Assembly: GCA_965240325.2 (NCBI GenBank)
Contig: OZ251232.1
Coordinates: 1,116,001 to 1,180,000, forward strand
Direction of reading: 5' to 3'
Length of the DNA: 64,000 bases
Source of the DNA: Rebecca billardiae RCC1528
Lineage: Eukaryota; Protista; Haptophyta
Part shown: positions 1-64,000 of the stretch, in pieces
How the letters are laid out: every line of letters starts with the position of its first letter
How positions within the stretch are numbered: position 1 is the first letter of the stretch
The notes under the pieces: model-generated
Databases searched by the model: none
Seen by the model: only the letters and a program-made list of their open reading frames with translations
What the model was told of the DNA's origin: nothing
Program-made: the position numbers and the translations under genes

Positions 1-1003
1 CTGGTTCCTTGAGGGTGTGCCGCTCGCTGCGCGCGCGCACGAGTGAGCTGGCGTAGTCCCAGTACTTGAGGGCCGGGTCGGGAAGCGGGGAGAAGAGCAC
101 TGATGGCACGCCCAGGGCGTCCGAGAAGATGAGGCCGTGCAGCGAGCTCGAGACGACGAGATCACATCCTGCGATGGCCCTCGCAACGTCGGCCGGATCC
201 TGGTCGTGCCCGATCATCGTGAAGTTAAGCGCGCCGGCGGCCGGCCCGAGAACCGCGTCCCGGCCGTGCACGATGGCGCACAGCCCGCCACCACCGCGCG
301 CCGTGATGTCGAAGAAGCTGGGGACGAGCACGCGGGCGAACAGCCCAGGATCTCCGAGTGCTGGGGTAGGGCCCCGGAGTGCTGGCTCCAGGGCAGCGAG
401 CGAGTACCTGCCGCGCACAGCTGCAACGGTGACGTTGCCCTCCTTGAGAATCCGAGCAGCGTGCGCTGCGAGCGGCATTCCTCTGATGCCGGCACCGGCC
501 ACGACATCTCGCGGGCTGACTGCATCTTCGAGGAGCGAGCCGACCAACAGCAGCTCGCCCGGCGTGCGGTGCTCGGCCTTGCCGAAGGGTGACTGCAATG
601 GCACGTGCGGCACTGCAGCGCGTGGTTTGCGCAGGATGGCAGCCCACAGGTCGAGGTTGAGATCGTCGCCGAAGTTTCGCCCGTGCCAATGGCTGGTGGG
701 CTTGCGTGTTGGCGGCGGGACCCAGTGCACCACGGGGGCCGGTGATGCACAGCCACCGGCAGGCAGCTTGTCATCGATCGCCTTGCGGAGCTCGAGCCGC
801 AAACTCGCGAGAGTTGCGGGACTCGGTCGAAAGCGGTGCACGTCCTCCTCAGCCATGGGAGCACATCGTACGGGCGAGTCGCCGCCGGTCTCAGCGCCGA
901 TGGTCTCGCTGCTCGTCGGCAATGCCAATGCGATGGCGAACCGCGCGGTGAGCAGCAGCAACGCTGAGAGAGTCATTCGTCCCCCAAACCACACCGAGCC
1001 CAT
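1..1003 (-). CDS. Polysaccharide pyruvyltransferase-like protein with signal/anchor; 3' part runs off the window
   Basis: Near-identical direct copy of 53451-54453. Minus strand reads (MGSVWFGGR)MTLSALLLLTARFAIALA...HGRNFGDDL...LGDPG...VVSSSLHGLIFSDALGVPS. ATG at 1003 or 976. Confidence 0.8.
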   Translation of the reverse strand, partial: MGSVWFGGRMTLSALLLLTARFAIALALPTSSETIGAETGGDSPVRCAPMAEEDVHRFRPSPATLASLRLELRKAIDDKLPAGGCASPAPVVHWVPPPTRKPTSHWHGRNFGDDLNLDLWAAILRKPRAAVPHVPLQSPFGKAEHRTPGELLLVGSLLEDAVSPRDVVAGAGIRGMPLAAHAARILKEGNVTVAAVRGRYSLAALEPALRGPTPALGDPGLFARVLVPSFFDITARGGGGLCAIVHGRDAVLGPAAGALNFTMIGHDQDPADVARAIAGCDLVVSSSLHGLIFSDALGVPSVLFSPLPDPALKYWDYASSLVRARSERHTLKEP

Positions 1004-1046
1004 CGTACAGGGCCCCTTTGGGGGGTTAGGCCCATCCCTGATTTAA

Positions 1047-1315
1047 GGGCCATTCTTCATTACCCCCCGAGATTGTGTTTGGATATCGCGAGGAGAAAAA
1101 ACTCTACAGTTTACTAAGAATAAGAGACGCACACAGCTCAGGCAGGCGAGATACAGTAGCGCCGCGCCCAAAATCGACGGACCATCGATCTCAATAGGAT
1201 CTCGACCGATTCGACGCAAGTTGGGACGTGAATACGGATTCGTAAACTCAACTTTCGCCGAACCCACGCCGCAGGCCCCTTGCCGAATCGCTCGCGGCGG
1301 GGTGAAGAACGGCCC
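1047..1315. mobile_element. ~270-bp MITE (Harbinger- or Kolobok-like ends)
   Basis: TIRs (A)GGGCCATTCTTCA and TGAAGAACGGCCC(T) match 13/14; flanks are TAA and TAT. Lies between two divergent genes and contains the 49-bp unit. Confidence 0.6.
1104..1152 (-). repeat. 49-bp dispersed unit ATCTCGCC...AAACTGTAG, copy 1
   Basis: Reverse complement of 31677-31725; TACAGT occurs at both edges (1105-1110 and 1152-1157). Confidence 0.9.
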
Positions 1316-1454
1316 TATTAAAACATAGTAAACTGTGCATCCTGCGCAGTGAGTGAGTAACTAGTATTAATCGCAGCCGTGTGTCGCCGGCCCGAAAACG
1401 GATGACGTCAGCCCCTGAGACTTTAGTCGAAGCCGCGGCGCGGTGAGCTTGGCG

Positions 1455-3470
1455 ATGGCGCCCACCGTGGCCGCCGCCGTGGCCGCCCTCGCGCTGCTCA
1501 TGGCGCGCGGCGCGGGCTGCGCGGTGCACGGCCGGATCGAGTGGCTCGACGTCGAGCGCGTGGTGCCACCCAACTCCTCGTGGTGGATCACCAACCCGTG
1601 CGTGGCGCCGTGCGCGAGCGCAGAGACGGGCGGCCGGCTGCCGGGCGTGGCGTGGCTGATGCTCAGCCTGGGCGACGGGCGGGCGTGCATGCGCGGCGGG
1701 AGGGGCGTGGTGAGCGGCACTGACTGCCGCCTTGCCCACCTCGACGGCGAGCGCTCCCTCGCCATCGAGTTCGTCCTCGACGCGCGCGAGCCGACGTGCG
1801 CGGAGGGCGGCGTGTGCCGCGCGCGGGCAGTGCGCACGATCGGCGAGGGGAGCGACCCCAAGGTGTTCTGCGTGGCGGGGCAGCCGGTGGTGACAGTGAC
1901 GACGAAGGCGGGCCTCCTGCTCGACGACTCCGCCGCGCAGCCCCTCATGGTCGCGCGCACGGGCCTGCGCCTCTCGCTGTGGGGCGCGCGCGGCGCCGCG
2001 CTCTCGGCGCGTCTGCGCGGGCTCGCTGGACTGCAGCTGCTGGCCACAGGGCTGCCGCAGCTGTCCGATGGGGCGGCGGGCAGCGCGCAGCGCGCGTTCG
2101 GGCCGCGCGCGGCCGTGAGGCTCATGCGGCGCATGTGCGATCCGCGCCGGCTGGGGCAGCGCCAGTTCAGCGCGTGCGCGCGCTTCCTGCAGATGGTGGC
2201 GCGCCTCCGGCTGGCCGAGCTGTGCGCGGCCGGCGACAACAACAAGCGCGCGCGGCGGCCGCTGCTGCGCGAGCGATGCCACGGCCTCTGCGCCGGCGAG
2301 CTACGCGAGGTGCGCGGCTGCGGCGTTGGGTACGCGCGCGTGCACGAGGCGTGCGACCTGCTCCCACCGCCACCGGACGACGACGCCGACGAGCGCCCTG
2401 CTGGTGCGGACGCCGACGCGTCACGCGCTCGGCTGCGCGCGCTCACGCGCTTCGGGCCAGTGCCGACTAGCGAGTCGTCGGACAAGAACTGGAGCCCGTT
2501 CACGAGCGCGCGCGGCGGTGGGCTGGGCATGGTGCACGCGTTCGGGCACGACGCGCTGCGCACGTGCGAGCTTCGGGCCCCCGCCCAGCGCCTCGTCGGC
2601 GCCATTCTGACGACGCATGGACGGCGGCAGCCGAGGCGCTCGTGCCTGGCGTGCGCGCACGAGCCCGCTCGGATGGCCTCCGACTCGAGCGCGCCCTTCC
2701 ACGCGTGGCTGCTCAACGCGTCGAAGGCGCGCACGGCGGCGTTCTACGGCGACCGCGCGCGCTTCCCGACGTGGCGGCTCGCGCCCGTCAGGAAGCTCAG
2801 AGCGGCGGTGCACCTCAACGGCGTGCGGCTGCTGCGGCTGCGCCCCGGCACCGCACCCACCGCCACAGCGCCGGCACCGCACGCGCGCGAGGAGGCGGAG
2901 GCCGCGGGCGAGGTGCTGCTCGGCGTGCTGCACACGCGGCTGCGTGGCACGCTCGAGGGTGCGCACCCCGATTGCAAGCACCAGCCTCGCGCGGGCTTCG
3001 TCGACTACGCCCACTACCTGTGGCTGGCGAGCGCGCACGAGCCGCTGCGCGTGCTCGGCGTGAGCGCGGCGCTGCCGCTGCGCACGCAGCCTGCGCACTC
3101 GCCATGGTTTGGCAACTGCCGCAAGCTGCTGAGCGCGCGCGGCGCCCGCGCATGCCGTGTGGAGCTGACCGCGCTGGACCGGGCGAACGGCGGCGTGACC
3201 GAGTGCGGCATGCGCGTCGCGTTCGTCGGCGGCATGATGCTACTGGGCGCACACGACACTGCTGATGAGCACGGCGCGCACGGCGGCGCGTGGGAGCTGC
3301 TCGTAAGCTACGGCGCGGGCGACGCCGAGGCGCGCACGCTGCGGCTGAGCGCGGCCGAGGTGGCCGTGCTCTTCGCCAACGGCGCGCCCGGCGCCGCCCT
3401 CGGCGCGGCAGTAGGCTCCGCGCGCGCGCTTGACGCCGACGGCTACTACCCGCTCCACGGCAGCGACTAG
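1455..3470 (+). CDS. Secreted five-bladed beta-propeller glyco-enzyme, beta-1,2-mannosyltransferase (Bmt/GT91)- or GH130-like
   Basis: Signal peptide MAPTVAAAVAALALLMA. Motifs in order: NP, GSDPKVF (EDPRLF-like), DKNWSPF (EKNWxPF), LLGVLH, YAHY, VAFVGGM, LLVSYGAGD. Single ORF. Confidence 0.6.
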   Translation: MAPTVAAAVAALALLMARGAGCAVHGRIEWLDVERVVPPNSSWWITNPCVAPCASAETGGRLPGVAWLMLSLGDGRACMRGGRGVVSGTDCRLAHLDGERSLAIEFVLDAREPTCAEGGVCRARAVRTIGEGSDPKVFCVAGQPVVTVTTKAGLLLDDSAAQPLMVARTGLRLSLWGARGAALSARLRGLAGLQLLATGLPQLSDGAAGSAQRAFGPRAAVRLMRRMCDPRRLGQRQFSACARFLQMVARLRLAELCAAGDNNKRARRPLLRERCHGLCAGELREVRGCGVGYARVHEACDLLPPPPDDDADERPAGADADASRARLRALTRFGPVPTSESSDKNWSPFTSARGGGLGMVHAFGHDALRTCELRAPAQRLVGAILTTHGRRQPRRSCLACAHEPARMASDSSAPFHAWLLNASKARTAAFYGDRARFPTWRLAPVRKLRAAVHLNGVRLLRLRPGTAPTATAPAPHAREEAEAAGEVLLGVLHTRLRGTLEGAHPDCKHQPRAGFVDYAHYLWLASAHEPLRVLGVSAALPLRTQPAHSPWFGNCRKLLSARGARACRVELTALDRANGGVTECGMRVAFVGGMMLLGAHDTADEHGAHGGAWELLVSYGAGDAEARTLRLSAAEVAVLFANGAPGAALGAAVGSARALDADGYYPLHGSD

Positions 3471-5003
3471 CGTAGCAGTAGCGAGCAGTGCCGGTCTGAG
3501 CCGGCAAGCCGCGCTGCTCCTGCTGACGTCACGTCACGTCTGGGTGACCCGGGGGAGCATATCGTCGTCGTCAGTCGGGTTAGGTACGACTATCGAATCA
3601 TCGTTATTACATGACTGCGCTGCATGTACCCGGTGTGATGACGTCAGTATACTCAGTTTGGCGGCCGGCGGATGACGGATCTGCGGGATTCAGACTCAGA
3701 GTCATCACTATGATATACTATCGTACCCCGACCCGCGTATGCCGACGAACTCTTAGCTGGGATTATTGGGGAATGGAGGCGGGTCGCGTGTGACCGGACT
3801 CTTTATACCACTCGCGACGAGCGCTCGGCGGCTCGCGGCTCTCTATCCGATCATCAAGCCCCGTGAATCAAGGAGTCTTCTTAAAGGACGACCAATAACG
3901 ACGGCGTATATTTATCTTCCTGTTTTGTATCTTACCCGCGGACGAGTGGTATTCATCAATGAGCCATCAGGGCATCAGGAGAATGAATCCACCGCTTCGT
4001 AAACCTGATCGTCACTCGTATTTCATCTTCATCCTGTTTTGTATATTCAACGACGTGGCAGCATCGGACAAGCGTCAGGCTCAGACCGCTCAGAGTGCAA
4101 CAGACACATAGAATGCGTCCGCGCCTTCCGTCCAGGTCAGACAGTATAGTATACAGTTTCGTACTACCCGAGGACAAATGGTAATTATCGATGGACGATG
4201 AGCAACCTGAGGAGAATGAATCCACCGGTCAGCCCCGCCGCTGCGCCTGCCGCCGCCGTCGCTTGCGCCCGCATGGCGCAGCGTCGGAAGTTCCGACGAG
4301 CTCGGGCGACCGGCCGCGACCCATCAGGCGTTAAAAAGCAGGTTTCCCTCCCTTTCATTCCTTTGTTTCCAGCGCCCAAGTTGACGCGCAGCGCCAACCC
4401 GAGGTGGCGGGCCGTAGGTCCGCCCCTTGTAGTGCCCGGGGAAAAGATAAGAAAAAGAAAAAGGTGAAAAGGAAAATCGCACGCAAAGAAAGAAAATCGC
4501 CTCGCTCACTACCGGGCGCCCTCGTGAGCAGCTCCCACTGGGGACGCTGCGCTGAAAATCTGTTCAGGCTGGCGCGGAGCGCGTGAGCGGCGCGCGCCGA
4601 ATCCAACGCCGGCGCGGACATCGCGCGAGGATTCCCTAGACGGGTTTTCGCCCGATTCGCGATTGCTGCCCTCGTCGTCTCGCGTGCAGGTCAAACGAGG
4701 GCTAAAGTCGACGCGTCTGGAGGTACGCTCGGCGCGTCGACACGATCGTGCGACCTGGGGCGATCCTCGCCATACTTGCACGTCGAGCGCTCGCATCGCT
4801 CATACCATCGAGCGCTGCGCGCGACAGCCACCTCGCGCGATCCACCGCCGTGCGTCGGGCTCGGTGCGGAAAGGCCCTCATCACGAGGTGCCTCGCGGGC
4901 GGGAAAGCGCCATCGCAGGCGACGCAAGATTTGGCGCGGCCTTCTGAACTCGATCGCCGGAATCCTCATCGCGAACCGGACTGTCGCTCGCCCGCGCGGT
5001 CCC

Positions 5004-6736
5004 CCACTAATTCTATGATTTAAAGACACAGGCACGAGGGCGCAGCTCTCCTGATTCGTCTGTAGTGGTACTGGTCGAAGCTTGCAAGTTGCAGCAGTTG
5101 CAGTGGTGTGAGCGCGTTGATGTTGGTCCCCATGGCGGATGTCGTTGTTGTCGTCGTCCGGACGTCGTCAGGCCCACCAGGAAGTGCATGGGTACGAAAA
5201 CAAAGGCGAGTGAGCATGTTGGCGTCGGCCAGCCACTGGGCGCAGGAATTTCGGGTGGGGATTTTCTTTTCCGAATATGTTGGTGATGCCGTCAGAGCAC
5301 CACCAACCTCTGCCGCTGGCGGCTGCGCTGACAGCGCGCTGGGCGGCGCTGGAGGGGCGAGATGGGCGCCGACTGCGCGCCCTCCTGCGGTAGTTGCGTG
5401 CCCGCGAAGGCGGTGCGCGTGGTTGAGCGCGGCTGAAGAGCAGCCATTTGCGTCGTTCCACCGCTCGCCGTTCGGAATCACTGCATCCGCCGCGCCTCAG
5501 GCCATCGCGTGCGCCGCACCAACAAGGAAGTTGTGTGCATTCCTCGGCTGACTGCACGCGTGCCGCGAGCAGCGGCGTCGGCGTCCGGCACTTGGTTGCA
5601 CTGGGCAATGTCCAGGTAGTTTATGCACGCGGCATCGCTCGTCACAGTACGCTGCCTGGCATACGCATCTGCACGGGTCACACAGCCGTCAAAAGGCATG
5701 ATCGAGCATCACGCAGCGGTTGGCATCGACCTACGGCGAGGGTCATGTGAGCATGCAAAGCACGGACATGCGCCCTTCTGGATAGTGATGTAGTGAGCAC
5801 ATTCCCGCGTGAAAGGAGCGCGCGCCATTCAGGCACCGGAAGCGGCGTCGGGGCTGGATGCTCACGTCTTAGGCAGGCTGATGCTGCCTTCCGGCTGCAC
5901 GGGTGCGTCTATCAAGGCTGACCGTGTGTGCACGATGCGCACCGTCAAGTTCGACACGAACGTCCAGACGTGAGCTACTGCTTGACAAGGTAGTATACAC
6001 ACATTCATGCACGCGCCGTGTCATCCGAGGAGGCACATACACGCAGGCAGGCCATCATGGGCCTCGTTCAGGTATATTCTGCATCAGCACGCATACATGC
6101 ACGTACTAGCTCGGGCCAAGATTGACGTCGGAGCACGAGTCAGGGAGTTCAATGCCGGGGCAGAGCTGGACAGCGGTCACGCGTGTGGCCACTCCGCGCG
6201 AGCGCACATGCTCCGCGTCACCGCATATCAGCATGGCGTGCGCTGCAACGTCATCGTCGGGCCAGAGCGCTTGTTCGACCAATCGGCTCGTATGAATGAT
6301 GCAATCAGCACACCTGAACGCAGCTGTTCGGACCCGCGCTCATGCGCGGCGGCGCAAGGTAGCGCAGTGCGCACAGCGTAGGTCTCGCCGCGCGGAAGCG
6401 CATGCTCCGTGTGTGTCTCGCCTCGCATGGCGCACGCGGGCGACGGGCTGGCCGTGTGGCGGTGTGCACAGACAAGAATGCTGGCCCGAGGCAAGTACAG
6501 CCGAATGCGATGCGCGGCGCGAAGCGGCGAATGGCACTTCAGCACGACTGCCCAGCCTAGCTCGCCGGCTCTGCGCTCGCGGGATCGTCCACACGCACGG
6601 GAGCGCGGCGCCGTCGCCCGCTCGCCCGAGACGCGCGCGTCCGCCGCGCAGCGCGCGGCTGAATAAATGCAAGGCGGAAATAAAAAGCGCGCCGATTTTC
6701 TGATTTCTCCGACCCTGGGTGCCGTGTCCCCAGTGG
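5004..6736. mobile_element. Nested insertion with CCACTGGG/CCCAGTGG ends (CACTA/EnSpm-like, non-autonomous)
   Basis: Absent from the sister derivative, whose empty site GGTCCC|TCAGCC lies at ~52259-52270. Inverted ends at 5233-5240 and 6729-6736; the left end is displaced by a LINE fragment. Confidence 0.55.
5009..5232 (-). mobile_element. 3' fragment of a dispersed retroposon-like repeat (family A)
   Basis: Shares ...GACGAATCAGGAGAGCTGCGCCCTCGTGCCTGTGTCTTTAAATCATAGAATTAGT with copies at ~37.0, 44.1/45.3 and 49.8 kb. CCACT is duplicated at 5004-5008 and 5233-5237. Confidence 0.7.
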
Positions 6737-7837
6737 TCAGCCGAAGCCCACGTCCGGCCTGCATGGCGTCGACGGTGACCAATGCGACGGAAGCGCAGCG
6801 CCAACGGCGTACGACGCGCAGCGGACGCACCTCCCGGGTCTGTCGCCGTGGCAGCAACCGCGCCTTCGCGAGTTGGCGACCCTCGCCGCAGCGCGACACG
6901 GACAAGCCCGTGATGCCATCCGCAGAGAGATGAATCGTCGAGCATGCAACATCGACGCGCCATCCTCGTCCATGGCGCAGGCGCTGCGGGACGAGGCGGA
7001 CGTCGTCACGCCGGTGACGGATGCGCTGCGATTCGTGTGCCTGCGTGAGGAGCTCGTGCCCACTCTCGATCGCGAGTGGCACACGCTGTCGCTGTGCGCG
7101 CGCGCGCGCACAACCAACAGCTCCTCGTGCCGCCAAACACGCGGGCGCCAGACCTGTCGAAGATGCGAAGAGCGACGACCGCGTGAACGTCAACGCGCTC
7201 GTGCTCAGCGTGGCGGCCGTGCACGATGTCAACGCGACCTGCGCCGAGCCCATCATGCCCGGAGCGGACATCGGCAAGCATCCTCGCGACGACCGCTCTC
7301 GGCTGGCGGCAGGAGGACATGCACACGATCTACTCTGGCGGCTTCGTCGGTGGCGAGGCGCTCCATTACGCCATCGCGGTGGAGATGCGGCACATACAGC
7401 GCGTACCCGCGCTCGCGCGGAGCAACGGGCTACCCGCCCCGCCCCGCGTGCTGCACATTATTCCCTCGTGGGTGTGGCCCTCGCTGATGCGCACGGACGC
7501 GTACCGCACCGCGTGGGAGAACTTCACAGGTGTCACTGGTCACCCACGGCCACGAGTGAATGCTGTGGAAAGACGCGAACCCGCAGAGGAAACATTGCGA
7601 CAGCACTGGCACGGCCCGCCGACCCCCCCCCCCCGCCCGCCAGGGCACAAACTACGATTGTAATAAGAATGCTTTTACCTTTCAATAACAGCTTTACAAA
7701 CCCGGCATAAATAAACTCGGCCCCCAGCCCGGGCTGTCGGACGCAAATTGCTGCGCACGTCGTCACCCGGACACCGACACGCACGTGCACGAATAAAAGG
7801 AATGACGACAGCTCGTCGGGAGTCGGGACGCACAACA

Positions 7838-9913
7838 ATGGCAGCACACCGCTGCCTCAACGTGGGCGCGGTCGCCGCGCTCACCTTCATCATGGCACTC
7901 GGCGCGCCGTCGCCCTCCGCCGTGACCGCTGAAGGTAGCGGCACGCCTCTCGCCGCTCGCTCTGGGGCTTGCCGTCCTCTGGATTTGCACGAGATCATTC
8001 GCGCCCGCGGGACGCGGGCGATGCGAGATCGGCTGCGTCGCGAGCTGCATGACGTGCTCGACGCGAAGCTGCCATGCGACTCCCCTGCTCCGGTGGTGCA
8101 CACGGCACTCCCCACTGGCGGCGACGAGGCCCCCAGCTTCGCTCACGACAGCCAGCTCATCTGGGCAGCCATTCTTGGCGTAGCGGAGTCATCCCTCGCC
8201 CCCCACCACGCTCTGCGCGTACGGCACGCGGCGCATGTGGATGCATTGGGACGAAAGCCCGGTGGGCTGTTGCTGCACGGCACGTGCATTGACGATGGTG
8301 TCAGCCCGCGAGACATCATAGCCGGCGCCGGCGTTCGGCACACGACGCTCAGCCCAGCCACGAAGCACACACTGCGCGATGGCAACGTCACCATCGCCGC
8401 GGTCAGAGGTCACTACACGCTCGCTGCCGTGCGCGAGGCAGTGCCAGCCGCGACGCCGGCGCTGGGAGATCCGCTTCTCTTTGCCCCATGGCTGCTTCCC
8501 AGCCTCCGGGGCATGCGTGTGCGTGGCGGTGGCGGCGTGTGTGCACTTGCTCACTGGCACGAGGCTGCTCTCGAGCCTGCTGCGCACGCGCTGAATCTTA
8601 CTGTCATCAGTGCTGCCCAGCCGCTGACTGCCATCCTGCGTAGCATCGCTTGGTGTGACGTCGTCGTCACGTCCTCGGTGCGTGGTCTTGCGCTGGCCGA
8701 CGCGCTCGGCGTGCCGTCGGTACTCTTCTCGCCCCCAGATCATCCCACCGACGAGCTCGAGTACTGGGACTACGCCAGCGCACTCGTGCCTCCTGGCAGG
8801 GCGGCGACCAGCGGCCAGATCCCGCCTGACGCGCTGTTCAGACGGATTCAGAAGCTCGTGGGCACGGCGCTCGGGGCGTGGCAGCAGGCGGACCTGCGAG
8901 CAGTGGTGCGCGGCTGCACCGATGGCACCTTTCGGGCGCGTGCCAGCTTCAAGCAGCGGGCCAAGATGGCTCTACGATTTGTGAAGGCGCTGCCCATGGA
9001 TGAACGTTTGTGCGCGTACGAACCCGCGACGCTTGAGCAGAAGCGGACATGGTGGGAGCAGGGTCTTCTCGGCGCTCATGGCGGACAGTTTGGGCCCGCT
9101 GAGCTGAGCAGTGCAGTGGCGATCGCTAGAGTGGGGCGTGACGGAGATGACGACTGCCCTGCTGGGCGCGACAGCATGCGCGCATATGCACGGACTCACA
9201 AGTATGGGCTCATCGAGGGTCATGGGTGGAGGTACGACTGGGATTCGGACCCAGAAGGTCTCTGCTCAAAGATGGGGCTTCGGCGCAGCTGCTCGCCAGT
9301 GTCAGACCTCGTGTACTGGGCCAAGTTCGCAACTTTCGCCAGGCACCTGGACAAGTTTGAGTGGATGTGCTACCTGGATGCAGACATGATCATCACGAAC
9401 CAAAGCATCGGCTTGGACGTGTGGACCCATCTGGGGACTCTGCACGGAGTGGACGTCATCGCCACTGACATGGGCCCACGCGTCAACGCCGGAGCGATGT
9501 GCTTCCGGAACACGCACGGCGCATGGCGCTTCCTGAGAGAGTGGATCACAGCTCCCAAGGGATTCGCCCAAGACAATGGCCCCTTCATCTCTGCTCTCCT
9601 CTCCACTGCTTACCCGGAAGAATCCAGGCACTGCGCACGGCTTGGCTCGGAGTGGTTCCATCGTCAAAACATCGACCGCTGCAGAAACTCGACGCTGCTG
9701 CGAGCAAGGGCAGGCAGGTGCGGCATAGAAGAGGTGCGAAATGGTGTGTGGACCTTGTGTATCCGCGGTGATGCAGCTCCCCCACTGCAGACGGAGGAGG
9801 AGCGGCTACGCATGGACAGGGGGCATCCACCAGGGGCATCGTGGAGGCCAGGCGACTTCGCTGTGCACACAAAAGAGCAGGCTGCTTGCCAGTCTCATAG
9901 CTCGTCAGCCTGA
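7838..9913 (+). CDS. Fusion of a pyruvyltransferase-like domain and a GT34 (GMA12/MNN10-like) glycosyltransferase
   Basis: N-terminal hydrophobic segment. First half: AVRG, LGDPLL, CDVVVTSSVRGLALADALGVP. Second half: YARTHKY, WAK, WMCYLDADMIITN (DxD), VNAGAMCFRNT, QDNGPF, WRPGDFAVH. ATG at 7838 (or 7802). Confidence 0.75.
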   Translation: MAAHRCLNVGAVAALTFIMALGAPSPSAVTAEGSGTPLAARSGACRPLDLHEIIRARGTRAMRDRLRRELHDVLDAKLPCDSPAPVVHTALPTGGDEAPSFAHDSQLIWAAILGVAESSLAPHHALRVRHAAHVDALGRKPGGLLLHGTCIDDGVSPRDIIAGAGVRHTTLSPATKHTLRDGNVTIAAVRGHYTLAAVREAVPAATPALGDPLLFAPWLLPSLRGMRVRGGGGVCALAHWHEAALEPAAHALNLTVISAAQPLTAILRSIAWCDVVVTSSVRGLALADALGVPSVLFSPPDHPTDELEYWDYASALVPPGRAATSGQIPPDALFRRIQKLVGTALGAWQQADLRAVVRGCTDGTFRARASFKQRAKMALRFVKALPMDERLCAYEPATLEQKRTWWEQGLLGAHGGQFGPAELSSAVAIARVGRDGDDDCPAGRDSMRAYARTHKYGLIEGHGWRYDWDSDPEGLCSKMGLRRSCSPVSDLVYWAKFATFARHLDKFEWMCYLDADMIITNQSIGLDVWTHLGTLHGVDVIATDMGPRVNAGAMCFRNTHGAWRFLREWITAPKGFAQDNGPFISALLSTAYPEESRHCARLGSEWFHRQNIDRCRNSTLLRARAGRCGIEEVRNGVWTLCIRGDAAPPLQTEEERLRMDRGHPPGASWRPGDFAVHTKEQAACQSHSSSA

Positions 9914-9972
9914 TATCAGTACTCAATTATTAGTGTCGTCACTTAAATGAGTAGGGCTGCCAAAATCGGTCC

Positions 9973-10003
<31 letters not shown>

Positions 10004-10030
10004 CGTATAATAATTAAAATATATATATAT
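9973..10030. repeat. (TAA)n/(TA)n microsatellite, the Copia target site
   Basis: Read directly; (TA)n resumes at 31809. Confidence 0.9.
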
Positions 10031-10585
10031 TGATTGGCGCTTCGCGCGTGTCGTGCGGTCCTTACTGTGTTTCGTGGGGCGAAGGGGCGTCCCCCTTGCT
10101 GGCGGTGGTTTCAGGTAACTGATGTTTCAGTCTGGTGAAAGCTGATGGAAGTGGCATCGAAGATTTTGGAATCTTCGTGTGCCTGCTTCCCTCGGTCGGA
10201 ATGCTCTCGGAATTCCGTTGATTGCCTTCGGGTCATTGCACGAAAGCTTCCTGTGATGATCGGGACGTCTCCTCGAAATGAAAAGAAAGTTCTGATGACT
10301 GCATGGTAGTCTCTGGTCCAGTTCAGGGTACCTTCCCAAGTGGTGAAGAATCCCTGGACCCTTGGATGTGTAGTCCGAAGACCTCATGTGTGTGCCGATA
10401 CTCCTTATCCTTGGAGTAGTAAATTGCATGAACAATGGCTGCTGTTGGCCTTGCTCTTGAATGGTGAAACCGATTGAATTGCATGATGAAAGTCTACTGT
10501 AGCTTGGCGGCTGAAATTGCTCAGCGCCTTGGAATTAAAGTCTCGAGCTGGGGAATGGCGCCGATGGCTGCCTTGGACTTTGACA
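10031..10585 (-). repeat. Copia 3' LTR (555 bp)
   Basis: Matches the reassembled 5' LTR; only one mismatch noticed by eye (~10355 vs ~17573). Confidence 0.95.
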
Positions 10586-10592
10586 CGCCCCC

Positions 10593-13500
10593 TCAATTCG
10601 AAACTGGTGTAACCATGATGTCTCGAAATTTGCTGAACTTGTCCTTGGGTAGCGCCTTGGTCAGACAATCGGCGATGTTTTCCGATGTGTGCACCTTGGT
10701 GATGTTGACTGCACCGAGGTCGACACAATCTCGAATAAAATGGTGTCGTACGTCGATGTGCTTGGTGCGCTTATGATGAATGCTGTTCTTTGAGAGATCA
10801 ATCGCCCCCTTGTTGTCCTCGTGGATCACAATGGGAGTCTTTGGAATGTTGAGGATATCGCTGATGACGTCGCGTAGGTAAACTGCCTCTTTGGCCCCTT
10901 CCGCGAGTGCGACATATTCGGCCTCACATGATGAGAGGGTTGTGATTGACTGCTTGAAGGTGCGCCACGATACTGGGCCGCCAGCATGGAAGTAGATATA
11001 GCTTCCGGTCGAGCGGCGATCTTTTGTATCGTTGGCCCAGTCCGAGTCCACAAACATCTCCGTCCGTGGCTGAGTAGCAGTAGCCGTTGATGTGAAAGTG
11101 ATGCCGGAATTCTTTGTCCCGGCCAAGTACCTGAGCACTCGCTTGGCACCTTTAAGGTCGTTCGAGCTTGGGCTTGCCATGTGCCTTGCCAACATATTGA
11201 CTGCATAGCTGATGTCGGGTCGGCAGGTGTTCATGATGAATAGTAGCGCTCCGACAATTGCTCGGTAGGTCTTTGATTCCTCCGGCGAGCACGATGATGA
11301 ATCGTCTGTCTCGACTGCTGTCGGATGCTCTGCTGCCGATCTGCACGGGTTGTCGACGGGCGTAATGTCGCTCATGTCGTGCTTCTTGAGGAGATCGGTG
11401 ATGTACTGTGACATGGAGATAGTCGTCGACTTGGGCCCCTGGGCGATACTCATGCCTAGGAAAGTCGTTGCTGGTCCCAGATCCCGGAGGGTGAATTCTT
11501 TTCGAATTTCTCCGATAATCGAGCTGGGTCTTGCGCTGTCGGGGGAGCTGCTCAGAATAAGCAGGTCGTCCACGTACACTGCGATGACGTCGATGATGTC
11601 TCCTGAGGTGCGGACGAAGATGCACTCCGACTGTGTGAGTTTCTTGAATCCTTTCTCTCGCAGTTTCTGGCTGAGGCGGATGTGCCATCGTCTGCCGCTC
11701 TGCTTAAATCCTGGAAGGGCCATATCCCAGTCAGCCGCGACCACGTGTCCCTCGGGTGGCTTGAGGGCACACGGGTACAGCGGGGGTAGCGTAGTGTAGA
11801 TCTTCAGGCCGTCCTCCAATGGGGCTTGGAGGTACGCCGTACTCACGTCTGCGGAGTGGATGATCCAAGGTCTTTCTGGTGTTCGTAGCTCCGTCGTCAG
11901 TGCCAATAGGAGGCGTACGTTCTCGTACCGGATAGTAGGCGAGAACACCTCGTCGTAATTGACTCCTTGAATCTGGCGGAAGCCTTGACCCACCAATCTT
12001 GCCTTGTACCTTTCGATGGTACCATCTGGATTGGCTTTGACCTTGAAGACCAGCTTCGATGGGATAATTGCTTTCCCTTTGGGAACAATTACGGGCGTGA
12101 ATGTGCCCAGCCTGTCGTGGGCCTCGTATTCTTCCATGATAGCCCTTGTCCAATCGGATGCTTGCTTGCTCTCCATCGCTTCCTTGAACGATGTAGGTAC
12201 CGGGATATCTGATGCGAGCTGCGCGAGCTGCGCGCGCGCGCGCGCGCGCCGCGTCGGCGGGAAGTATGACTTGCCAGTCATGTTGCGAGTCCGCTGTGGG
12301 CGGCGATCGGCGGAGGGAGGAGGCTGCTTTGGCTGCGGTGGCGTATTGCTCTGCGATGGTCCGCCTCCAGCTCCGGGGCCGTCTCCATCACCGTCGTCGC
12401 CGTCGCCATCATCTCCCTTCTCGTCGTCGTCGGGGTTGTCCCTGTCGTCCTTGTCATCGTCGTCTGATTCCTCGTCCGGCGATGGCGGATCGTCTCCTCC
12501 GCGCTCGGAGTCGCTGTCGGCGTCACTGCTGCTGCTGGAAAACTCTTCGTCGCCCTCCTCCTTGGTGTTGCTGTCACGGGTCTTACCAGCATCTGCACCT
12601 TGAGGAGGTCGCCGAGCGTTCCACGCCAGCAGGGGGTCCCGAATTTCGCGGATCTCCTTGAAATGCGTAGAGATTCGATCCAAAATGACTTGCTCGTTGA
12701 ACTTGACGTGCCGAGTGATGACGATTTTCCCGTCGTCGGCACTCAAAACGATGTATCCGTGCGATCGCTTGATGGTGCCTCGCTCGAAGATACCGTCAAA
12801 TCCGTATCCCAGTAAGATGCCCTCCCGCGCGCGCGGGAGTAGCTTGTTCTGCTTGTTGATCGACTGTACGAGGTAGATGCAGGGCGAGCCCCAGACTCTC
12901 AGCTTTTGCAGGAAGGGCCCGGGCGAGGTGCCAAACATCAACTCGTGCGGTGAAACCAGCTTGCCATCGCTGGTAGGATGCTTGCTCATCAGGTTGCGTT
13001 GCGCGGCAGCGCACTTGGCTGCCCAATACCACCATTTGTGGTGTACGCCTGAGAGGTACAGCATTGTCCTCGCGTCATTCATGATGACTCCGAGGCCACG
13101 TTCGGCGACGCCGTTCAGCTGCTGCGTGTGGGGGGGCGACATGTAGTTGCATAGCATGTCGTACCTGCGAAGGACTCGGTTCCAATTCTTTGAGTGTAAC
13201 TCTCGGCCTCCGTCGAGGTGAATGGTGCATCCGGCGATGCCCTTGTTCTGCATGGTGGCGGATAGAGAGTTGGCTCCCATCTCGCTGGCCATGAGGTCGA
13301 GCTTCTCCGGCGCTTCAGCCTTGTTTTGCATGTCGTAGAAGCGCATGTATCCGGAAAAATCATCGATGAATAGAGTTCCCCACCTTGGAGTCTTTGCGGG
13401 CAGCCCGTTGATGGGCCCGATGACATCGTTGTGGAGCATCTCGAGCGGTCGAGTTGTTCTCTCACGTGTGCCCGGGAACGGCTTGGCCTTGAACTTGGCA

Positions 13501-16500
13501 ACGTCGGAGGGCTGGTACGTGCAGGGCGATGCCTCCGACATCTTGTCGTTCGCGCGGTAGGTTGCGCGTACACGCTTGATATCGGCATATCCTAGTCTGG
13601 ATTGCCAGAGCGTGATCTTCCGCCCGTTCTTGATCGGGTCGACGTCTGGTGGCACGTCGTCCGCGGTGGCCGGCATGGCTGTCTCGGCCTTGGGTACGAC
13701 TGCCTTGAATCCGACCGTGTTGTCGGGGCGCAAATGAACCCTCTTGGGGCCGATGCGGATGTATGGTCGTTCGTCGAACACCACAGCCATTCCGACCGCG
13801 GCGAACGCGTTGACTGAAAAGAGAGTAGTATCGAGATCTTCGACTCCGACAACGTTTTCCAGGCACACCGGCACGGTTGTGTCTGAGTCGGCGTCGAGTA
13901 AGTATACGTACATGTCGCCTGCCTTGGATGCGTGTAGCTCAATGTCGCGCTTGGCAACCTTGACAGACATGCTGATCGGGTGAGCATTGTGTAGCAGGCC
14001 GAGGTTGATATCGACAAATGATTGGGACGCGCCCGAGTCCAGATACGCGTATTGCGTCGGCTCGAGATCTGCGTCATCGGGTTCCGGGTCGATGTCCTCG
14101 TCTTGCACCATCTGGGCCCGCGGCCTCCCCGCCCGCTTTTGGGGCGGAGGTACTTTGATGAACTTGCCGTCGCGCCCGCCGGGCTTGGCGGGCGGCTTGA
14201 AGTTGCCCTGCCTTGGTGCACCGGGCGGCCTGGGTGGCCGCAAGTCTGGATGTAGCTTCCAGCACCGCTCTGCGGTGTGGTTGCGTAGCCCACAGTGCGA
14301 GCACGTGACGGCTGGTTGTCGGCGGTCCGCCTCCTCAGTATTGAGAGCGTGCGCGGGACCACCCCGCTTGGGGTCACGTTGCGTTGCCTGTCGTCCCTTG
14401 GGCGACTGAGTCCAACGCCTGTATGCGTCCTCGATCTGGGCGGTGAGCTGTTCGGTCTGGGCCACGCACTGCTGGGGCGACATTGAACCGTAAATAGAGA
14501 TGACGGTCGAGTAGACCTCTGGGTGCTCGTGCATCCCGTTGTACAACTTGAAAACGAGGAGTGTGGCGTCGTCTAGCTCTCGATAGCGTGATGCGCGTAC
14601 CATCTCCACCGTTTGCTTGATCATCTCGGGGCCGCTCACCGGGGTCGGTCGGTCCGGGTAGAGCTTCTTGAACTCAGCTCGGAGCTCCGACATGGTCGAT
14701 ACGTTCAGCTCGTGCTCGAAGATCTCGAGCAGAGTGTGTAAATTCAGGAAATTCTCATTCGGATTCACGATGTGCCGTTTCGACTCGAGGTACGAAAAGA
14801 GACTCGGCAGCATCATGTCCTTGATACGCTTGAAAAGTACTTCCACCGATCGCTCGTAGACGATCGTCATCTGCATGATGGTGGTGTCCGCGTCCATGTT
14901 TGCGAATGCGGTTGCGTACGGTTCCCGAATAGCATTTTCGGCTGTCCACACGGCGGCCTCGGCCAGCGCGTATCCGGAGAGCCTGGCCTCGACGGGGGTG
15001 ACCATGGACGACGTAGTGTCGGTCGCTCTTCCCTTGAAGGAAGCCTTGACCTCGGTGACTGCGTCCTTGATCGCTCCGTGGATAGCCATTTTCGATTTGA
15101 TTGTGAAGAAATTCAGCTTGTAGCTTCCGACGCCAGGCTGGCTTGTCTGCACAGCCATCATTGCATGTGCGTCGCGCAAGTAGGTGATGCAAGCTTCGCC
15201 TCCATTTCTGCGCGTTCGTGGTGACGCGTCGAGCGAGCTTGTCTCAATGTGGTCCTCTGCTGTGGCATAGCTGCCCATGTCCGACGATGTAGAAGACTCG
15301 TCCCCATCGCTGCTCTGCTGTGCGCTGTTGTCGTCACCAGTCGTGGCAGGTGGGTAGGTTGTGACACCACCAGGTGGGCCGTCGTCAGCCGGCGAGTGTC
15401 CCTCGCTCGCTTCAGAAGTCAGCCCATAGAACTCTTTGTGCAGGAAGCATGCGACACCTGGCTGTAGGAGTGCGTCATTACAATGGAACATGAGATCGAA
15501 CTTGCTTTGGTGAAGCTCGTCCCTCTCCCGCACATAGTCTCCAACTGTGTAGTTGTGACCTTGCCGCTCTGCGGCTGCTGCGATGAAGCCTCCCGAGTAG
15601 ATAGTGCATCGTTTGGATGGCCGCCAAGGGCAAATATCATCGAGGCTGGCGCCTGCGTCGTTCACGACGCTCAGGCTGCGGCGATCAGCCGCTGCGACGG
15701 GTCCGTCCTGCCGGTGGAAGTGAATGCCATCATCATCAATGTCAATCCCGTCGTTCATCGCTGCAAACTGGATAATCTGCTCACATTCGAGCTGATGCTG
15801 AACTTGGATGGCGTCTGCGCATCGGTAGCTGCAGACTCTGCCCATCCCACAGATGATGCATTCGAGGGTGCAATGCATCGATGTGCACGACTGATTGTCG
15901 CATGGCTGGCGCGACTTCGGATCATCGTCGTCAATCTCACTCCACTGGCTGCAGTAGATGCCGTTGCCCATGTTCTTGCGCGTCGGGATCTCCGGGATGA
16001 TGCAATCGAAGGTCTCGCCTACACCATACCAACTGCTGACAGACAGGAGGGGGTAAGTGCACAGGTATGAGGACATGCGATGCTTGTCGCGCGCAGCGTG
16101 TTCCCATGCTGTCTTGTTGCAGCACAGGAAGGATTGGGGCCGATCAGTCGGATCGCTGCACATACCTCCAATGGTGAGGATGTCGTCTCCCATGTCCATC
16201 GGATCCTGGTAGACGAGTCCGTTGATGTCCATGGCCGCATCGGTGAGCACGCTGAGGACATCATTGAGGCTCAGCGCGTCCAGCGGCGGGGTCGAGCCGC
16301 GCGCGAGATCGTCGAGCTGCGGCGCGAACTCCTCGAACGGCTCCGACCGCTGTTCGCCAGTGATCTGGCCCGGGTCGAAGGGGTAGTGGCTGTGCGGCTC
16401 CTTGAAGTTGGTCACGACGCTGATGGTCGGGATGTCGCCCGCCATCGCGCCCGCCTCCGGCGCTGCGACGCTGCTGCCTCCATGCTGGTCGTGTCCAGTC

Positions 16501-17249
16501 GCAGTCGGCGACGCCGAGTCCGGGGATTCCGTCTGTGTCGTAGCGTCGCGATGCAGCGACTGCGACGACGGCGAGTCGTCCTTCTGCGAGGACGGGGGCA
16601 CTCGCCATTGCTCAGGGAGCACGACGGGCTGCTTGTAGTCCCAGCCCAGCGTGCCGGAGGGCCGCGGGCCGTTTGGGTACTTGTCGTGCGCCGACGATCG
16701 CTCCTGCGCGCTGGGGATCGTCATGGGTTCAGTTGCGCGCGCGCCGGTGCGCGGCGCGGCGCGCTCGGCCTCGCTGTGATGCGAGGGATGGTATCGGTGG
16801 CCCCGCGAGTGGGGCGGGTGCCAGTGCGCATGCGCGGAGTTGGATGGCCTTGTGCTCTCCGCGAACCGCGTCCCGTCGTAGGGTACGAGGTTGTCGTCGC
16901 TCCGCCGGTGGTGCTTGTACTCGGTCGGTGCGTGATGCCGGCCGCCGCCGTTGCCTTGGCGACTGGGGCCTTGCTCACCACGCGGGTAGTGTCCGTCGTG
17001 GCGGTCGCGGTTCTCGATGGAGCTGCGACGGTCCTCGTCGAAGGTACGCGGGCTCCCGCCCTGGTCGTACCGTCGCGAGGATGGGAACTCGATGTCTCCC
17101 TTGCGGCCGGTGTCGTTCCGTGCCGATCCGGCGTTGTCGCCGAAGTCAATGTCGAGGAGCATGGGGCTCCGCTTGTGGCGGAGCCGATCGATGCGGCTCC
17201 GCTTGTTGTAGTGCTCGTAAGTTCCGACGTCGTGCACCCGTGAGCTCAT
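10593..17249 (-). CDS. Copia Gag-Pol polyprotein (2218 aa) with a long N-terminal extension containing a MYND-like finger
   Basis: CCHC knuckle CSHCGLRNHTAERC; protease YLDSGAS; integrase LHNDVIGP, FIDDFSG, QLNGVAER; RT YKARLV, YVDDLLI; RNase H FVDSDWA, SSCEAEY, KHIDVRHH, ADCLTK. PR-IN-RT-RH order. Confidence 0.95.
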   Translation of the reverse strand: MSSRVHDVGTYEHYNKRSRIDRLRHKRSPMLLDIDFGDNAGSARNDTGRKGDIEFPSSRRYDQGGSPRTFDEDRRSSIENRDRHDGHYPRGEQGPSRQGNGGGRHHAPTEYKHHRRSDDNLVPYDGTRFAESTRPSNSAHAHWHPPHSRGHRYHPSHHSEAERAAPRTGARATEPMTIPSAQERSSAHDKYPNGPRPSGTLGWDYKQPVVLPEQWRVPPSSQKDDSPSSQSLHRDATTQTESPDSASPTATGHDQHGGSSVAAPEAGAMAGDIPTISVVTNFKEPHSHYPFDPGQITGEQRSEPFEEFAPQLDDLARGSTPPLDALSLNDVLSVLTDAAMDINGLVYQDPMDMGDDILTIGGMCSDPTDRPQSFLCCNKTAWEHAARDKHRMSSYLCTYPLLSVSSWYGVGETFDCIIPEIPTRKNMGNGIYCSQWSEIDDDDPKSRQPCDNQSCTSMHCTLECIICGMGRVCSYRCADAIQVQHQLECEQIIQFAAMNDGIDIDDDGIHFHRQDGPVAAADRRSLSVVNDAGASLDDICPWRPSKRCTIYSGGFIAAAAERQGHNYTVGDYVRERDELHQSKFDLMFHCNDALLQPGVACFLHKEFYGLTSEASEGHSPADDGPPGGVTTYPPATTGDDNSAQQSSDGDESSTSSDMGSYATAEDHIETSSLDASPRTRRNGGEACITYLRDAHAMMAVQTSQPGVGSYKLNFFTIKSKMAIHGAIKDAVTEVKASFKGRATDTTSSMVTPVEARLSGYALAEAAVWTAENAIREPYATAFANMDADTTIMQMTIVYERSVEVLFKRIKDMMLPSLFSYLESKRHIVNPNENFLNLHTLLEIFEHELNVSTMSELRAEFKKLYPDRPTPVSGPEMIKQTVEMVRASRYRELDDATLLVFKLYNGMHEHPEVYSTVISIYGSMSPQQCVAQTEQLTAQIEDAYRRWTQSPKGRQATQRDPKRGGPAHALNTEEADRRQPAVTCSHCGLRNHTAERCWKLHPDLRPPRPPGAPRQGNFKPPAKPGGRDGKFIKVPPPQKRAGRPRAQMVQDEDIDPEPDDADLEPTQYAYLDSGASQSFVDINLGLLHNAHPISMSVKVAKRDIELHASKAGDMYVYLLDADSDTTVPVCLENVVGVEDLDTTLFSVNAFAAVGMAVVFDERPYIRIGPKRVHLRPDNTVGFKAVVPKAETAMPATADDVPPDVDPIKNGRKITLWQSRLGYADIKRVRATYRANDKMSEASPCTYQPSDVAKFKAKPFPGTRERTTRPLEMLHNDVIGPINGLPAKTPRWGTLFIDDFSGYMRFYDMQNKAEAPEKLDLMASEMGANSLSATMQNKGIAGCTIHLDGGRELHSKNWNRVLRRYDMLCNYMSPPHTQQLNGVAERGLGVIMNDARTMLYLSGVHHKWWYWAAKCAAAQRNLMSKHPTSDGKLVSPHELMFGTSPGPFLQKLRVWGSPCIYLVQSINKQNKLLPRAREGILLGYGFDGIFERGTIKRSHGYIVLSADDGKIVITRHVKFNEQVILDRISTHFKEIREIRDPLLAWNARRPPQGADAGKTRDSNTKEEGDEEFSSSSSDADSDSERGGDDPPSPDEESDDDDKDDRDNPDDDEKGDDGDGDDGDGDGPGAGGGPSQSNTPPQPKQPPPSADRRPQRTRNMTGKSYFPPTRRARARAQLAQLASDIPVPTSFKEAMESKQASDWTRAIMEEYEAHDRLGTFTPVIVPKGKAIIPSKLVFKVKANPDGTIERYKARLVGQGFRQIQGVNYDEVFSPTIRYENVRLLLALTTELRTPERPWIIHSADVSTAYLQAPLEDGLKIYTTLPPLYPCALKPPEGHVVAADWDMALPGFKQSGRRWHIRLSQKLREKGFKKLTQSECIFVRTSGDIIDVIAVYVDDLLILSSSPDSARPSSIIGEIRKEFTLRDLGPATTFLGMSIAQGPKSTTISMSQYITDLLKKHDMSDITPVDNPCRSAAEHPTAVETDDSSSCSPEESKTYRAIVGALLFIMNTCRPDISYAVNMLARHMASPSSNDLKGAKRVLRYLAGTKNSGITFTSTATATQPRTEMFVDSDWANDTKDRRSTGSYIYFHAGGPVSWRTFKQSITTLSSCEAEYVALAEGAKEAVYLRDVISDILNIPKTPIVIHEDNKGAIDLSKNSIHHKRTKHIDVRHHFIRDCVDLGAVNITKVHTSENIADCLTKALPKDKFSKFRDIMVTPVSN

Positions 17250-17641
17250 GATTGGCGCTTCGCGCGTGTCGTGCGGTCCTTACTGTGTTTCGTGGGGCGA
17301 AGGGGCGTCCCCCTTGCTGGCGGTGGTTTCAGGTAACTGATGTTTCAGTCTGGTGAAAGCTGATGGAAGTGGCATCGAAGATTTTGGAATCTTCGTGTGC
17401 CTGCTTCCCTCGGTCGGAATGCTCTCGGAATTCCGTTGATTGCCTTCGGGTCATTGCACGAAAGCTTCCTGTGATGATCGGGACGTCTCCTCGAAATGAA
17501 AAGAAAGTTCTGATGACTGCATGGTAGTCTCTGGTCCAGTTCAGGGTACCTTCCCAAGTGGTGAAGAATCCCCGGACCCTTGGATGTGTAGTCCGAAGAC
17601 CTCATGTGTGTGCCGATACTCCTTATCCTTGGAGTAGTAAA
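17249..17641 (-). repeat. Copia 5' LTR, Gag-proximal piece
   Basis: Matches 10031-10423 and breaks at GTAGTAAA. Confidence 0.95.
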
Positions 17642-20600
17642 AACTCAGCCCTGGCGGGCGGGGGGGTCGGCGGGCCGTGCCAGTGCTGTCGCAATATTTC
17701 CCCAGCGGGTTCGCGTCTTTTAGCGGATTGACGGGCAGGATGACGAATAATAACAATGCGACATACAGATGATGGTGAGCTACCCGACGGCACTGACGAA
17801 TAATATATAACGCGACAGATGACTCTGGTGTGAGCTCACCGACAGTATGATTGCGCGTGTATTCGTGTACCCACTGCGGTACTCGTCATCGTGCTGAGCC
17901 GTCGACTGCGTGCACGCACTGCCAACTGATGATTGGCGTGCGACGGGCAGGCGCTTTCCATGCGCCGTTTAGTTTCCGGACAGACGAATAAAGTATGAAC
18001 TGCTGGATACGGGGTACCGGTTAGATCGCCGCCGCCAGAGTTGTGAGAATCGCAACGACGTCCCTATCATTCTATGGAGTGCACACACAATTAAAGGGGG
18101 CGCAGCTGGGTGTCACGAATTGAAATTGTTTAAAGCTGTGATCACCACAAAACGACGCTACTCGTGCCCGTCGGCGCGCGCCGCGCGCCAGATTGCGCAC
18201 GAGGCGCAGCCGTCGAGCGCACACGCGAGCCGATCGTCGTCGTCGTCGTCGGCGGCGGCAGCGCACGCGGCGTCGCGCACGCCGTCGTCGCAGGCCGCGT
18301 CGAGTCGCGCGAGCAGCGCCACCCAGCCCTCATCGCTCATGTGCGGCGCCATGCGCGCGCGCGTCGCGGCGTCGAGCTCGGCGACGCGCTGGCGCTCGAT
18401 CTCGGCGTCCGCGCGCCACGCGGCGTTGTTGATCGCCATGAAGTTCTCGAGCGTGAGCGAGGCGGCGAGCGCAAAGTCGCGCGCGCGGCGCGGGCGCGTG
18501 AAGGCGACGTACGTCGACCTGGGCCAAAGCGCCTCGGTGTTCAGGCCGCTGCTGAAGTCAAGGTGCACGACAATGCGCTTGATCATCTCCTTCTCGCCCA
18601 CGGTGATGCCCTGCACCTTGAAGAACGTCACGTGCATGCCGGGCTCGAGCGGCACCATCGTGCGCGAGCAGCAGTGGGCGTCGCAGTCCTTGGCGACGGG
18701 CGCGTACGCCACCCACGTCGGCGGCCAGCCCGCGGCAATCGGCTCGCCCTTGTACGTCGGGTGGTGCACGACGACCGCCGCCGGCTGGTGCTCGGGCGCG
18801 CCCTCGCCCGGCGCGTACATGGCGGCGACGCACGTCCCGCGCGTGGCGTTGGCGATGCCGCACGGCGCGCACAGCTCGGGGTAGCCGCCGCCGTTCGCGC
18901 AGCACACGAGCACGGACGAGGGCGCGAGGTGCGTGTACATCGGCAGCTGCCCGACTTGCTTGTTCGGGTCGCGCGAGGCGCGGCATCGGCCGACGCTCGT
19001 CGTGGCGCGCACTGTGGCGGCGGGCTCGTCGCGCGCGGCGGCCAGCGCGTCGACGCAGCGCACGTTGCCGTCGTTCACGTCGGCGCGCCGCCCCCACACG
19101 TGCATCACCTCGTCGACGCGCTCGAACAGCTCGCGCTCCTCCTCCGACATGTTGCCGAGCACGCGCGTCTGCGCCCAGTCAAAGTCTTGCCGGTCGAGCA
19201 GCCCGTGCTTCATGTGGCGTTGGAGCCGCTGCAGCGCGCGATCGTCGTCGTCGACGAGCTGCAGCCGCTTCTGCTCGGTGAGCACGATGGCGTCCACGAA
19301 CTCCTGGCGGTAGCGCACGCCGCCCAGCCGCTGCAGCCCCTGCAGCCGGGCGAGCGGCCAGTCGAGGTTGTTCTTGCCGACGGGGTCGAGCTGCGACGGG
19401 TCGCCGGCTACCGTCTGATCGAAGGGCAGCATGCGCGTGAGGCGCGCGCCGGGCGCCGCCGCCGGCACGGGCATGCCGAGCGCCTGCGCAAAGTCCATCA
19501 CGACGCTCTCGAACTGGCGCGCCGTGAGCATCGACGACTCGTCGATTTGCACCAGCTCGAGCGCCGAGCGCAGATCGCCACTCGCCTGGTCGACGCACGC
19601 GAGCGCGCGCAGCGCGTTGACGCGCTCGAGGCTCAAGCTGCCTGCGTCGTCAGCGCCGTTCTTCCGGTCGAGGCGCTCCGGGCACGTGCTTGCGACCGTG
19701 CGCGCGCGCGGCGACATCGAAACCGCGGCGGCGCCCGTGGGCGCGAGTCCCCCGGCGCAGCGCTCGCCGGCGGGGCGCGCGCCGAAGAGGCGGTGCGCGC
19801 AGCGCTCTTGTCCGCGCAGAACGACGCTCTTACCCGTGCCCGCCTCGCCGTGCAGCAGCAGGCGCGAATACTGGTAGTCCGGCGCGGCGCCGCTCGTCGT
19901 CGGACTCGTCGCCCGTCGGAGCATGGAGAGCAATGTCACGGCGATGGCCGCGCGCTGGCTCGGCGACGCTCGCAGCAGCGGCACGTCCAAAGGCGCGAGC
20001 TCGAAGGACCGAACTGTCGCGTCCGTGCGCACGGCGGCGTTCGCCGTCGCGCCCGGCGTCGTCTGGCCGGCGGCGTTGGCGAGTGCGCTGTGCGCGCGCG
20101 AGGCGAGCTGGCGCGGCAGATGGTCGGCCAGCGCGCGCTCGACATCGGCGCCCAGCGCGGCGAGCGCCGTCGGAGCGTCGCAGTCGTAAGCGGCGAGACC
20201 GCGCGCGAGCGCTTCGCGGCCCGCCGCGTGCCAGTTGAAGCCCGGCGGCGCGGGTCGCACGGTGTACGTGCCCACGCCGTCGTCGGCGCCGCCGGCGAGC
20301 GCCGGCGCGACGCGCGCCGCCGATGCGAGCGCCTCGAGATCGTTGGCGGTGCGCGCGCGATCGGCGCCGTCGTCGCGCTCGCTGTCGGAGGCGTCCGTCT
20401 CGCCGTCCGCGTCGCGCGCGTCGGCAGCTGGCGCGCGCTCCTCCTGTTCGCGTTGCCGCCGCTCCGTGGCGCGCTGCCTCGCGCAAGCGGCGGCCTGCGC
20501 GGCGCGCCGGCGCCCGCGGAAGGTGCTCGCAGTGTGCGCGTGCTTGATGAGCTCCACGACGCCCGGCGGGAACTCGCCCGACGCCCAGCGCTCGCCCCGC

Positions 20601-23600
20601 GCGTGCGGCACGTGCGAGCACGGCAGCTCGTTCGCATGCGTGTCGCACGACTCGACGGACCGACGGAGCTCGCCGTCGTCGTTCTCGTCGAGCCAGCACG
20701 CGTCGAGCAGCGCGTCGTGCGCGGACGCCGCCGGCTGGCCGTCGAGCATGACGAGCACGTCGGCCTCGGTGAACCACCGCCTGCGCGAGTGGAGCAGCAG
20801 CTGCATCGTCGCCCACCCTTGCTGCATCGGCCAGCTCACCATGTACGTGACGCCCGTCGCCTGCACGAACAGGTTGCGCTGGCACGGGCACGTGTCGGGC
20901 GGCGACGTGTTGCGCGCGCACTGGCAACGCACGAGCCACTCGTGCAGGCTCAGCCACTCGGAGTGGCCCTCGTCGATGCGCTCCTCGCGGTAGTCGATGT
21001 ACTGCTGCATGACGGGCTTCTTGGCCTCGACGCGCGATGATGGCCATATCGACGTCGGCGGGCGCGGCGCGGGCTCGCCGTTGGGCATCAGTGCCGTCGG
21101 GCGCGCGCGCAGCACGCGGCCGCCGCCCATGCCGACGCGCACCGGCCGCGCCGTCTGCCGCGTGATCGGCGTGCCCGAGTTGAGGTGGTTCGCCTGCTGG
21201 TGGCGGAGCGGCACGAGGCCCACGGCGCGCAGCGCAAAGCTGTATGCGATGTTGGCGGCGGTGCGCACGTCGCCGGCCGGCGGCGGCTCGGCGGCGGCGG
21301 CGGCCGGCGCGCCGTGCGCGGCGCCGGCGCCAGGCGCGCCGAGCGACGCGGCGGCCGGTGCGCCGGGCGGTGCGCTGTCGAGAGCGTGGCCGGGCTCGGC
21401 GGCCGGGGGCGTCGCGTCGGTCGTCGCGTGCGCCGTCGCGGCCGTGGGGTCGCTCGCGTCCGCATCCGTCGGCGGCGGCGCCAACGCGCGCGGCTCGTTG
21501 GCATCTGTGGGCGGCGGCGGCAGGGCGGGCGGCTCGAGCAAGCTGCGGTACAGCCGCCGGCACTGATCCTCCGTGTCGTGCGTCTTGAACGCGTAGTCGC
21601 ACACGTAGTGCACGTGCTCGAAGATGAGGTCGCCGGCCGAATCGCGCGTCTCCACCGCGATGATCAGCTTCGTGTCGTTGTTGCCCTGCCACGACGTTCC
21701 GCTGCGCGGCTGTGCGAGCCGTGGCCAACAGTCGGTCGGGCTCTCGTACCGGTAGTGCCGGCCGTGCTGCACGAAGTGGCCGTCGCCCGAGTCGATGGCG
21801 CGCGCCTCGGCGAGCACGAGCCGCTTGTCGAACGTGGCGATGCCGAAGCGGCACTTCCAATGCGTCTCGCCGTCCTCGTCCGAGCGGATCGCCTCCTTCA
21901 CCTTGTGCAGGCAGTACGAGCACATGCACGTGTGCATGCACGACGCGTTGCACGAGTCGATGCGCCACCGGAAGAGCTTGGCCTCCGAGCCGTACATCTC
22001 GGGCAGCGTGCGCGCGCACGGGTGGGCCGCGCCGCGCGGCACGCGCGCCGTGCCCGCCGGCTTGCCCCACTCCGCCGTGTTGGGCTCGTGCGCGTTGCTG
22101 TCGTCGTTCCACGTCGTGCCGGCCGGGTGGTAGGAGTCCACCTGCCAGGTCGACCAACCGTCCGCGCGGCGCACCTCGCAGCCCAGCTCGTCGTCGTGCA
22201 CGTACTCGTCGGCGGCGGTCGTGTGCAGCACGGCGTGCAGCTGCGTCGCAAAGTGGCGTCGGAAGGTCTCGTCCCACTCGCGCACGCTCTTGGCGCGCTC
22301 TGCGGGGGCGCCGTCGTCATCGGCGTCGATGGGCTCCTCGGGCGGCCGACCCTCGCCCTTCTCGTCGCGCGTTGCGCGCTCGGCCTTGTGGCGCGCGCCG
22401 TTGACCGCGCGCGAGGCGGCGTGCGAAACGCCGCACCCGTGGCTGTGGATGAAGCTGCGCAGCTCGGCGTACTCGTACTTCCACATCGCGTCGTTCATGT
22501 GGTCCGCGTGGATGCCGACGGTGTTATGAAAGTTCACGCAGCGCCAGTCGAAGTACGCTGTGACGATCTGTGGCATCGAGCGGATGGCGTCGCGCAGCTG
22601 CGCGCGCGGCTTGTGCTCCCAGAGCTCGAGCGTGGTGCGGCGCGCCGCGGCGGCGTCGTTGCCCATCGCGGCGGCGGCGGCGGTTGCGTGCTCGGCGGCC
22701 GCGTCGCGCAGCGCGCGCGCGAGCGGCAGCCACCAGTACTCGGCGCACGCGCGCGAGAAGAAGACGAACGACGGCGGCATGCACTCCATGTTTTCCACCT
22801 CGGTGAACGTGCGCTCGTGGTACATGGCCAGCATCTCCTTCATCTTGGTCTTGGTCGAGGACGAGGTGCCCGGGACGTTGCCCGTGAGGCCGTACAGCGC
22901 GTTGAAGATCGTCTCGTCGCCGGCCTCCACGCGCTCGCGCATCGTCTCGACGGGCAGATCGGGCTCGTTCAGGTGCGCGTTGATGCCAAACGCCGCCTGG
23001 CCGCTCGCCTGCTTCTGCATGCGCAGCCGTTGGAGCACGATGCCGACGAGCGGGTGCGCGGCGACGCGGCCGGGCGCCGCCCACGTGACGTGCTCGATCC
23101 AGTGCAGCGCGTCGAGCGTCTTCTCGGTGGACAGCGTGCCGTCGCCGCCGCCGCCGGAGAAGACGCGCACGAAGAGGCCGCTCCAGAAGCCGGGGGTCTT
23201 CCACGGGTCGACGAGCGCTGCGCGTCGGCGCTGCAGCGCGGCGGCGGCGACGCCGCGGCCGGAGCGCACGTAGGCGTCGCGCGCGGCCTCGCCCACGGAG
23301 TCGGCGAGCGACTGCATCAGGGCCTCGTGCACGTCCACGTCCGCTGGGATCTGCACGAAGCCCGCGACCTCGTCGGCGTCCACTTCGGCGTCGTCGCCGG
23401 CGCGCGTCCACCGAGGGCGCCCGTTCACGTCTGCGTCGGCTGCGCCGGCGTCCGGGTGGCCCGGCGGCACGCGCACGACGAAGAGGTCGTTGGGCACGGC
23501 GCCCTCGGGGAGGCTGGCGAGGCTCTCGTGGCGCACGTTCACGTCGTGGAACGCGGGATTGGGCATGCGGTCGCGGCGGAAGAAGCGCCCGCGCAGGGGC

Positions 23601-26600
23601 GTGTGCGCCGCCGAGCCGGTGTCGGTCAGCACTCCGTTGTGGTCGTTGTACGGGTAGCGCACGTAGTTGGCTGCGGCCTCGCCGAGCGGCACGGCGGCGT
23701 GGCCCCCCTGCGGCACGCCGACGCACAGCGAGCGGATGGCGAGCGCCAGCCGCGAGCGCGACACGACGTAGCGCTTGCGCAGTCGCCGCTCGCCGCTCGC
23801 GGTGGTGGGCACGACGACGACGTAGTCCACGTCCGTCGGCAGGCGCGGCAGCCAGCGGCTCACCTTCACGTCGTCGATGAGGAAGGTGATGCAGCCGCGC
23901 TGCTCGAGGCCGGCGCCGCCCTGGAGCGCGTGCAGGGTGGCGGCGCACGCGTACTTGCCCAGCAGCTGCAGCTCGAACTCGGTGCACGGCAGCAGGTACT
24001 CGGACACCGGCAGGAAGTGCATGTTGTTGTGGTGGAGGTCGCTGGACATGTCGCCGGCGGGGCTGGAGAAGCCCGAGTAGGGGTGTGCCTTGAGCTCGTT
24101 GTTGTCCGGCGTGCGGCGCCGCGCCGCGCTGGTGTTGAGCGCCATGCAGATCTTGCACATCACGCGCGACTTGGGCGCGCCCGGATAGCGCTGCGCGCGC
24201 GGCTGGCAGTCCCACGGCGCGGCGATGACCGTGTTGAACCCTGGGCGTGCGCTCAGATCGGCGCCGGAGTCGTGGCCAATGTTGCGCACCTGCAGGCACA
24301 CGGTGCACATGCCAACGGCGTGCTTCTCCTCGCCGCGGCTGAAGGTGAGCATCGCTGCGCACGAGTGCGTGTTCGCGTGGATCAACCCCTGCACGTGCTC
24401 CGGCGGGTCGAAGTCCGGAGTCGGCGGCGGGATGCCGGTCGCGCCGGTGGCGTCGGCCTCGTCGTCGCTCATCGGGTCGCCGACCAGGTGGCCGTCGGTG
24501 GGCGGCGGCGCGCCGGGCTGCGAGGCGGCCAAGGGGGCGGCGCCGCTCGGCGTGGGGTGCGGTTTGGAAAGCGCCGAGTCGCGCGCCGACGTCTGCGAGC
24601 GCAGCACGCGCGAGTGTCGCGGCGCCGCCATGCTGGTCACGCCGGTGGCGTCGGCCTGGTCGTCGCTCAGCGGCTCCTCGGCGACGTGGTCGTCGGCGCG
24701 CGGCGGCGCGCCCGGCTGCAAGGCGCCCACGGGCGCTGCGCCGCTCGGCGTGGGATGCGAAGCGGATGGCGCCGAGCCGTGCGCTGGCGCCTGCGAGCGT
24801 AGCACGCGCGAGTGCCGCGGCGGCGCCGTGCCGCGGTTCGGCGCGGCGAAGTCATCGAGCGCGTCGCACGACTCCTCCATGTCCACGCGCATGGCGTCGG
24901 CAACGGCTGGGAGCCCGGCGATGGGGGCGGCTGGGCTCGCTGTCGCGTCCGCGGCGTTGGTCTCCGCGGCGAGCGCGGGGTCGGAGGCGCGCTGCGCGAT
25001 ATGCGGCGACGGGTGCGAGCGCGCCGACTCGCGTGCGCCTTCGACACACGTCGCCATCGCGTCGGGCTGCGCGCACGTCCCTGCCACGTCGGCAAAAGAC
25101 TTGCCCGTGAGCGCCGTGAGCAGCATCAAGCGCCGCCACTCCTTGGGGTCGAACGGCTGGCTCATGCCGCACGGCGCGTGGCCTCGCACGGTGTCGAGGA
25201 CGTACGCGAAGACGAGCACCGCGCAGTGCACCGTGCCCGGCACCTGCCGCGCCATCGTCAACGGCCGCTCGCGCGCGCGCTCGAACACGCGCCACGTGGA
25301 GGGGCCGCGCCGCGCGCATGTGCGCGGTGTGCGCTGCTGCTGGGCCTCGTGCGCGTCGGCGAGCAGCAGCTGCACGTTCGAGACGAACCCGATCATGTCG
25401 CCTCCGCCCAGGGGCTCGCGGTACTCGATGATCTCGCGCCGCAAGTCGACGAGCCCCTGCGCCCAGTGGTTGCCGTCCTGGTTGATGATGAAGGAGAGCA
25501 CGTCGTACTCGTTCAGGTCGAAGAGCGCAAAGATGTCGGCCACCTTCTCCCACGCGTACACGCCCGCACCCATGAGCAAGGTCCACACCCACGAGGGAAC
25601 GTGCAGCACGCGGGGCGGGGCGGGCAGCCCGTGGCTCCGCGCGAGCTCGCGTACGCGCTGCATGTGCCGCATCTCGACCGCGATGACGTAGTCGAGCGCC
25701 TCGCCGCCAACGAATCCGCCAGAGGAGATCGTGAGCATCTCCTCCTGCCGCCAGCTGAGATCGTGTGTCGCGAGGATGCCAATGTCCGCTCCGGGCACGA
25801 TGGGCTCGGCGAAGGTCGCGTCGGCGTCGTGCACGGCCGCCACGCTGCGCAACAGCGCGTCCAGGTCCAAGCGCTCGTCGGCGCTCGCCGCTCCGCGCGA
25901 CAGGTCCGGCACTCGCACGTTCGGCGGTATCAGGAGCTGTTGGCGGTGTACGCGCGCGCAGTGCGAGAGCGTGTGCCACTCGCGATCGACGGTGGGCACG
26001 CGCTGCTCGAGCAGGCACATGAAGCGCAGCGCATGCGCCACTGGCTTCACGACGTTGGCCTCGTCCCGCAGCGCCCGTGCCATGGTGGAGGATGGCGCGA
26101 CGATCTTGCACGCTCGGCGTTTCAGCTCGTTGCGGATGCCCGTCTGGGATCGGCGATAGCGCGTTGTCGCCTCAGTCGCCGACTCGCGAAGACGCGGTTC
26201 CTTCCACGGCTGCAAACCCGGCAAGTGCGTGCGGTGCGCGTCGTACGCCGCTTTGCGCTGCCCCTCCGTCGCATTGGTCACCGTCGACGCCATGCAGGCC
26301 GGACGTGGGCCCCCAGGCGCCGAGCGATCTTTGGCCGCGAGCTCGCGAGCGTGAAAGATGATCGCTTGCTCTTTTCAAGGGAACGCCATCGACCGTAGCA
26401 AACGGATTTGCATGCGCCCGACCTTGCCAACCGGGGCACGCGACAGTCCGGTGTGCGGATTCCGGCGATCGAGTTCAGAAGGCCGCGCCAAACCTTGCGT
26501 CGCGTGCGATGGCGCTTCCCGCCCGCGAGACGCCTCGTGATGAGGGCCTTTCCGCACCGAGCCCCACGCGCGGCGGAGGATCGCGCGAGGCGGCCATCGT

Positions 26601-27033
26601 GCGCAGCGCTTGATGCTATGGCCGGTGCGACCTTTCGACGTGCACGTCGGGCGAGGATCGCCCCAAGTCGCACGATCGTGTCGACGCGCCGAGCGTACCG
26701 CATCAAACGGGTCGATTTGGGCCCCGTTCGACCTGCACGCGAGACGACGAGGGCAGCAATCGCGAATCGGGCGAAAACACCGTTCGGGAGTCCTCTCACG
26801 ATGTCCGCGCCGGCGTTGGATTTGGCGCGCGCCGCCCACGCGCTCCGCGCCAGGCGCCATATGGTTTTCGGCCGAGCGTCCCCAGTGGGAGCTGCGAGGG
26901 CGCCCGGTAGTGAGCGAAGCGACCCGGCAGTGAGCGAGGCGATTTTCTTTTCTTTGCGAGGCGATTTTCTTTTTCTCTTTTCTTTTTCTTATCTTTTTCC
27001 CGGGCACTACAAGGGGCGGACCTACGGCCCGCC
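17642..27033 (-). mobile_element. Autonomous Helitron2/Helentron-type rolling-circle transposon (9.4 kb)
   Basis: Precise insertion into a T-run of the LTR with no TSD. 5' hairpin GGCGGGCC-GTA-GGTCCGCC. Asymmetric inverted repeat ACGGCCCGCC ~30 bp from the 3' end. 3' end terminates in Ts. Confidence 0.9.
18158..26293 (-). CDS. RepHel transposase (2711 aa): Ulp1-like protease, DUF6570-like region, HUH Rep, PIF1 helicase
   Basis: Protease NHWAQGLVD...YREP...Q...HCAV. LPRLP...VSR...NPAF region. Rep YEYAELRSFIHSH (HUH) and YVCDYAFK. Helicase GEAGTGKS, APTGAAA, IDESSM, GDPSQLDPV, LTEQKR, KVQGIT, YVAFTR. Confidence 0.92.
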   Translation of the reverse strand: MASTVTNATEGQRKAAYDAHRTHLPGLQPWKEPRLRESATEATTRYRRSQTGIRNELKRRACKIVAPSSTMARALRDEANVVKPVAHALRFMCLLEQRVPTVDREWHTLSHCARVHRQQLLIPPNVRVPDLSRGAASADERLDLDALLRSVAAVHDADATFAEPIVPGADIGILATHDLSWRQEEMLTISSGGFVGGEALDYVIAVEMRHMQRVRELARSHGLPAPPRVLHVPSWVWTLLMGAGVYAWEKVADIFALFDLNEYDVLSFIINQDGNHWAQGLVDLRREIIEYREPLGGGDMIGFVSNVQLLLADAHEAQQQRTPRTCARRGPSTWRVFERARERPLTMARQVPGTVHCAVLVFAYVLDTVRGHAPCGMSQPFDPKEWRRLMLLTALTGKSFADVAGTCAQPDAMATCVEGARESARSHPSPHIAQRASDPALAAETNAADATASPAAPIAGLPAVADAMRVDMEESCDALDDFAAPNRGTAPPRHSRVLRSQAPAHGSAPSASHPTPSGAAPVGALQPGAPPRADDHVAEEPLSDDQADATGVTSMAAPRHSRVLRSQTSARDSALSKPHPTPSGAAPLAASQPGAPPPTDGHLVGDPMSDDEADATGATGIPPPTPDFDPPEHVQGLIHANTHSCAAMLTFSRGEEKHAVGMCTVCLQVRNIGHDSGADLSARPGFNTVIAAPWDCQPRAQRYPGAPKSRVMCKICMALNTSAARRRTPDNNELKAHPYSGFSSPAGDMSSDLHHNNMHFLPVSEYLLPCTEFELQLLGKYACAATLHALQGGAGLEQRGCITFLIDDVKVSRWLPRLPTDVDYVVVVPTTASGERRLRKRYVVSRSRLALAIRSLCVGVPQGGHAAVPLGEAAANYVRYPYNDHNGVLTDTGSAAHTPLRGRFFRRDRMPNPAFHDVNVRHESLASLPEGAVPNDLFVVRVPPGHPDAGAADADVNGRPRWTRAGDDAEVDADEVAGFVQIPADVDVHEALMQSLADSVGEAARDAYVRSGRGVAAAALQRRRAALVDPWKTPGFWSGLFVRVFSGGGGDGTLSTEKTLDALHWIEHVTWAAPGRVAAHPLVGIVLQRLRMQKQASGQAAFGINAHLNEPDLPVETMRERVEAGDETIFNALYGLTGNVPGTSSSTKTKMKEMLAMYHERTFTEVENMECMPPSFVFFSRACAEYWWLPLARALRDAAAEHATAAAAAMGNDAAAARRTTLELWEHKPRAQLRDAIRSMPQIVTAYFDWRCVNFHNTVGIHADHMNDAMWKYEYAELRSFIHSHGCGVSHAASRAVNGARHKAERATRDEKGEGRPPEEPIDADDDGAPAERAKSVREWDETFRRHFATQLHAVLHTTAADEYVHDDELGCEVRRADGWSTWQVDSYHPAGTTWNDDSNAHEPNTAEWGKPAGTARVPRGAAHPCARTLPEMYGSEAKLFRWRIDSCNASCMHTCMCSYCLHKVKEAIRSDEDGETHWKCRFGIATFDKRLVLAEARAIDSGDGHFVQHGRHYRYESPTDCWPRLAQPRSGTSWQGNNDTKLIIAVETRDSAGDLIFEHVHYVCDYAFKTHDTEDQCRRLYRSLLEPPALPPPPTDANEPRALAPPPTDADASDPTAATAHATTDATPPAAEPGHALDSAPPGAPAAASLGAPGAGAAHGAPAAAAAEPPPAGDVRTAANIAYSFALRAVGLVPLRHQQANHLNSGTPITRQTARPVRVGMGGGRVLRARPTALMPNGEPAPRPPTSIWPSSRVEAKKPVMQQYIDYREERIDEGHSEWLSLHEWLVRCQCARNTSPPDTCPCQRNLFVQATGVTYMVSWPMQQGWATMQLLLHSRRRWFTEADVLVMLDGQPAASAHDALLDACWLDENDDGELRRSVESCDTHANELPCSHVPHARGERWASGEFPPGVVELIKHAHTASTFRGRRRAAQAAACARQRATERRQREQEERAPAADARDADGETDASDSERDDGADRARTANDLEALASAARVAPALAGGADDGVGTYTVRPAPPGFNWHAAGREALARGLAAYDCDAPTALAALGADVERALADHLPRQLASRAHSALANAAGQTTPGATANAAVRTDATVRSFELAPLDVPLLRASPSQRAAIAVTLLSMLRRATSPTTSGAAPDYQYSRLLLHGEAGTGKSVVLRGQERCAHRLFGARPAGERCAGGLAPTGAAAVSMSPRARTVASTCPERLDRKNGADDAGSLSLERVNALRALACVDQASGDLRSALELVQIDESSMLTARQFESVVMDFAQALGMPVPAAAPGARLTRMLPFDQTVAGDPSQLDPVGKNNLDWPLARLQGLQRLGGVRYRQEFVDAIVLTEQKRLQLVDDDDRALQRLQRHMKHGLLDRQDFDWAQTRVLGNMSEEERELFERVDEVMHVWGRRADVNDGNVRCVDALAAARDEPAATVRATTSVGRCRASRDPNKQVGQLPMYTHLAPSSVLVCCANGGGYPELCAPCGIANATRGTCVAAMYAPGEGAPEHQPAAVVVHHPTYKGEPIAAGWPPTWVAYAPVAKDCDAHCCSRTMVPLEPGMHVTFFKVQGITVGEKEMIKRIVVHLDFSSGLNTEALWPRSTYVAFTRPRRARDFALAASLTLENFMAINNAAWRADAEIERQRVAELDAATRARMAPHMSDEGWVALLARLDAACDDGVRDAACAAAADDDDDDRLACALDGCASCAIWRAARADGHE

Positions 27034-27110
27034 ATTGCATGAACAATGGCTGCTGTTGGCCTTGCTCTTGAATGGTGAAACCGATTGAATTGCATGATGA
27101 AAGTCTACTG
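27034..27110 (-). repeat. Copia 5' LTR, 77-bp middle piece
   Basis: Matches 10423-10499. Confidence 0.95.
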
Positions 27111-27111
27111 C

Positions 27112-30100
27112 CTGCACTCGCCTGGGTTTGCCCCTGCGGCGTACCCCCCGTTCGTCGAGGGTGGGCTGCGCGCGCTGAACACCTGCCCGGCCGGTGCGGC
27201 GCGGTGGGCGCCGGCCACCTACCGTGAACTCGCGCTCCTCACTCTCAGGGAGGTGTGCGGCTCGCGTGTCGAGCACATCATGGATACGTACTCCAATAGG
27301 CTGTCTCTGCGGAAGCGCAGCAGCCGGACTGCCCGGCTCAACGCCATCCTCGACATGACTGTGGGTGCCACGATCGAGATGGCAGTGCCCAGGGCTGGCC
27401 CCAACCTGCCGGGCCGTGCCCACACGAGCATGCTGGAGGAGAGCATCCTGCGTGATGGTGGGACCTCCGCCGCGCAGATGATACGCGCCACCAATGGGGG
27501 AGCCGCAGCAGCTGTCCTCTCCCTCTTCACAGCGGACGGCAGGAGGGCCCTCCGTGCATACGACCCCGCGCAGGAGTGGATGTGCGGTCGCCTGGCCCAT
27601 GCCTTGCTGGATGGGCTCGTTGACAACTGGCTCACCGCCCCGGAAAACTTTCTGCTCACCGGGCACCTGGGCCCTGCGGACCGGGCTGCGGCCCACGAAC
27701 GCGAAATCCCTACTGATGGCAGGCTGCCAGTGCGCGGCCTGCTGGCTGACACAGACAGGCTGATGGCCGGAGTGGATGGCTCCTACGTCCCAGGCAGGGG
27801 CCAGGGGGCAGCTGCTGTGGCATATGCGCTACCCCTCACACCGGGCGGCGAGCGCCATGCCATCACCATCTTCACAGCCACGTACCCCGGCGAGCAGTCA
27901 GCCCAGAACTCTGAGATTGCCGCTGCCACCCTGGGAGTGAAGGTGCTCTCTACTATTGGAGTGCGGCACGCCCACATAGGGTGGGACTGCGATACTGCCC
28001 TGCACCACACCCTCCGCGCCCGGCCGGACTTGACAGCCCCGGGAGAGTCTGTTCCCCGCCAGGGCACTGGCACCGCAGCCAAACTCCTCTCTGGCAGCCC
28101 CCACATGGTGCGCCTCCTCCGGCTCCTGGACATCTGCGTCCCACCGGCGTCGGGTCACCAGTGGGCGTTTCGCCACCAACAGGCAGGCCATGCGGAACTG
28201 GACCGCCTGGTTGGCAACACCCTGGCCCCACGGTGGTCGGCCCTCGACAACGCCTTCTGCGTGAGCTCGGCCCAATGTGAAGCGCTGCTGCGCATAGTGC
28301 TCGGACATGCCCCTGGCACCCCACGCGAAGCTGCGCTCCGTACGGTCTGCAACCTGTGTGCGGATTGGGCCAGCAAGCAGGTCGCCAGGGGTGACCGGCA
28401 GGCATCGTTCGCACTGGGGCCGATGGTCTGGCTGCCGTACAGAGTGTCACTGATGGAGCACGGCTCTGCCACGTTGCTACCGTCCTGCCCAAACCAGGTC
28501 CGCACCCGCGTCATGGACAGGGCGCGCAGGGCTGCGCTGGAGGCACATGCTGCCACGCCTGCTGCAGCAGCGAAGTACAGGCTCAAACTGGCTGGACCCG
28601 ACAGTGACCAGGAACCCGACCACCAGGGCGGTACCCCGCTCCCATGCGATGTCCGCGAGTCCACACACTCGCTTCAGAACCAGTGGTGCCGCGAGCGCAT
28701 CAGTAAGTTTGTGCTGCGCTGCGCGGTCGGTGCACTGGTTTACAATGCGGATGCTGTGGCAGCCACACCGGCCCTGGCTGGTGTCCGGCGACGGTGCACC
28801 AGCTCGCGGGCGACCTATGCCCTGGGCACAGAGTGCCTATTCTGCCTGAAGGCGGGGGACCCGAACCCAGGGCCGGATAGCGTGCACCACGTCTTCCATC
28901 AGTGCCCGCACGCACACGCGCAGCGGAACGCTGAGGACAGGGTGGGAGCTGCGATACGTAAGGCCGCGAATGGCGCCATCCCACAGCCCGAAGCCACCCG
29001 ACTCGCGGTCCAGGCGACGCTTCACCCCTTCTACTATGCTGGCAAGGTGACCGAGGCCACTGTCACAGCTGTGAAGCAAGCACTGGCTGCCCACCAGCCG
29101 CCTGGCGGCCAGCCGGTGCCGTACGCCGCAGGGATGATCCACAAGCCCTTGGCCCTGGCCGCCAGCAAAATCCACGACGAGCGCAGGGCGCTGAGCCTCA
29201 GCTCGGCGTATGCCAAGACGTACGACTTGGATAAGTACTGGGCCCTCCTCCATAAGCAAGGCCGGGCGGCTGCCAGCCAGGCGGAGCCCGCCCCTGCTGC
29301 TGAGGTGGCAGAGCCAGGCCCACCTGCTGAAGACTCGCCAGCCCCCGATGAGCTGCTGCAACAGCAGCCGGCCGCAGCTGCCCCACCGGCTGCAGATGCC
29401 CCCGCCAGCGATGCGCAGGCGCCCGCTGCGTTGGGGCCTGGCCTTGCTCCAGCAGCGGCGAGCCACCCCCTGCCTGCACAGCTGCTGGGCCCGGTGCCGG
29501 AGGGCGCCGCAGCTGGGCCGCCAGCGGCAGCGCACGCTGGCCTGGCTGGCGCGGCGATGCACGGCGCACAGCGTGGCAGCAGGCGGCGGCCCCGCTCGCC
29601 CGATGCAGACGCCCTGGCACACCAGGATGATAACGGTGCGAGTGGGCCCCCTGCCCAGCAGCGGCGGTTGGCAGCAGCGGCAGGCTCCACCCCTCGCACT
29701 GCGGGCCCCCCAATCGACGATGTGGCTGCCGGCCACTCTCAACACCCTGCACACCGGCGGCCCTCAGTGCGGCTGCCACCTATGCCTGCCTACGTTGCTG
29801 TCCAGCCACAGTGGCGCGAGGCGGCCACTGAGCTGCTGGCAGCAGTGGGGCATGCTGTGTACCCTACTTGCATGCATGGGGACTGCCTCCTGCTGGCAGC
29901 CATGGGCTATGTCGAGGAGCGTGCCGCCGCAGTGGGCCCCTGCACCGCCGCCTACCAGGCAGTCCGCTTCCTCAGGGCAGCTGCTGTGGACTGGGTGCTC
30001 GGCACGGCACGTCTCTCACGGACACACCGGCTTCAATTGGGGCTCGTGGACGCGGATGGACTGGAGGCCATCAGCATGTCTGACAGCTATAGGGCCACAT

Positions 30101-31365
30101 ACCATGGGCAGGGTGCCCAGCCAACCCTGCACGAGTTCGCCGGGCCGCTCAGGGCTGCAGCGAGCTACGGGGCCGATGGCAGGCTCGCCGCCGGTGGGGC
30201 GTCGAGGTACTGGCCCACTGTCATGATACCCGCGGTTGCGGCCGTCATGGGGCGTGACATCGCAGTGTTCCAGCCGCGCGCCAGCCAGACTGCCCCTGCC
30301 GGTGGGACAGCAGGCAGGCCCGAGAGCTCGGATGCAGTCGGGCACCTGGTGGCGTGCACGCTGTATAGGCACGTGCCGCGGTGGTCCAGCATGAACAACC
30401 CAGTGTATACGGACCCCCAACGCTGGCAACACCCGCAAGGGGGCCCTGCAGGTGCTCCCGCGGATCCGCGCCAGCAACAGTCGGTACGCGAACGCCTCCT
30501 TGCGCGTGACCCAACTCTTGCAGCAGTGTACTTTGATGGCACCGGGCACTACGAGCCTGTGCTGCCGCTGCCGAGCCGACCGGGTCTCGAGGACAGGGAG
30601 CGCTGCCCCACAAGCAATCGGCGCGGCAAACAGCCCAGGGACCGGCCGGACGACTGCCCTGAGGACCATGGCACAGGTGCTGGTGATGGGCCGCGGCGGT
30701 TGCCGGACAGCTCTGCGCTGCCTCCGCCCAGCACCGCTGCAGGCGCCGGCAAGCGCCCTATGCACAGGGCCTGCACAGGCCGCCCCCAGTCACCGGTGGC
30801 ACTCGCCCCCCCGCTTGGACACCCCCCGGGGTGTAGCCAGGGAGGTGCCAGCAGCAGCGCCGGCGCTCAAGCACCACCCGTCGCGCCGCGTGGCGACCCC
30901 CCCGTGGTGGGGCGTGGCCCGCCGGCCAAACGGAGCCGCCCGGATTCCGATACCCTGCAGCAGCCTCTCTGGCCTGGCGCCCCCGCTCCTGACCAGCCCA
31001 GACCCCCGACGCCTGCGGTGCCGGAGGCCCCGCCCCTACGCAAGTCTGCCAGGCTGTGCCAGCGCCGCACGCGCGGCGCGGCCATGACTGCAGCTCCACA
31101 CCGGCAAAACGACGCTTCGCGCGCACCCGGCGCGCCGACACAGCCTGCCCGGGAGAAGCCAGCCGGGCCTGACCTTGGGCAGCAGCCATACATGCAGGCC
31201 AGCATGAGCGGCGGGGTGGCATCAGAGCCGGCCCCGGCCCGCAAACGCAAACAGCCGGACGCCCCGGCCCACACAGCTGATGCGCCAGCAAACCCTGCTC
31301 CGGGCCACAGAACCCTGCCGCCGGCTTTGAGGCCGACACGCCACACTGGGGCACATATCACCTGA
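27112..31365 (+). CDS. LINE ORF C-terminal part: RNase H, CCHC zinc finger, OTU-like cysteine protease (RT missing)
   Basis: RNase H VDGSY, SAQNSEIAAA, WDCD, NLCADWAS. Zinc finger CLFC...DSVHHVFHQCP. OTU-like HGDCLLLA...YWPTVMIPAVAAVMGRDIAVF...YFDGTGHYEPV. Confidence 0.75.
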   Translation: MHSPGFAPAAYPPFVEGGLRALNTCPAGAARWAPATYRELALLTLREVCGSRVEHIMDTYSNRLSLRKRSSRTARLNAILDMTVGATIEMAVPRAGPNLPGRAHTSMLEESILRDGGTSAAQMIRATNGGAAAAVLSLFTADGRRALRAYDPAQEWMCGRLAHALLDGLVDNWLTAPENFLLTGHLGPADRAAAHEREIPTDGRLPVRGLLADTDRLMAGVDGSYVPGRGQGAAAVAYALPLTPGGERHAITIFTATYPGEQSAQNSEIAAATLGVKVLSTIGVRHAHIGWDCDTALHHTLRARPDLTAPGESVPRQGTGTAAKLLSGSPHMVRLLRLLDICVPPASGHQWAFRHQQAGHAELDRLVGNTLAPRWSALDNAFCVSSAQCEALLRIVLGHAPGTPREAALRTVCNLCADWASKQVARGDRQASFALGPMVWLPYRVSLMEHGSATLLPSCPNQVRTRVMDRARRAALEAHAATPAAAAKYRLKLAGPDSDQEPDHQGGTPLPCDVRESTHSLQNQWCRERISKFVLRCAVGALVYNADAVAATPALAGVRRRCTSSRATYALGTECLFCLKAGDPNPGPDSVHHVFHQCPHAHAQRNAEDRVGAAIRKAANGAIPQPEATRLAVQATLHPFYYAGKVTEATVTAVKQALAAHQPPGGQPVPYAAGMIHKPLALAASKIHDERRALSLSSAYAKTYDLDKYWALLHKQGRAAASQAEPAPAAEVAEPGPPAEDSPAPDELLQQQPAAAAPPAADAPASDAQAPAALGPGLAPAAASHPLPAQLLGPVPEGAAAGPPAAAHAGLAGAAMHGAQRGSRRRPRSPDADALAHQDDNGASGPPAQQRRLAAAAGSTPRTAGPPIDDVAAGHSQHPAHRRPSVRLPPMPAYVAVQPQWREAATELLAAVGHAVYPTCMHGDCLLLAAMGYVEERAAAVGPCTAAYQAVRFLRAAAVDWVLGTARLSRTHRLQLGLVDADGLEAISMSDSYRATYHGQGAQPTLHEFAGPLRAAASYGADGRLAAGGASRYWPTVMIPAVAAVMGRDIAVFQPRASQTAPAGGTAGRPESSDAVGHLVACTLYRHVPRWSSMNNPVYTDPQRWQHPQGGPAGAPADPRQQQSVRERLLARDPTLAAVYFDGTGHYEPVLPLPSRPGLEDRERCPTSNRRGKQPRDRPDDCPEDHGTGAGDGPRRLPDSSALPPPSTAAGAGKRPMHRACTGRPQSPVALAPPLGHPPGCSQGGASSSAGAQAPPVAPRGDPPVVGRGPPAKRSRPDSDTLQQPLWPGAPAPDQPRPPTPAVPEAPPLRKSARLCQRRTRGAAMTAAPHRQNDASRAPGAPTQPAREKPAGPDLGQQPYMQASMSGGVASEPAPARKRKQPDAPAHTADAPANPAPGHRTLPPALRPTRHTGAHIT

Positions 31366-31676
31366 GGGCCGGGCCTTCTGTGTGATAAGCTACCCCAGTC
31401 ATGCCGCTTGATACACACCTTCCCCAACTGACAGTGGGGCTCTACATTCCCTACTACATCCTCATCCTGTCGGCGCGCTGTCGCATCGGCGCCCAGTCGG
31501 CGAGTTCGGACGACGACGTTTTGTGGACGACGGTGGGGCGAGGACGACGGGCGCTGGCGCGCCGCGAGGCGGCCGCAGCCCTCATCCAGGCCTCGCAGGC
31601 GGACGGCTGAACGAATTTTTCCGGCGGCGCTACCATCGGCGACGGCTTCATGGGCGGTGACAGTTGGCGGGCGTCA

Positions 31677-31725
31677 ATCTCGCCTGCCTGAGCTGTGTGC
31701 GTCTCTTATTCTTAGTAAACTGTAG
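31677..31725 (+). repeat. 49-bp unit, copy 2 (3' terminus of the LINE insertion)
   Basis: ATCTCGCCTGCCTGAGCTGTGTGCGTCTCTTATTCTTAGTAAACTGTAG. Confidence 0.9.
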
Positions 31726-31808
31726 CTTGGCGGCTGAAATTGCTCAGCGCCTTGGAATTAAAGTCTCGAGCTGGGGAATGGCGCCGATGGCTGCCTTGGA
31801 CTTTGACA
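31723..31808 (-). repeat. Copia 5' LTR, outer piece
   Basis: Matches 10500-10585 and is followed by the TSD TATAT. Confidence 0.95.
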
Positions 31809-32286
31809 TATATATATATTATATACGACCTACTGTCAGGCACCGCCATCGCGTGCGCCGACGTCCCACTCGGCCACGTGCGCCACGCGACTGGAAACTA
31901 TTCACGACCGCGATGGGGTCGCCGTTTTCGGCCGCCGCTCCAACGCGCGGACTGCATCCGCGTAGGCGCTCCGGGTGCATTCTGCGCCCTCGTACTCGTC
32001 GACGGCGCCGACCTCGCCGCGTTGAATGGTTTCCCAGTTCGAGATTGGAGCCTGTCTGGTGCGTCAGAACCGCTCCCGCATGCCAGGTCCGCGCGGCGCT
32101 CTGTGGGCAAGCGAGCCTGCCGAGGCGCAGCGAGTCCGGTGCGGCTGTCGAGTACACGTCGTCGAGCGCAAGCGCCAAGTCGCAGCAAGGCCCGACGGCT
32201 CGTCCGAGTGCCGGCTGTTTGTTACGTAATCTATTATTAGCACTGCTATACTACTAGCTTAGTGCGGCAACAGATCGAGGCCGGTC

Positions 32287-32340
32287 GTGTGTGTGTGTGT
32301 GTGTGTACGTGTGTGTGTGTGTACGTGTGTGTGTGTGTGT
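32287..32340. repeat. (GT)n microsatellite
   Basis: Read directly. Confidence 0.95.
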
Positions 32341-32750
32341 AGCCGTCCTCGTGAAGTCGTGAACGCCGACGCCAAGTGCTGGCCGAAGGTGAGCACGCCT
32401 GGCATAGCCGTCTGCCGAGGCGGCTGCGTGTGTTCCTACTCAGTGGGGTTTACGTGTCCTCATGCAATAATGGCGAGCGGCAGCAGATGCGGTGGGCATG
32501 CCGCTCGCCGTCGACGAGACGCGGTGCGTGTGCCAGTGTCAGAAGCCGATGATGCGGCCCGGCCCCTGCGATCTTTGCCTTTGGCCGGAGACATAAAACC
32601 CCGGACGGACTGTTTGTCCAGAAGCAGCTCTTTGTTTGAGGTATACTGGTCCGGTAGAGGGCGATGGAGCTGATGTGAGCGGCGCTGGCGCCCGGCGTTC
32701 TTGTCGTCGTCTGAGACAATATCAGTTATTGTACCAAGAACCCCCCATGT
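32341..32750 (+). repeat. ~410-bp dispersed repeat (family B), copy 1
   Basis: Homologous to 35185-35399 plus ~36105-36255, and partly to 46808-46865. Confidence 0.75.
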
Positions 32751-33038
32751 ATATGCTATATTTATGATATATATGTGATATATATATATCATATATATAT
32801 GCTACACTACAGCCAGTACATGCAGGAATAACAGGTCAGCGCCTGCATCAACGTGCAGTACGAATCAGAGCGGTGGCTCGTCATCTGAGTGGGCTGGCCA
32901 GTGGCTCAAAGTCAAGGCGGCGCGCATCATGAGTGAGCATGCTGCATGCATGTCACAATCATGCTTCCAGTTCCTCACTGCTCAGCCGCCCCTCGTGCCT
33001 CGCCGCTCGCGCTGATCGCATCGCGCGCTAGGCGGGTG

Positions 33039-33089
33039 CTACAGTTTACTAAGAATAAGAGGTGTGCACACAGCTCAGGCAGGCGAGAT
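33039..33089 (-). repeat. 49-bp unit, copy 3 (51-bp variant)
   Basis: Flanked by CTAGGCGGGTGCT (33028-33040) and CTAGGCCGGTGCT (33093-33105), a 12/13 TSD-like duplication. Confidence 0.85.
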
Positions 33090-33531
33090 TCACTAGGCCG
33101 GTGCTGAATGCTCTCATTCCAACGAGGCGACGACTCTTCACTCGGGCGGCCACCTCAGTCAGCACTGTCACATAATGCCATTATTGACTGATTGAGTTGA
33201 CATGCGCTCTTAGATCGTGTCAGGCGCGGCCAAGTCGACGACAGTGACGACACGGAGCAAGGAGCATGCCAGCGTTGCGAAGCAACGCGCCGCTTTCGCA
33301 CGGCAACTCGACGACCGAAGCGCCGCACGCCGCGCACGCGCCAACGGCAAACGCCCGACGCTTAGCGCCCCTCGCCAAGTTTTTGCTGCTAATTTTATTT
33401 GCATTTTATTCCGCGCCCGCGCGTTTTTGCGGTACGAAACCGCCTGGCACTAGTTCTGGCAGCCCCGTGCGTCCGCTGGCAATCTGGAAATCGGAGATGC
33501 CTGGCCGGCTTCTCGGCGGCTACAGAGGTCA

Positions 33532-34977
33532 ATGGCGGCCATTTCGCGCAAGCGACCCACGCGGGGGGGGCTGCTGCCCGTGTCCCTCAGCGCCGTCCTC
33601 GTCGCGCACGCCGTGCACGCTGCAGCGTTTGCGCAGGTGGTCTTCACCGCTGCCGCCCCTCCAGCTCCATCGTACTGCCCGCTGGCGCGCTCCCCAGCGG
33701 ACGCGGGCGCACGGCTGCGCGCTCACCACAAGGCGCTTGCGAGCTGCCCGACCGTGGCGACATGGTGCTACCAGCCCAGTGTCGTGCACGCAGCGCCGCG
33801 TGACCTCGCGTCCGAAGCCGGCTGGACGAGCGCTCAGCTCCCTGCCCGCGAGTCATGCGATTGGCCGCAGCCGCGCTCGTGCTCACGCAAGCGCTCGAGC
33901 TTGCGCTTCGACGACATGCGGCGTGATGATATGGGCATGCGCGGGCTCGGCAGCCGCGAGGCCGGCCTGATCGCCTACACCGTCTTCAAGGGCGGGTCCA
34001 CGTCGATAGAGCAGTGGTTTCGCCGCTGCTTCAACGACTCGTCCCGGCTGCGCGACGAGGCGCTGCCCATGCGCACGGGCGAGCTGGTGCTGCACATTGC
34101 GATGGCAGCCAGCCCGATTCGCCGCGCCACGTCAGCCCTCGCCGAGATCCTTCGGTGGGCATCCAAACCGTACGAGCTGCGTGCGGGCACGCGTGCGCAG
34201 CTGCCCTCGTCTCGCTGGCTCCTCAACGTCCTCGGCTCGCGACGCCGCGCCGAGCTCGACGCTGCGCACTCGGGCGGCGTGGGCGAGTGGCCGCGCGCCG
34301 TGTACGACGAGATCCTAAGCGGGATCGAGGCCGAGCACGACGATTGGATGCTCGCGGGGCTCGGGCCGCGCCGTGCACATGTCCTGCACTTCATCGCGGC
34401 GGCGTGTCGCGCGGCTGCTGGCGTGGGCTCCGCGCGCGACGAGCTGCGCAAGCTGAAGCACCGCGAGGAGCCCAGGCTGCGCTCCTTCCTGCACGCGGTC
34501 GAGTGCTCGTACGCGTCCTTCAACGCCAAGCACGCGCTCAGCGCGACCGTGCACGCAGTCTCGAGCTTCGATGCCAACGCACGCGCACTGGCACCGGCTG
34601 AGCAGTACCTGGCTCGGGGTCCGACGATGACGCGGCGCGTGACGCCGCAGGCGCAACACCTCGTCCACAGCGAGGCGCTGCGCGAGGAGCTCGAGGCGGC
34701 ACTGCGCTCAGCGGGCATGGCGGCCACGCTGGAGCGCTGCGGCCTCCCCGGCCGCGCCAATCAAGCGCAAGACAAGGGCCAGGACTCGGTCAGCTCCACG
34801 CAAGCCCGCGACGAGCTGCTCTGGGACCGGCCCGAGCTGATGCAGATGGTGTGCCGTGCATACTTCCAGGACTTTGTGTGCTACGGGTACGAGCTGCCGC
34901 CTGCATGCAACGACACGCTGCATCCAGGCTGGAGGTGTCCGCCCGCCATGTATAGCCGCCCGTATCGGGTGGCATAA
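33532..34977 (+). CDS. Carbohydrate sulfotransferase (Sulfotransfer_2/CHST-like), type II membrane or secreted
   Basis: N-terminal hydrophobic segment; 5'-PSB-like YTVFKGGSTSI; 3'-PB-like SPIRRATSALAE; C-terminal VCRAYFQDFVCYGYELP. Confidence 0.75.
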   Translation: MAAISRKRPTRGGLLPVSLSAVLVAHAVHAAAFAQVVFTAAAPPAPSYCPLARSPADAGARLRAHHKALASCPTVATWCYQPSVVHAAPRDLASEAGWTSAQLPARESCDWPQPRSCSRKRSSLRFDDMRRDDMGMRGLGSREAGLIAYTVFKGGSTSIEQWFRRCFNDSSRLRDEALPMRTGELVLHIAMAASPIRRATSALAEILRWASKPYELRAGTRAQLPSSRWLLNVLGSRRRAELDAAHSGGVGEWPRAVYDEILSGIEAEHDDWMLAGLGPRRAHVLHFIAAACRAAAGVGSARDELRKLKHREEPRLRSFLHAVECSYASFNAKHALSATVHAVSSFDANARALAPAEQYLARGPTMTRRVTPQAQHLVHSEALREELEAALRSAGMAATLERCGLPGRANQAQDKGQDSVSSTQARDELLWDRPELMQMVCRAYFQDFVCYGYELPPACNDTLHPGWRCPPAMYSRPYRVA

Positions 34978-35184
34978 CGGCGGCCGCGCCATCCAATCAT
35001 TGTCGTCATCCATCATTGGAATCCATCATGGCCCGCTGTGCAGGGCAGTAGTCTTCGTCGGAAGAGCCCGCGCGCAGCTGGCCCTCATCAGGCCTCATTG
35101 GCAGTCATCCCTTATGACATCACTTAACCGAACGCGCGGACGTCGCGGGGGCCAGCTGAGTCGCAGAGCGTACTATGCAATCTA

Positions 35185-36255
35185 AGCCGTCCTCGTGAAC
35201 GCCGACGCCAACTGCTGGCCGAAGGTGCAAGGTGGGCACGCCGCCTGGCATGCCTGGCATGTCGATACTCGATGCCAGAGGCGGCTCGGCGTGTGTTCCT
35301 ACTCAGTGGGATTTACGTATGCATGTCCTCATGCCTTGGCGAGCGGCAGCAGATGCGGTGGGCATGCCGCTCGCCGTCGACGAGACGCGGTGCGTGAGTG
35401 ATCCCGTTTCATGGTGTGTTGGGGAGCACCGCGTGGAGGAGAATCCCATTGAGTCCCAGGATGGGAAGGAAAGGGGCAAGGCACGTGTGAGTCGCGCACG
35501 GCACGAGGGCCGGCCAGCGGGGGCTGGGCAGGTGGGGCAGTGCGAGTGAGACGGAACCCGAAGAGGAGAGATAGCAGGCAGCCGGCCCCGCGGGCGCGGC
35601 GCTGCGGAAGCAGGAGAAGGCTAGACGGCCTTTGCGGATGCTGTGAATGCGGCCCGCAGGTGCGCACGGGGCCCGCGGCGCGCGGTGTGCCGCCAGCGGT
35701 CCTTGTGTAGGAGCCGGCTGGCGTTGGCACCGGGGCGATCCAGAGGCAGGGCGGGAGAGATGGAGCAGCGATCCGCGTGGGGGCGCACCCACGGAGGAGG
35801 AGGCATGTGGCGAAGAGGGAACGGTGCGATCGGGGGTGCTGAATGACAGGGTGCGCACGCACGCAGAGAGAGAAAGAAGAGTTAGAGGCGGTGGCCCGAA
35901 GCGCGAGGGGGCGCGATGCGGAGCGTTGCTTACCGCTGAGTTGCCGAAAGATGTTGGTCGGTGCACGCGACGCGCCACCCGCGTGCGAGCCGCCGCCGCC
36001 GGCGACGCAGGGCCACGAGCCCGGCTGCAGCCATCTGGCGCGCGCCCGCGCCTGGCGAAGCAGCCAGGGGGCGCCGGATTCCCCGGAAATAGATCTCCGA
36101 GGCGACAAACCCGGACAGACTGTTTGTCCGGGAGCAGCCCTTTGAGGCGATATGGTCTGGTAGAGGGCGATGTGGCTGATGAGCGGCGCTGGCGCCCGGC
36201 GTTCTCGTCGTCCTCTTAGACAATCAGTTTAATTGTACCAATAACCCCACTTATA
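35185..36255 (+). repeat. Family B repeat, copy 2, interrupted by ~700 bp (35400-36100)
   Basis: Both halves align to 32341-32750. Confidence 0.7.
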
Positions 36256-36365
36256 TAGATTGACTGGATCATATATCATGCTGGATCGGGATGTGGGGCG
36301 CAAGCGACTTGGGGGCGGCGCCCTCAGCGCCCGCGTGTCTGCCGCCGACCAGCGGATTGATGCGG

Positions 36366-36367
<2 letters not shown>

Positions 36368-36445
<78 letters not shown>
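36368..36445. repeat. (GT)n(TA)n microsatellite
   Basis: Read directly. Confidence 0.95.
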
Positions 36446-36448
<3 letters not shown>

Positions 36449-36984
36449 TATTATGATCTCGTCAGATCTGCATGCTCTGATAGTCTGATGCAGCTATGCC
36501 GAGTCGCATTGGCCATCAGGGCACTCACCAGGTCAGGCCCAATGAGGCCGCATGCAGCCCCCCGCACGGGCAGAACTCTCAACTCAGCTTAGGCTGGCCC
36601 GAAGCAGGGCCCCTGCTCGGGGGAGGGCTGAGAACTCGGCCTGGCAGCGCCCAGCTGAGACTGGGAGGGGGGAGGGGGGGGAGCTCAACCAGCCAGATCT
36701 ACCAGGCCCAGCAGAGTCATGACTACCATCTCCCACGTACCAAGTCCGCCCGCCGCTGTCCGGTACCGGAACCAGGTCTCCAACTGCGAGTTCAACTACT
36801 ACTAACTACGGCGGCCACAACTACATCATCTCGGACACCAGCTGCTGACTGCTGAGCAAGTACTGTACTACGCTACAACACCAGCATCCACCACGACCAG
36901 CCGATGACCAAGTAGGCGACACCATCTTCCACTTCCAGAATCCAGTTCCACCAGCTGCTGACCTGGAAGTAGGTGACACCCTTG

Positions 36985-37232
36985 CCGACACCAACCAACA
37001 TGCTCACCCGTCTTTGATGACTTGGTACCCATGCACTTCCTGGCGGTCCTGACGACGTCGACGACGACAACAACATCAACCCTGGCGACCAATAACATCA
37101 ACGTGCTCACACCACCGCTGCTGCAAGCTTCGACCAGTACGTACCACGACAGACGAATCAGGAGAGAGCGCTGCGCGCCCCTCTCGTGCCTGTGTCTTTT
37201 AAAAACATATCGTCAGCATAGAATTTTAGTTA
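36985..37232 (+). mobile_element. Family A retroposon-like 3' fragment
   Basis: Diverged reverse-complement match to 5009-5230. Confidence 0.65.
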
Positions 37233-39088
37233 GTCAGCCAGTAGTTCTTCGTCACGCATTGGAAAAAAGGTCACATACTGGAGATATACGACCTCAATCT
37301 CGACGCGATCTCGGCAACATTAGTACTAGTTATAGGGGGGCCAAAGTGGCACTGTAGCGTTACTGACGGCCACGAGCGCGGGTCCTAGCGAGTGTTTAGA
37401 GCTGATTTCGGGCTGGATCATTTGCCCTCTGGAGGGGTCTGGGCCGGCCATGTAAAAAAATCAGGTGCACATACCCTGATTATAGGGCACGTAACGGCTA
37501 CCATATTTACTTATTAGAATGAGCCTGAACTTATTGGAAACGGCATGTAACGGTCGTCCTATATGTGACATATAGACCATGTCGACCTCAGTTTGATAGA
37601 GCATCTCGGCGTGAGATCGTTCTGAGTCCCCAGCAGCAGCAGGTCCCAACATGCGATATAGGCGGTGTACTGGCAGGCTGTCAAATATGTAGTTTCCTGG
37701 AAGCCACTGGTCGTTACATACCCACCGTGTATATAGGCGCCATGCTGATGAATACAGTCTCGTCTGATCTCGAGCTGCGAGATACGTTTTCAGACTGTGT
37801 ATACGGCCACGCGTACGGCGTATTGCAGACATAGTAGACCCAAAGCACCGGCCCCACGTCCTCAGCCCGGGAGTGCTCTCGGTCATCGTCAAGGTTTAAA
37901 GTCACTCGAGCCAACCGTCACCGCTCCCTGGCCGAGACCTACGAGGCAGGTCAAATCTGTCGTCGTCGCAGTGCGGCACAGTGCCGAGCATGCGATTCGG
38001 CAGCAAACGCCTGCTCCAGGCGGTGGCTGGCGTCTCTGCACCAAACCAGGCTGGATGGGATCGGTCCATATAGGTATGCCCTACCCTGTTCCGCGCTATT
38101 TCTGGGCTTTGGGGCGGATATTCGGCCTACAGAGGCTGATCCGGCGCTGTTCGGCGCTCCTGGCTGGCTGCGCAGAGCCCAACGGCAAGCGCCGGCGTGT
38201 GCAAGGTGTCAAGATTGAGAAGGTCTCTGACGCTCCCGCCGGTCTTGGGCGCACCAGGGTGCATGGGGGCCCATCTGCATCTGCTTCTGCAGGCATGAGC
38301 GTCACAGGGGCGCGCTTGCAGGCACGGTCGAGTGCACGTCGGACCTGTCGAACGGAGCCAACCGCTGCCTGCGAGCACGTCCGCGACGTCCTGAGAGGCG
38401 AATGGGAGGCGCCCCGACGCCATCAGCGGGCACACGTGACCCATACCCAACGTACTGACCATCGCAAGTGCCACGGCAGGTGCAAACACGGGCCCTACAA
38501 GCGGAACATGACAGTTGCGAGCTCCGCGGAGGTGTTGTGCGCGAGCTCGCGCCGGTCTGCTGACGGCGATTCCGGCGCAGTAGGGCAGGTTAGGCGAGCT
38601 TGGCATTCACAGACATACATGGACGATTGGTCCGAGCATCGATCTCATTGGTCCGAGTTGATCATGCGCCACACCGTGCGGTAGCGTAGCGGGCGTACGC
38701 AGCGCACCAATTCAAGCCGGCCGACGCGCGCCGCGCACGGCGCGAGGTGGCCAAGAAGCGGGTGGTGAGCCGCTGGTGGCGCAAAGGCACGGGTCAGTAG
38801 CGCCCACCAGCGTCACGCGCGCGCGCACCCGAGACCATATCGGCGTCTCAGAGGTCGCGAGCGCGCGGCGGTCCACTGCCTCCGGCCGCTCGTGCTCGAG
38901 CGGAACCGAGCTCTGAGCGCCCGAACGCGTCGGAGCTCGATTTTCGAGCGGGGTCCGAGAAAAAGGCTCCGCGCCACCCTAAAAGGCCGAAGGAGGAGCG
39001 AAAATGCGCCGCGGCTTTGATTTTCTTTTTATATTAACGACGTGGCAGCATCCGACAAGCGTCAGGCTCAGAGTGCAACAGACACATA

Positions 39089-42000
39089 CAGGGGTCTCAA
39101 CAATTAAACGTCACATTCTGACTGAGCTGCACGCCACTGCTCACCCTGCCCCCCTGGGCTGACCCAGGCGGCCCCCACGGCCCGTGCACGACGGTTTCGA
39201 CCCAGCGCGTCAGCCCCAGCGCGCGTGGGCTGGAGTTGGGCACACCAGCAGGTCACACGGCTGCAGGCGTACAGCCTGTCGCAGCTGGCCAGATCCTGCC
39301 GCAGGCTTGTCGTCACTGGTCGCGGGCCGTGTGCCCACACAGGCCAGGCCTAAATTGTGCTTGGCAGTGGATCTGGTACCCCCTAGGGTGGGCTGCATGC
39401 CACCTGGGGGGGAGCTCATGGGATGCAGCTGCTGTGGCACAGTGCCCAATCCCGCACCCCCACCTGCGCAAGGACCTGTCGGGTCAGCTCCCCTGCACTG
39501 GGAGGCCAGCAGCAGCACCCGCTGACACACCCCGAGGGTGGCCAGCCACCCGACTTGAGGGGGCTGGAGTGGGGCTGGTGCAGCCAAGAGCTCTGCAGCC
39601 CAGCTGCTGGTGGCTGGCCTGCATGGATTTTCAAGCTGACCACCCACTGCTGCCTGCCGCACCCCTCGCTGCACCCACCTGGGCTGCTGCACATGCGCAC
39701 TCTGGATGGCACCACAGCCCAGCATGGAGAGCTGGCCAAGCAGCCACCCACTCGTCAGAATGGCCAGGGAGTGGGCTGTGCTAGACCACATCTAGCCAGG
39801 CAATCAAGTGCTCACATGCCTGTCCAGTGGCACAAACAGAGATACAGCTAATTGTTGAGACCCCTGTGCGGGGTCGGATGCACTTGCACATCATCACCCA
39901 GGCTCAGCAGGAGCCCAACAATGGCTCTTATGAGCAAGAGCAGCTGCGCATGTCACGCCAGACCTGTGAAAGATGCCACTAGGGACCAGCCCAGCTCGAT
40001 CTGACCGGCAACCTCGCTGGTCTGGCACCGCTCATAGCGGCTGCACAGCCAGCTGTGGGCCACCCCACTGGCCACTGGCGCCCACTGGCCGCAGGGCAGA
40101 CGTAGCATCTGGGCTCGGGCTAGGTGATGAAACCGGGGCTGCCGTTCGGCCCAGGCGGCCCGTACGGGTCGCGTACGACACGCCAGGCCCGATCCTGCCC
40201 ATCATCTAGCTGGTCTGGCACCGCTCATAGCTGCTGCACAGCCAGCCGTGGGCCACCCCACTGGCTCCCACTGGCCGCAGGGCAGGCGTAGCATCTGGGC
40301 TCGGGCTAGGTGATGAAACCGGGGCTGCCGTTCGGCCCAGGCGGCCCGTACGGGTCGCGTACGACACGCCAGGCCCGATCCTGCCCATCATCTAGCTGGT
40401 TTGGCACCGCTCATAGCTGCTGCACAGCCAGCAGTGGGCCACCCGCACTGGCGCCCACTGGCCGCAGGGCAGACGTAGCATCTGGGCTCGGGCTAGGTGA
40501 TGAAACCGGGGCTGCCGTTCGGCCTGGGCGGCCCGTACCGGTCGCGTACGACACGCCAGGCCCGATCCTGCCCATCATCTAGCTGGTCTGGCACCGCTCA
40601 TAGCGCTGCACAGCCAGCCGTGGGCCACCCCACTGGCTCCCACTGGCCGCAGGGCAGACGTAGCACCTGGGCTCGGGCTAGGCGATGGAAGAGGGGCTGC
40701 CGTTCGGCCTGGGCGGCCCGCACGGGTCGCGTACGACACGCCAGGCCTGCTTCTTGTGCCACGCCCTGCATTGCAGGGCAGTGAAGCCGAACTTGGTGCC
40801 AACATCTTAGGGGTGGACACCTGCATCTGCATGAGGTAGGTGATGATGGCCTTGGCCCCTCATATGGGGTGTACTGGCCAGGGCCAGCTGGTGCTTGTGA
40901 GCACCGTCACGGGCTGACCAAGGTGCCTCCTCTTCTTGCCACCTGGCTTGGCCACCATCAGGCACGTAATGAGCGTGGGCTTCACCATCGCGCGAGTTGC
41001 GCCCGCCAGTGGCCGCCCACCGGCCACCTTTCGGGGTTGCATGGTAGCGGCCGGCCAAACTGTTTGCGTTTGCCCGCGAATCCGGCGGGCCCGCAAAACG
41101 CCTTTCCGAGTCGAGCGAACGCATCCGGCGCCCGGAAGCTGCTTCGGAAGGCCGACCCGACGCCTGTCGGAATCGAGACTTTGAGCTTGATTCGGGCGCG
41201 AGAGTCCAGCCGCCAGCAGCGAGCTGCCAAAGTCAGCCGCCGCATGGACCCCTGCGATGGCAGCCGCACTCGGGCGGCGTTGCCAGGCATGGCTGTACCA
41301 GCCCTGGCGGATGTTTCCGTGCTCAAATCAGCGCACTGCAGGGACTCATGGGCCCAACTTGGCATTGTACGACTGCCAGGCCCTGCCCCCTGCCTCCCCA
41401 GGGGCAGAATCACCCCTGCCGTAGCCCTCTCGCACCAACCGTGAGAGCAATCCTTGAACAAAACAAAGCAGTGTGCTGCAGAAGATCTAGGTCTTCTCGC
41501 ACGAAAGCAGGCTTGCATTCCGTCCTACCAACATGGTGGCGGATCACCCACAAAGCCATGGTGCCTATCCATGCCTGGCTTGTTCTACTGGCACAGGGGT
41601 CTCAACAATTAAACGTCACATTCTGACTGAGCTGCACGCCACTGCTCACCCTGCCCCCCTGGGCTGACCCAGGCGGCCCCCACGGCCCGTGCACGACGGT
41701 TTCGACCCAGCGCGTCAGCCCCAGCGCGCGTGGGCTGGAGTTGGGCACACCAGCAGGTCACACGGCTGCAGGCGTACAGCCTGTCGCAGCTGGCCAGATC
41801 CTGCCGCAGGCTTGTCGTCACTGGTCGCGGGCCGTGTGCCCACACAGGCCAGGCCTAAATTGTGCTTGGCAGTGGATCTGGTACCCCCTAGGGTGGGCTG
41901 CATGCCACCTGGGGGGGAGCTCATGGGATGCAGCTGCTGTGGCACAGTGCCCAATCCCGCACCCCCACCTGCGCAAGGACCTGTCGGGTCAGCTCCCCTG

Positions 42001-42371
42001 CACTGGGAGGCCAGCAGCAGCACCCGCTGACACACCCCGAGGGTGGCCAGCCACCCGACTTGAGGGGGCTGGAGTGGGGCTGGTGCAGCCAAGAGCTCTG
42101 CAGCCCAGCTGCTGGTGGCTGGCCTGCATGGATTTTCAAGCTGACCACCCACTGCTGCCTGCCGCACCCCTCGCTGCACCCACCTGGGCTGCTGCACATG
42201 CGCACTCTGGATGGCACCACAGCCCAGCATGGAGAGCTGGCCAAGCAGCCACCCACTCGTCAGAATGGCCAGGGAGTGGGCTGTGCTAGACCACATCTAG
42301 CCAGGCAATCAAGTGCTCACATGCCTGTCCAGTGGCACAAACAGAGATACAGCTAATTGTTGAGACCCCTG
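39089..42371. mobile_element. Composite Tc1/mariner-type element: two identical 778-bp TIR units around a 1.7-kb core
   Basis: Units at 39089-39866 and 41594-42371, each with the 18-bp TIR CAGGGGTCTCAACAATTA. TA TSD only at the outer ends. Uninterrupted empty site at ~4095-4145. Confidence 0.9.
40016..40747. repeat. ~187-bp tandem repeat, 4 copies
   Basis: Units start at 40016, 40209, 40395 and 40582. Confidence 0.9.
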
Positions 42372-44093
42372 TAGAATGCGTCCGCGCCTTCCGTCCAGGT
42401 CAGACAGTGCGCCACCCGCAGCCCTGCCCCCCTACGGGAGCGGGGCCGGGATGGAGCACCGCCTCGGCCTGGGGCACGCGGCGGCGACGGCAGATGCCGC
42501 CGCGGCCGAGCGCCTTCCGGAGCACTTGGATGAGGGTGAGGTCGTAGTCGATGTCGCCGCCCGCCGACCTAGCGGCGAGCAGCTCCGGCAAGCGGCAGCC
42601 GCGGCTGTCGCCCCCGTGCGCCCGTGTGGGCGCCTGGATGAGGATGAGGTCGTAGTACGCGTCGCCGCGCGCCGGCCAAGCGGCGCGCAGCTGCAGAAGA
42701 GGGGCTCGGAGAGTGAGCGCGCCGCCTAGCGCGCTCTGGGCGATGAAGCAGATGAGGTGGTAGTCGATGTCGCAGCCCGGCCCGCCGGCGGGCTGCTGCA
42801 GATGCAGTGCTTGATGCTGGGGAACCTGGCCTCCGGGCGCGTCACACCCCGCACCCCCTGCCCCACCTAGGGTGGAGCGTGGGGCACGGAGGAGGCCAGC
42901 GCCAAGGGCCAGATGGGTGCAGCGGCGTCCACCTGCTGCATCGCCCCCCGAGGCGATGCAGCCGGCGGATATGAGCGGTTTGGCCCCCCTAACTAGTAGG
43001 GGAGATACACGATCTCCAAGGTGATCTCGCTATTTGCACCAGAATCGCACTCGGTCTAGATCACATTTTGGCAGTCTGAAATTGGCACGGGCGGATTCTA
43101 CACCCTGGAATTATAAGCCTAAACGAACTCAAACGGACTCAAACAGTTACAAACCGAGGAGATATTCCATATATATTTCGAGATTTCGGGAGATTGTGTC
43201 ACTCGGGAGTGTAACGGTCGGACGGAGCTCTGACCCCACTACCGGCCGCGGGGCCGGGGGCCGCGCGGCCCGGGCTGGCCGCGCACGTTTATTTACAGTC
43301 TCGGACCGGCGCCGTCTGGCGGACCGCTCTGCGCTCACGCCGCGATGACTCCCGTCCCCTGGCCCTACCGACGGGCGGCGCGCGACCGCTACGTGTCGTC
43401 CCGCGACGCCGAATGCGCCGTCATCAGACTAATAAGCGATATGGTTCAACGCTCGAAATACAATATACATCCGACCATCCGTGATATTCCTGATGCGCAC
43501 ACCGCGAGCCATCAATCATACTTTTTTTATAAAATAGCTACTACGACATTATCGGATATACCGAGTTATACGTGTGTGTGTGTGTGTGTGTGTAGTGTGT
43601 GTGTAGCGCAGGATGATCGACGCGAGATTCATCCTGACGTCATCGCATATCGATCAACACACCGCGGGTATTTTTCAATACCAGGGAGCCTTGATGTAGG
43701 GGGCTGGGACGGGTGGTGTACAGACTGATCACTGAGACGCCCGTGCGGCCGTGAGGGGCGCGGGTACTGGTAGGTCCGAGCGCGGTGGCAGCGGTGCCGT
43801 GACCACTGACTGAGTCACAGGTCTGGCCAGGCCTCAGGCCGCGCCGCACGATGACACCGGCTGGTCGTCACGCATGCGGGCCGACATCGTCAGTCTCCTC
43901 ATCAGATGCCCGGTTGCTAAGTTGGTCACTGTCACTGTCATTCAGACAGAGTAGTAGCCGCAGTCACGTGGGTTGATGATCAGAGGGCGGAATTCGTTTG
44001 CGTAGCACGGCCGCCGGGCCGCGGATCTTTTTCCTCGAGTTATTCATAGTTTTTGATTGCCCGATTGGACGAGACCTTGCGTCACTCGCCCCC

Positions 44094-45303
44094 AAAACAG
44101 CGGCATCCCCGGGCGCCTACTACCTCAGTGACCGTGTGATCAGCATCGGTTACGACGACTCCCTCACCGGTCACCCGCGGCCAACGCGCTCCGACATCCT
44201 CCATTAACTCCATTCAGTACTTCGACAGACGAATCAGGAGAGCTGCGCCCTCCCAGTCGTATCCCCAAACAAACCTTTTGCCTGGTTCTGAAACCTTTCC
44301 GGACCGCCAAACCGGCCGCACGATGGCGGATTCGGCATGGCGGTCCGGAAAGGCTCCAGAACCATGGCAAAAGGTTTGCCAAATCCAAACACGCCGCCTG
44401 GGGAGAGCGACGCCCTGGGGGTCAAGCCTACACGGAAAATCGAGAACACACGAGATGCCCATGTACTTGAGGTGACGTTGAGCGCCCGGTGTGCGAGCTC
44501 ACTGCTGCCGCGGGGCCGCCAGCCGACGCGCACGGTGCACCGGGTCGTGACCGAGTGATGAACAGGTCAAGGTGTAGCTTGAGAGGTGCAGTTTCAGACG
44601 CGTCGTGATCCACTCACGGTGGGCATCACGTCGGACCGTTGGCCGCCTGCGGCACCGGGACGCGGACGCAGGGGCGAAGGCCGTGGCGTGCGGAGCGGAG
44701 CACGTTGGCGAGCGCCGAGCGACACCGAACTTCAACTTTTACCGCGACGCGAGTCGGCCTTGTTGTGGCCACGCAGCTCGCACGGACAAACATAACTACA
44801 AGATTCGGGCGGGCGAAGCTACCCTCCAACCAATCAGAAAGCACATTCGACTGCAAGATTCGGGCGGGCGAAGCTACCCTCCAACCAATCAGAAAGCACA
44901 TTCGGTAGTCTGAACTGCAGGGAATTCTAGCCTAAATCGCGGCGCGATTCGTCGTCGCCGAAACACATGGCTGACCATTTGAGCGCACGAATGTTTCAGC
45001 GTACGAAGATACCTTGCAGTACGCTGAGATACCCCCGCGCCGTTCTAGATTCCCGAGGTTGTGGGAGATGCCTACTCACTATTCTAAGCCGTCTCATGTT
45101 TGATGCGATTGTATGCGGGAGAACGCGGGGTCGGCCGTGAAACTTTCAAAAACCAAGCACGGCAAGCGGGTACGGTGTGCGCCTCCGGACCTCAAGGGTG
45201 GGCTCGGGCGCTTTCAGCGCCCGAGCCTTTCCGCGTCCGAAACATTTAAGGATCCGAATTCAACGTCACACAACGTGCCTGTGTCTTTAAATCATAGAAT
45301 TGG
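44094..45303 (+). mobile_element. Family A fragment split by a ~1-kb insertion (44253-45273)
   Basis: 44094-44252 plus 45274-45303 rejoin to the reverse complement of 49732-49921. Confidence 0.7.
44795..44904. repeat. 55-bp tandem duplication containing GGGCGG and CCAAT motifs
   Basis: Units at 44795 and 44850. Confidence 0.85.
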
Positions 45304-45484
45304 TACTGCCAAATGATCGGGGCCGGGGTATCCGGCCAGCCTTCGGTGCGCATCCGGACACCAGCACTCGCCGGGGTGGGGACGACGCGGGGTCCAAAGC
45401 GTTGCGGCGCGGCAAAGGGCGGGTTCACAAGCCAGAGGGCACCGTGCCCGCAAGGCAGATTAGCACCGCTGCTTTGCCTCCGCG

Positions 45485-46651
45485 ATGGGAACGTGCCTGC
45501 TGGCGCTGCTGCTCCTCTGGTCTGCGCACGGGCTAGCCACTCCAAGAGAAGGGCTGCCGGCAATTCCGCTGGCCAAGATGACGGTCGACAGTATCGCGGG
45601 CCCGGCGGGCGTGGTGCCAAGCCAGTGCGCGCCCGGTGGCGTGTGGACAAAGGCAGGTGTGCAACGGGAGCTCGAGCGCGCGCTCGCGCTGATCGCATCC
45701 GCGCCTATCGAGCGCGAGCCGTTCGAGCACTTCAGCGTGCACGGGCTGTTCTCGGAGTGCTTTTATGCCGACCTGGTCCGCGAGGTGCCACCGAAGAGCC
45801 AGTTCACCGAGGCCTACTACCCCGGCACGCAGTCAAGGGTAGGCTGCTACCTGCTGCCGACCGAGCTGGGCAAGGCCCCTCCCATTGCGTCCGCGAGCCC
45901 AATCATTGTGCCACACCATTGCTGCATCCCGAAAAGCGGCCACTCGATGAAGAGCGAGTACTGCCTCCAGCATACGTGCCGCTCGCAAACGCTGCAGCTG
46001 CACACCAACAGGTCACGCGCCGGCTGGATGATCCCGCTGCCAGCGCTCGTTGCGCGGGCTCGGTCGATGCCGCTCTGGGCGCAGCTCTTCCGGCTGGTGC
46101 ACTCTGCTAATTTCACGCGCCTGCTCGTCGACAAGTTCATGCTGCCCGACGGTGGTGGCGTGCCTTGGTGGAAGCGAGAGCACCTGCTGAAGACTGGCGG
46201 CCTGCGCTCGCTCAAGAACTCAGCCGCTCTGCGCATCGAGCCAGAGTACTACCACCTCGCGCCGCACGTAGACAAGTGGGAGAAGATCGTCACGTGGCAG
46301 TTCTTCCATCCGCCCACAGACGCACTTGCCACCCGGCGCGCGGGCACGTTCTTCTACCGCCCGCTGCCAGAGCTGGCCAACAAGTTCGTGGTAGACGACC
46401 AGGCAAACCCATTGTGGCTCAACTACAGCTACTTCGAGGCCGTCAAGGAGCTCAGAGTGATGCGCAACACCTTCTTCGCGTTCGCACCGAACAGTCGGTC
46501 GTGGCATGGCGCATCGATCGATGGCGCTCAGCTGCGTGGAGCGCCTCCTGACTCGCGTCGCACGTTCCTGGGCTTTGTGACCCGGCAAGAGGACGGCTTC
46601 CGGCACTTCACGGAGAAAGACTGGAGCCAGGAAGAAGCCTTTTATGTCTGA
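45485..46651 (+). CDS. Secreted 2OG-Fe(II) oxygenase (prolyl-hydroxylase-like fold)
   Basis: Signal peptide MGTCLLALLLLWSAHGLA; EPFEHF N-terminal motif; HxD in APHVD; GTFFY; distal His in SWHG; 2OG-binding Arg in SRRTF. Confidence 0.8.
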   Translation: MGTCLLALLLLWSAHGLATPREGLPAIPLAKMTVDSIAGPAGVVPSQCAPGGVWTKAGVQRELERALALIASAPIEREPFEHFSVHGLFSECFYADLVREVPPKSQFTEAYYPGTQSRVGCYLLPTELGKAPPIASASPIIVPHHCCIPKSGHSMKSEYCLQHTCRSQTLQLHTNRSRAGWMIPLPALVARARSMPLWAQLFRLVHSANFTRLLVDKFMLPDGGGVPWWKREHLLKTGGLRSLKNSAALRIEPEYYHLAPHVDKWEKIVTWQFFHPPTDALATRRAGTFFYRPLPELANKFVVDDQANPLWLNYSYFEAVKELRVMRNTFFAFAPNSRSWHGASIDGAQLRGAPPDSRRTFLGFVTRQEDGFRHFTEKDWSQEEAFYV

Positions 46652-46957
46652 CGCCCATCATCCAGTGTGATGGCTGGGCCTGACAGCGGGTTGCTGCCAG
46701 CCGTGTCACTGGCAGCAGTCTGGCAGTCACGCAGGACTGGCCGCATTGTCCGTGGCGGCTCTGGCGCGAGTGTCGCTGGATGCTCGCGCCACGGCTGGAG
46801 CGCCAGCAGAAGCCGATGATGCGGCCCGGCCCGCGCCCGGCAATATATCTTGCCTTTGGCCGGAACATTGCGTTAATCTGAGGCCCTTTCTCTCGAACGC
46901 CAGGCAATCCTGAAACCAAAACTGTCTTAACTGAAACCAAGAAGTGGGTTTCGGCTT

Positions 46958-47024
46958 GTATCTCCACATATTAACGACGTGGTATGCAACGTATCTCCAC
47001 ATATTAACGACGTGGTATGCAACG
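46958..47024. repeat. 33-bp perfect tandem duplication
   Basis: GTATCTCCACATATTAACGACGTGGTATGCAAC twice; the core resembles 4043 and 39031. Confidence 0.9.
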
Positions 47025-49731
47025 GGCAGGCGTCAGAGTCAGCAAGCTGTAGCAGCAGATCGAGCAGCAGAGACAAACACCAGGATCAGCGCTCCTCGCC
47101 GTCGTCCCCCCCCCTCATAGTATAGGGGGATATGTGCCGAAACGGAGATTTTCTGCGCCGGAAAACGAACTACGAAGGGAAAAACGAGCCGGGCTTGGGA
47201 CCAGGGCTCCAGTTTTCGCTTATTCGTTTCCCGAATCCAAAAAATCTCCTGCCCAAGATCGACCGTTCGACCTGCCACCTCGCCGCCCGCGGTGCCGGGG
47301 CGCTCTCGCCGTGCGCTCCGGCGGTTGTCGGGTCGGACTGCGGTGGCGGCGCGGGGCTCGAGCCGTTGCAGAGTCGCTTTGCACTCCTCTCTGTGTTGCT
47401 CGCCTTCCTCCTCCTCGCCTTCTCTGCGCCTTGACGCAGCGCGCGCGCACGCGCCGCCGTGCACGCACGGCAGCGCAAGGGATTGCGCGCCGCGCGTGGC
47501 ACGCGACGGGTCCGACTCGGGGCTGGAGCCACAGCGGGGCACGCAAACGCACGCTACGTCGTCTCGAGCCTGTGGGCCTGAACATCAGCGCGCGCTATGC
47601 TGATGCACATTCCAAACTGTTCCGTGATCTGGCAGCATCACTCACCGCGGTGTGGCGTGCGCGAGAAGCTTGAACAACGAAACTTGAGTGCGCAGACGCG
47701 ATCGATGCGGAGGCTGTCATGTTTGTGAGGGCGTCTCTAGTGGTGCCCATAGAGTAGTTGCTGGGCAGCGCCGTGTACGTGGCTGGCATCGTGTCTTGCC
47801 CACATAATCATCCCGACGCATGGCGGGGTCTGGACTCTGGTCAGGCCGCGCCTGCGGTGACAAAAAGACCTGTGAGCCTTTAGCGCATGGCAAGCAGACC
47901 GACACGCACGCTCGAGGCGGCGTAGCGTGCGTTTGCGATGGCTTTGCGTGCCCCCGCAGTGGCTCCAGCCCCGAGTCGGACCCGTCGCGCGCCACGCGCG
48001 CGGCGCGCAATCCCTTGCGGTGCCACGCCGCCGCGGGCGGGCCCATCACACTTCGCAGCCGCCGGCGCGGCGCCGATTGTGTACAGGCGGATGCGACGAG
48101 GCGTGATCGACGCATGAGCGCGACTCCACGTGCACGCCAGGCCACGCGAAGCTGACAGCCAGGGAGCACGGTGCGGGGCCGCGGATTCGTTCGGGCCGCT
48201 GCTGCTGACTGACCGCTGTCCCGGGTCACCGCGCACCGGCAGCGCCAGGATAGTTAGATGATTTGCACTGGTCCGAGTAGGGTTCGACCAGCGCCTGCGC
48301 GACGGCCGACAGGCGGGCGCGAGGCGTGATCGACGCATGAGCGCAACTCTGTCGGGATATCCGGACTCGCCGGATACCCGTGTGGCACCGAGCGCGAGTA
48401 GCTGCTCGACCGCTGCTTAAGCGCGAGGTGAGTAATCACTACAAGCTGGTGATTACACCTTTCGTCAAGGATACGTTCATTCTTTCCACTCCAATAGTCG
48501 CTCATTGACTACTCCCGTATGCGATGCTCTACCCGCTTACCGGGGCGACGCAGATACATACGGAGATCGTGGCTTCCACACGCCACGTTGCCGGTGTAAA
48601 ACCGTTTTGGAGGCTGCCTCGGCGTTTAGCCGAGCCAGCCAGCCAGGCAGAGGCTCGGGGCTATCCATCCTCTGGTTGCCCCCCCAGTCAGGCCAGGGCC
48701 CATTGCCGTAGGCCGAAGCCACACGCCTTCGTTTCGAGAGCCCTAATGTCTCAGAAACTCTACGTGCACGCCAGGCCACGCGGAGCTGACAGCCAGAGGG
48801 AGCACGCAGTGCCGAGGTTCGAGGGCACCGCAGTCACGGATCGTTCGCGCACGCCGCGCGTGCACGGGCTGACACACCTCGATCAGGCTCGGCACGCGTT
48901 GCAGAGGCACAGCCAGCTCTGGGGACGGCACGCACCACAGTCGCCCGCGCAGCTCGTCCTCCTCGTAGAGTACCGTTCAGTTCCGAGGCGTAGCCCTCGC
49001 TCAGAGTCGACCGTCGACGATGGACTCGGATCGTCGGCGCTCCCCGGAAAGGCATGGCAAGGGCGGCGCGTGGTGAAGTCGAAGACTCAGAGATCGATCA
49101 GTCCGGCATCAGGCGCCGCTGCCCCCGAGCTTGCGAGAGCCCGAATACAGGGCGGCTGCCGCGGCGCGGCCGGGGCGCCCCGGGCGACGCGCGCGGCCGC
49201 GCGCAGGCATCGACACGGGGCGGCGGGTGCGCGCGGAGTGAGCGGGGGCACGAACGCGATGTCGACGGCAGTCGGGACCCGCCACAGCCGCGCGCTCCAG
49301 GCGCAACTCGCCGCGCGCACCTGCCCATCGCCGTCCTCACCCGTCTGTCGCTCGTGCGGCTCGCCCCGGCGGCTCTCGCGGAGAGTGCGCAGCAACCAAG
49401 GTTTGGCTTTGCTGGGCCAGCCGTCCGGCTCCAGACTCGTGTCAGATAGTATTGAGATACGCCGAAGTTGGCGCATCGGCTACTGACCCTTGCCCTGTTG
49501 GCCCCTGATTACAGACACGGCGCGATTGAATAGTAGTTGATTCAACTGATTCAAGGGACGTACAACATGGTATTGGTCACATCGCGGTTCGCGGCAATCT
49601 CTATCTAGATACGTCATCGCTCCTTGGACCTTGCTGCAATCTCATTGGCCGGAAAAAATCGCTTGTAACGGTTCGTTACGTTAGGGATCCTAAAGGGCGT
49701 GAAGTTTTTTGGACGGGCGTCACTCCACGCT

Positions 49732-49921
49732 TTACTAATTCTATGATTTTAAAAAGACACAGGCACGAGGGCGCAGCTCTCCTGATTCGTCTGTCGAAGT
49801 ACTGAATGGAGTTCAATGGAGGATGTCGGAGCGCGTTGGCCGCGGGTGAGGGAGTCGTCGTATCCGATGCTGAGCACACGGTCACTGAGGTAGTAGGCGC
49901 CCGGGGATGCCGCTGTTTTTG
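49732..49921 (-). mobile_element. Family A retroposon-like 3' fragment
   Basis: Intact counterpart of the split copy at 44094-45303. Confidence 0.7.
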
Positions 49922-50165
49922 CAGTCGTCGTCGGCCTTGGTCATCATGTAGTTGCCCGCGTCGTCGTCCGAGGCTAGTTCAAGTTTAATGCCGTAGTGCA
50001 GGTAGTGGATGTGGTCGCCCGGGCCGGTGTGCGCGGCCTAGTGGCCTTGCCGAGTTGAGGGAGTAGTCGCCCTTGCCGTTGAGGAAGTCGTCGTCCTTGC
50101 CGTTGAGGCCAGTCGTCACTATGAACTTGTAGTCGTGGGCGCGTCCATTTCTCGGTGGCTCCAGC

Positions 50166-51118
50166 CACAGTCAGGGACGTCCACTGACCCTATGGGGGGG
50201 GTGCATTTAGTCGAACCCCTGGGAGCCAGGAAGCGATGAGGGTACCAATCGAAAGATCTCCGGGGCGGCGGACGAAGTAACGTAGTCCTCATCGAAGTAA
50301 TCGACGTCTTCTCACGCCTCGACGTGTTCGAAGGCGTCGTCACGTCGAACACGGAGGACTCCATCGTGCTGAACTTTTTTTTTCAAGTTCCCGGACTCCA
50401 ACGGTGAGCTGCGGCCATGTCGGGTGTCGCAGCCGCGCCCGGCGCGCGGAGACGTCAGCTGGCCAAGCAGATAGAGGACCATCCGATGACGACGGGCTCG
50501 CTGACGCGCTCGCGTGGGTGGGACAATGCGCGCGCATCTCCCAACGAGCGCAGGTACACGGTGACCCTGGCTTGCCCTGGCCATACGGATTGCCGTTGCC
50601 CGAAGCACGTCATGGTTGCCGCCACTGGGAGTCGCCGCCGGGCGAGAAGCTGCGCGTCAACTCGAGCGAGCTGCGCGCTGTCGGCGTCGAGCTGCTCGCG
50701 CCCCGGGCCGCGCCGTCAGCTCGCGGAGGCGCGGGCGTGCGCACGAGCTCGCGCTTGGCTGACGGCTCAGCGAGTTCGCGAGCGCGCCGAGGTGCGGCGG
50801 CCGCGGCGGCGGTCAATGCGTCGCTCGATCCAGCACTACGCTACGTCTTGACTAGCGAGGGAGACGCCGAGATCAGGGCTTTGTGCGAGGCGTCGCATGG
50901 TCGTCGCGAGGCGGCGCACAGCTGACGCTGTCAATCGACGCCGCTGCACGGCTCCGGCCCTCAGGCTCAGCGCAGCATTTGCGGCAGTCTGCGCCGATGC
51001 AAATCTGGCGAGTTGGGCCCCTATTGAGGCGTATTTGGTCCTTCGATGGGCTGGGGGGAGCCCCCCCCAGACCCCCCCAAATGGTTAAATGCACCCCTGC
51101 TGGACGTCCCGGACAGTG
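50166..51118. mobile_element. Degenerate TIR element
   Basis: Inverted matches CACAGTCAGGGACGTCCA / TGGACGTCCCGGACAGTG and GGGGTGCATTTA / TAAATGCACCCC. No clear TSD. Confidence 0.4.
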
Positions 51119-51327
51119 ACCAGAGCCCGGTGATGCGTGTTAGAGAATAGAGAGGGTCTCAAAATTCGAATAGCTCGGTCTCCTCCAGCCATGAAAATCG
51201 TCCCCCGTCCCTTTTTTCTTGATCAAAGATCTTTTTGAAACGTGGTTAGGGCCCACGGAGCGGGCTCCACGCTGCGCGCTCCGCCCTGCACCGCGGGCCA
51301 TAATACTACCTATCGGTAAAATTTAAT

Positions 51328-52860
51328 AAAACTGTGCCCTGGCGGGCGGGGGGGGGGGGGGGGGCGGCGGGCCGTGCCAGTGCTGTCGCAATGTTTCCTC
51401 TGCGGGTTCGCGTCTTCATCCACATTCGCTCGTGGCCGTGGGTGACGGACAGTCCGAGGGCGAGGACCAGTGAGAGTGACACCTGAAGGCTGAAGTTCTC
51501 CCACGTGTACACGTCTGTACTCTGTGCGCATCAACGAGGCCCACACCCACGAGGGAATGTGCAGCACGCGGGGCGGGGAGGGAAGCCCGTTGCTCCGCGC
51601 GAGCGCGGGTACGCGCTGTATGTGCCGCATCTCGACCGCGATGGCGTAATCGAGCGCCTCGCCGCCGACGAAGCCGCCAGAGTAGATCATGTGCATGTCC
51701 TCCTGACGCCAGCCGAGAGCGGTCGTCGCGAGGATGCTTGCCGATGTCCGCTCCGGGCATGATGGGCTCGGCGCAGGTCGCGTTGACGTCGTACACGGCC
51801 GCCACGCTGAGCACGAGCGCGTTGACGTTCATGCGGTCGTCGCTCTTCGCATCTTCGACAGGTCTGGCGCTCGCGTGCTCGGCGGCACGAGGAGCTGTTG
51901 GTTGTGCGCGCGCGCGCGCACAGCGACAGCGTGTGCCACTCGCGATCGAGAGTGGGCACGAGCTGCTCATGCGGGCACACGAATCGCAGCGCATCCGTCA
52001 CCGGCGTGACGACTTCCGCCTCGTCCCGCAGCGCCTGCGCCATGGACGAGGATGGCGCGGCGATGTTTCATCTCTCTGCGGATGGCATCACGGGCTTGTC
52101 TGTGTCGCGCTGCGGCGAGGGTCGCCCATTCGCAAAGACGCGGCTGCTGCCTTGGCGACAGACCCGGGAGGTGCGTCCGCTGCGCGTCGTACGCCGTTGG
52201 CGCTGCGCTTCCGTCGCATTGGTCACCGTCGACGCCATGCAGGCCGGACGTGGGCTTCGGCTGAGGGACCGCGAGCGAGGACTGAGTCCGGTGCGCCAGA
52301 TTCCGGCGATCGAGTTCAGAAGGCCGCGCCAAATCTTGCGTCGCGTGCTGATGGCGCTTCCCGCCCGCGAGACACCTCGTGATGAGGGCCTTTCCGCACC
52401 GAGCCCGACACGCGGCGGTGGATCGCGCGGAGTGGCTGTCGTGCGCAGCGCGTGATGGTGTAGCCGGTGCGAGCGCTCGACGTGCAAGTCGGGCGAGGAT
52501 CGCCCCAGGTCGCACGATCGTGGCGACGCGCCGAGCGTACCTCCAGACGCGTTGACTTTGGCCCTCGTTCGACCTGCACGCGAGACGACGAGGACAGCAA
52601 TCGCGAATCGGGCGAAAACACCCTTCGGGAATCCCCGCGCGATGTCCGCGCCGGCGTTGGATTTGGCGCGCGCCACCCATGCGCTCCGCGCCATCCAGGA
52701 ACCCTTTTTCGGCCGAGCGTCCCCAGTGGGAGCTGCGAGGGCGCCCGGTAGTGAGCGAGGCGATTTTCTTTTCTTGGTGAGGCGATTTTATTTTTCCTTT
52801 TCTTTTCCTACTTATCTTTTTCCCGGGCACTACAAGGGGCGGACAGTCTACGGCCCGCCA
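51328..52860 (-). mobile_element. Non-autonomous Helitron2-type derivative (1.5 kb)
   Basis: Same 5' hairpin and 3' asymmetric inverted repeat as 17642-27033; collinear with 4405-7650 minus its insertion. Confidence 0.85.
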
Positions 52861-53109
52861 TAAATAATGCCTGCTATGTCGTATCATACTCACTGCCGCG
52901 ATGACGTCACATATGTTGTCGTCTGTCACTCAGTCAACTGGTCAGTAGTCGGTGCACGAAACGCAGATCGAAGCCGAGTCGCGCGCTGCTCAGCCTCAGT
53001 AACAGTCTGAGGCTCATAGTGGCTCACCGCTGCGAGTACTGGTAGCTCACGGCCAGTGTCAGTGAGCCACTGGCCACTGGGACGGTGCGGGTCGTCTGCG
53101 GGTGGCTCA

Positions 53110-54453
53110 TTAGTCATTAGCTGCCCCCGTGACTGTCAGCAGATGGCGGGCCCTGACGCGACCGGGCGCCGGACGGCGCCACCTGCGAGTGGGCCCGGGC
53201 AGCGAGTGCGGCCCGAGCAAGTGCATGTCCCACCAGCGCGCCTTCTCCTCGTGTGTCGCTGCAGTGTATTCACACAGACGCCTCAGCGGCAGCGCCTGCA
53301 CATAGCGCACTGCCAATGCCTTCAGCTGCATGAAGCTGACACGTGGCTTGATCGACCCCGCGCGGCACGCGCGCACCACCGCGTGCAGGTCGGGCTGCAT
53401 CCACGCGCCCCGATCCATGCCTACCAGCCGGTTGAGTCCCGGATCTTTACCTGGTTCCTCGAGGGTGTGCCGCTCGCTGCGCCCCGGCATGAGTGCGCTG
53501 GCATAGTCCCAGTACTTGACGGCCGGGTCGGGAAGTGGGGAGAAGAGCACTGATGGCACGCCCAGGGCGTCCGAGAAGATGAGGCCGTGAAGCGAGCTTG
53601 AGACGACGAGATCACAGCTCGCGATGGCCCTCGCAACGTCGGCTGGATCCTGGTCGTGCCCGATCATCGTGAAGTTAAGCGCGCCGGCGGCCGGCCCGAG
53701 AACCGCGTCCCGGCCGTGCACGATGGCGCACAGCCCGCCACCACCGCGCGCCGTGATGTCGAAGAAGCTGGGGACGAGCACGCGGGCGAACAGCCCAGGA
53801 TCGCCGAGTGCTGGGGTAGGGCCCCAGAGTGCTGGCTCCAGGGCAGCGAGCGAGTACCTGCCGCGCACAGCTGCAACGGTGACGTTGCCCTCCTTGAGAA
53901 TCCGAGCAGCGTGCGCTGCGAGCGGCATTCCTCTGATGCCGGCACCGGCCACGACATCTCGCGGGCTGACTGCCTCTCCGAGGAGCGAGCCGACCAACAG
54001 CAGCTCGCCCGGCGTGCGGTGCTCGGCCTTGCCGAAGGATGACTGCAATGGCACGTGCGGCACTGCAGCGCGTGGTTTGCGCAGGATGGCAGCCCACAGG
54101 TCGAGGTTGAGATCGTCGCCGAAGTTTCGCCCGTGCCAATGGCTGGTGGGCTTGCGTGTTGGCGGCGGGACCCAGTGCACCACCGGGGCCGGTGATGCAC
54201 AGCCACCGGCAGGCAGCTTGTCATCGATCGCCTTGCGGAGCTCGAGCCGCAAACTCGCGAGAGTTGCGGGACTCGGTCGAAAGCGGTGCACGTCCTCCTC
54301 AGCCATGGGAGCACATCGTACGGGCGAGTCGCCGCCGGTCTCAGCGCCGATGGTCTCGCTGCTCGTCGGCAATGCCAATGCGATGGCGAACCGCGCGGTG
54401 AGCAGCAGCAACGCTGAGAGAGTCATTCGTCCCCCAAACCACACCGAGCCCAT
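53110..54453 (-). CDS. Polysaccharide pyruvyltransferase-like protein
   Basis: Signal/anchor; GRNFGDDL, VGSLL, AVRG, LGDPG, CDLVVSSSLHGLIFSDALGVPS. ATG at 54453 or 54426. The 3' end is uncertain (possible splice near 53180). Confidence 0.8.
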   Translation of the reverse strand: MGSVWFGGRMTLSALLLLTARFAIALALPTSSETIGAETGGDSPVRCAPMAEEDVHRFRPSPATLASLRLELRKAIDDKLPAGGCASPAPVVHWVPPPTRKPTSHWHGRNFGDDLNLDLWAAILRKPRAAVPHVPLQSSFGKAEHRTPGELLLVGSLLGEAVSPRDVVAGAGIRGMPLAAHAARILKEGNVTVAAVRGRYSLAALEPALWGPTPALGDPGLFARVLVPSFFDITARGGGGLCAIVHGRDAVLGPAAGALNFTMIGHDQDPADVARAIASCDLVVSSSLHGLIFSDALGVPSVLFSPLPDPAVKYWDYASALMPGRSERHTLEEPGKDPGLNRLVGMDRGAWMQPDLHAVVRACRAGSIKPRVSFMQLKALAVRYVQALPLRRLCEYTAATHEEKARWWDMHLLGPHSLPGPTRRWRRPAPGRVRARHLLTVTGAAND

Positions 54454-54546
54454 CGTAGAGGGCCCCCTTGGGGAGGGGCGAGGGGGATACTGTGTCTCTA
54501 CCAAGCCCCGTAGCGTGTAGCGTGGGCGGAGGGTGCAAAGGGGTGA

Positions 54547-54892
54547 TGTCGCCACGAGGTCGCTGCGAGAATAAAAAGAAATCAGTGTTGGAGTCTAAGC
54601 TTTCGTGGCGACCTCGTAGCGACCTCGCAGCCGTCGCCACGAGATCGTGGCGACTTCGCCACGATCTCGTGGCGACATCCGGATGTCGCCACGAAATCGC
54701 CACGATCTCGTGGCGACATCCGGATGTCGCCACGAGATCGTGGCGACACTGTCCGATGTCGCCACGACGTCGCCACGATCTCGTGGCGACATTGAATGTC
54801 GCAGCGAGATCGTGGCGACGTCGTGGCGACATCCGGATGTCGCCACGACGTCGTGGCGACCTCAGCGAGGTCGCCACGACGTCGTGGCGACC
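54547..54892. repeat. Array of GTCGCCACGA/TCGTGGCGAC motifs in alternating orientation
   Basis: More than 15 copies, many forming local palindromes. Confidence 0.9.
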
Positions 54893-56967
54893 TCGCCGGG
54901 CCGTTCACGGCCGGAAGGCCTCCGTGCAACGGACAGCTGTTCGTTTAGCTTGAATTCATTCCGTTTCCTTCGACCGGACGAGAGCTCCGTCTGGTTCCGG
55001 AGCAAATGAATCCATAGTAGTACCGCCGTCATGATGGCGCCCGGCCGGCGCCGCCATCTATCGTCGAGCTTCATAATGGCGGCGATGAGGCTGCTCGAGC
55101 GGCGTCGCGCCTAGCCACAAGCCTCTGTAATGAGCAGCTCTTTGCCACAACCAACGCCGTGCAGTCACGCACGACGCCTGCACCACGGCGCTGGCGTGGA
55201 TAGAGATCGACGTCGATGCACAGGCGGCAAGCGCCGGCGCGCGCCCTTGAATGAGATCTGTCTAGACCGATGCCTCGTTCGTGGCAGCACGCCGCACTGT
55301 CACGCGCTCGTGATGACCAGACAAGCTTCGAGCGCTGCACGTATGCCGGCGCTGTCCTGCGGCGGCGCCACTTCGGCACTGAACGGTCGCGCACAGCGTG
55401 AGCCCGAAAGGCAGTGGCAACGTCCATGCCAGCCCCGCCCGCTGCCTGCGCGGCCGACTCACGGCGTGATGACCGCGTCAACCAGTGGCGTGCCGCCACT
55501 CAGGCCGGGCACGCTGCCGGCCTAAGTGCCTAACTGCCGTCGGAGCCGCCTGCAGGCGCCGCCACCGCCGGGCCCAAGCCAAACTTGCGATGGCTGACTG
55601 GCACGGCCCGGACAGGCGGGCCACAGCGGCCGCGCTGAAGCTGATGAGTGAGATATGGCCTGATGATGACGATGCTGACGATGATGAACCCTGAGCGCCG
55701 TCACACTTACACTGAAGAGACCGCGAGCCCGGACTCGGGACTGGCCAGTGACTGGCCGACTGATTGATGGCACTCGCCGGCTGTTCGGACCGAAGCCTGT
55801 AATGACCGTGGTCTGTCGGAGACAGTGAGACTGATGTGCCAGTTGAGACATTGCCTGCTCGTCACCGCGTATATATACGCGACGTACGTACTACAGCGCA
55901 GAGTCTGTGCGGCTGATATGATATTATTCCGCCGCGCCAGACTGATAGGCGCTGATCGTCGGGCCGCCGCAATATTATTCTCAGTATGCTGAATGATCAG
56001 CGGGAGCCGAGCCAGCAGCCTACTGCAAGCTGAATTACGTACGCGGTACGTAAGCTAAAGCAGCTAAGCGGGCCAAGTAATGAAGCAGTATTAGTATGAC
56101 GACTGTATCATACTGCGATGAGTCGTGGTCATCAATGACAATCCGTCGCGTCGATCATGGCATCATCCCACGCATCCGCCACCGATAAGTAGCTCGGCCC
56201 GCGGCGTAACGCGGATCCTGCTGTCATCCTGCGGGGTGGCCCGCCGCGTGATAAGCGTATGTAGCCTACGACTCAGAGTCAGGCGCACTTGGGCCCGCGA
56301 CTCCCGGGTGGCCGCGTGGCGGGTCACCACTACGGTAGCTACGCGGACTACGGCGCCGCCTACAGCGGCGCCGCCGCGCCGCGCCGCGCCGCGCGATTCC
56401 ACAGCCTCGGCCTGTGTGCCGCCGAGCATGGCATCAGGCGCGGCCGCTGGGCTGCGCATCCAGAGCGCCCGCGCCCGCCATCGAGTGCTCAGCAGCAGCG
56501 CCGCCGCGCCGCGCCGCGCCGCGCCGCGCCGCGCGATTCCACCTTAGCCTCGGCCAATGTGCCACGCCCACGCAGCAGACATCATGTCGGTGGCGTGAGC
56601 GCGAGGCGAGTGGGACGCGCGGGCACGACGTCGACGCTAAGCTCGCAGGCACCGCCACCGCCGCCGAGCGCGCATGTCAGCTCAATGCAGTGCGCCGCGG
56701 CCGAGCGCGCGTGCGCAAGCGGCCGAGGCCGCGACTGCGCATGCGTGCGCACCGACGCCTCGGCAGAGGCAGCGGTGCGCGCGAGCACGCTCAGCCGGGG
56801 CCACCTCCACCATCGTCTCTACGCGTCAGTCTGCCACAGTCGACACGCGCCACCGCCACGCGCCGCGCTGCGCGCCTGCCGCCTTCGCCGAGGCCGCGGC
56901 GCGGCGGTGCGGCGGCGCGGCCGTGTTGGCCGCGCGCGGGGGCGGCCGCGCATGGGCGCATGGCCGC

Positions 56968-58760
56968 GGCATCGAGCTAACACGCGTGCTCGACGGCGGC
57001 GCGCGCGAGCGCACTCGGCCGAGGCAGTCTCCGCCATCAACTCCACGCGCGCGGGACTGCCGTCATCGCCGCGTGCCGCCGCCGCGCGCCGCGCGCCCGC
57101 CGCCTTCGGCGAGGAGGCGGCGCGGCGGGGCGCGGCCGCGCGGGACTGCCGTCATCGCCGCGTGCCGCCGCCGCGCGCCGCGCGCCCGCCACTTCCGGCG
57201 AGGAGGCGGCGCGGCGCGGCGCGGCCGCGCGGCCGCGTTGGCCGCACGCGGCCGCGGCCGCGGCCGCGCGCCCGCCCGCGGCGCGCGGCATCGAGCTGAC
57301 ACGCGTGCTCGGCGGCGGCGGCGGTGCACGCGAGCGCACTCGGCCGAGGCAGTCTCCGCCATCGACTCCACGCGCGCGCGACTGCCGTCATCGCCGCGTG
57401 CCGCCGCCGCGCGCCGCGCGCCCGCCGCCCCCGGCGAGGCGGCGGCGCGGCGCGGCGCGGCGCCGCACGCGGCCGCGGCCGCGGCCGCGCGCCCGGCCGC
57501 GGCGCGCGGCATCGAGCTGACACGCGCGCTCGGCGGCGGCGGCGGTGCACGCGAGCGCACTCGGCCGATGCAGTCTCCGCCATCGACTCCACGCGCGCAC
57601 GACTGCCGTCATCGCCGCGTGCCGCCGCCGCGCGCCGCGCGCCCGCCGCCCCCGGCGAGGCGGCGGCGCGGCGCGGCGCGGCGCCGCACGCGGCCGCGGC
57701 CGCGGCCGCGCGCCCGGCCGCGGCGCGCGGCATCGAGCTGACACGCGCGCTCGGCGGCGGCGGCGGTGCACGCGAGCGCACTCGGCCGATGCAGTCTCCG
57801 CCATCGACTCCACGCGCGCGCGACTGCCGTCATCGCCGCGTGCCGCCGCCGCGCGCCGCGCGCCCGCCGCCCCCGGCGAGGCGGCGGCGCGGCGCGGCGC
57901 GGCGCCGCACGCGGCCGCGGCCGCGGCCGCGCGCCCGGCCGCGGCGCGCGGCATCGAGTTGACACGCGTGCTCGGCGGCGGCGGCGGTGCACGCGAGCGC
58001 ACTCGGCCGATGCAGTCTCCGCCATCGACTCCACCCGCGCGCGACTGCCGTCATCGCCGCGTGCCGCCGCCGCGCGCCGCGCGCCCGCCGCCTTCGGCGA
58101 GGCGGCGGCGCGGCGCGGCGCGGCCGCGCGGCCGCGTTGGCCGCACGCGGCCGCGGCCGCGGCCGCGCGCCCAGCCGCGGCGCGCGGCATCGAGCTGACA
58201 CGTGTGCTCGGCGGCGGCGGCGGTGCACGCGAGCGCACTCGGCCGAGGCAGCCTTCGCCATCGACTCCACGCGCGCGCGACTGCCGTCATCGCCGCGTGC
58301 CGCCGCCGCGCGCCGCGCGCCCGCCGCCCCCGGCGAGGCGGCGGCGCGGCGCGGCGTGGCGCCGCACGCGGCCGCGGCCGCGGCCGCGCGCCCGGCCGCG
58401 GCGCGCGGCATCGAGTTGACACGCGTGCTCGGCGGCGGCGGCGGTGCACGCGAGCGCACTCGGCCGATGCAGTCTCCGCCATCGACTCCACGCGCGCGCG
58501 ACTGCCGTCATCGCCGCGTGCCGCCGCCGCGCGCCGCGCGCCCGCCGCTTCCGGCGAGGCGGCGGCGCGGCACGGCGCGGCGCCGCACGCGACCGCGGCC
58601 GCGGCCGCGCGCCCGGCCGCGGCGCGCGACATCGAGCGGACACGCTTGCTCGGCGACGGCGGCGGTGCACGCGAGCGCACTCGGCCGAGGCAGCCTCCGC
58701 CATCGACTCCGCGCGCGCGCGACTGCCGTCAACGCCGTGCACCGCCGCCGTGTGCCGCGC
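56968..58760. repeat. 221-bp extremely GC-rich minisatellite, ~8 copies
   Basis: Units near 56968, 57287, 57508, 57729, 57950, 58186, 58407 and 58628; some are 236 bp. Confidence 0.9.
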
Positions 58761-61397
58761 GCCCACCGCCTCCACCAAGGCGGCTGCGCGGCTGCGCACG
58801 CTGAGCTACACGCCGCCAATCGAGTCCGCCTCGAGGTAGTGCGCCACGAGCTCCGGGTGGCTCGAGTCGAGGCTGAGGCAGGTGGCGCAGTCGTCGGTTG
58901 TCACCTTACCAAAGCAGCACGGCATAGCTCCTTGTCCGCGGCAGTGCCCTTGTCCGCGGCCTCGACGAACGCGGCGTCATCGTCGAGGCCGAGCTCCGCG
59001 CACGCCGTCCGGAGTTGCTCGGCCGCCGCGATCGGCGCCGTCCGTTCTGCCCTCGGCGGCGGCGAAGTGCTCGGCGTGCGTCCGCCCGACATGAAATGAA
59101 TAGCTGTATTCCGATTCGGAAACGGCGACCGTTCCGGCCAAATGAATTCGCCTGCCGGCCCGGGGCGGGCGGCGGCAGCCAGAGCAATCTGAAATCGGTC
59201 TGAAATCCGGCCGACGCGCGCGACTCACCCGTCGAGTTGCGGCGGAGCTCGCGCGCGAGATGCACGCGCTGGTGCTACACCCGCTCAAGCGCTCGCCCGC
59301 GACGTCCGTCACGCGCGAGAGCGCGGACAGATGCTCTCTCGACTTCAGCAGCACGGTGGCTACGCGATCCTGACCCTACCCACTGCGACGCACGGCCTGC
59401 TGGCCGGCGCGGGTCGCGCGACGCGCCTCGGCCGCCGGAGCGACGCCGGCCAGCATTGGAAATGTCACTCAGGCGGCCGGGCGCGTGCGTGTCGACATCG
59501 AGGCGGCGAGGAGTGCGCCGCACGCGCAGTACAAGCGGCGATGGCGGGGTGACGGCTGGAGCCCCGGGACGGACCAAGTCGTGGCGCCGGGGTACCTCCC
59601 GAGGACGCTCGTCGGCGCCTCTGCTCAGAGGACTTCGACGGATCCGTGCGCGGCGGCGGGGATGCCGATCGAGGCGCACGCCTCGCGTCTGCACGAGTGA
59701 GCTACAAGTACGTCCGTCCCGTTTTCTCTCGGGGTGGACACTGTGCGCGGCGCGGCGCGCCTCGCGCCGCGCGCGCGCGGCGGGCCGGCGCGAGCCGCCG
59801 GCCACAGGCACCGAGCACGAACGGTCTGCAGTTACCAGACGCTCAGTGACGCCCTCGGAAGCACAGCCGCAGGCACGAGGTCCGGAAGACAGGCGCGCTA
59901 GCCACGAGGGCTCCGCGGCGGCGCGACACGCGCGCCGTTCCGCCGCCGCACGGCGCACGCCGCCCTCCTGCCTGACGACTCAGACGGAGTCGGACAGGTG
60001 CGTCCGTTTGACCGAGGCGTCGTCCGGAAGTGCGCGAATAAACGCGGCGGTTCAGGCGAGGAAATCCGTCGAGCGGAGCTCTCGGAAATGGAGAGCGGAG
60101 CTCGGAAAATCGTGGCGGGTTTTCCGGCCTTTTTGGGCGGGCTTTCCGGTCGCCACGAGGCGTTCCGGAGTCCGCTCGCGTCGCAGCGACCTCGCAGCGG
60201 AAGGGCCTTCCGCCACGGGGCTTGGTAGAAACGGATAACGCCGGAAGAGGGGGTACGCGAGATCCCATCTCCTCGTGGCGAGCCCAGTCTGAAGGCAATT
60301 TTGAATTTTCGAGTCTGAAGGCCCTTTCGAGCAGTCTGAAGGGATTTACGCGCCAGCCAATCAGAGTTGCACGCCGACCGAGGCTACAGGGGGGGCCAGA
60401 TGAAGTTGCCCACTTCGGAAGGGAAGCCATGGCGGGCGTGAATGCCCGTCCCAACGCGATCTAAGGCCCCAGCGCCACGGCCCGGTCACTGGGGCGTGGC
60501 GTAGGCAGGTCGGCGTCGCCGTACGAGCGCGTGTGCGTGAGTGACAGCTTCCCTTCCGACTTTTCGACCACTCTCACGTCCACGTCCACGACCCCGTACG
60601 ACCGGCGCGCCGGTGAGGTTGCGCATGAGAAGGATGGGCAGGTAGCGGCCAGGATCACCGTTCTGACGGTCATACTGCCCTCTGGAGCATGCATTGCGAC
60701 GGTGCATGCCTGGCAATGGTCCATCTGACCCTACAAGCCGTGGATCGGACGAGCAAGGTTGGCTGCGCGGTAGTCGTGCGACCGCCGTCCGACACGGCTG
60801 CCGTGCGAATACGTTTAGCGTGTGCGCGCCTGTCAACGGCAGGGTGATCAACGACCGGCATGGCTAGCAAGCTGATCAGGACTAGTAACAACCTTGTCTG
60901 GGACCACGCCACGCCATTTGGCGACCTCGCCACCGCTCAATGCCCGTCCAGAGGCACGGACGTGCCGCACTACCTGGCCAGCCACCGCCAAAGTGGGGCC
61001 CACCATCTGGACCCCCCTGTATGCGAGCACATTCAAAATTGACATTCAAACGCGCGTTTGGCAGGCGCCGCGGCGACCCGGGCTCGCTCTGCAGACTGCA
61101 ACCGTGCGTCGAGCGGCGAACGCCGAAGGTGCCCAAACGCACGCGCAGCAACGCAACCGCGCTCAGCACGGGTTGGCAGCCCCAGTCGACCTGATGGTGC
61201 GCGCGCGAGCCAAGCGCCGTGCTTCAATGAGCGTGTTCTCGTCGCATCTGCCCACTCAAGTCCCCGCGCCTCCCCGTCCGCGCACGCGCGCGCCTAATGT
61301 GCATGCAGGCACATGCCGCCGCCTCTCGGCCATTGCCTCGCCACGCGCGAGGAGCATCGCTCACGTGCTGGACCGTACCATGAAGCTTTCGCTGGAC

Positions 61398-62760
61398 ACG
61401 CCGCCGAGCCCGCCGTCGCCGACTCCGCCGCCACCGCCGAGCCCGCCGCCGCCAAGCCCGCCGCCACCGCCGATCCCGCCGCCGCCGCCGATCCCGCCGC
61501 GGCCACCGCTGAGCCTTCCACCGCCGAGCACGCCACCGCCGAGTGCCGGATCCGCCGCCGCCGCCGCCACCGCCGGGCACGCCGCCGCCGCCAAGTACGC
61601 CGCCGCCGTCAAGCCTGCCACCGCCGAGCACGCCGGCTCAGCCGCCACCGCCGCACCGCCGGGCCCGCCGCCGCCGTCAAGCCCGATCACGCCGCCGCCA
61701 AGCCCGCCGCCACCGCCGAGCCCGCCGCCGCTGAGCCTGCCGCCGCCGAGCACGCCACCGCCGAGCACGCCGTCGCCGGCTCCGCCGCCGCCACCGCCAC
61801 CGCCGAGCACACCGCCGCCACCAAGCACGCCGCTGCCGTCAAGCCTGCCACCGCCGAGCACGCCGGCTCAGCCGCCACCGCCGCACCGCCGGGCCCGCCG
61901 CCGCCGTCAAGCCCGATCACGCCGCCGCCAAGCACGCCGCCACCGCCGAGCCCGCCGCCGCTGAGCCTGCCGCGGCCGAGCACGCCACCGCCGAGCACGC
62001 CGTCGCCGGCTCCGCCGCCGCCACCGCCACCGCCGAGCACACCGCCGCCACCAAGCACGCCGCTGCCGTCAAGCCTGCCACCGCCGAGCACGTCGGCTCA
62101 GCCGCCACCGCCGCCACCGCTGGGCCCGCCGCCGCCGTCAAGCCCGATCACGCCGCCGCCAAGCCCGCCGCCACCGCCGAGCCCGCCGCCGCCGCCGCTG
62201 AGCCTGCCGCCGCCGAGCACGCCACCGCCGAGCACGCCGTCGCCAGCTCCGCCGCCGCCGCCGCCACCGCCGAGCACGCCGCCGCCGCCAAGCACGCCGC
62301 CGTCGAGCACACCGCCGCCGCCGAGCTCGCCGCCGCCGCTGAGCCGCCTGCCCCTACCGAGCACGCCGCCGCCGTGCCCGCCGAGCACGCCGAGCACGCC
62401 GCCGCCGACTCTACCACCGCCGAGCACGCCGCCACGCTGAGCCTGCCACCGCCGAGCATGCCGCCGCCGAGCCTGCCTCCGCCGACTCCGCCGCCGCCAC
62501 CACCCACCTCCAAACCCGCCGCCGTCGACTCGGCCGCCAAGCCCGCCGCTTCCGAGCCCACCGCCAAGCCTACCGCTGCCGACTTCGTCGCCGCCGTCGC
62601 CACCGATCCCGCCGCCGCCGACTCTACCACCGCTGGGCCCGCCGCCCGCCGCCACGCCGAGCCCGCCACCGCCAAGCTCGCCGCCGCCGACTACGCCGCC
62701 GTGACCGCCGCCAGGCCTTCCGGCCGCCGCCGCCCGTCGTGCCACCGCCGCCGCCGCCGC
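61398..62760 (+). repeat. (CCG)n-based tract encoding extensin-like Ser/Thr-Pro repeats, frameshifted
   Basis: SPPPP, STPPP and LSLPPP repeats move between reading frames; internal ~230-bp duplications. Confidence 0.7.
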
Positions 62761-62805
62761 TCTTATTTCCGCCGACGACTTCGCGCCGCCGATCCCGGCC
62801 CTCGT

Positions 62806-63340
62806 GATCGACCCGATCGGGCACTTTGATACTTTGATGGCACGCGCGCGCCGGCCGGCCGCGTGCGCAGCGCACGGCCAAGCGCCAACTCACCGCAGCC
62901 GCGCGCGTGCGTGCGCGCCGCACAGGTGGTCACGACGACGAGCACCGCGGCCGAGGAGCAGCACGGCGCGTCACGTGTGAGTCCACCTGCTCCACATGAG
63001 CTCGGCCTACGCGATCGACCCGATCGGGCACTTTGATGGCACGCGCGCGCCGGCCGCGTGCGCGCCGAGCGCGCGGCCAAGTGCCAACTCACCGCAGCCG
63101 CGCGCGTGCCGCGCGGCGTGCGCGCCGCACAGGTGGTCATGACGACGAGCACGGCGGCCGAGGAGCAGCACGGCGCGTCACGTGTGAGTCCACCTGCTCC
63201 CTATGAGCTCGGCCTACGTGATCGACCCGATCGGGCACTTTGATGGCACGCGCGCGCCGGCCGCGTGCGCGCCGAGCGCCGAGCGCGCGGCCAAGTCTAA
63301 CTCACCGCAGCCGCGCGCGTGCGTGCGCGCCGCACAGGCC
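62806..63340. repeat. 207-bp tandem repeat, ~2.6 copies
   Basis: GATCGACCCGATCGGGCACTTTGAT at 62806, 63013 and 63220. Confidence 0.85.
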
Positions 63341-63999
63341 TCGTGAGAAAGGCCTGTGCGGGCGGCTCGCATGGCCCTCAGAAGCAGGGCCATGCGAGCC
63401 GCGCAGCGCAGGTGGATCGCGCTCCAGCAGCTCAAGGCCGCGCTCAAGCAATCCGATCGCTTCTTCTTCCGCTTCTGAGAGTGCTGCTGCTCGTCGTTCG
63501 CCTGCAGCGCCTCAGCGTCCGAGCCCTGCGCGGCGGGCGGGCGCACCGGCGAGGCCGGCGTGCGCGCTGCGTGCTGGGCGGTCCGCGGGGGAGCAGTAGG
63601 AGGCGCGCCACGACCTCCCTTGCGCCGCCGGCGGGGGCCGGCGGGTTTTCCCTGTGGAGAAGCAGGGCCATCCTCCTGCGTGGCCGGCCTGGCGATGGAG
63701 TGCGTCAGCCGCGTGCCAGCCGTGCCATCCGCAAGCGTGATGGTCCACCAGCGCGAGAGGCCATCCGCGGCGGTGCGCTTCGATCCGTCACACAGTGCGC
63801 GGTCGGAGAAGCGCAGCTCGCCGGGGAAAGTCCCCTCGGGCTCGGTGTTCGTGGCGACGCTGGGCATCCTCGGTCTACGTGGCCATGCTGGGAGGGGGCT
63901 ACTACCCTTGGTCAGCCAGTAGTTCTTCACGCATCGGATGGAGCATACGATTCGGGCCCGCTGCACACGGGCTCGCAGGATGGTGGCCGTCTTGATGCT
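63214..63999 (-). CDS. Possible 3' part of an unknown ORF entering from the right edge
   Basis: The frame is open to the window end; basic NLS-like KRKKKR; no recognisable domain. Confidence 0.25.
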   Translation of the reverse strand, partial: SIKTATILRARVQRARIVCSIRCVKNYWLTKGSSPLPAWPRRPRMPSVATNTEPEGTFPGELRFSDRALCDGSKRTAADGLSRWWTITLADGTAGTRLTHSIARPATQEDGPASPQGKPAGPRRRRKGGRGAPPTAPPRTAQHAARTPASPVRPPAAQGSDAEALQANDEQQHSQKRKKKRSDCLSAALSCWSAIHLRCAARMALLLRAMRAARTGLSHEACAARTHARGCGELDLAARSALGAHAAGARVPSKCPIGSIT

Positions 64000-64000
64000 G

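Follow-up and report, generated by a model that had tools for sequence, protein, structure and literature searches.

In S. pombe, the Golgi ketal-pyruvyltransferase Pvg1p places a negative charge on the galactose cap after a glycosyltransferase step (PMC6801904). The PvGal pathway of S. pombe is composed of Pvg1p together with Pvg2-5 and the PEP transporters Pet1/2. To our knowledge, the PvGal genes have not been described as a cluster. Bacterial capsule and EPS loci (colanic acid WcaK, xanthan GumL, B. fragilis WcfO and CsaB) bring together glycosyltransferases, a ketal-pyruvyltransferase and tailoring enzymes, as does the algal locus described here, and their operons also hold flippase, polymerase and precursor genes in a conserved order. 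The GH130 family, which includes the Leishmania MPT GDP-mannose-dependent beta-1,2-mannosyltransferases/phosphorylases, has, as far as we know, cytosolic or bacterial members. In plant and fungal metabolic gene clusters, unrelated enzyme families adjoin in dynamic transposon-rich regions, as they do here, although such clusters are recognised from co-expression and a known product, and the algal island is described here from its gene content.

Two proteins of the algal locus, PvT-1 and PvT-3, are, like Pvg1p, eukaryotic PS_pyruv_trans proteins with a signal-like N-terminus; unlike in the PvGal pathway, a PEP transporter was not found in the island. The match of the algal PvT to Pfam is restricted to the last ~70 profile positions, and its own profile did not reach the Pvg1p structure among PDB sequences; the family that it matches, PF04230, is present in 9 of 14 control bacteria. 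Unlike those of the bacterial loci, the algal genes are largely recent duplicates, lie as separate units and are not conserved in their linkage. The algal propeller is similar to GH130 proteins (Z 19-22 over ~270-300 residues) and, unlike them, carries helical inserts and a secretory N-terminus and has no Pfam membership.

Gene content of the region

The window, that is, the whole stretch of 64,000 nucleotides analysed, belongs to the very GC-rich genome of a haptophyte-like alga and to a transposon-filled stretch of ~85 kb on C15, whose genes all code for secretory sugar-modifying enzymes. It contains the following features:

1..1003, minus strand: PvT-1, polysaccharide pyruvyltransferase, 439 aa (PF04230)
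1455..3470, plus strand: GH130-like five-bladed beta-propeller, 671 aa (fold match)
7838..9079, plus strand: N-terminal half of a fusion, degenerate pyruvyltransferase paralogue (47% identity to PvT-3, E 8e-85)
9080..9913, plus strand: C-terminal half of the fusion, GT-A type, putatively GT34/DUF273-like glycosyltransferase domain with DxD (single-copy in the genome)
10031..17641, minus strand: young Copia-type LTR retrotransposon (RVT_2, E 7e-49)
18158..26293, minus strand: Helitron-like transposon ORF, 2711 aa (AAA_30/AAA_19 helicase, Ulp1 protease and DUF6570 matches)
27085..31365, plus strand: multi-copy mobile element ORF, 1426 aa (at least 10 genomic copies)
33532..34977, plus strand: divergent Sulfotransfer_2-like (ST-like) protein, 481 aa, with a signal-anchor-like N-terminus (through paralogues)
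39088..42372: repeat-bounded element with two 780-bp direct repeats (100% identical to each other in self-BLAST)
42992..54473: copy B of a segmental duplication (four colinear blocks, 94-98% nucleotide identity)
45485..46651, plus strand: secretory 2OG-Fe(II) oxygenase, 388 aa (fold and metal triad)
53110..54453, minus strand: PvT-3, polysaccharide pyruvyltransferase, 447 aa from the Met at 54453 (PF04230)
63938..64000, plus strand: start of a GT47 (exostosin-type) glycosyltransferase gene, beyond 1-54453 and continuing to C15:1181542

A sequence-only reading had described six single-ORF genes with N-terminal signals and no housekeeping gene between them, and this largely holds: all six uninterrupted ORFs are present, and each of the six products starts with a hydrophobic segment (Kyte-Doolittle 15-residue maxima 1.95-2.26). 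Between the enzyme genes, a codon-usage scan gave transposon ORFs only and no further gene, and a tRNA search found none. This space is filled by the Copia element, the Helitron-like ORF and the multi-copy element. The Copia element has LTRs 99.7% identical to each other (10031-10423 and 17249-17641), a polyprotein ORF at 10593-17249 and a 98.7% identical copy on C7. The copies of the multi-copy element (95-99% aa identity) lie in longer frames, and its 1426-aa ORF has no Pfam family. The repeat-bounded element at 39088..42372 lies outside the enzyme set.

Left of the window, the run continues into another 2OG copy and a TylF-like methyltransferase gene, and to the right into the GT47 gene (PF03016, E 1.5e-11, on positions 1-1542 of the right-hand flanking DNA), whose reading frame was traced back from this flank into the window. 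Past the methyltransferase and GT47, the first ordinary genes code for an MFS transporter and for a PPR protein. The former, which lies just past the right end of the run and is unspecific, is the sole transporter seen; within the run, genes for nucleotide-sugar, PEP or PAPS transporters were not identified. Between ~C15:1.101 and 1.182 Mb no unrelated genes were detected, so that several unrelated enzymes are contiguous in the sense used for gene clusters, transposons alone intervening. The enzyme genes are separate, transposon-interrupted units on both strands.

Pyruvyltransferases and the fusion protein

The start of PvT-1 is at window position 1003 and its last ~105 codons lie to the left of the window (C15:1115687-1116000). 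Both PvT-1 (47.7 bits, E 2.5e-12) and PvT-3 (46.5 bits, E 6e-12) exceed the PF04230 (PS_pyruv_trans) gathering cut-off of 25.3 bits, the aligned part being profile positions 211-277 only, in agreement with the two pyruvyltransferases read from the sequence. The proteins share 91% aa identity and contain a signal-like N-terminus and the C-terminal motif of the PS_pyruv_trans family. In the alignment, the His of the SSSLHG motif is found in PvT-1, PvT-3 and all motif-bearing paralogues except the fusion; from its motif position, it would correspond to the PEP-binding His (CsaB H308 / Pvg1p H339; PMC10435577). The PvT family comprises 15 loci in the genome.

The whole fusion ORF spans 7838-9913 on the plus strand. 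Its N-terminal half does not reach PF04230 (11.3 bits, E 0.32) and its motifs are degraded, NFGD being replaced by SFAH and the SSSLHG His by Arg. An H-to-R change inactivates CsaB (PMC10435577), and the pyruvyltransferase half of the fusion looks inactive. Pfam matches of the C-terminal half are weak, both for DUF273 (18.1 bits, E 0.002, cut-off 30) and for GT34 (PF05637, 10.7 bits, E 0.43); a genome scan with PF05637 recovered three other loci and missed it, and word searches gave no homologues. However, hhalign against the three GT34 proteins of the genome gave 90.5% probability (E 1.4e-6) over 67 columns, which take in LDAD (the DxD region), and GT34 identity is tentatively proposed. Of the pyruvyltransferase-GT34 fusion in the sequence-only reading, the junction of a PvT paralogue (47%) and a GT-A domain stands; the PF04230 profile fails for the first half, and the GT34 profile matches the second only weakly.

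Propeller, sulfotransferase-like and oxygenase proteins

The GH130-like gene is divergent from PvT-1, with start codons ~450 bp apart, and codes for a protein that begins with a signal-like segment and contains large helical inserts (~300 extra residues). It has no match to GH130 (PF04041) or any other Pfam family, and neither have 19 of 20 homologues scanned, the remaining one matching PC-Esterase only. Its AF2 model (pTM 0.81) is closest to GH130 phosphorylases (Z 21.8; rmsd 3.0-3.2 over 272-280 residues; 4udg, 5b0p), followed by Leishmania MPT mannosyltransferases (Z 19-20), with only Z 14-15 for GH43/GH62; Foldseek was weaker (E 2.5e-3). On this model, the GH130-like half of the proposed Bmt/GH130-like identity is confirmed at the fold level only. 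The Candida Bmt / GT91 family (PF12141) gave no Pfam match, its sole link being a language-model neighbour cluster with BMT in 17% of members. Giant-virus glycan enzymes with several domains also match the model, and one of these carries a WcaK-like pyruvyltransferase annotation. The family has 5 loci in the genome.

The ST-like protein, proposed as a Sulfotransfer_2-like enzyme, itself stays below the PF03567 cut-off (13.8 bits against 22), but aligned paralogues reach 30.0 and 22.6 bits, and its sulfotransferase identity is supported through these paralogues only. K153, G155, P195, R198 and S201 are invariant across 8 paralogues, and K153/G155 and P195/R198/S201 may represent the PAPS-binding sites (5'-PSB Lys, 3'-PB Arg/Ser). 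Most paralogues have an Arg before the Pro, but the window protein and the aligned 85% C8 copy have Ala there; another 85% copy is on C37. The genome contains at least 59 Sulfotransfer_2 matches and ~20 more loci of the ST-like subfamily.

The 2OG protein has no Pfam match. Its AF2 model (pLDDT 85) gave PasI, PolD, Tpa1 and PHD2 as top Foldseek matches (best E 3.5e-7), and the matches listed are nearly all 2OG oxygenases. H261, D263, H341 and R359 (HxD...H...R) are invariant across 22 sequences, and the modelled DSBH fold, the HxD...H triad and the 2OG-binding Arg confirm the predicted 2OG-Fe(II) oxygenase. A second copy (98% identity) is located at C15:1102515-1103678, and the 2OG-like family has 5 loci in the genome.

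Duplication and linkage

The partner of copy B, copy A, spans window positions -18616 to 1023, and each copy contains 2OG and PvT genes together with a repeat fragment; the 2OG+PvT pair is present twice through one colinear segmental duplication. Segmental duplication plus older paralogy accounts for the three PvT and two 2OG genes (one of the latter left of the window). Most enzyme genes also have 85-98% copies elsewhere in the genome. On C14, a GH130-like copy (95% identity; 96% at the nucleotide level) lies 42 kb from a PvT copy (88-90% nucleotide identity), and these copies are gene-sized, homology stopping within ~25-130 bp of the ORFs. These comparisons indicate that the six enzyme genes are not independent, about half being recent copies, and dN/dS values of 0.45-0.89 in all young pairs point to relaxed constraint on the young copies.

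The paralogous loci that were examined do not retain this linkage: the C14 region around the paralogues contains MFS transporters and RCC1, POP1, Aladin and EsV-1-7 genes, and the C3 GH130-like paralogue adjoins an Fpg/Nei DNA glycosylase. On homologue-bearing environmental contigs, which are short and include no close relative's genome, cluster partners were absent within 10 kb of GH130-like or 2OG homologues, one of the latter lying near a tRNA synthetase. Conserved linkage is thus not seen at any of these places, much of the richness is recent duplication, and the capsule-locus-like dedicated pathway that had been proposed is not supported.

Co-occurrence at the locus itself is improbable under uniform placement: with families chosen post hoc, the probability that a single 64-kb window holds all four is about 2.5e-5, and that it holds any three of them 0.018. 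This bears out a concentration of secretory-type glycan- and protein-modifying genes among transposons. The clustering claim holds for the locus and not beyond it, since outside it cross-family pairs within 50 kb are not significantly in excess (4 vs 1.64 expected, P=0.084). Two co-locations occur elsewhere: an ST-like and a PvT gene lie 10 kb apart on C7, and C14 has ST2 together with GH130-like and PvT genes.

Origin and possible function of the locus

We give about an even chance to the reading that ~C15:1.10-1.18 Mb is a duplication-prone, transposon-rich neighbourhood accumulating Golgi/ER glycan- and protein-tailoring genes. These would be gathered through segmental and gene-sized DNA duplication, and the region may be a birth-and-death nursery in which families of surface-glycan enzymes evolve fast, rather than a single co-adapted pathway. 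All of the products are probably luminal enzymes: the PvT products would be PEP-dependent ketal-pyruvyltransferases, the GH130-fold enzyme would more likely build than degrade a beta-linked hexoside, and the others would be a GT-A transferase, a PAPS-type sulfotransferase, a 2OG/Fe(II) hydroxylase and GT47. Against duplication, both the length and the purity of the run exceed what is expected by chance, and the meeting of five to seven different families is not explained by duplication alone.

Possible, if doubtful, is a co-functional cluster in which Golgi enzymes would act one after another to assemble and modify a single anionic glycan of the surface or the scales (addition of hexose by GH130-like, GT-A and GT47, ketal pyruvylation, sulfation and carrier-protein hydroxylation), held together through selection for co-inheritance or shared chromatin regulation. 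The four-family enrichment, the stretch free of detected unrelated genes and the two further co-locations argue for it, as do the PvT fused to a GT-A domain, the divergent pair ~450 bp apart and the giant-virus proteins that combine the propeller fold with glycan-synthesis domains. However, the families were picked post hoc, linkage is not conserved at the examined paralogous loci or in environmental relatives, half of the genes are recent duplicates with high dN/dS, the PvT half of the fusion lacks NFGD and the conserved His, and the three kinds of transporter were not identified in the run. The PvT/GT-A fusion, the short PvT-1/GH130-like interval, the giant-virus matches and the PC-esterase-bearing homologue fit functional coupling, which is suggested only for the divergent PvT-1/GH130-like pair and the fusion; co-function of island enzymes is plausible only for the divergent pair.

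A further reading, which we consider unlikely, is a PvT + GH130-fold two-enzyme module in a rapidly duplicating, strain-variable anionic-coat locus. If so, a beta-linked hexose cap would be added and then pyruvylated on haptophyte scale or surface glycans, by PvT and propeller enzymes whose genes lie side by side in divergent orientation here and may be fused in a giant-virus protein. The island would then diversify a pyruvylated, sulfated coat under virus or grazer pressure, as a eukaryotic counterpart of bacterial capsule loci.

Rather improbable is chance aggregation, by which, glycan-enzyme families being numerous, gene-poor transposon-rich windows sometimes hold only these, one such window having been singled out among >1,000. 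The size of the sulfotransferase families, the ~5-7 founder genes left after collapsing duplicates and the lack of significant linkage outside the locus fit this explanation, but the PvT, GH130-like and 2OG-like families are small, the placement probabilities are low, and no glycan enzyme was among the ~15 ordinary neighbours examined at other places, so the background fraction of such enzymes is not high. That the locus is what remains of a glycan gene block from an integrated giant virus (NCLDV) is hardly credible, because, although the genes are intronless and the nearest language-model clusters and viral fold matches (propeller, 2OG) include Nucleocytoviricota, no viral hallmark genes were found, genes of this genome are normally long single ORFs, GC3 (~85%) and codon usage are like those of host genes elsewhere, and homologues occur on Copia-bearing eukaryote-like contigs and in MMETSP transcriptomes.

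Gene content and extent of the island

The Rebecca billardiae genome comprises 72 Mb in 41 contigs, and the window has a GC content of ~65% overall, with a GC3 of 85% in its genes. A codon-usage log-odds scan, whose training set consisted of the candidate genes and their paralogues, returned six host-like ORFs within the window, together with transposon ORFs. The six candidate genes were modelled without splicing. For one window protein, the nearest language-model cluster consists mostly of Haptophyta.

Host-like ORFs of the window
1-1003, minus strand: PvT-1, pyruvyltransferase, continuing past the left window edge
1455-3470, plus strand: GH130-like protein, 671 aa
7838-9913, plus strand: fusion of a pyruvyltransferase (PvT) half and a glycosyltransferase (GT) half, 691 aa
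33532-34977, plus strand: Sulfotransfer_2-like (ST-like) protein, 481 aa
45485-46651, plus strand: 2OG-Fe(II) oxygenase (2OG), 388 aa
53110-54453, minus strand: PvT-3, pyruvyltransferase

The sequence-only reading had described six uninterrupted secretory-type genes with nothing housekeeping among them, and this is borne out: a hydrophobic N-terminal stretch is present in all six, the codon scan gives only transposon ORFs in the gaps, and the tRNA search of the window was negative. Long uninterrupted ORFs are normal in this genome (an ordinary 80-kb region of contig C14 is packed with them), so that a single-ORF structure is no special trait of the candidate genes. The ORFs at 48524-49486 (plus strand) and 51967-52929 (minus strand, inside a repeat) were not accepted as genes, given their Arg/Ala/Ser/Pro-rich composition and codon scores below the threshold, and are regarded as compositional artefacts. 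The glycan-enzyme island is larger than the range first proposed for it, with the following features on its two sides.

Features flanking the originally proposed range
C15:1102515-1103678, left of the window: second 2OG copy, 98% identical
Adjoining the second 2OG copy: TylF-like methyltransferase (E 5e-4)
Further left: 497-aa ORF with no assignable family
From window position 63938, at the right end: GT47 gene
Beyond GT47: MFS transporter and PPR/methyltransferase gene, the first ordinary genes

Segmental and gene-sized duplication

Self-comparison showed that -18616..1023 (negative coordinates lie left of the window start) is colinear with 42992..54473, in four blocks of 94-98% nucleotide identity that contain the 2OG gene, a repeat fragment and the pyruvyltransferase gene. 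Because this colinear duplication made 2OG and PvT twice, the candidate genes are not independent. Other copies are gene-sized, with homology limits ~25-130 bp from the ORFs: the GH130-like gene (window 1418-3599) has a copy of 96% nucleotide identity at C14:691868-694054, and the pyruvyltransferase gene (window -248..979) has one of 88-90% at C14:734385-735606, 42 kb from the former. No poly-A was found at these C14 duplicates, and the GH130-like gene was duplicated together with a short motif upstream of it that includes TGACGTCA; a retrocopy origin was therefore rejected in favour of DNA duplication. Copies of the ST-like gene (85%) are located on contigs C8 and C37. Among young copies, dN/dS ranges from 0.45 to 0.89, which indicates relaxed or diversifying evolution. 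The best explanation of the locus, to which we give about an even chance, would be a duplication-prone neighbourhood of glycan-enzyme genes. At present, the locus mainly illustrates how duplications, both segmental and gene-sized, give rise to look-alike "clusters" where DNA is rich in transposons.

Enzyme families

Exact-protein look-ups of the window's own proteins gave no matches, and neither did PDB sequence searches for any candidate family, with single proteins or with profiles (the ST-like profile found nothing, and that of the pyruvyltransferases did not match Pvg1p). Pfam at permissive thresholds gave no decision for 2OG, the GT half of the fusion or the GH130-like protein, the last lacking any match. 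A word-based homologue search with the GH130-like protein was also empty, and a profile built from five genomic paralogues retrieved 28 relatives among 1.8 billion representatives; 19 of the 20 relatives scanned contain no Pfam family. One member of the family, P0040 (883 aa), has a PC-esterase domain (Pmr5/Cas1p-type) at its C-terminus, which points to glycan modification as the context of the family. The AlphaFold model of the GH130-like protein (pTM 0.81) matches GH130 mannoside phosphorylases and Leishmania MPT mannosyltransferases with Z values of 19-22, those for other five-bladed propellers being clearly lower (14-15); Foldseek alone was weak. The earlier assignment as a Bmt/GH130-like propeller stands for GH130 at the level of the fold, whereas membership of Bmt is unsupported. 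In the environmental contigs L034-L039, from an uncultured eukaryote (GC ~58%), distant GH130-like homologues (586-607 aa) always form a conserved pair with a divergent 397-404-aa neighbour, ~20-100 bp away. This neighbour, which has no detectable family, was rejected as a conserved cluster partner, as it shows no similarity to the pyruvyltransferases, the ST-like family or the neighbour of the GH130-like paralogue on contig C3.

PvT-1 and PvT-3 are above the PS_pyruv_trans cut-off, with a match limited to the final ~70 profile positions. The N-terminal half of the fusion is a pyruvyltransferase paralogue (47% identity) that falls below Pfam recognition. In an alignment of 10 genomic paralogues it is the only one in which the NFGD motif is missing and, among those carrying the SSSLHG motif, the only one in which its His is replaced by Arg. 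In CsaB, the PEP-binding residue His308 (His339 in Pvg1p) is essential, and the H308R variant is inactive (PMC10435577). Because the same change inactivates CsaB, the pyruvyltransferase half of the fusion (7838-9079) is probably catalytically dead, provided that the His of SSSLHG corresponds, as we infer, to CsaB His308. The C-terminal half is single copy in the genome, has weak Pfam matches (DUF273, E 0.002; GT34, E 0.43) and gave nothing in a word-based homologue search. Profile comparison with the genome's own three GT34 proteins gave a probability of 90.5% for 67 columns around DxD, and this half is tentatively assigned as a GT-A, GT34-like domain that has kept its DxD. Pattern scans found no pyruvyltransferase relatives in metagenome contigs and no GH130-like relatives on viral contigs. 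No papers naming haptophytes together with pyruvyltransferases were found.

For the 388-aa 2OG protein, environmental and transcriptome data yielded 21 homologues, and Pfam assigns a family to none of them. Residues H261, D263, H341 and R359 are invariant in 22 sequences, and nearly all structures matched by the model (pLDDT 85) are 2OG/Fe(II) oxygenases. The locus thus adds two secretory enzyme families that lack annotation: a propeller of GH130 fold that carries helical inserts, and a clade of 2OG oxygenases. Both occur in environmental and transcriptome sequences. The ST-like protein is below the Sulfotransfer_2 cut-off, which the paralogues aligning with it pass, and motif-like residues are invariant in 8 paralogues. 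In the putative 3'-PB motif (RxPxxRxxS), the first Arg, present in most paralogues, is Ala in the ST-like protein and in the aligned 85% copy on C8, and the C37 copy has an internal stop (TGA). This young subclade may be losing its activity.

Clustering and linkage

A true co-functional glycan cluster is possible, although rather unlikely. PvT-1 and the adjacent GH130-like gene are transcribed divergently, ~450 bp apart, and a viral structure library matched the propeller model to large multi-domain giant-virus proteins, with a domain make-up (known by annotation only) of LicD/FKTN, fucosyltransferase and, once, a WcaK-like pyruvyltransferase. Together with the PvT-GT-A fusion, these are hints of coupling, which speak for a biosynthetic propeller and a possible partnership with a pyruvyltransferase; the Satyrvirus protein A0A3G5AG18 is a candidate for carrying both domains. 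Protein P0049, tested as a fusion of both, was negative. If the island or the PvT/GH130-like pair were co-functional, it would provide a genetic handle on the charged scale and exopolymer glycans of haptophytes, which are relevant to carbon export and virus attachment; eukaryotic surface-glycan gene clusters are, to our knowledge, rare.

Against co-function, about half of the gene set is a recent duplication, and the conserved linkage expected of a cluster is not seen at the loci examined. Outside the locus, linkage among the four families is not significant: 4 cross-family pairs lie no more than 50 kb apart, with 1.64 expected (P=0.084). The C14 region with GH130-like and PvT copies also contains MFS transporters and RCC1/F-box, POP1, Aladin and EsV-1-7-repeat genes, and the C3 GH130-like paralogue adjoins an Fpg/Nei DNA glycosylase gene. 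No partner families were found within 10 kb of GH130-like or 2OG homologues on environmental contigs, the longest of 31 kb (one contig has a tRNA synthetase gene), this being a weak test, with distant relatives (24-45% identity) and short contigs.

Chance aggregation is improbable. With 15 PvT, 5 GH130-like, 5 2OG-like and ~65 (collapsed) sulfotransferase loci genome-wide, random placement would bring all four families into one 64-kb window with P ~2.5e-5 and any three with P=0.018, values to be read knowing that the families were picked after the window was seen, among >1,000 windows scanned. The objection that these families are hugely expanded fails for three of the four. The co-occurrence noted in the sequence-only reading is real and statistically unusual; its interpretation as a pathway has no conserved-linkage support. 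That the locus is a viral remnant is very improbable.

Transposons and repeats

Mobile and repeat-bounded elements of the window
Between host genes: young Copia element, LTRs 99.7% identical
Between host genes: Helitron-like ORF, 2711 aa
27085-31365: multi-copy element ORF, 1426 aa
39088-42372: repeat-bounded element, ~3.3 kb, flanked by two identical 780-bp direct repeats, with a tandem duplication inside

The 1426-aa ORF is regarded as a young mobile element because it has at least 10 copies genome-wide at 95-99% amino acid identity, some of them embedded in frames as long as 3371 aa. Pfam assigns it to no family, and RNase H-like and OTU-protease-like motifs were judged by eye. The 3' end of this element (31169-31724) is 100% identical over 556 bp to C14:733803-734358, just upstream of the C14 pyruvyltransferase copy, which suggests that the same mobile element adjoins both PvT loci.

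Directly upstream of PvT-3 there are tandem palindromic repeats (54651-54895, periods of 41, 72 and 113 bp), at which the homology with the PvT-1 copy stops, ~20 bp ahead of the ATG. A satellite at 57241-58792 (seven copies of a 221-bp unit, 93% identity, surrounding GC 76-78%) is probably non-coding, because its period is no multiple of three. At 60894-62829 (plus strand), a Pro-rich repeat tract (SPPPP/STPPP-like), with frames shifting along it, may represent an extensin-like gene that is broken or mis-assembled, or a mere CCG-rich microsatellite; if extensin-like, it would be a conceivable substrate for the nearby 2OG hydroxylase and glycosyltransferases.

Follow-up and report, generated by a model that had tools for sequence, protein, structure and literature searches.

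Three nested, recently active transposable elements and their accessory domains in the haptophyte Rebecca billardiae

A minus-strand Ty1/Copia retrotransposon, one of whose long terminal repeats (LTRs) is split in three by a Helitron2-type element and a LINE, spans positions 10031-31808 of the DNA studied here, and we regard this locus as very probably a one-off nest of no unusual kind, built from three transposable element (TE) families that are active at present; the extra protein modules are traits of the families and not of the locus. The accessory proteases and the finger are of kinds that have mostly been described before, and they do not speak for any particular defence by the host. By itself the nest carries little weight; its value is that of a natural example with an intact sister LTR, which gives exact empty sites and so fixes the target rules of the two invading elements (T^T for Helitron2, ACTGTA for the LINE).

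A Copia LTR interrupted twice

The window is a 64,000-nt stretch of Rebecca billardiae RCC1528 (Haptophyta), taken from the forward strand of contig OZ251232.1 in assembly GCA_965240325.2 (positions 1,116,001-1,180,000), and all coordinates below are positions within it, position 1 being its first letter. Copia and Helitron lie on the minus strand. The DNA of the region is 65-74% GC, and long spurious frames overlap on both strands. The features of the nest are as follows.

10031..10585, minus: intact 3′ LTR of Copia, 555 bp, TG...CA; empty-site reference for both later insertions
10593..17249, minus: Copia polyprotein frame, 2218 aa, from Pfam and motifs read in the translation
15783..15902, minus: Cys cluster of the Copia protein (aa 450-489) with MYND-like spacing, read directly from the sequence
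17241..17249, minus: 8-nt palindrome TGAGCTCA directly after the upstream LTR, at the expected tRNA primer site
17249..17641, minus: upstream (5′) LTR piece 1, LTR positions 1-393, 393 bp, 99.7% identical to 10031-10423
17642..27033, minus: autonomous element of the Helitron2 type, 9392 bp, inserted at T^T without duplicating the target
18158..26293, minus: Helitron frame, 2711 aa, with a C48-like domain, repeat linker, DUF6570, candidate Rep motifs and SF1 helicase
25217..25774, minus: putative Ulp1/SENP-type (Peptidase_C48) domain, aa 174-359, from Pfam, PDB and BLASTP
27034..27110, minus: upstream LTR piece 2, LTR positions 393-469, 77 bp, 100% identical
27111..31718, plus: 5′-truncated LINE copy, 4608 bp of a family of approximately 10,531 bp, without APE and RT
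27772..27999, plus: RNase H-like segment of the LINE with a DGSY motif (weak Pfam RNase_H, 13.3 bits; dN/dS 0.11-0.19)
28834..28911, plus: Cys/His knuckle of the LINE, C-x2-C...H-x-C, read from the translation
29767..30594, plus: C-terminal papain-like Cys/His domain of the LINE, with motifs Cys934 (HGDCLL), YWPTVMIPAVAAVMGRDIAVF and His1155 (GHYEPV)
31719..31808, minus: upstream LTR piece 3, LTR positions 466-555, opening with the same ACTG in which piece 2 ends

Joining the three upstream pieces (17249-17641, 27034-27110 and 31719(31723)-31808) restored an LTR that differed from its intact sister at one of 555 positions (T/C at 10355), with the insertion points at LTR positions 393 and 469. 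The nesting of three elements proposed in the initial annotation was thus borne out to the base by the LTR pieces and junctions, as were its nearly identical Copia LTRs, its two hits within 77 bp of the 5′ LTR and its three frames free of stops (2218, 2711 and 1426 aa). That all three families were recently active also held: they are young and multi-copy, judged by LTR identity and by copies that are 95-100% identical. The nest could be ruled out as a duplicated composite because the junction between LTR and LINE occurs only once in the genome.

The Copia protein is encoded by a single uninterrupted frame in which a pre-Gag extension (approximately aa 1-900) is followed by a CCHC knuckle (aa 983-996), a protease motif (LDSGAS, aa 1070), the integrase SH3 segment (Pfam SH3_retrovirus, aa 1445-1521), RVT_2 (aa 1716-1969, E 6.8e-49) and RNase H. 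Its LTRs are direct repeats, with TATAT on both flanks inside a (TA)n run that leaves the length of the duplication ambiguous. No tRNA primer binding site was found next to the 5′ LTR, where the sequence TGAGCTCACGGG holds no TGG...-type tRNA complement; the palindrome occupies the place of the primer site, and the last A of the LTR together with TG forms the ATG of the frame. Full-length copies in the genome number at least 12; they are 99-100% identical and keep frames of 2226-2229 aa open.

For the Helitron2-type element, comparison of the empty site in the sister LTR (CAATTTAC) with the filled site (CAAT/...GAGTT/TTTAC, slashes marking the junctions) revealed insertion at T^T and no duplication. 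Its 5′ end, TGGCGGGCCGT, recurs inverted as ACGGCCCGCC near the 3′ end, giving an asymmetric terminal inverted repeat: the 5′-terminal GGCGGGCCGT is complementary to ACGGCCCGCC, which lies approximately 35 nt from the 3′ end. This arrangement is present in all three copies of the window, the termini being common to non-autonomous relatives at 4405-7637 and 51350-52861, and in the genome as a whole autonomous copies number about five, of which four retain long open frames, alongside over 100 derivatives. The copies are 98% identical (differing by about 2%). Within the frame, a DUF6570 match at aa 756-857 scored 20.9 bits, below the cut-off of 24.3, and a Pif1-like SF1 helicase (AAA_30 at aa 2146-2267, 37.2 bits versus a cut-off of 27; AAA_19, 27.9 bits) follows candidate Rep motifs that we located by eye (HSH at aa 1283-1285, YVCDY at aa 1563-1567). 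For the HUH Y2 Rep domain, there was no Helitron_like_N match in this frame and no PDB match to its Rep-helicase part.

The LINE copy, with an open frame of 1426 aa (27085-31365, plus), shows CTG microhomology at its 5′ junction and a duplication of ACTG at the target. Full-length copies elsewhere have one 3371-aa frame with Exo_endo_phos (30.6 bits) and RVT_1, for which the best PDB matches of the reverse transcriptase were R2 proteins (E 8e-12, versus 5e-6 for L1). A complete, RT-less element of 4.6 kb was ruled out on inspection of other copies, which extend upstream into RT and APE; because its endonuclease and reverse transcriptase are missing, the copy in the window is, as judged from its sequence, a dead 5′ truncation and not autonomous. 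Copies across the genome are 95-99% identical, and many are 5′-truncated tails. Another candidate, a second LINE family with the C-terminal domain (L033/L034), turned out to belong to this one family as well, as a frameshifted and degraded remnant. After the Cys/His knuckle, neither a PD-(D/E)xK motif nor a match to a restriction-like endonuclease was detected, and a PDB sequence search with the middle part of the LINE returned nothing useful.

The junctions show that the nest began with a Ty1/Copia element entering a (TA)n run, after which the upstream LTR took both an autonomous Helitron2-type rolling-circle element at T^T and a LINE, shortened during insertion, at an ACTGTA site. The empty site in the sister LTR confirms that ACTGTA was present before the LINE arrived, and at 17/17 family junctions ACTGT(A/C) comes right after the LINE 3′ end. 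Only two distinct ACTGTA sites exist in the whole Copia element; one lies in the hit segment, which at 44.6% GC versus a median of 67% is among the 2% most AT-rich local stretches. The closeness of the two hits may therefore reflect a rare AT-rich LTR patch that bears the preferred target motifs of both elements. Since the ACTGTA and T^T sites lie in this patch (about 45% GC), target choice would explain the double hit within 77 bp with no need for special biology, a reading that is based on one locus and the family junctions rather than on genome-wide insertion-site statistics.

Evidence for the accessory modules

The initial annotation had assigned a Ulp1-like protease to the Helitron2, an OTU-like protease to the LINE and a MYND-like finger to the Copia. 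The first of these was upheld, and the Helitron family is characterized by a Ulp1/C48-type protease near the N terminus of its protein. Pfam Peptidase_C48 matched the domain alone with 23.0 bits against a cut-off of 20.7, but fell below the cut-off (18.6 bits) when the whole protein was scored; a six-frame genome search with the C48 profile likewise gave 23 bits for the Helitron domain. All PDB matches to the domain up to E = 10 (8/8) were SENP1 or Ulp1, with E between 0.03 and 0.06, and BLASTP linked it (E 1e-7) to the metagenome protein L035:6-731, a clear C48 protein at 70.7 bits. A length- and word-limited protein homologue search with this region had no match. Among the catalytic positions, His276 (NHW), Gln348 and Cys357 are present, and Glu292 stands at the Asp position (YREPL in the Helitron versus YYDSM in SENP1 and MLDPL in L035). 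A single-sequence AlphaFold model of the domain was disordered (mean pLDDT 39.7). Together, the Pfam, PDB and L035 matches support a C48/Ulp1-type assignment.

The LINE protein ends in a papain-like Cys/His domain that has diverged strongly and is likewise a family trait. Its dN/dS between subfamilies was 0.11-0.18, as low as in the RNase H, versus 0.5-0.7 in the linkers, so the domain is under strong purifying selection (dN/dS of about 0.15). What stood of the OTU proposal was this constrained domain and an OTU-like order of motifs read by eye (HGDC934LL, then YWPTVMIPAVAAVMGRDIAVF as the central W...A.A...I.V region, then GH1155Y); what did not stand was the family identity, for which Pfam, PDB and HMMER gave no backing. 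The OTU profile (PF02338) had no match at E<=10 in the whole LINE frame or in the domain alone, and none of the 14 genomic OTU matches (0/14) fell in the LINE family. Neither the entire domain nor its two halves drew a useful match from PDB sequences; exhaustive HMMER returned two matches that were both repeat-driven artefacts (a repeat protein and an LRR protein); and a viral scan found nothing, nor did a length- and word-limited protein homologue search. Protein-language-model (Atlas) features placed OTU clusters nearest, at 0.94 with 191 of 256 shared, recognition being below the stated level. The single-sequence AlphaFold model was again disordered (mean pLDDT 34.1). The OTU name, drawn from motif spacing and protein-language-model leads, is thus unproven.

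The Copia protein carries, as its own family trait, a putatively zinc-binding Cys cluster ahead of Gag, with the pattern C-x4-C-x4-C-x3-C-x2-C-x5-C-x3-C-x7-H-x3-C. Compared with zf-MYND (C-x2-C...C-x2-C...C-x3-C...H-x3-C), its second half is exact (C-x2-C-x5-C-x3-C-x7-H-x3-C) and its first pair is C-x4-C. Here the proposal survived as a conserved cluster with MYND-like spacing but not as an identified MYND finger: zf-MYND (PF01753) gave no Pfam match even at E<=10, a PDB sequence search produced only a collagen chain (E 2.1, not meaningful), and a metagenome scan and a length- and word-limited protein homologue search were both without a match. The nearest Atlas cluster was zf-MYND at only 0.80, a lead only, so the MYND label denotes a match in spacing whose identity is unproven. 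In a second Copia family with a 52% identical RT, the cluster persists in the same relative position (40-42% identity), and nothing else of the pre-Gag extension can be recognized there; by the identity tables, the pre-Gag region shows 91% protein identity where the DNA is 93% identical.

Of the profile and structure checks named in the initial annotation, then, only C48 passed, in Pfam with the domain alone; the other two modules had no match and the two models were of low pLDDT. Neutral evolution, which it had named as evidence to the contrary, is not what we observed in at least two modules, the LINE domain being constrained by dN/dS and the Copia cluster by conservation across families.

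Possible roles of the modules

The least probable reading, that one or more of the modules is a chance Cys/His pattern in a frame kept open only by 65-74% GC, is already largely refuted. Although it would account for the missing Pfam, PDB and HMMER matches of the LINE and Copia modules, the many long spurious frames overlapping on both strands and the disordered structure models, it is at odds with a LINE domain as constrained as its RNase H, with a Copia cluster that persists in a distant family and with the significant link of the C48 domain to a bona fide C48 protein. We consider it most likely that the two proteases serve the giant proteins of their own elements, by stripping ubiquitin or SUMO from them or by cutting them into parts, and that the Copia finger is a protein-docking module. 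That the proteases only cut their own polyproteins (3371 aa in the LINE, 2711 aa in the Helitron), like viral papain-like proteases and with no host substrate, seems to us somewhat unlikely. Each protein is encoded in one very long frame, its domains set apart by Pro/Ala-rich linkers that evolve fast in the LINE next to its constrained protease, and both protease families include viral self-processing members; however, for the Dualen protease the reading put forward in PMC8557442 is interference with protein degradation. If they process only their own proteins, these non-LTR and rolling-circle elements would have a solution akin to that of retroviruses.

The initial annotation had favored counter-silencing or targeting devices, acquired independently under SUMO/ubiquitin-based TE silencing in this lineage, which we judge decidedly unlikely. 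Two protease-type modules and a finger do occur in three TE classes of one genome, at least two of them are under constraint, and at least 16 of the 23 Peptidase_C48 matches in the genome belong to the Helitron family. Yet the OTU and MYND identities are unproven, and MYND fingers are protein-docking modules for which we know of no SUMO or ubiquitin activity. Moreover, identical domain-TE pairings are described in many eukaryotes (PMC11417382, PMC4640811, PMC8557442); the protease-TE pairings are therefore no marker of this lineage, and the suggested hint of a lineage-specific SUMO/ubiquitin defence is not supported. It is highly doubtful, too, that several unrelated active TE classes (Helitron2, Dualen-like LINE) keep working ubiquitin/SUMO-deconjugating enzymes, and Copia a co-repressor-docking finger, because the host marks TE proteins or chromatin. 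Were such marking by SUMO/ubiquitin real, the locus would be a sample of a genome-wide arms race, and proteases acting on host conjugates would offer a route by which TEs of a little-studied algal group evade control.

Comparison with known elements

The Copia element resembles other Ty1/Copia elements in its TG...CA LTRs, in its Gag knuckle, protease, integrase, RVT_2 and RNase H in Copia order, and in flanks consistent with a 5-bp target duplication. It differs in the pre-Gag extension of approximately 900 aa with the MYND-like Cys cluster, in the palindrome that replaces the tRNA primer site and in its one unbroken frame of 2218 aa. We found no published description of a Copia clade that has such a pre-Gag extension and conserves a zinc cluster within it, and the sequence-orphan papain-like domain that selection has kept at the end of the LINE is likewise a variant without a description found in the literature.

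Judged against Helitron2/HLE2 (defined in PMC3627910; see also PMC11417382), the rolling-circle element is typical in its T^T insertion without duplication, the inverted copy of its 5′ terminus close to the 3′ end, a protease domain and a DUF6570 match that both precede the candidate Rep-helicase region within one frame, and a swarm of non-autonomous derivatives with identical termini. In the HELIANO survey of eukaryotes, Peptidase_C48, OTU and UCH are listed among the domains that Helitron-like elements carry stably (PMC11417382). Unlike those elements, the one described here has a very divergent C48 domain (23 bits), with Glu at the catalytic Asp position, and a candidate Rep recognized by no HMM.

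LINEs of the NeSL and Utopia groups carry a Ulp1-like protease (PMC4640811) and so share with our LINE a polyprotein that includes a domain of a ubiquitin-like-modifier protease family. Their protease is N-terminal and of the Ulp1 type, whereas the domain here is C-terminal and of another type, and those elements have a restriction-like endonuclease only.

The Dualen/RandI LINEs were reportedly described by Kojima and Fujiwara in 2005. As relayed in PMC8557442 and PMC9977147, these Chlamydomonas elements combine APE, RT and RNase H with a restriction-like endonuclease and with a cysteine protease of the Josephin-like type, the last belonging to a deubiquitinase family and speculated there to be protective. 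Our LINE departs from them in that no restriction-like endonuclease motif was confirmed, a search of 1.84 billion representatives yielded no sequence relative, the motifs of the protease resemble OTU (GDCLL ... HY) rather than Josephin, and the 3′ junctions always abut ACTGT(A/C). In common with them, it has one giant frame with APE at the front, an RT closest to the R2 type, an RNase H after the RT (weak, 13.3 bits), a Cys/His knuckle and a C-terminal domain like a cysteine protease of a deubiquitinase family, and it belongs to a family that is young, active and often 5′-truncated.

Structure of the nest and choice of target sites

Self-comparison of the window recovered the contiguous 555-bp stretch at 10031-10585 a second time as three pieces, bearing out the initial annotation's claim that a Copia LTR is interrupted twice within 77 bp. 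The parts of the nest are as follows.

10593-17249, minus strand: Copia open frame, 2218 aa, a single frame between the two LTRs
17249-17641: upstream LTR piece 1, 393 bp, 99.7% identical to the intact LTR
17642-27033, minus strand: Helitron2-type element, 9392 bp, the first interruption, at LTR position 393
27034-27110: upstream LTR piece 2, 77 bp, 100% identical to the intact LTR
27111-31718, plus strand: LINE copy, 4608 bp, the second interruption, 77 bp further along the LTR
31719-31808: upstream LTR piece 3, 90 bp, 100% identical to the intact LTR

Rejoining the pieces leaves one base, at 10355, at variance with the intact LTR over 555 bp, in line with the earlier description of the LTRs as almost identical. 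The LTR ends are TG...CA, and the outer flanks of the Copia are TATAT on both sides, within a (TA)n run. The open frame contains an integrase SH3 domain (aa 1445-1521) followed by RVT_2 (aa 1716-1969, E 6.8e-49), with a CCHC knuckle (aa 983) and a protease LDSGAS motif (aa 1070) recognized by eye. The element at 10031-31808 is a minus-strand Ty1/Copia, which makes the split LTR its upstream (5′) one, as had been proposed. At the expected tRNA primer site, an 8-nt palindrome, TGAGCTCA (17241-17249, minus strand), adjoins this LTR, and the ATG of the 2218-aa frame is formed by the last A of the LTR plus TG. Other copies of this Copia in the algal genome (G000), on contigs C14 (177666-186494) and C32 (409394-420706), have LTR pairs 8.3 and 10.7 kb apart, compared with a usual spacing of 7.2 kb, and probably also hold later insertions.

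The Helitron target, read from the intact LTR, is CAATTTAC, which became CAAT-element-TTTAC, the element having entered between two T's and duplicated no bases; ACTG stands on either side of the LINE insertion. At LINE 3′ junctions, ACTGT(A/C) came next in all 17 readable independent cases, and the sister LTR shows ACTGTA to have been present at the target before the LINE inserted. Distinct ACTGTA/TACAGT sites number only two across the entire Copia, and the struck segment (10410-10510) has a GC content of 44.6%, whereas the median for 100-bp windows is 67% and only ~2% of them are at or below 45%. Given the ACTGTA rule, the scarcity of such sites, this AT-rich patch and the Copia's own (TA)n surroundings, the 77-bp spacing is sufficiently accounted for by a preference for rare AT-rich target motifs, judging from one locus and the family's junctions. 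Duplication of the nest as a composite was ruled out because the LTR-LINE junction occurs once in the genome. Further short 3′ LINE tails, each with ACTGTAG next to it, lie at 1104-1152 and 33038-33100 (both minus strand); the window has 12 ACTGTA/TACAGT sites, and 3 of them abut a LINE tail.

The Helitron2-type element and its Ulp1-like domain

Three marks reported for Helitron2/HLE2, namely T^T targeting, an asymmetric inverted repeat and DUF6570 (PMC11417382), have counterparts in the window element. Its 5′ start, in its own (minus) orientation, is TGGCGGGCCGT, with the complement ACGGCCCGCC about 35 nt ahead of its 3′ end. The 2711-aa frame matches DUF6570 at 20.9 bits, under that profile's cut-off, and an SF1 helicase (AAA_30, 37 bits); a Rep domain had no HMM or PDB match, with candidate HUH and double-Tyr motifs seen by eye only. 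Both termini are shared with two non-autonomous relatives in the window, at 4405-7637 (minus strand) and 51350-52861 (plus strand), whose termini are 82-93% identical and which retain ~750 bp overlapping codons 1-240 of the autonomous element's frame. The genome has ~5 autonomous copies (96-97% protein and 98% DNA identity), four with long open frames, and well over 100 deletion derivatives.

The Ulp1-like protease reported in this element was supported at the sequence level. Peptidase_C48 scored 18.6 bits in the whole protein, 23 bits in a six-frame genome search, and 23.0 bits against a cut-off of 20.7 when aa 150-420 were scanned alone. All eight PDB matches were SENP1 or Ulp1 (E 0.03-0.06), with alignments that take in the catalytic His in NHW, and a clear C48 protein (70.7 bits) on a metagenome contig, L035, matched the domain at E 1e-7 with INQDGNHW in common. 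His276, Gln348 and Cys357 are present, and Glu292 occupies the catalytic Asp position. The predicted structure has a pLDDT of 40, and the Helitron copies are only ~2% apart. Deletion-derivative families at 98% identity (e.g., C18:1217118 and C3:4502541) have their breakpoints within C48, following nt 501, 418 or 325 of the sequence used as domain query; on C3, three derivatives sit in tandem as an array of 2127 bp. Between C48 and DUF6570, a 198-bp tandem duplication within the frame (24422-24817, 82% identical) gives the linker two Pro/Ala-rich repeats (RHSRVLRSQ...).

The LINE C-terminal domain and the Copia cysteine cluster

The initial annotation implied three intact elements, with stop-free ORFs; the frames are indeed open, but the 1426-aa LINE frame, which had no Pfam match, is open only because it is entered from the LTR. 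Other copies extend further upstream, two of them (99.8% identical) sharing 10,531 bp (C12:1140162-1150692) with one 3371-aa frame that holds Exo_endo_phos (aa 821-1054) and RVT_1 (aa 1531-1814). Since these run on into the APE and reverse transcriptase, both absent from the window copy, the window LINE was dead on arrival, a copy truncated at its 5′ end, and CTG microhomology marks the break; many such tails in the family give the classic LINE pattern. In PDB, R2 proteins gave the better match to the RT (E 8e-12, against 5e-6 for L1 ORF2p). With its APE, R2-like RT, RNase H and C-terminal cysteine-protease-like domain, the family resembles Dualen/RandI as characterized in PMC9977147 and PMC8557442; a restriction-like endonuclease, sought in the LINE frame, was not confirmed. 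The first ~820 residues before the APE, at 2225-4684 of the excised full-length locus L011 (C12:1140224-1142683), matched no Pfam family.

The C-terminal domain, described earlier as an OTU-like protease, is real, as substitution patterns show, and selection on the element maintains it. When real copies of the 99% subfamily were compared with those of the 95% one by Nei-Gojobori counting, the pairs being non-independent with one deep branch in common, dN/dS was 0.11-0.18 for this domain (~21 synonymous and 8-10 non-synonymous changes), 0.11-0.19 for the RNase H-like part, 0.5-0.7 for the Pro/Ala-rich linker and 0.4-0.6 for the tail. The OTU label itself found no HMM or fold support: Pfam at E<=10 and a word-indexed protein search returned nothing, PDB sequence searches nothing relevant, and HMMER against 1.84 billion representatives just two repeat-driven artefacts; a single-sequence structure model had a pLDDT of 34. 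The motif order is a GDC934LL box, the YWPTVMIPAVAAVMGRDIAVF segment and a GH1155Y box, and the nearest clusters in the Atlas of protein-language-model features carry OTU (0.94; 191 of 256 features shared), a lead only. As PMC8557442 and PMC9977147 report the Dualen protease to be Josephin-like, the OTU label for this domain is tentative.

The MYND-like finger attributed to the Copia agrees with that family in part of its ligand spacing. Its cluster (aa 450-489), C-x4-C-x4-C-x3-C-x2-C-x5-C-x3-C-x7-H-x3-C, has MYND spacing in the last six ligands while the first pair deviates; Pfam and PDB searches with it returned nothing, and the nearest Atlas clusters were zf-MYND at only 0.80. The finger lies within a ~900-aa pre-Gag extension that, against a subfamily at 93% DNA identity, has 91% protein identity, compared with 96-97% for the RT region and ~85% expected under neutrality by our own estimate; these values indicate moderate constraint on the extension. 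Three elements of a second Copia family with RT just 52% identical (C20:1632445-1636559, C15:406906-411571 and C18:519385-525870) match 53 residues round the cluster at 40-42% identity, 3.2-5.7 kb upstream of RT as in the window Copia. Because the cluster is kept across such divergence, it is an old, conserved trait of a Copia clade, and our literature search found no published description of a MYND finger in Copia elements.

Possible functions of the two proteases

Overall, the original observation is confirmed, with the truncated LINE its one correction and the domain labels partly confirmed: several active transposon classes here carry ubiquitin-/SUMO-protease-type or docking modules, and the pattern is real in the genome. 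We tentatively favor deconjugation by the two proteases that would protect the element's own protein or complex, at somewhat below an even chance. Self-processing, a possible though rather doubtful alternative, would suit proteases sitting inside 2700-3400-aa single frames and agrees just as well with the selection data. Host-directed counter-silencing, as originally envisaged, seems improbable, and other functions take up what likelihood is left. The proposed lineage-specific SUMO/ubiquitin defence goes well beyond the evidence and is unsupported, since self-processing fits the selection data equally and the same domain-transposon pairings are widespread, which also speaks against counter-silencing as a lineage trait: Helitron-like elements stably carry 20 domains, Peptidase_C48, OTU and UCH among them (PMC11417382), NeSL and Utopia LINEs have Ulp1 (PMC4640811), and a Josephin-like protease is described for Dualen (PMC8557442).
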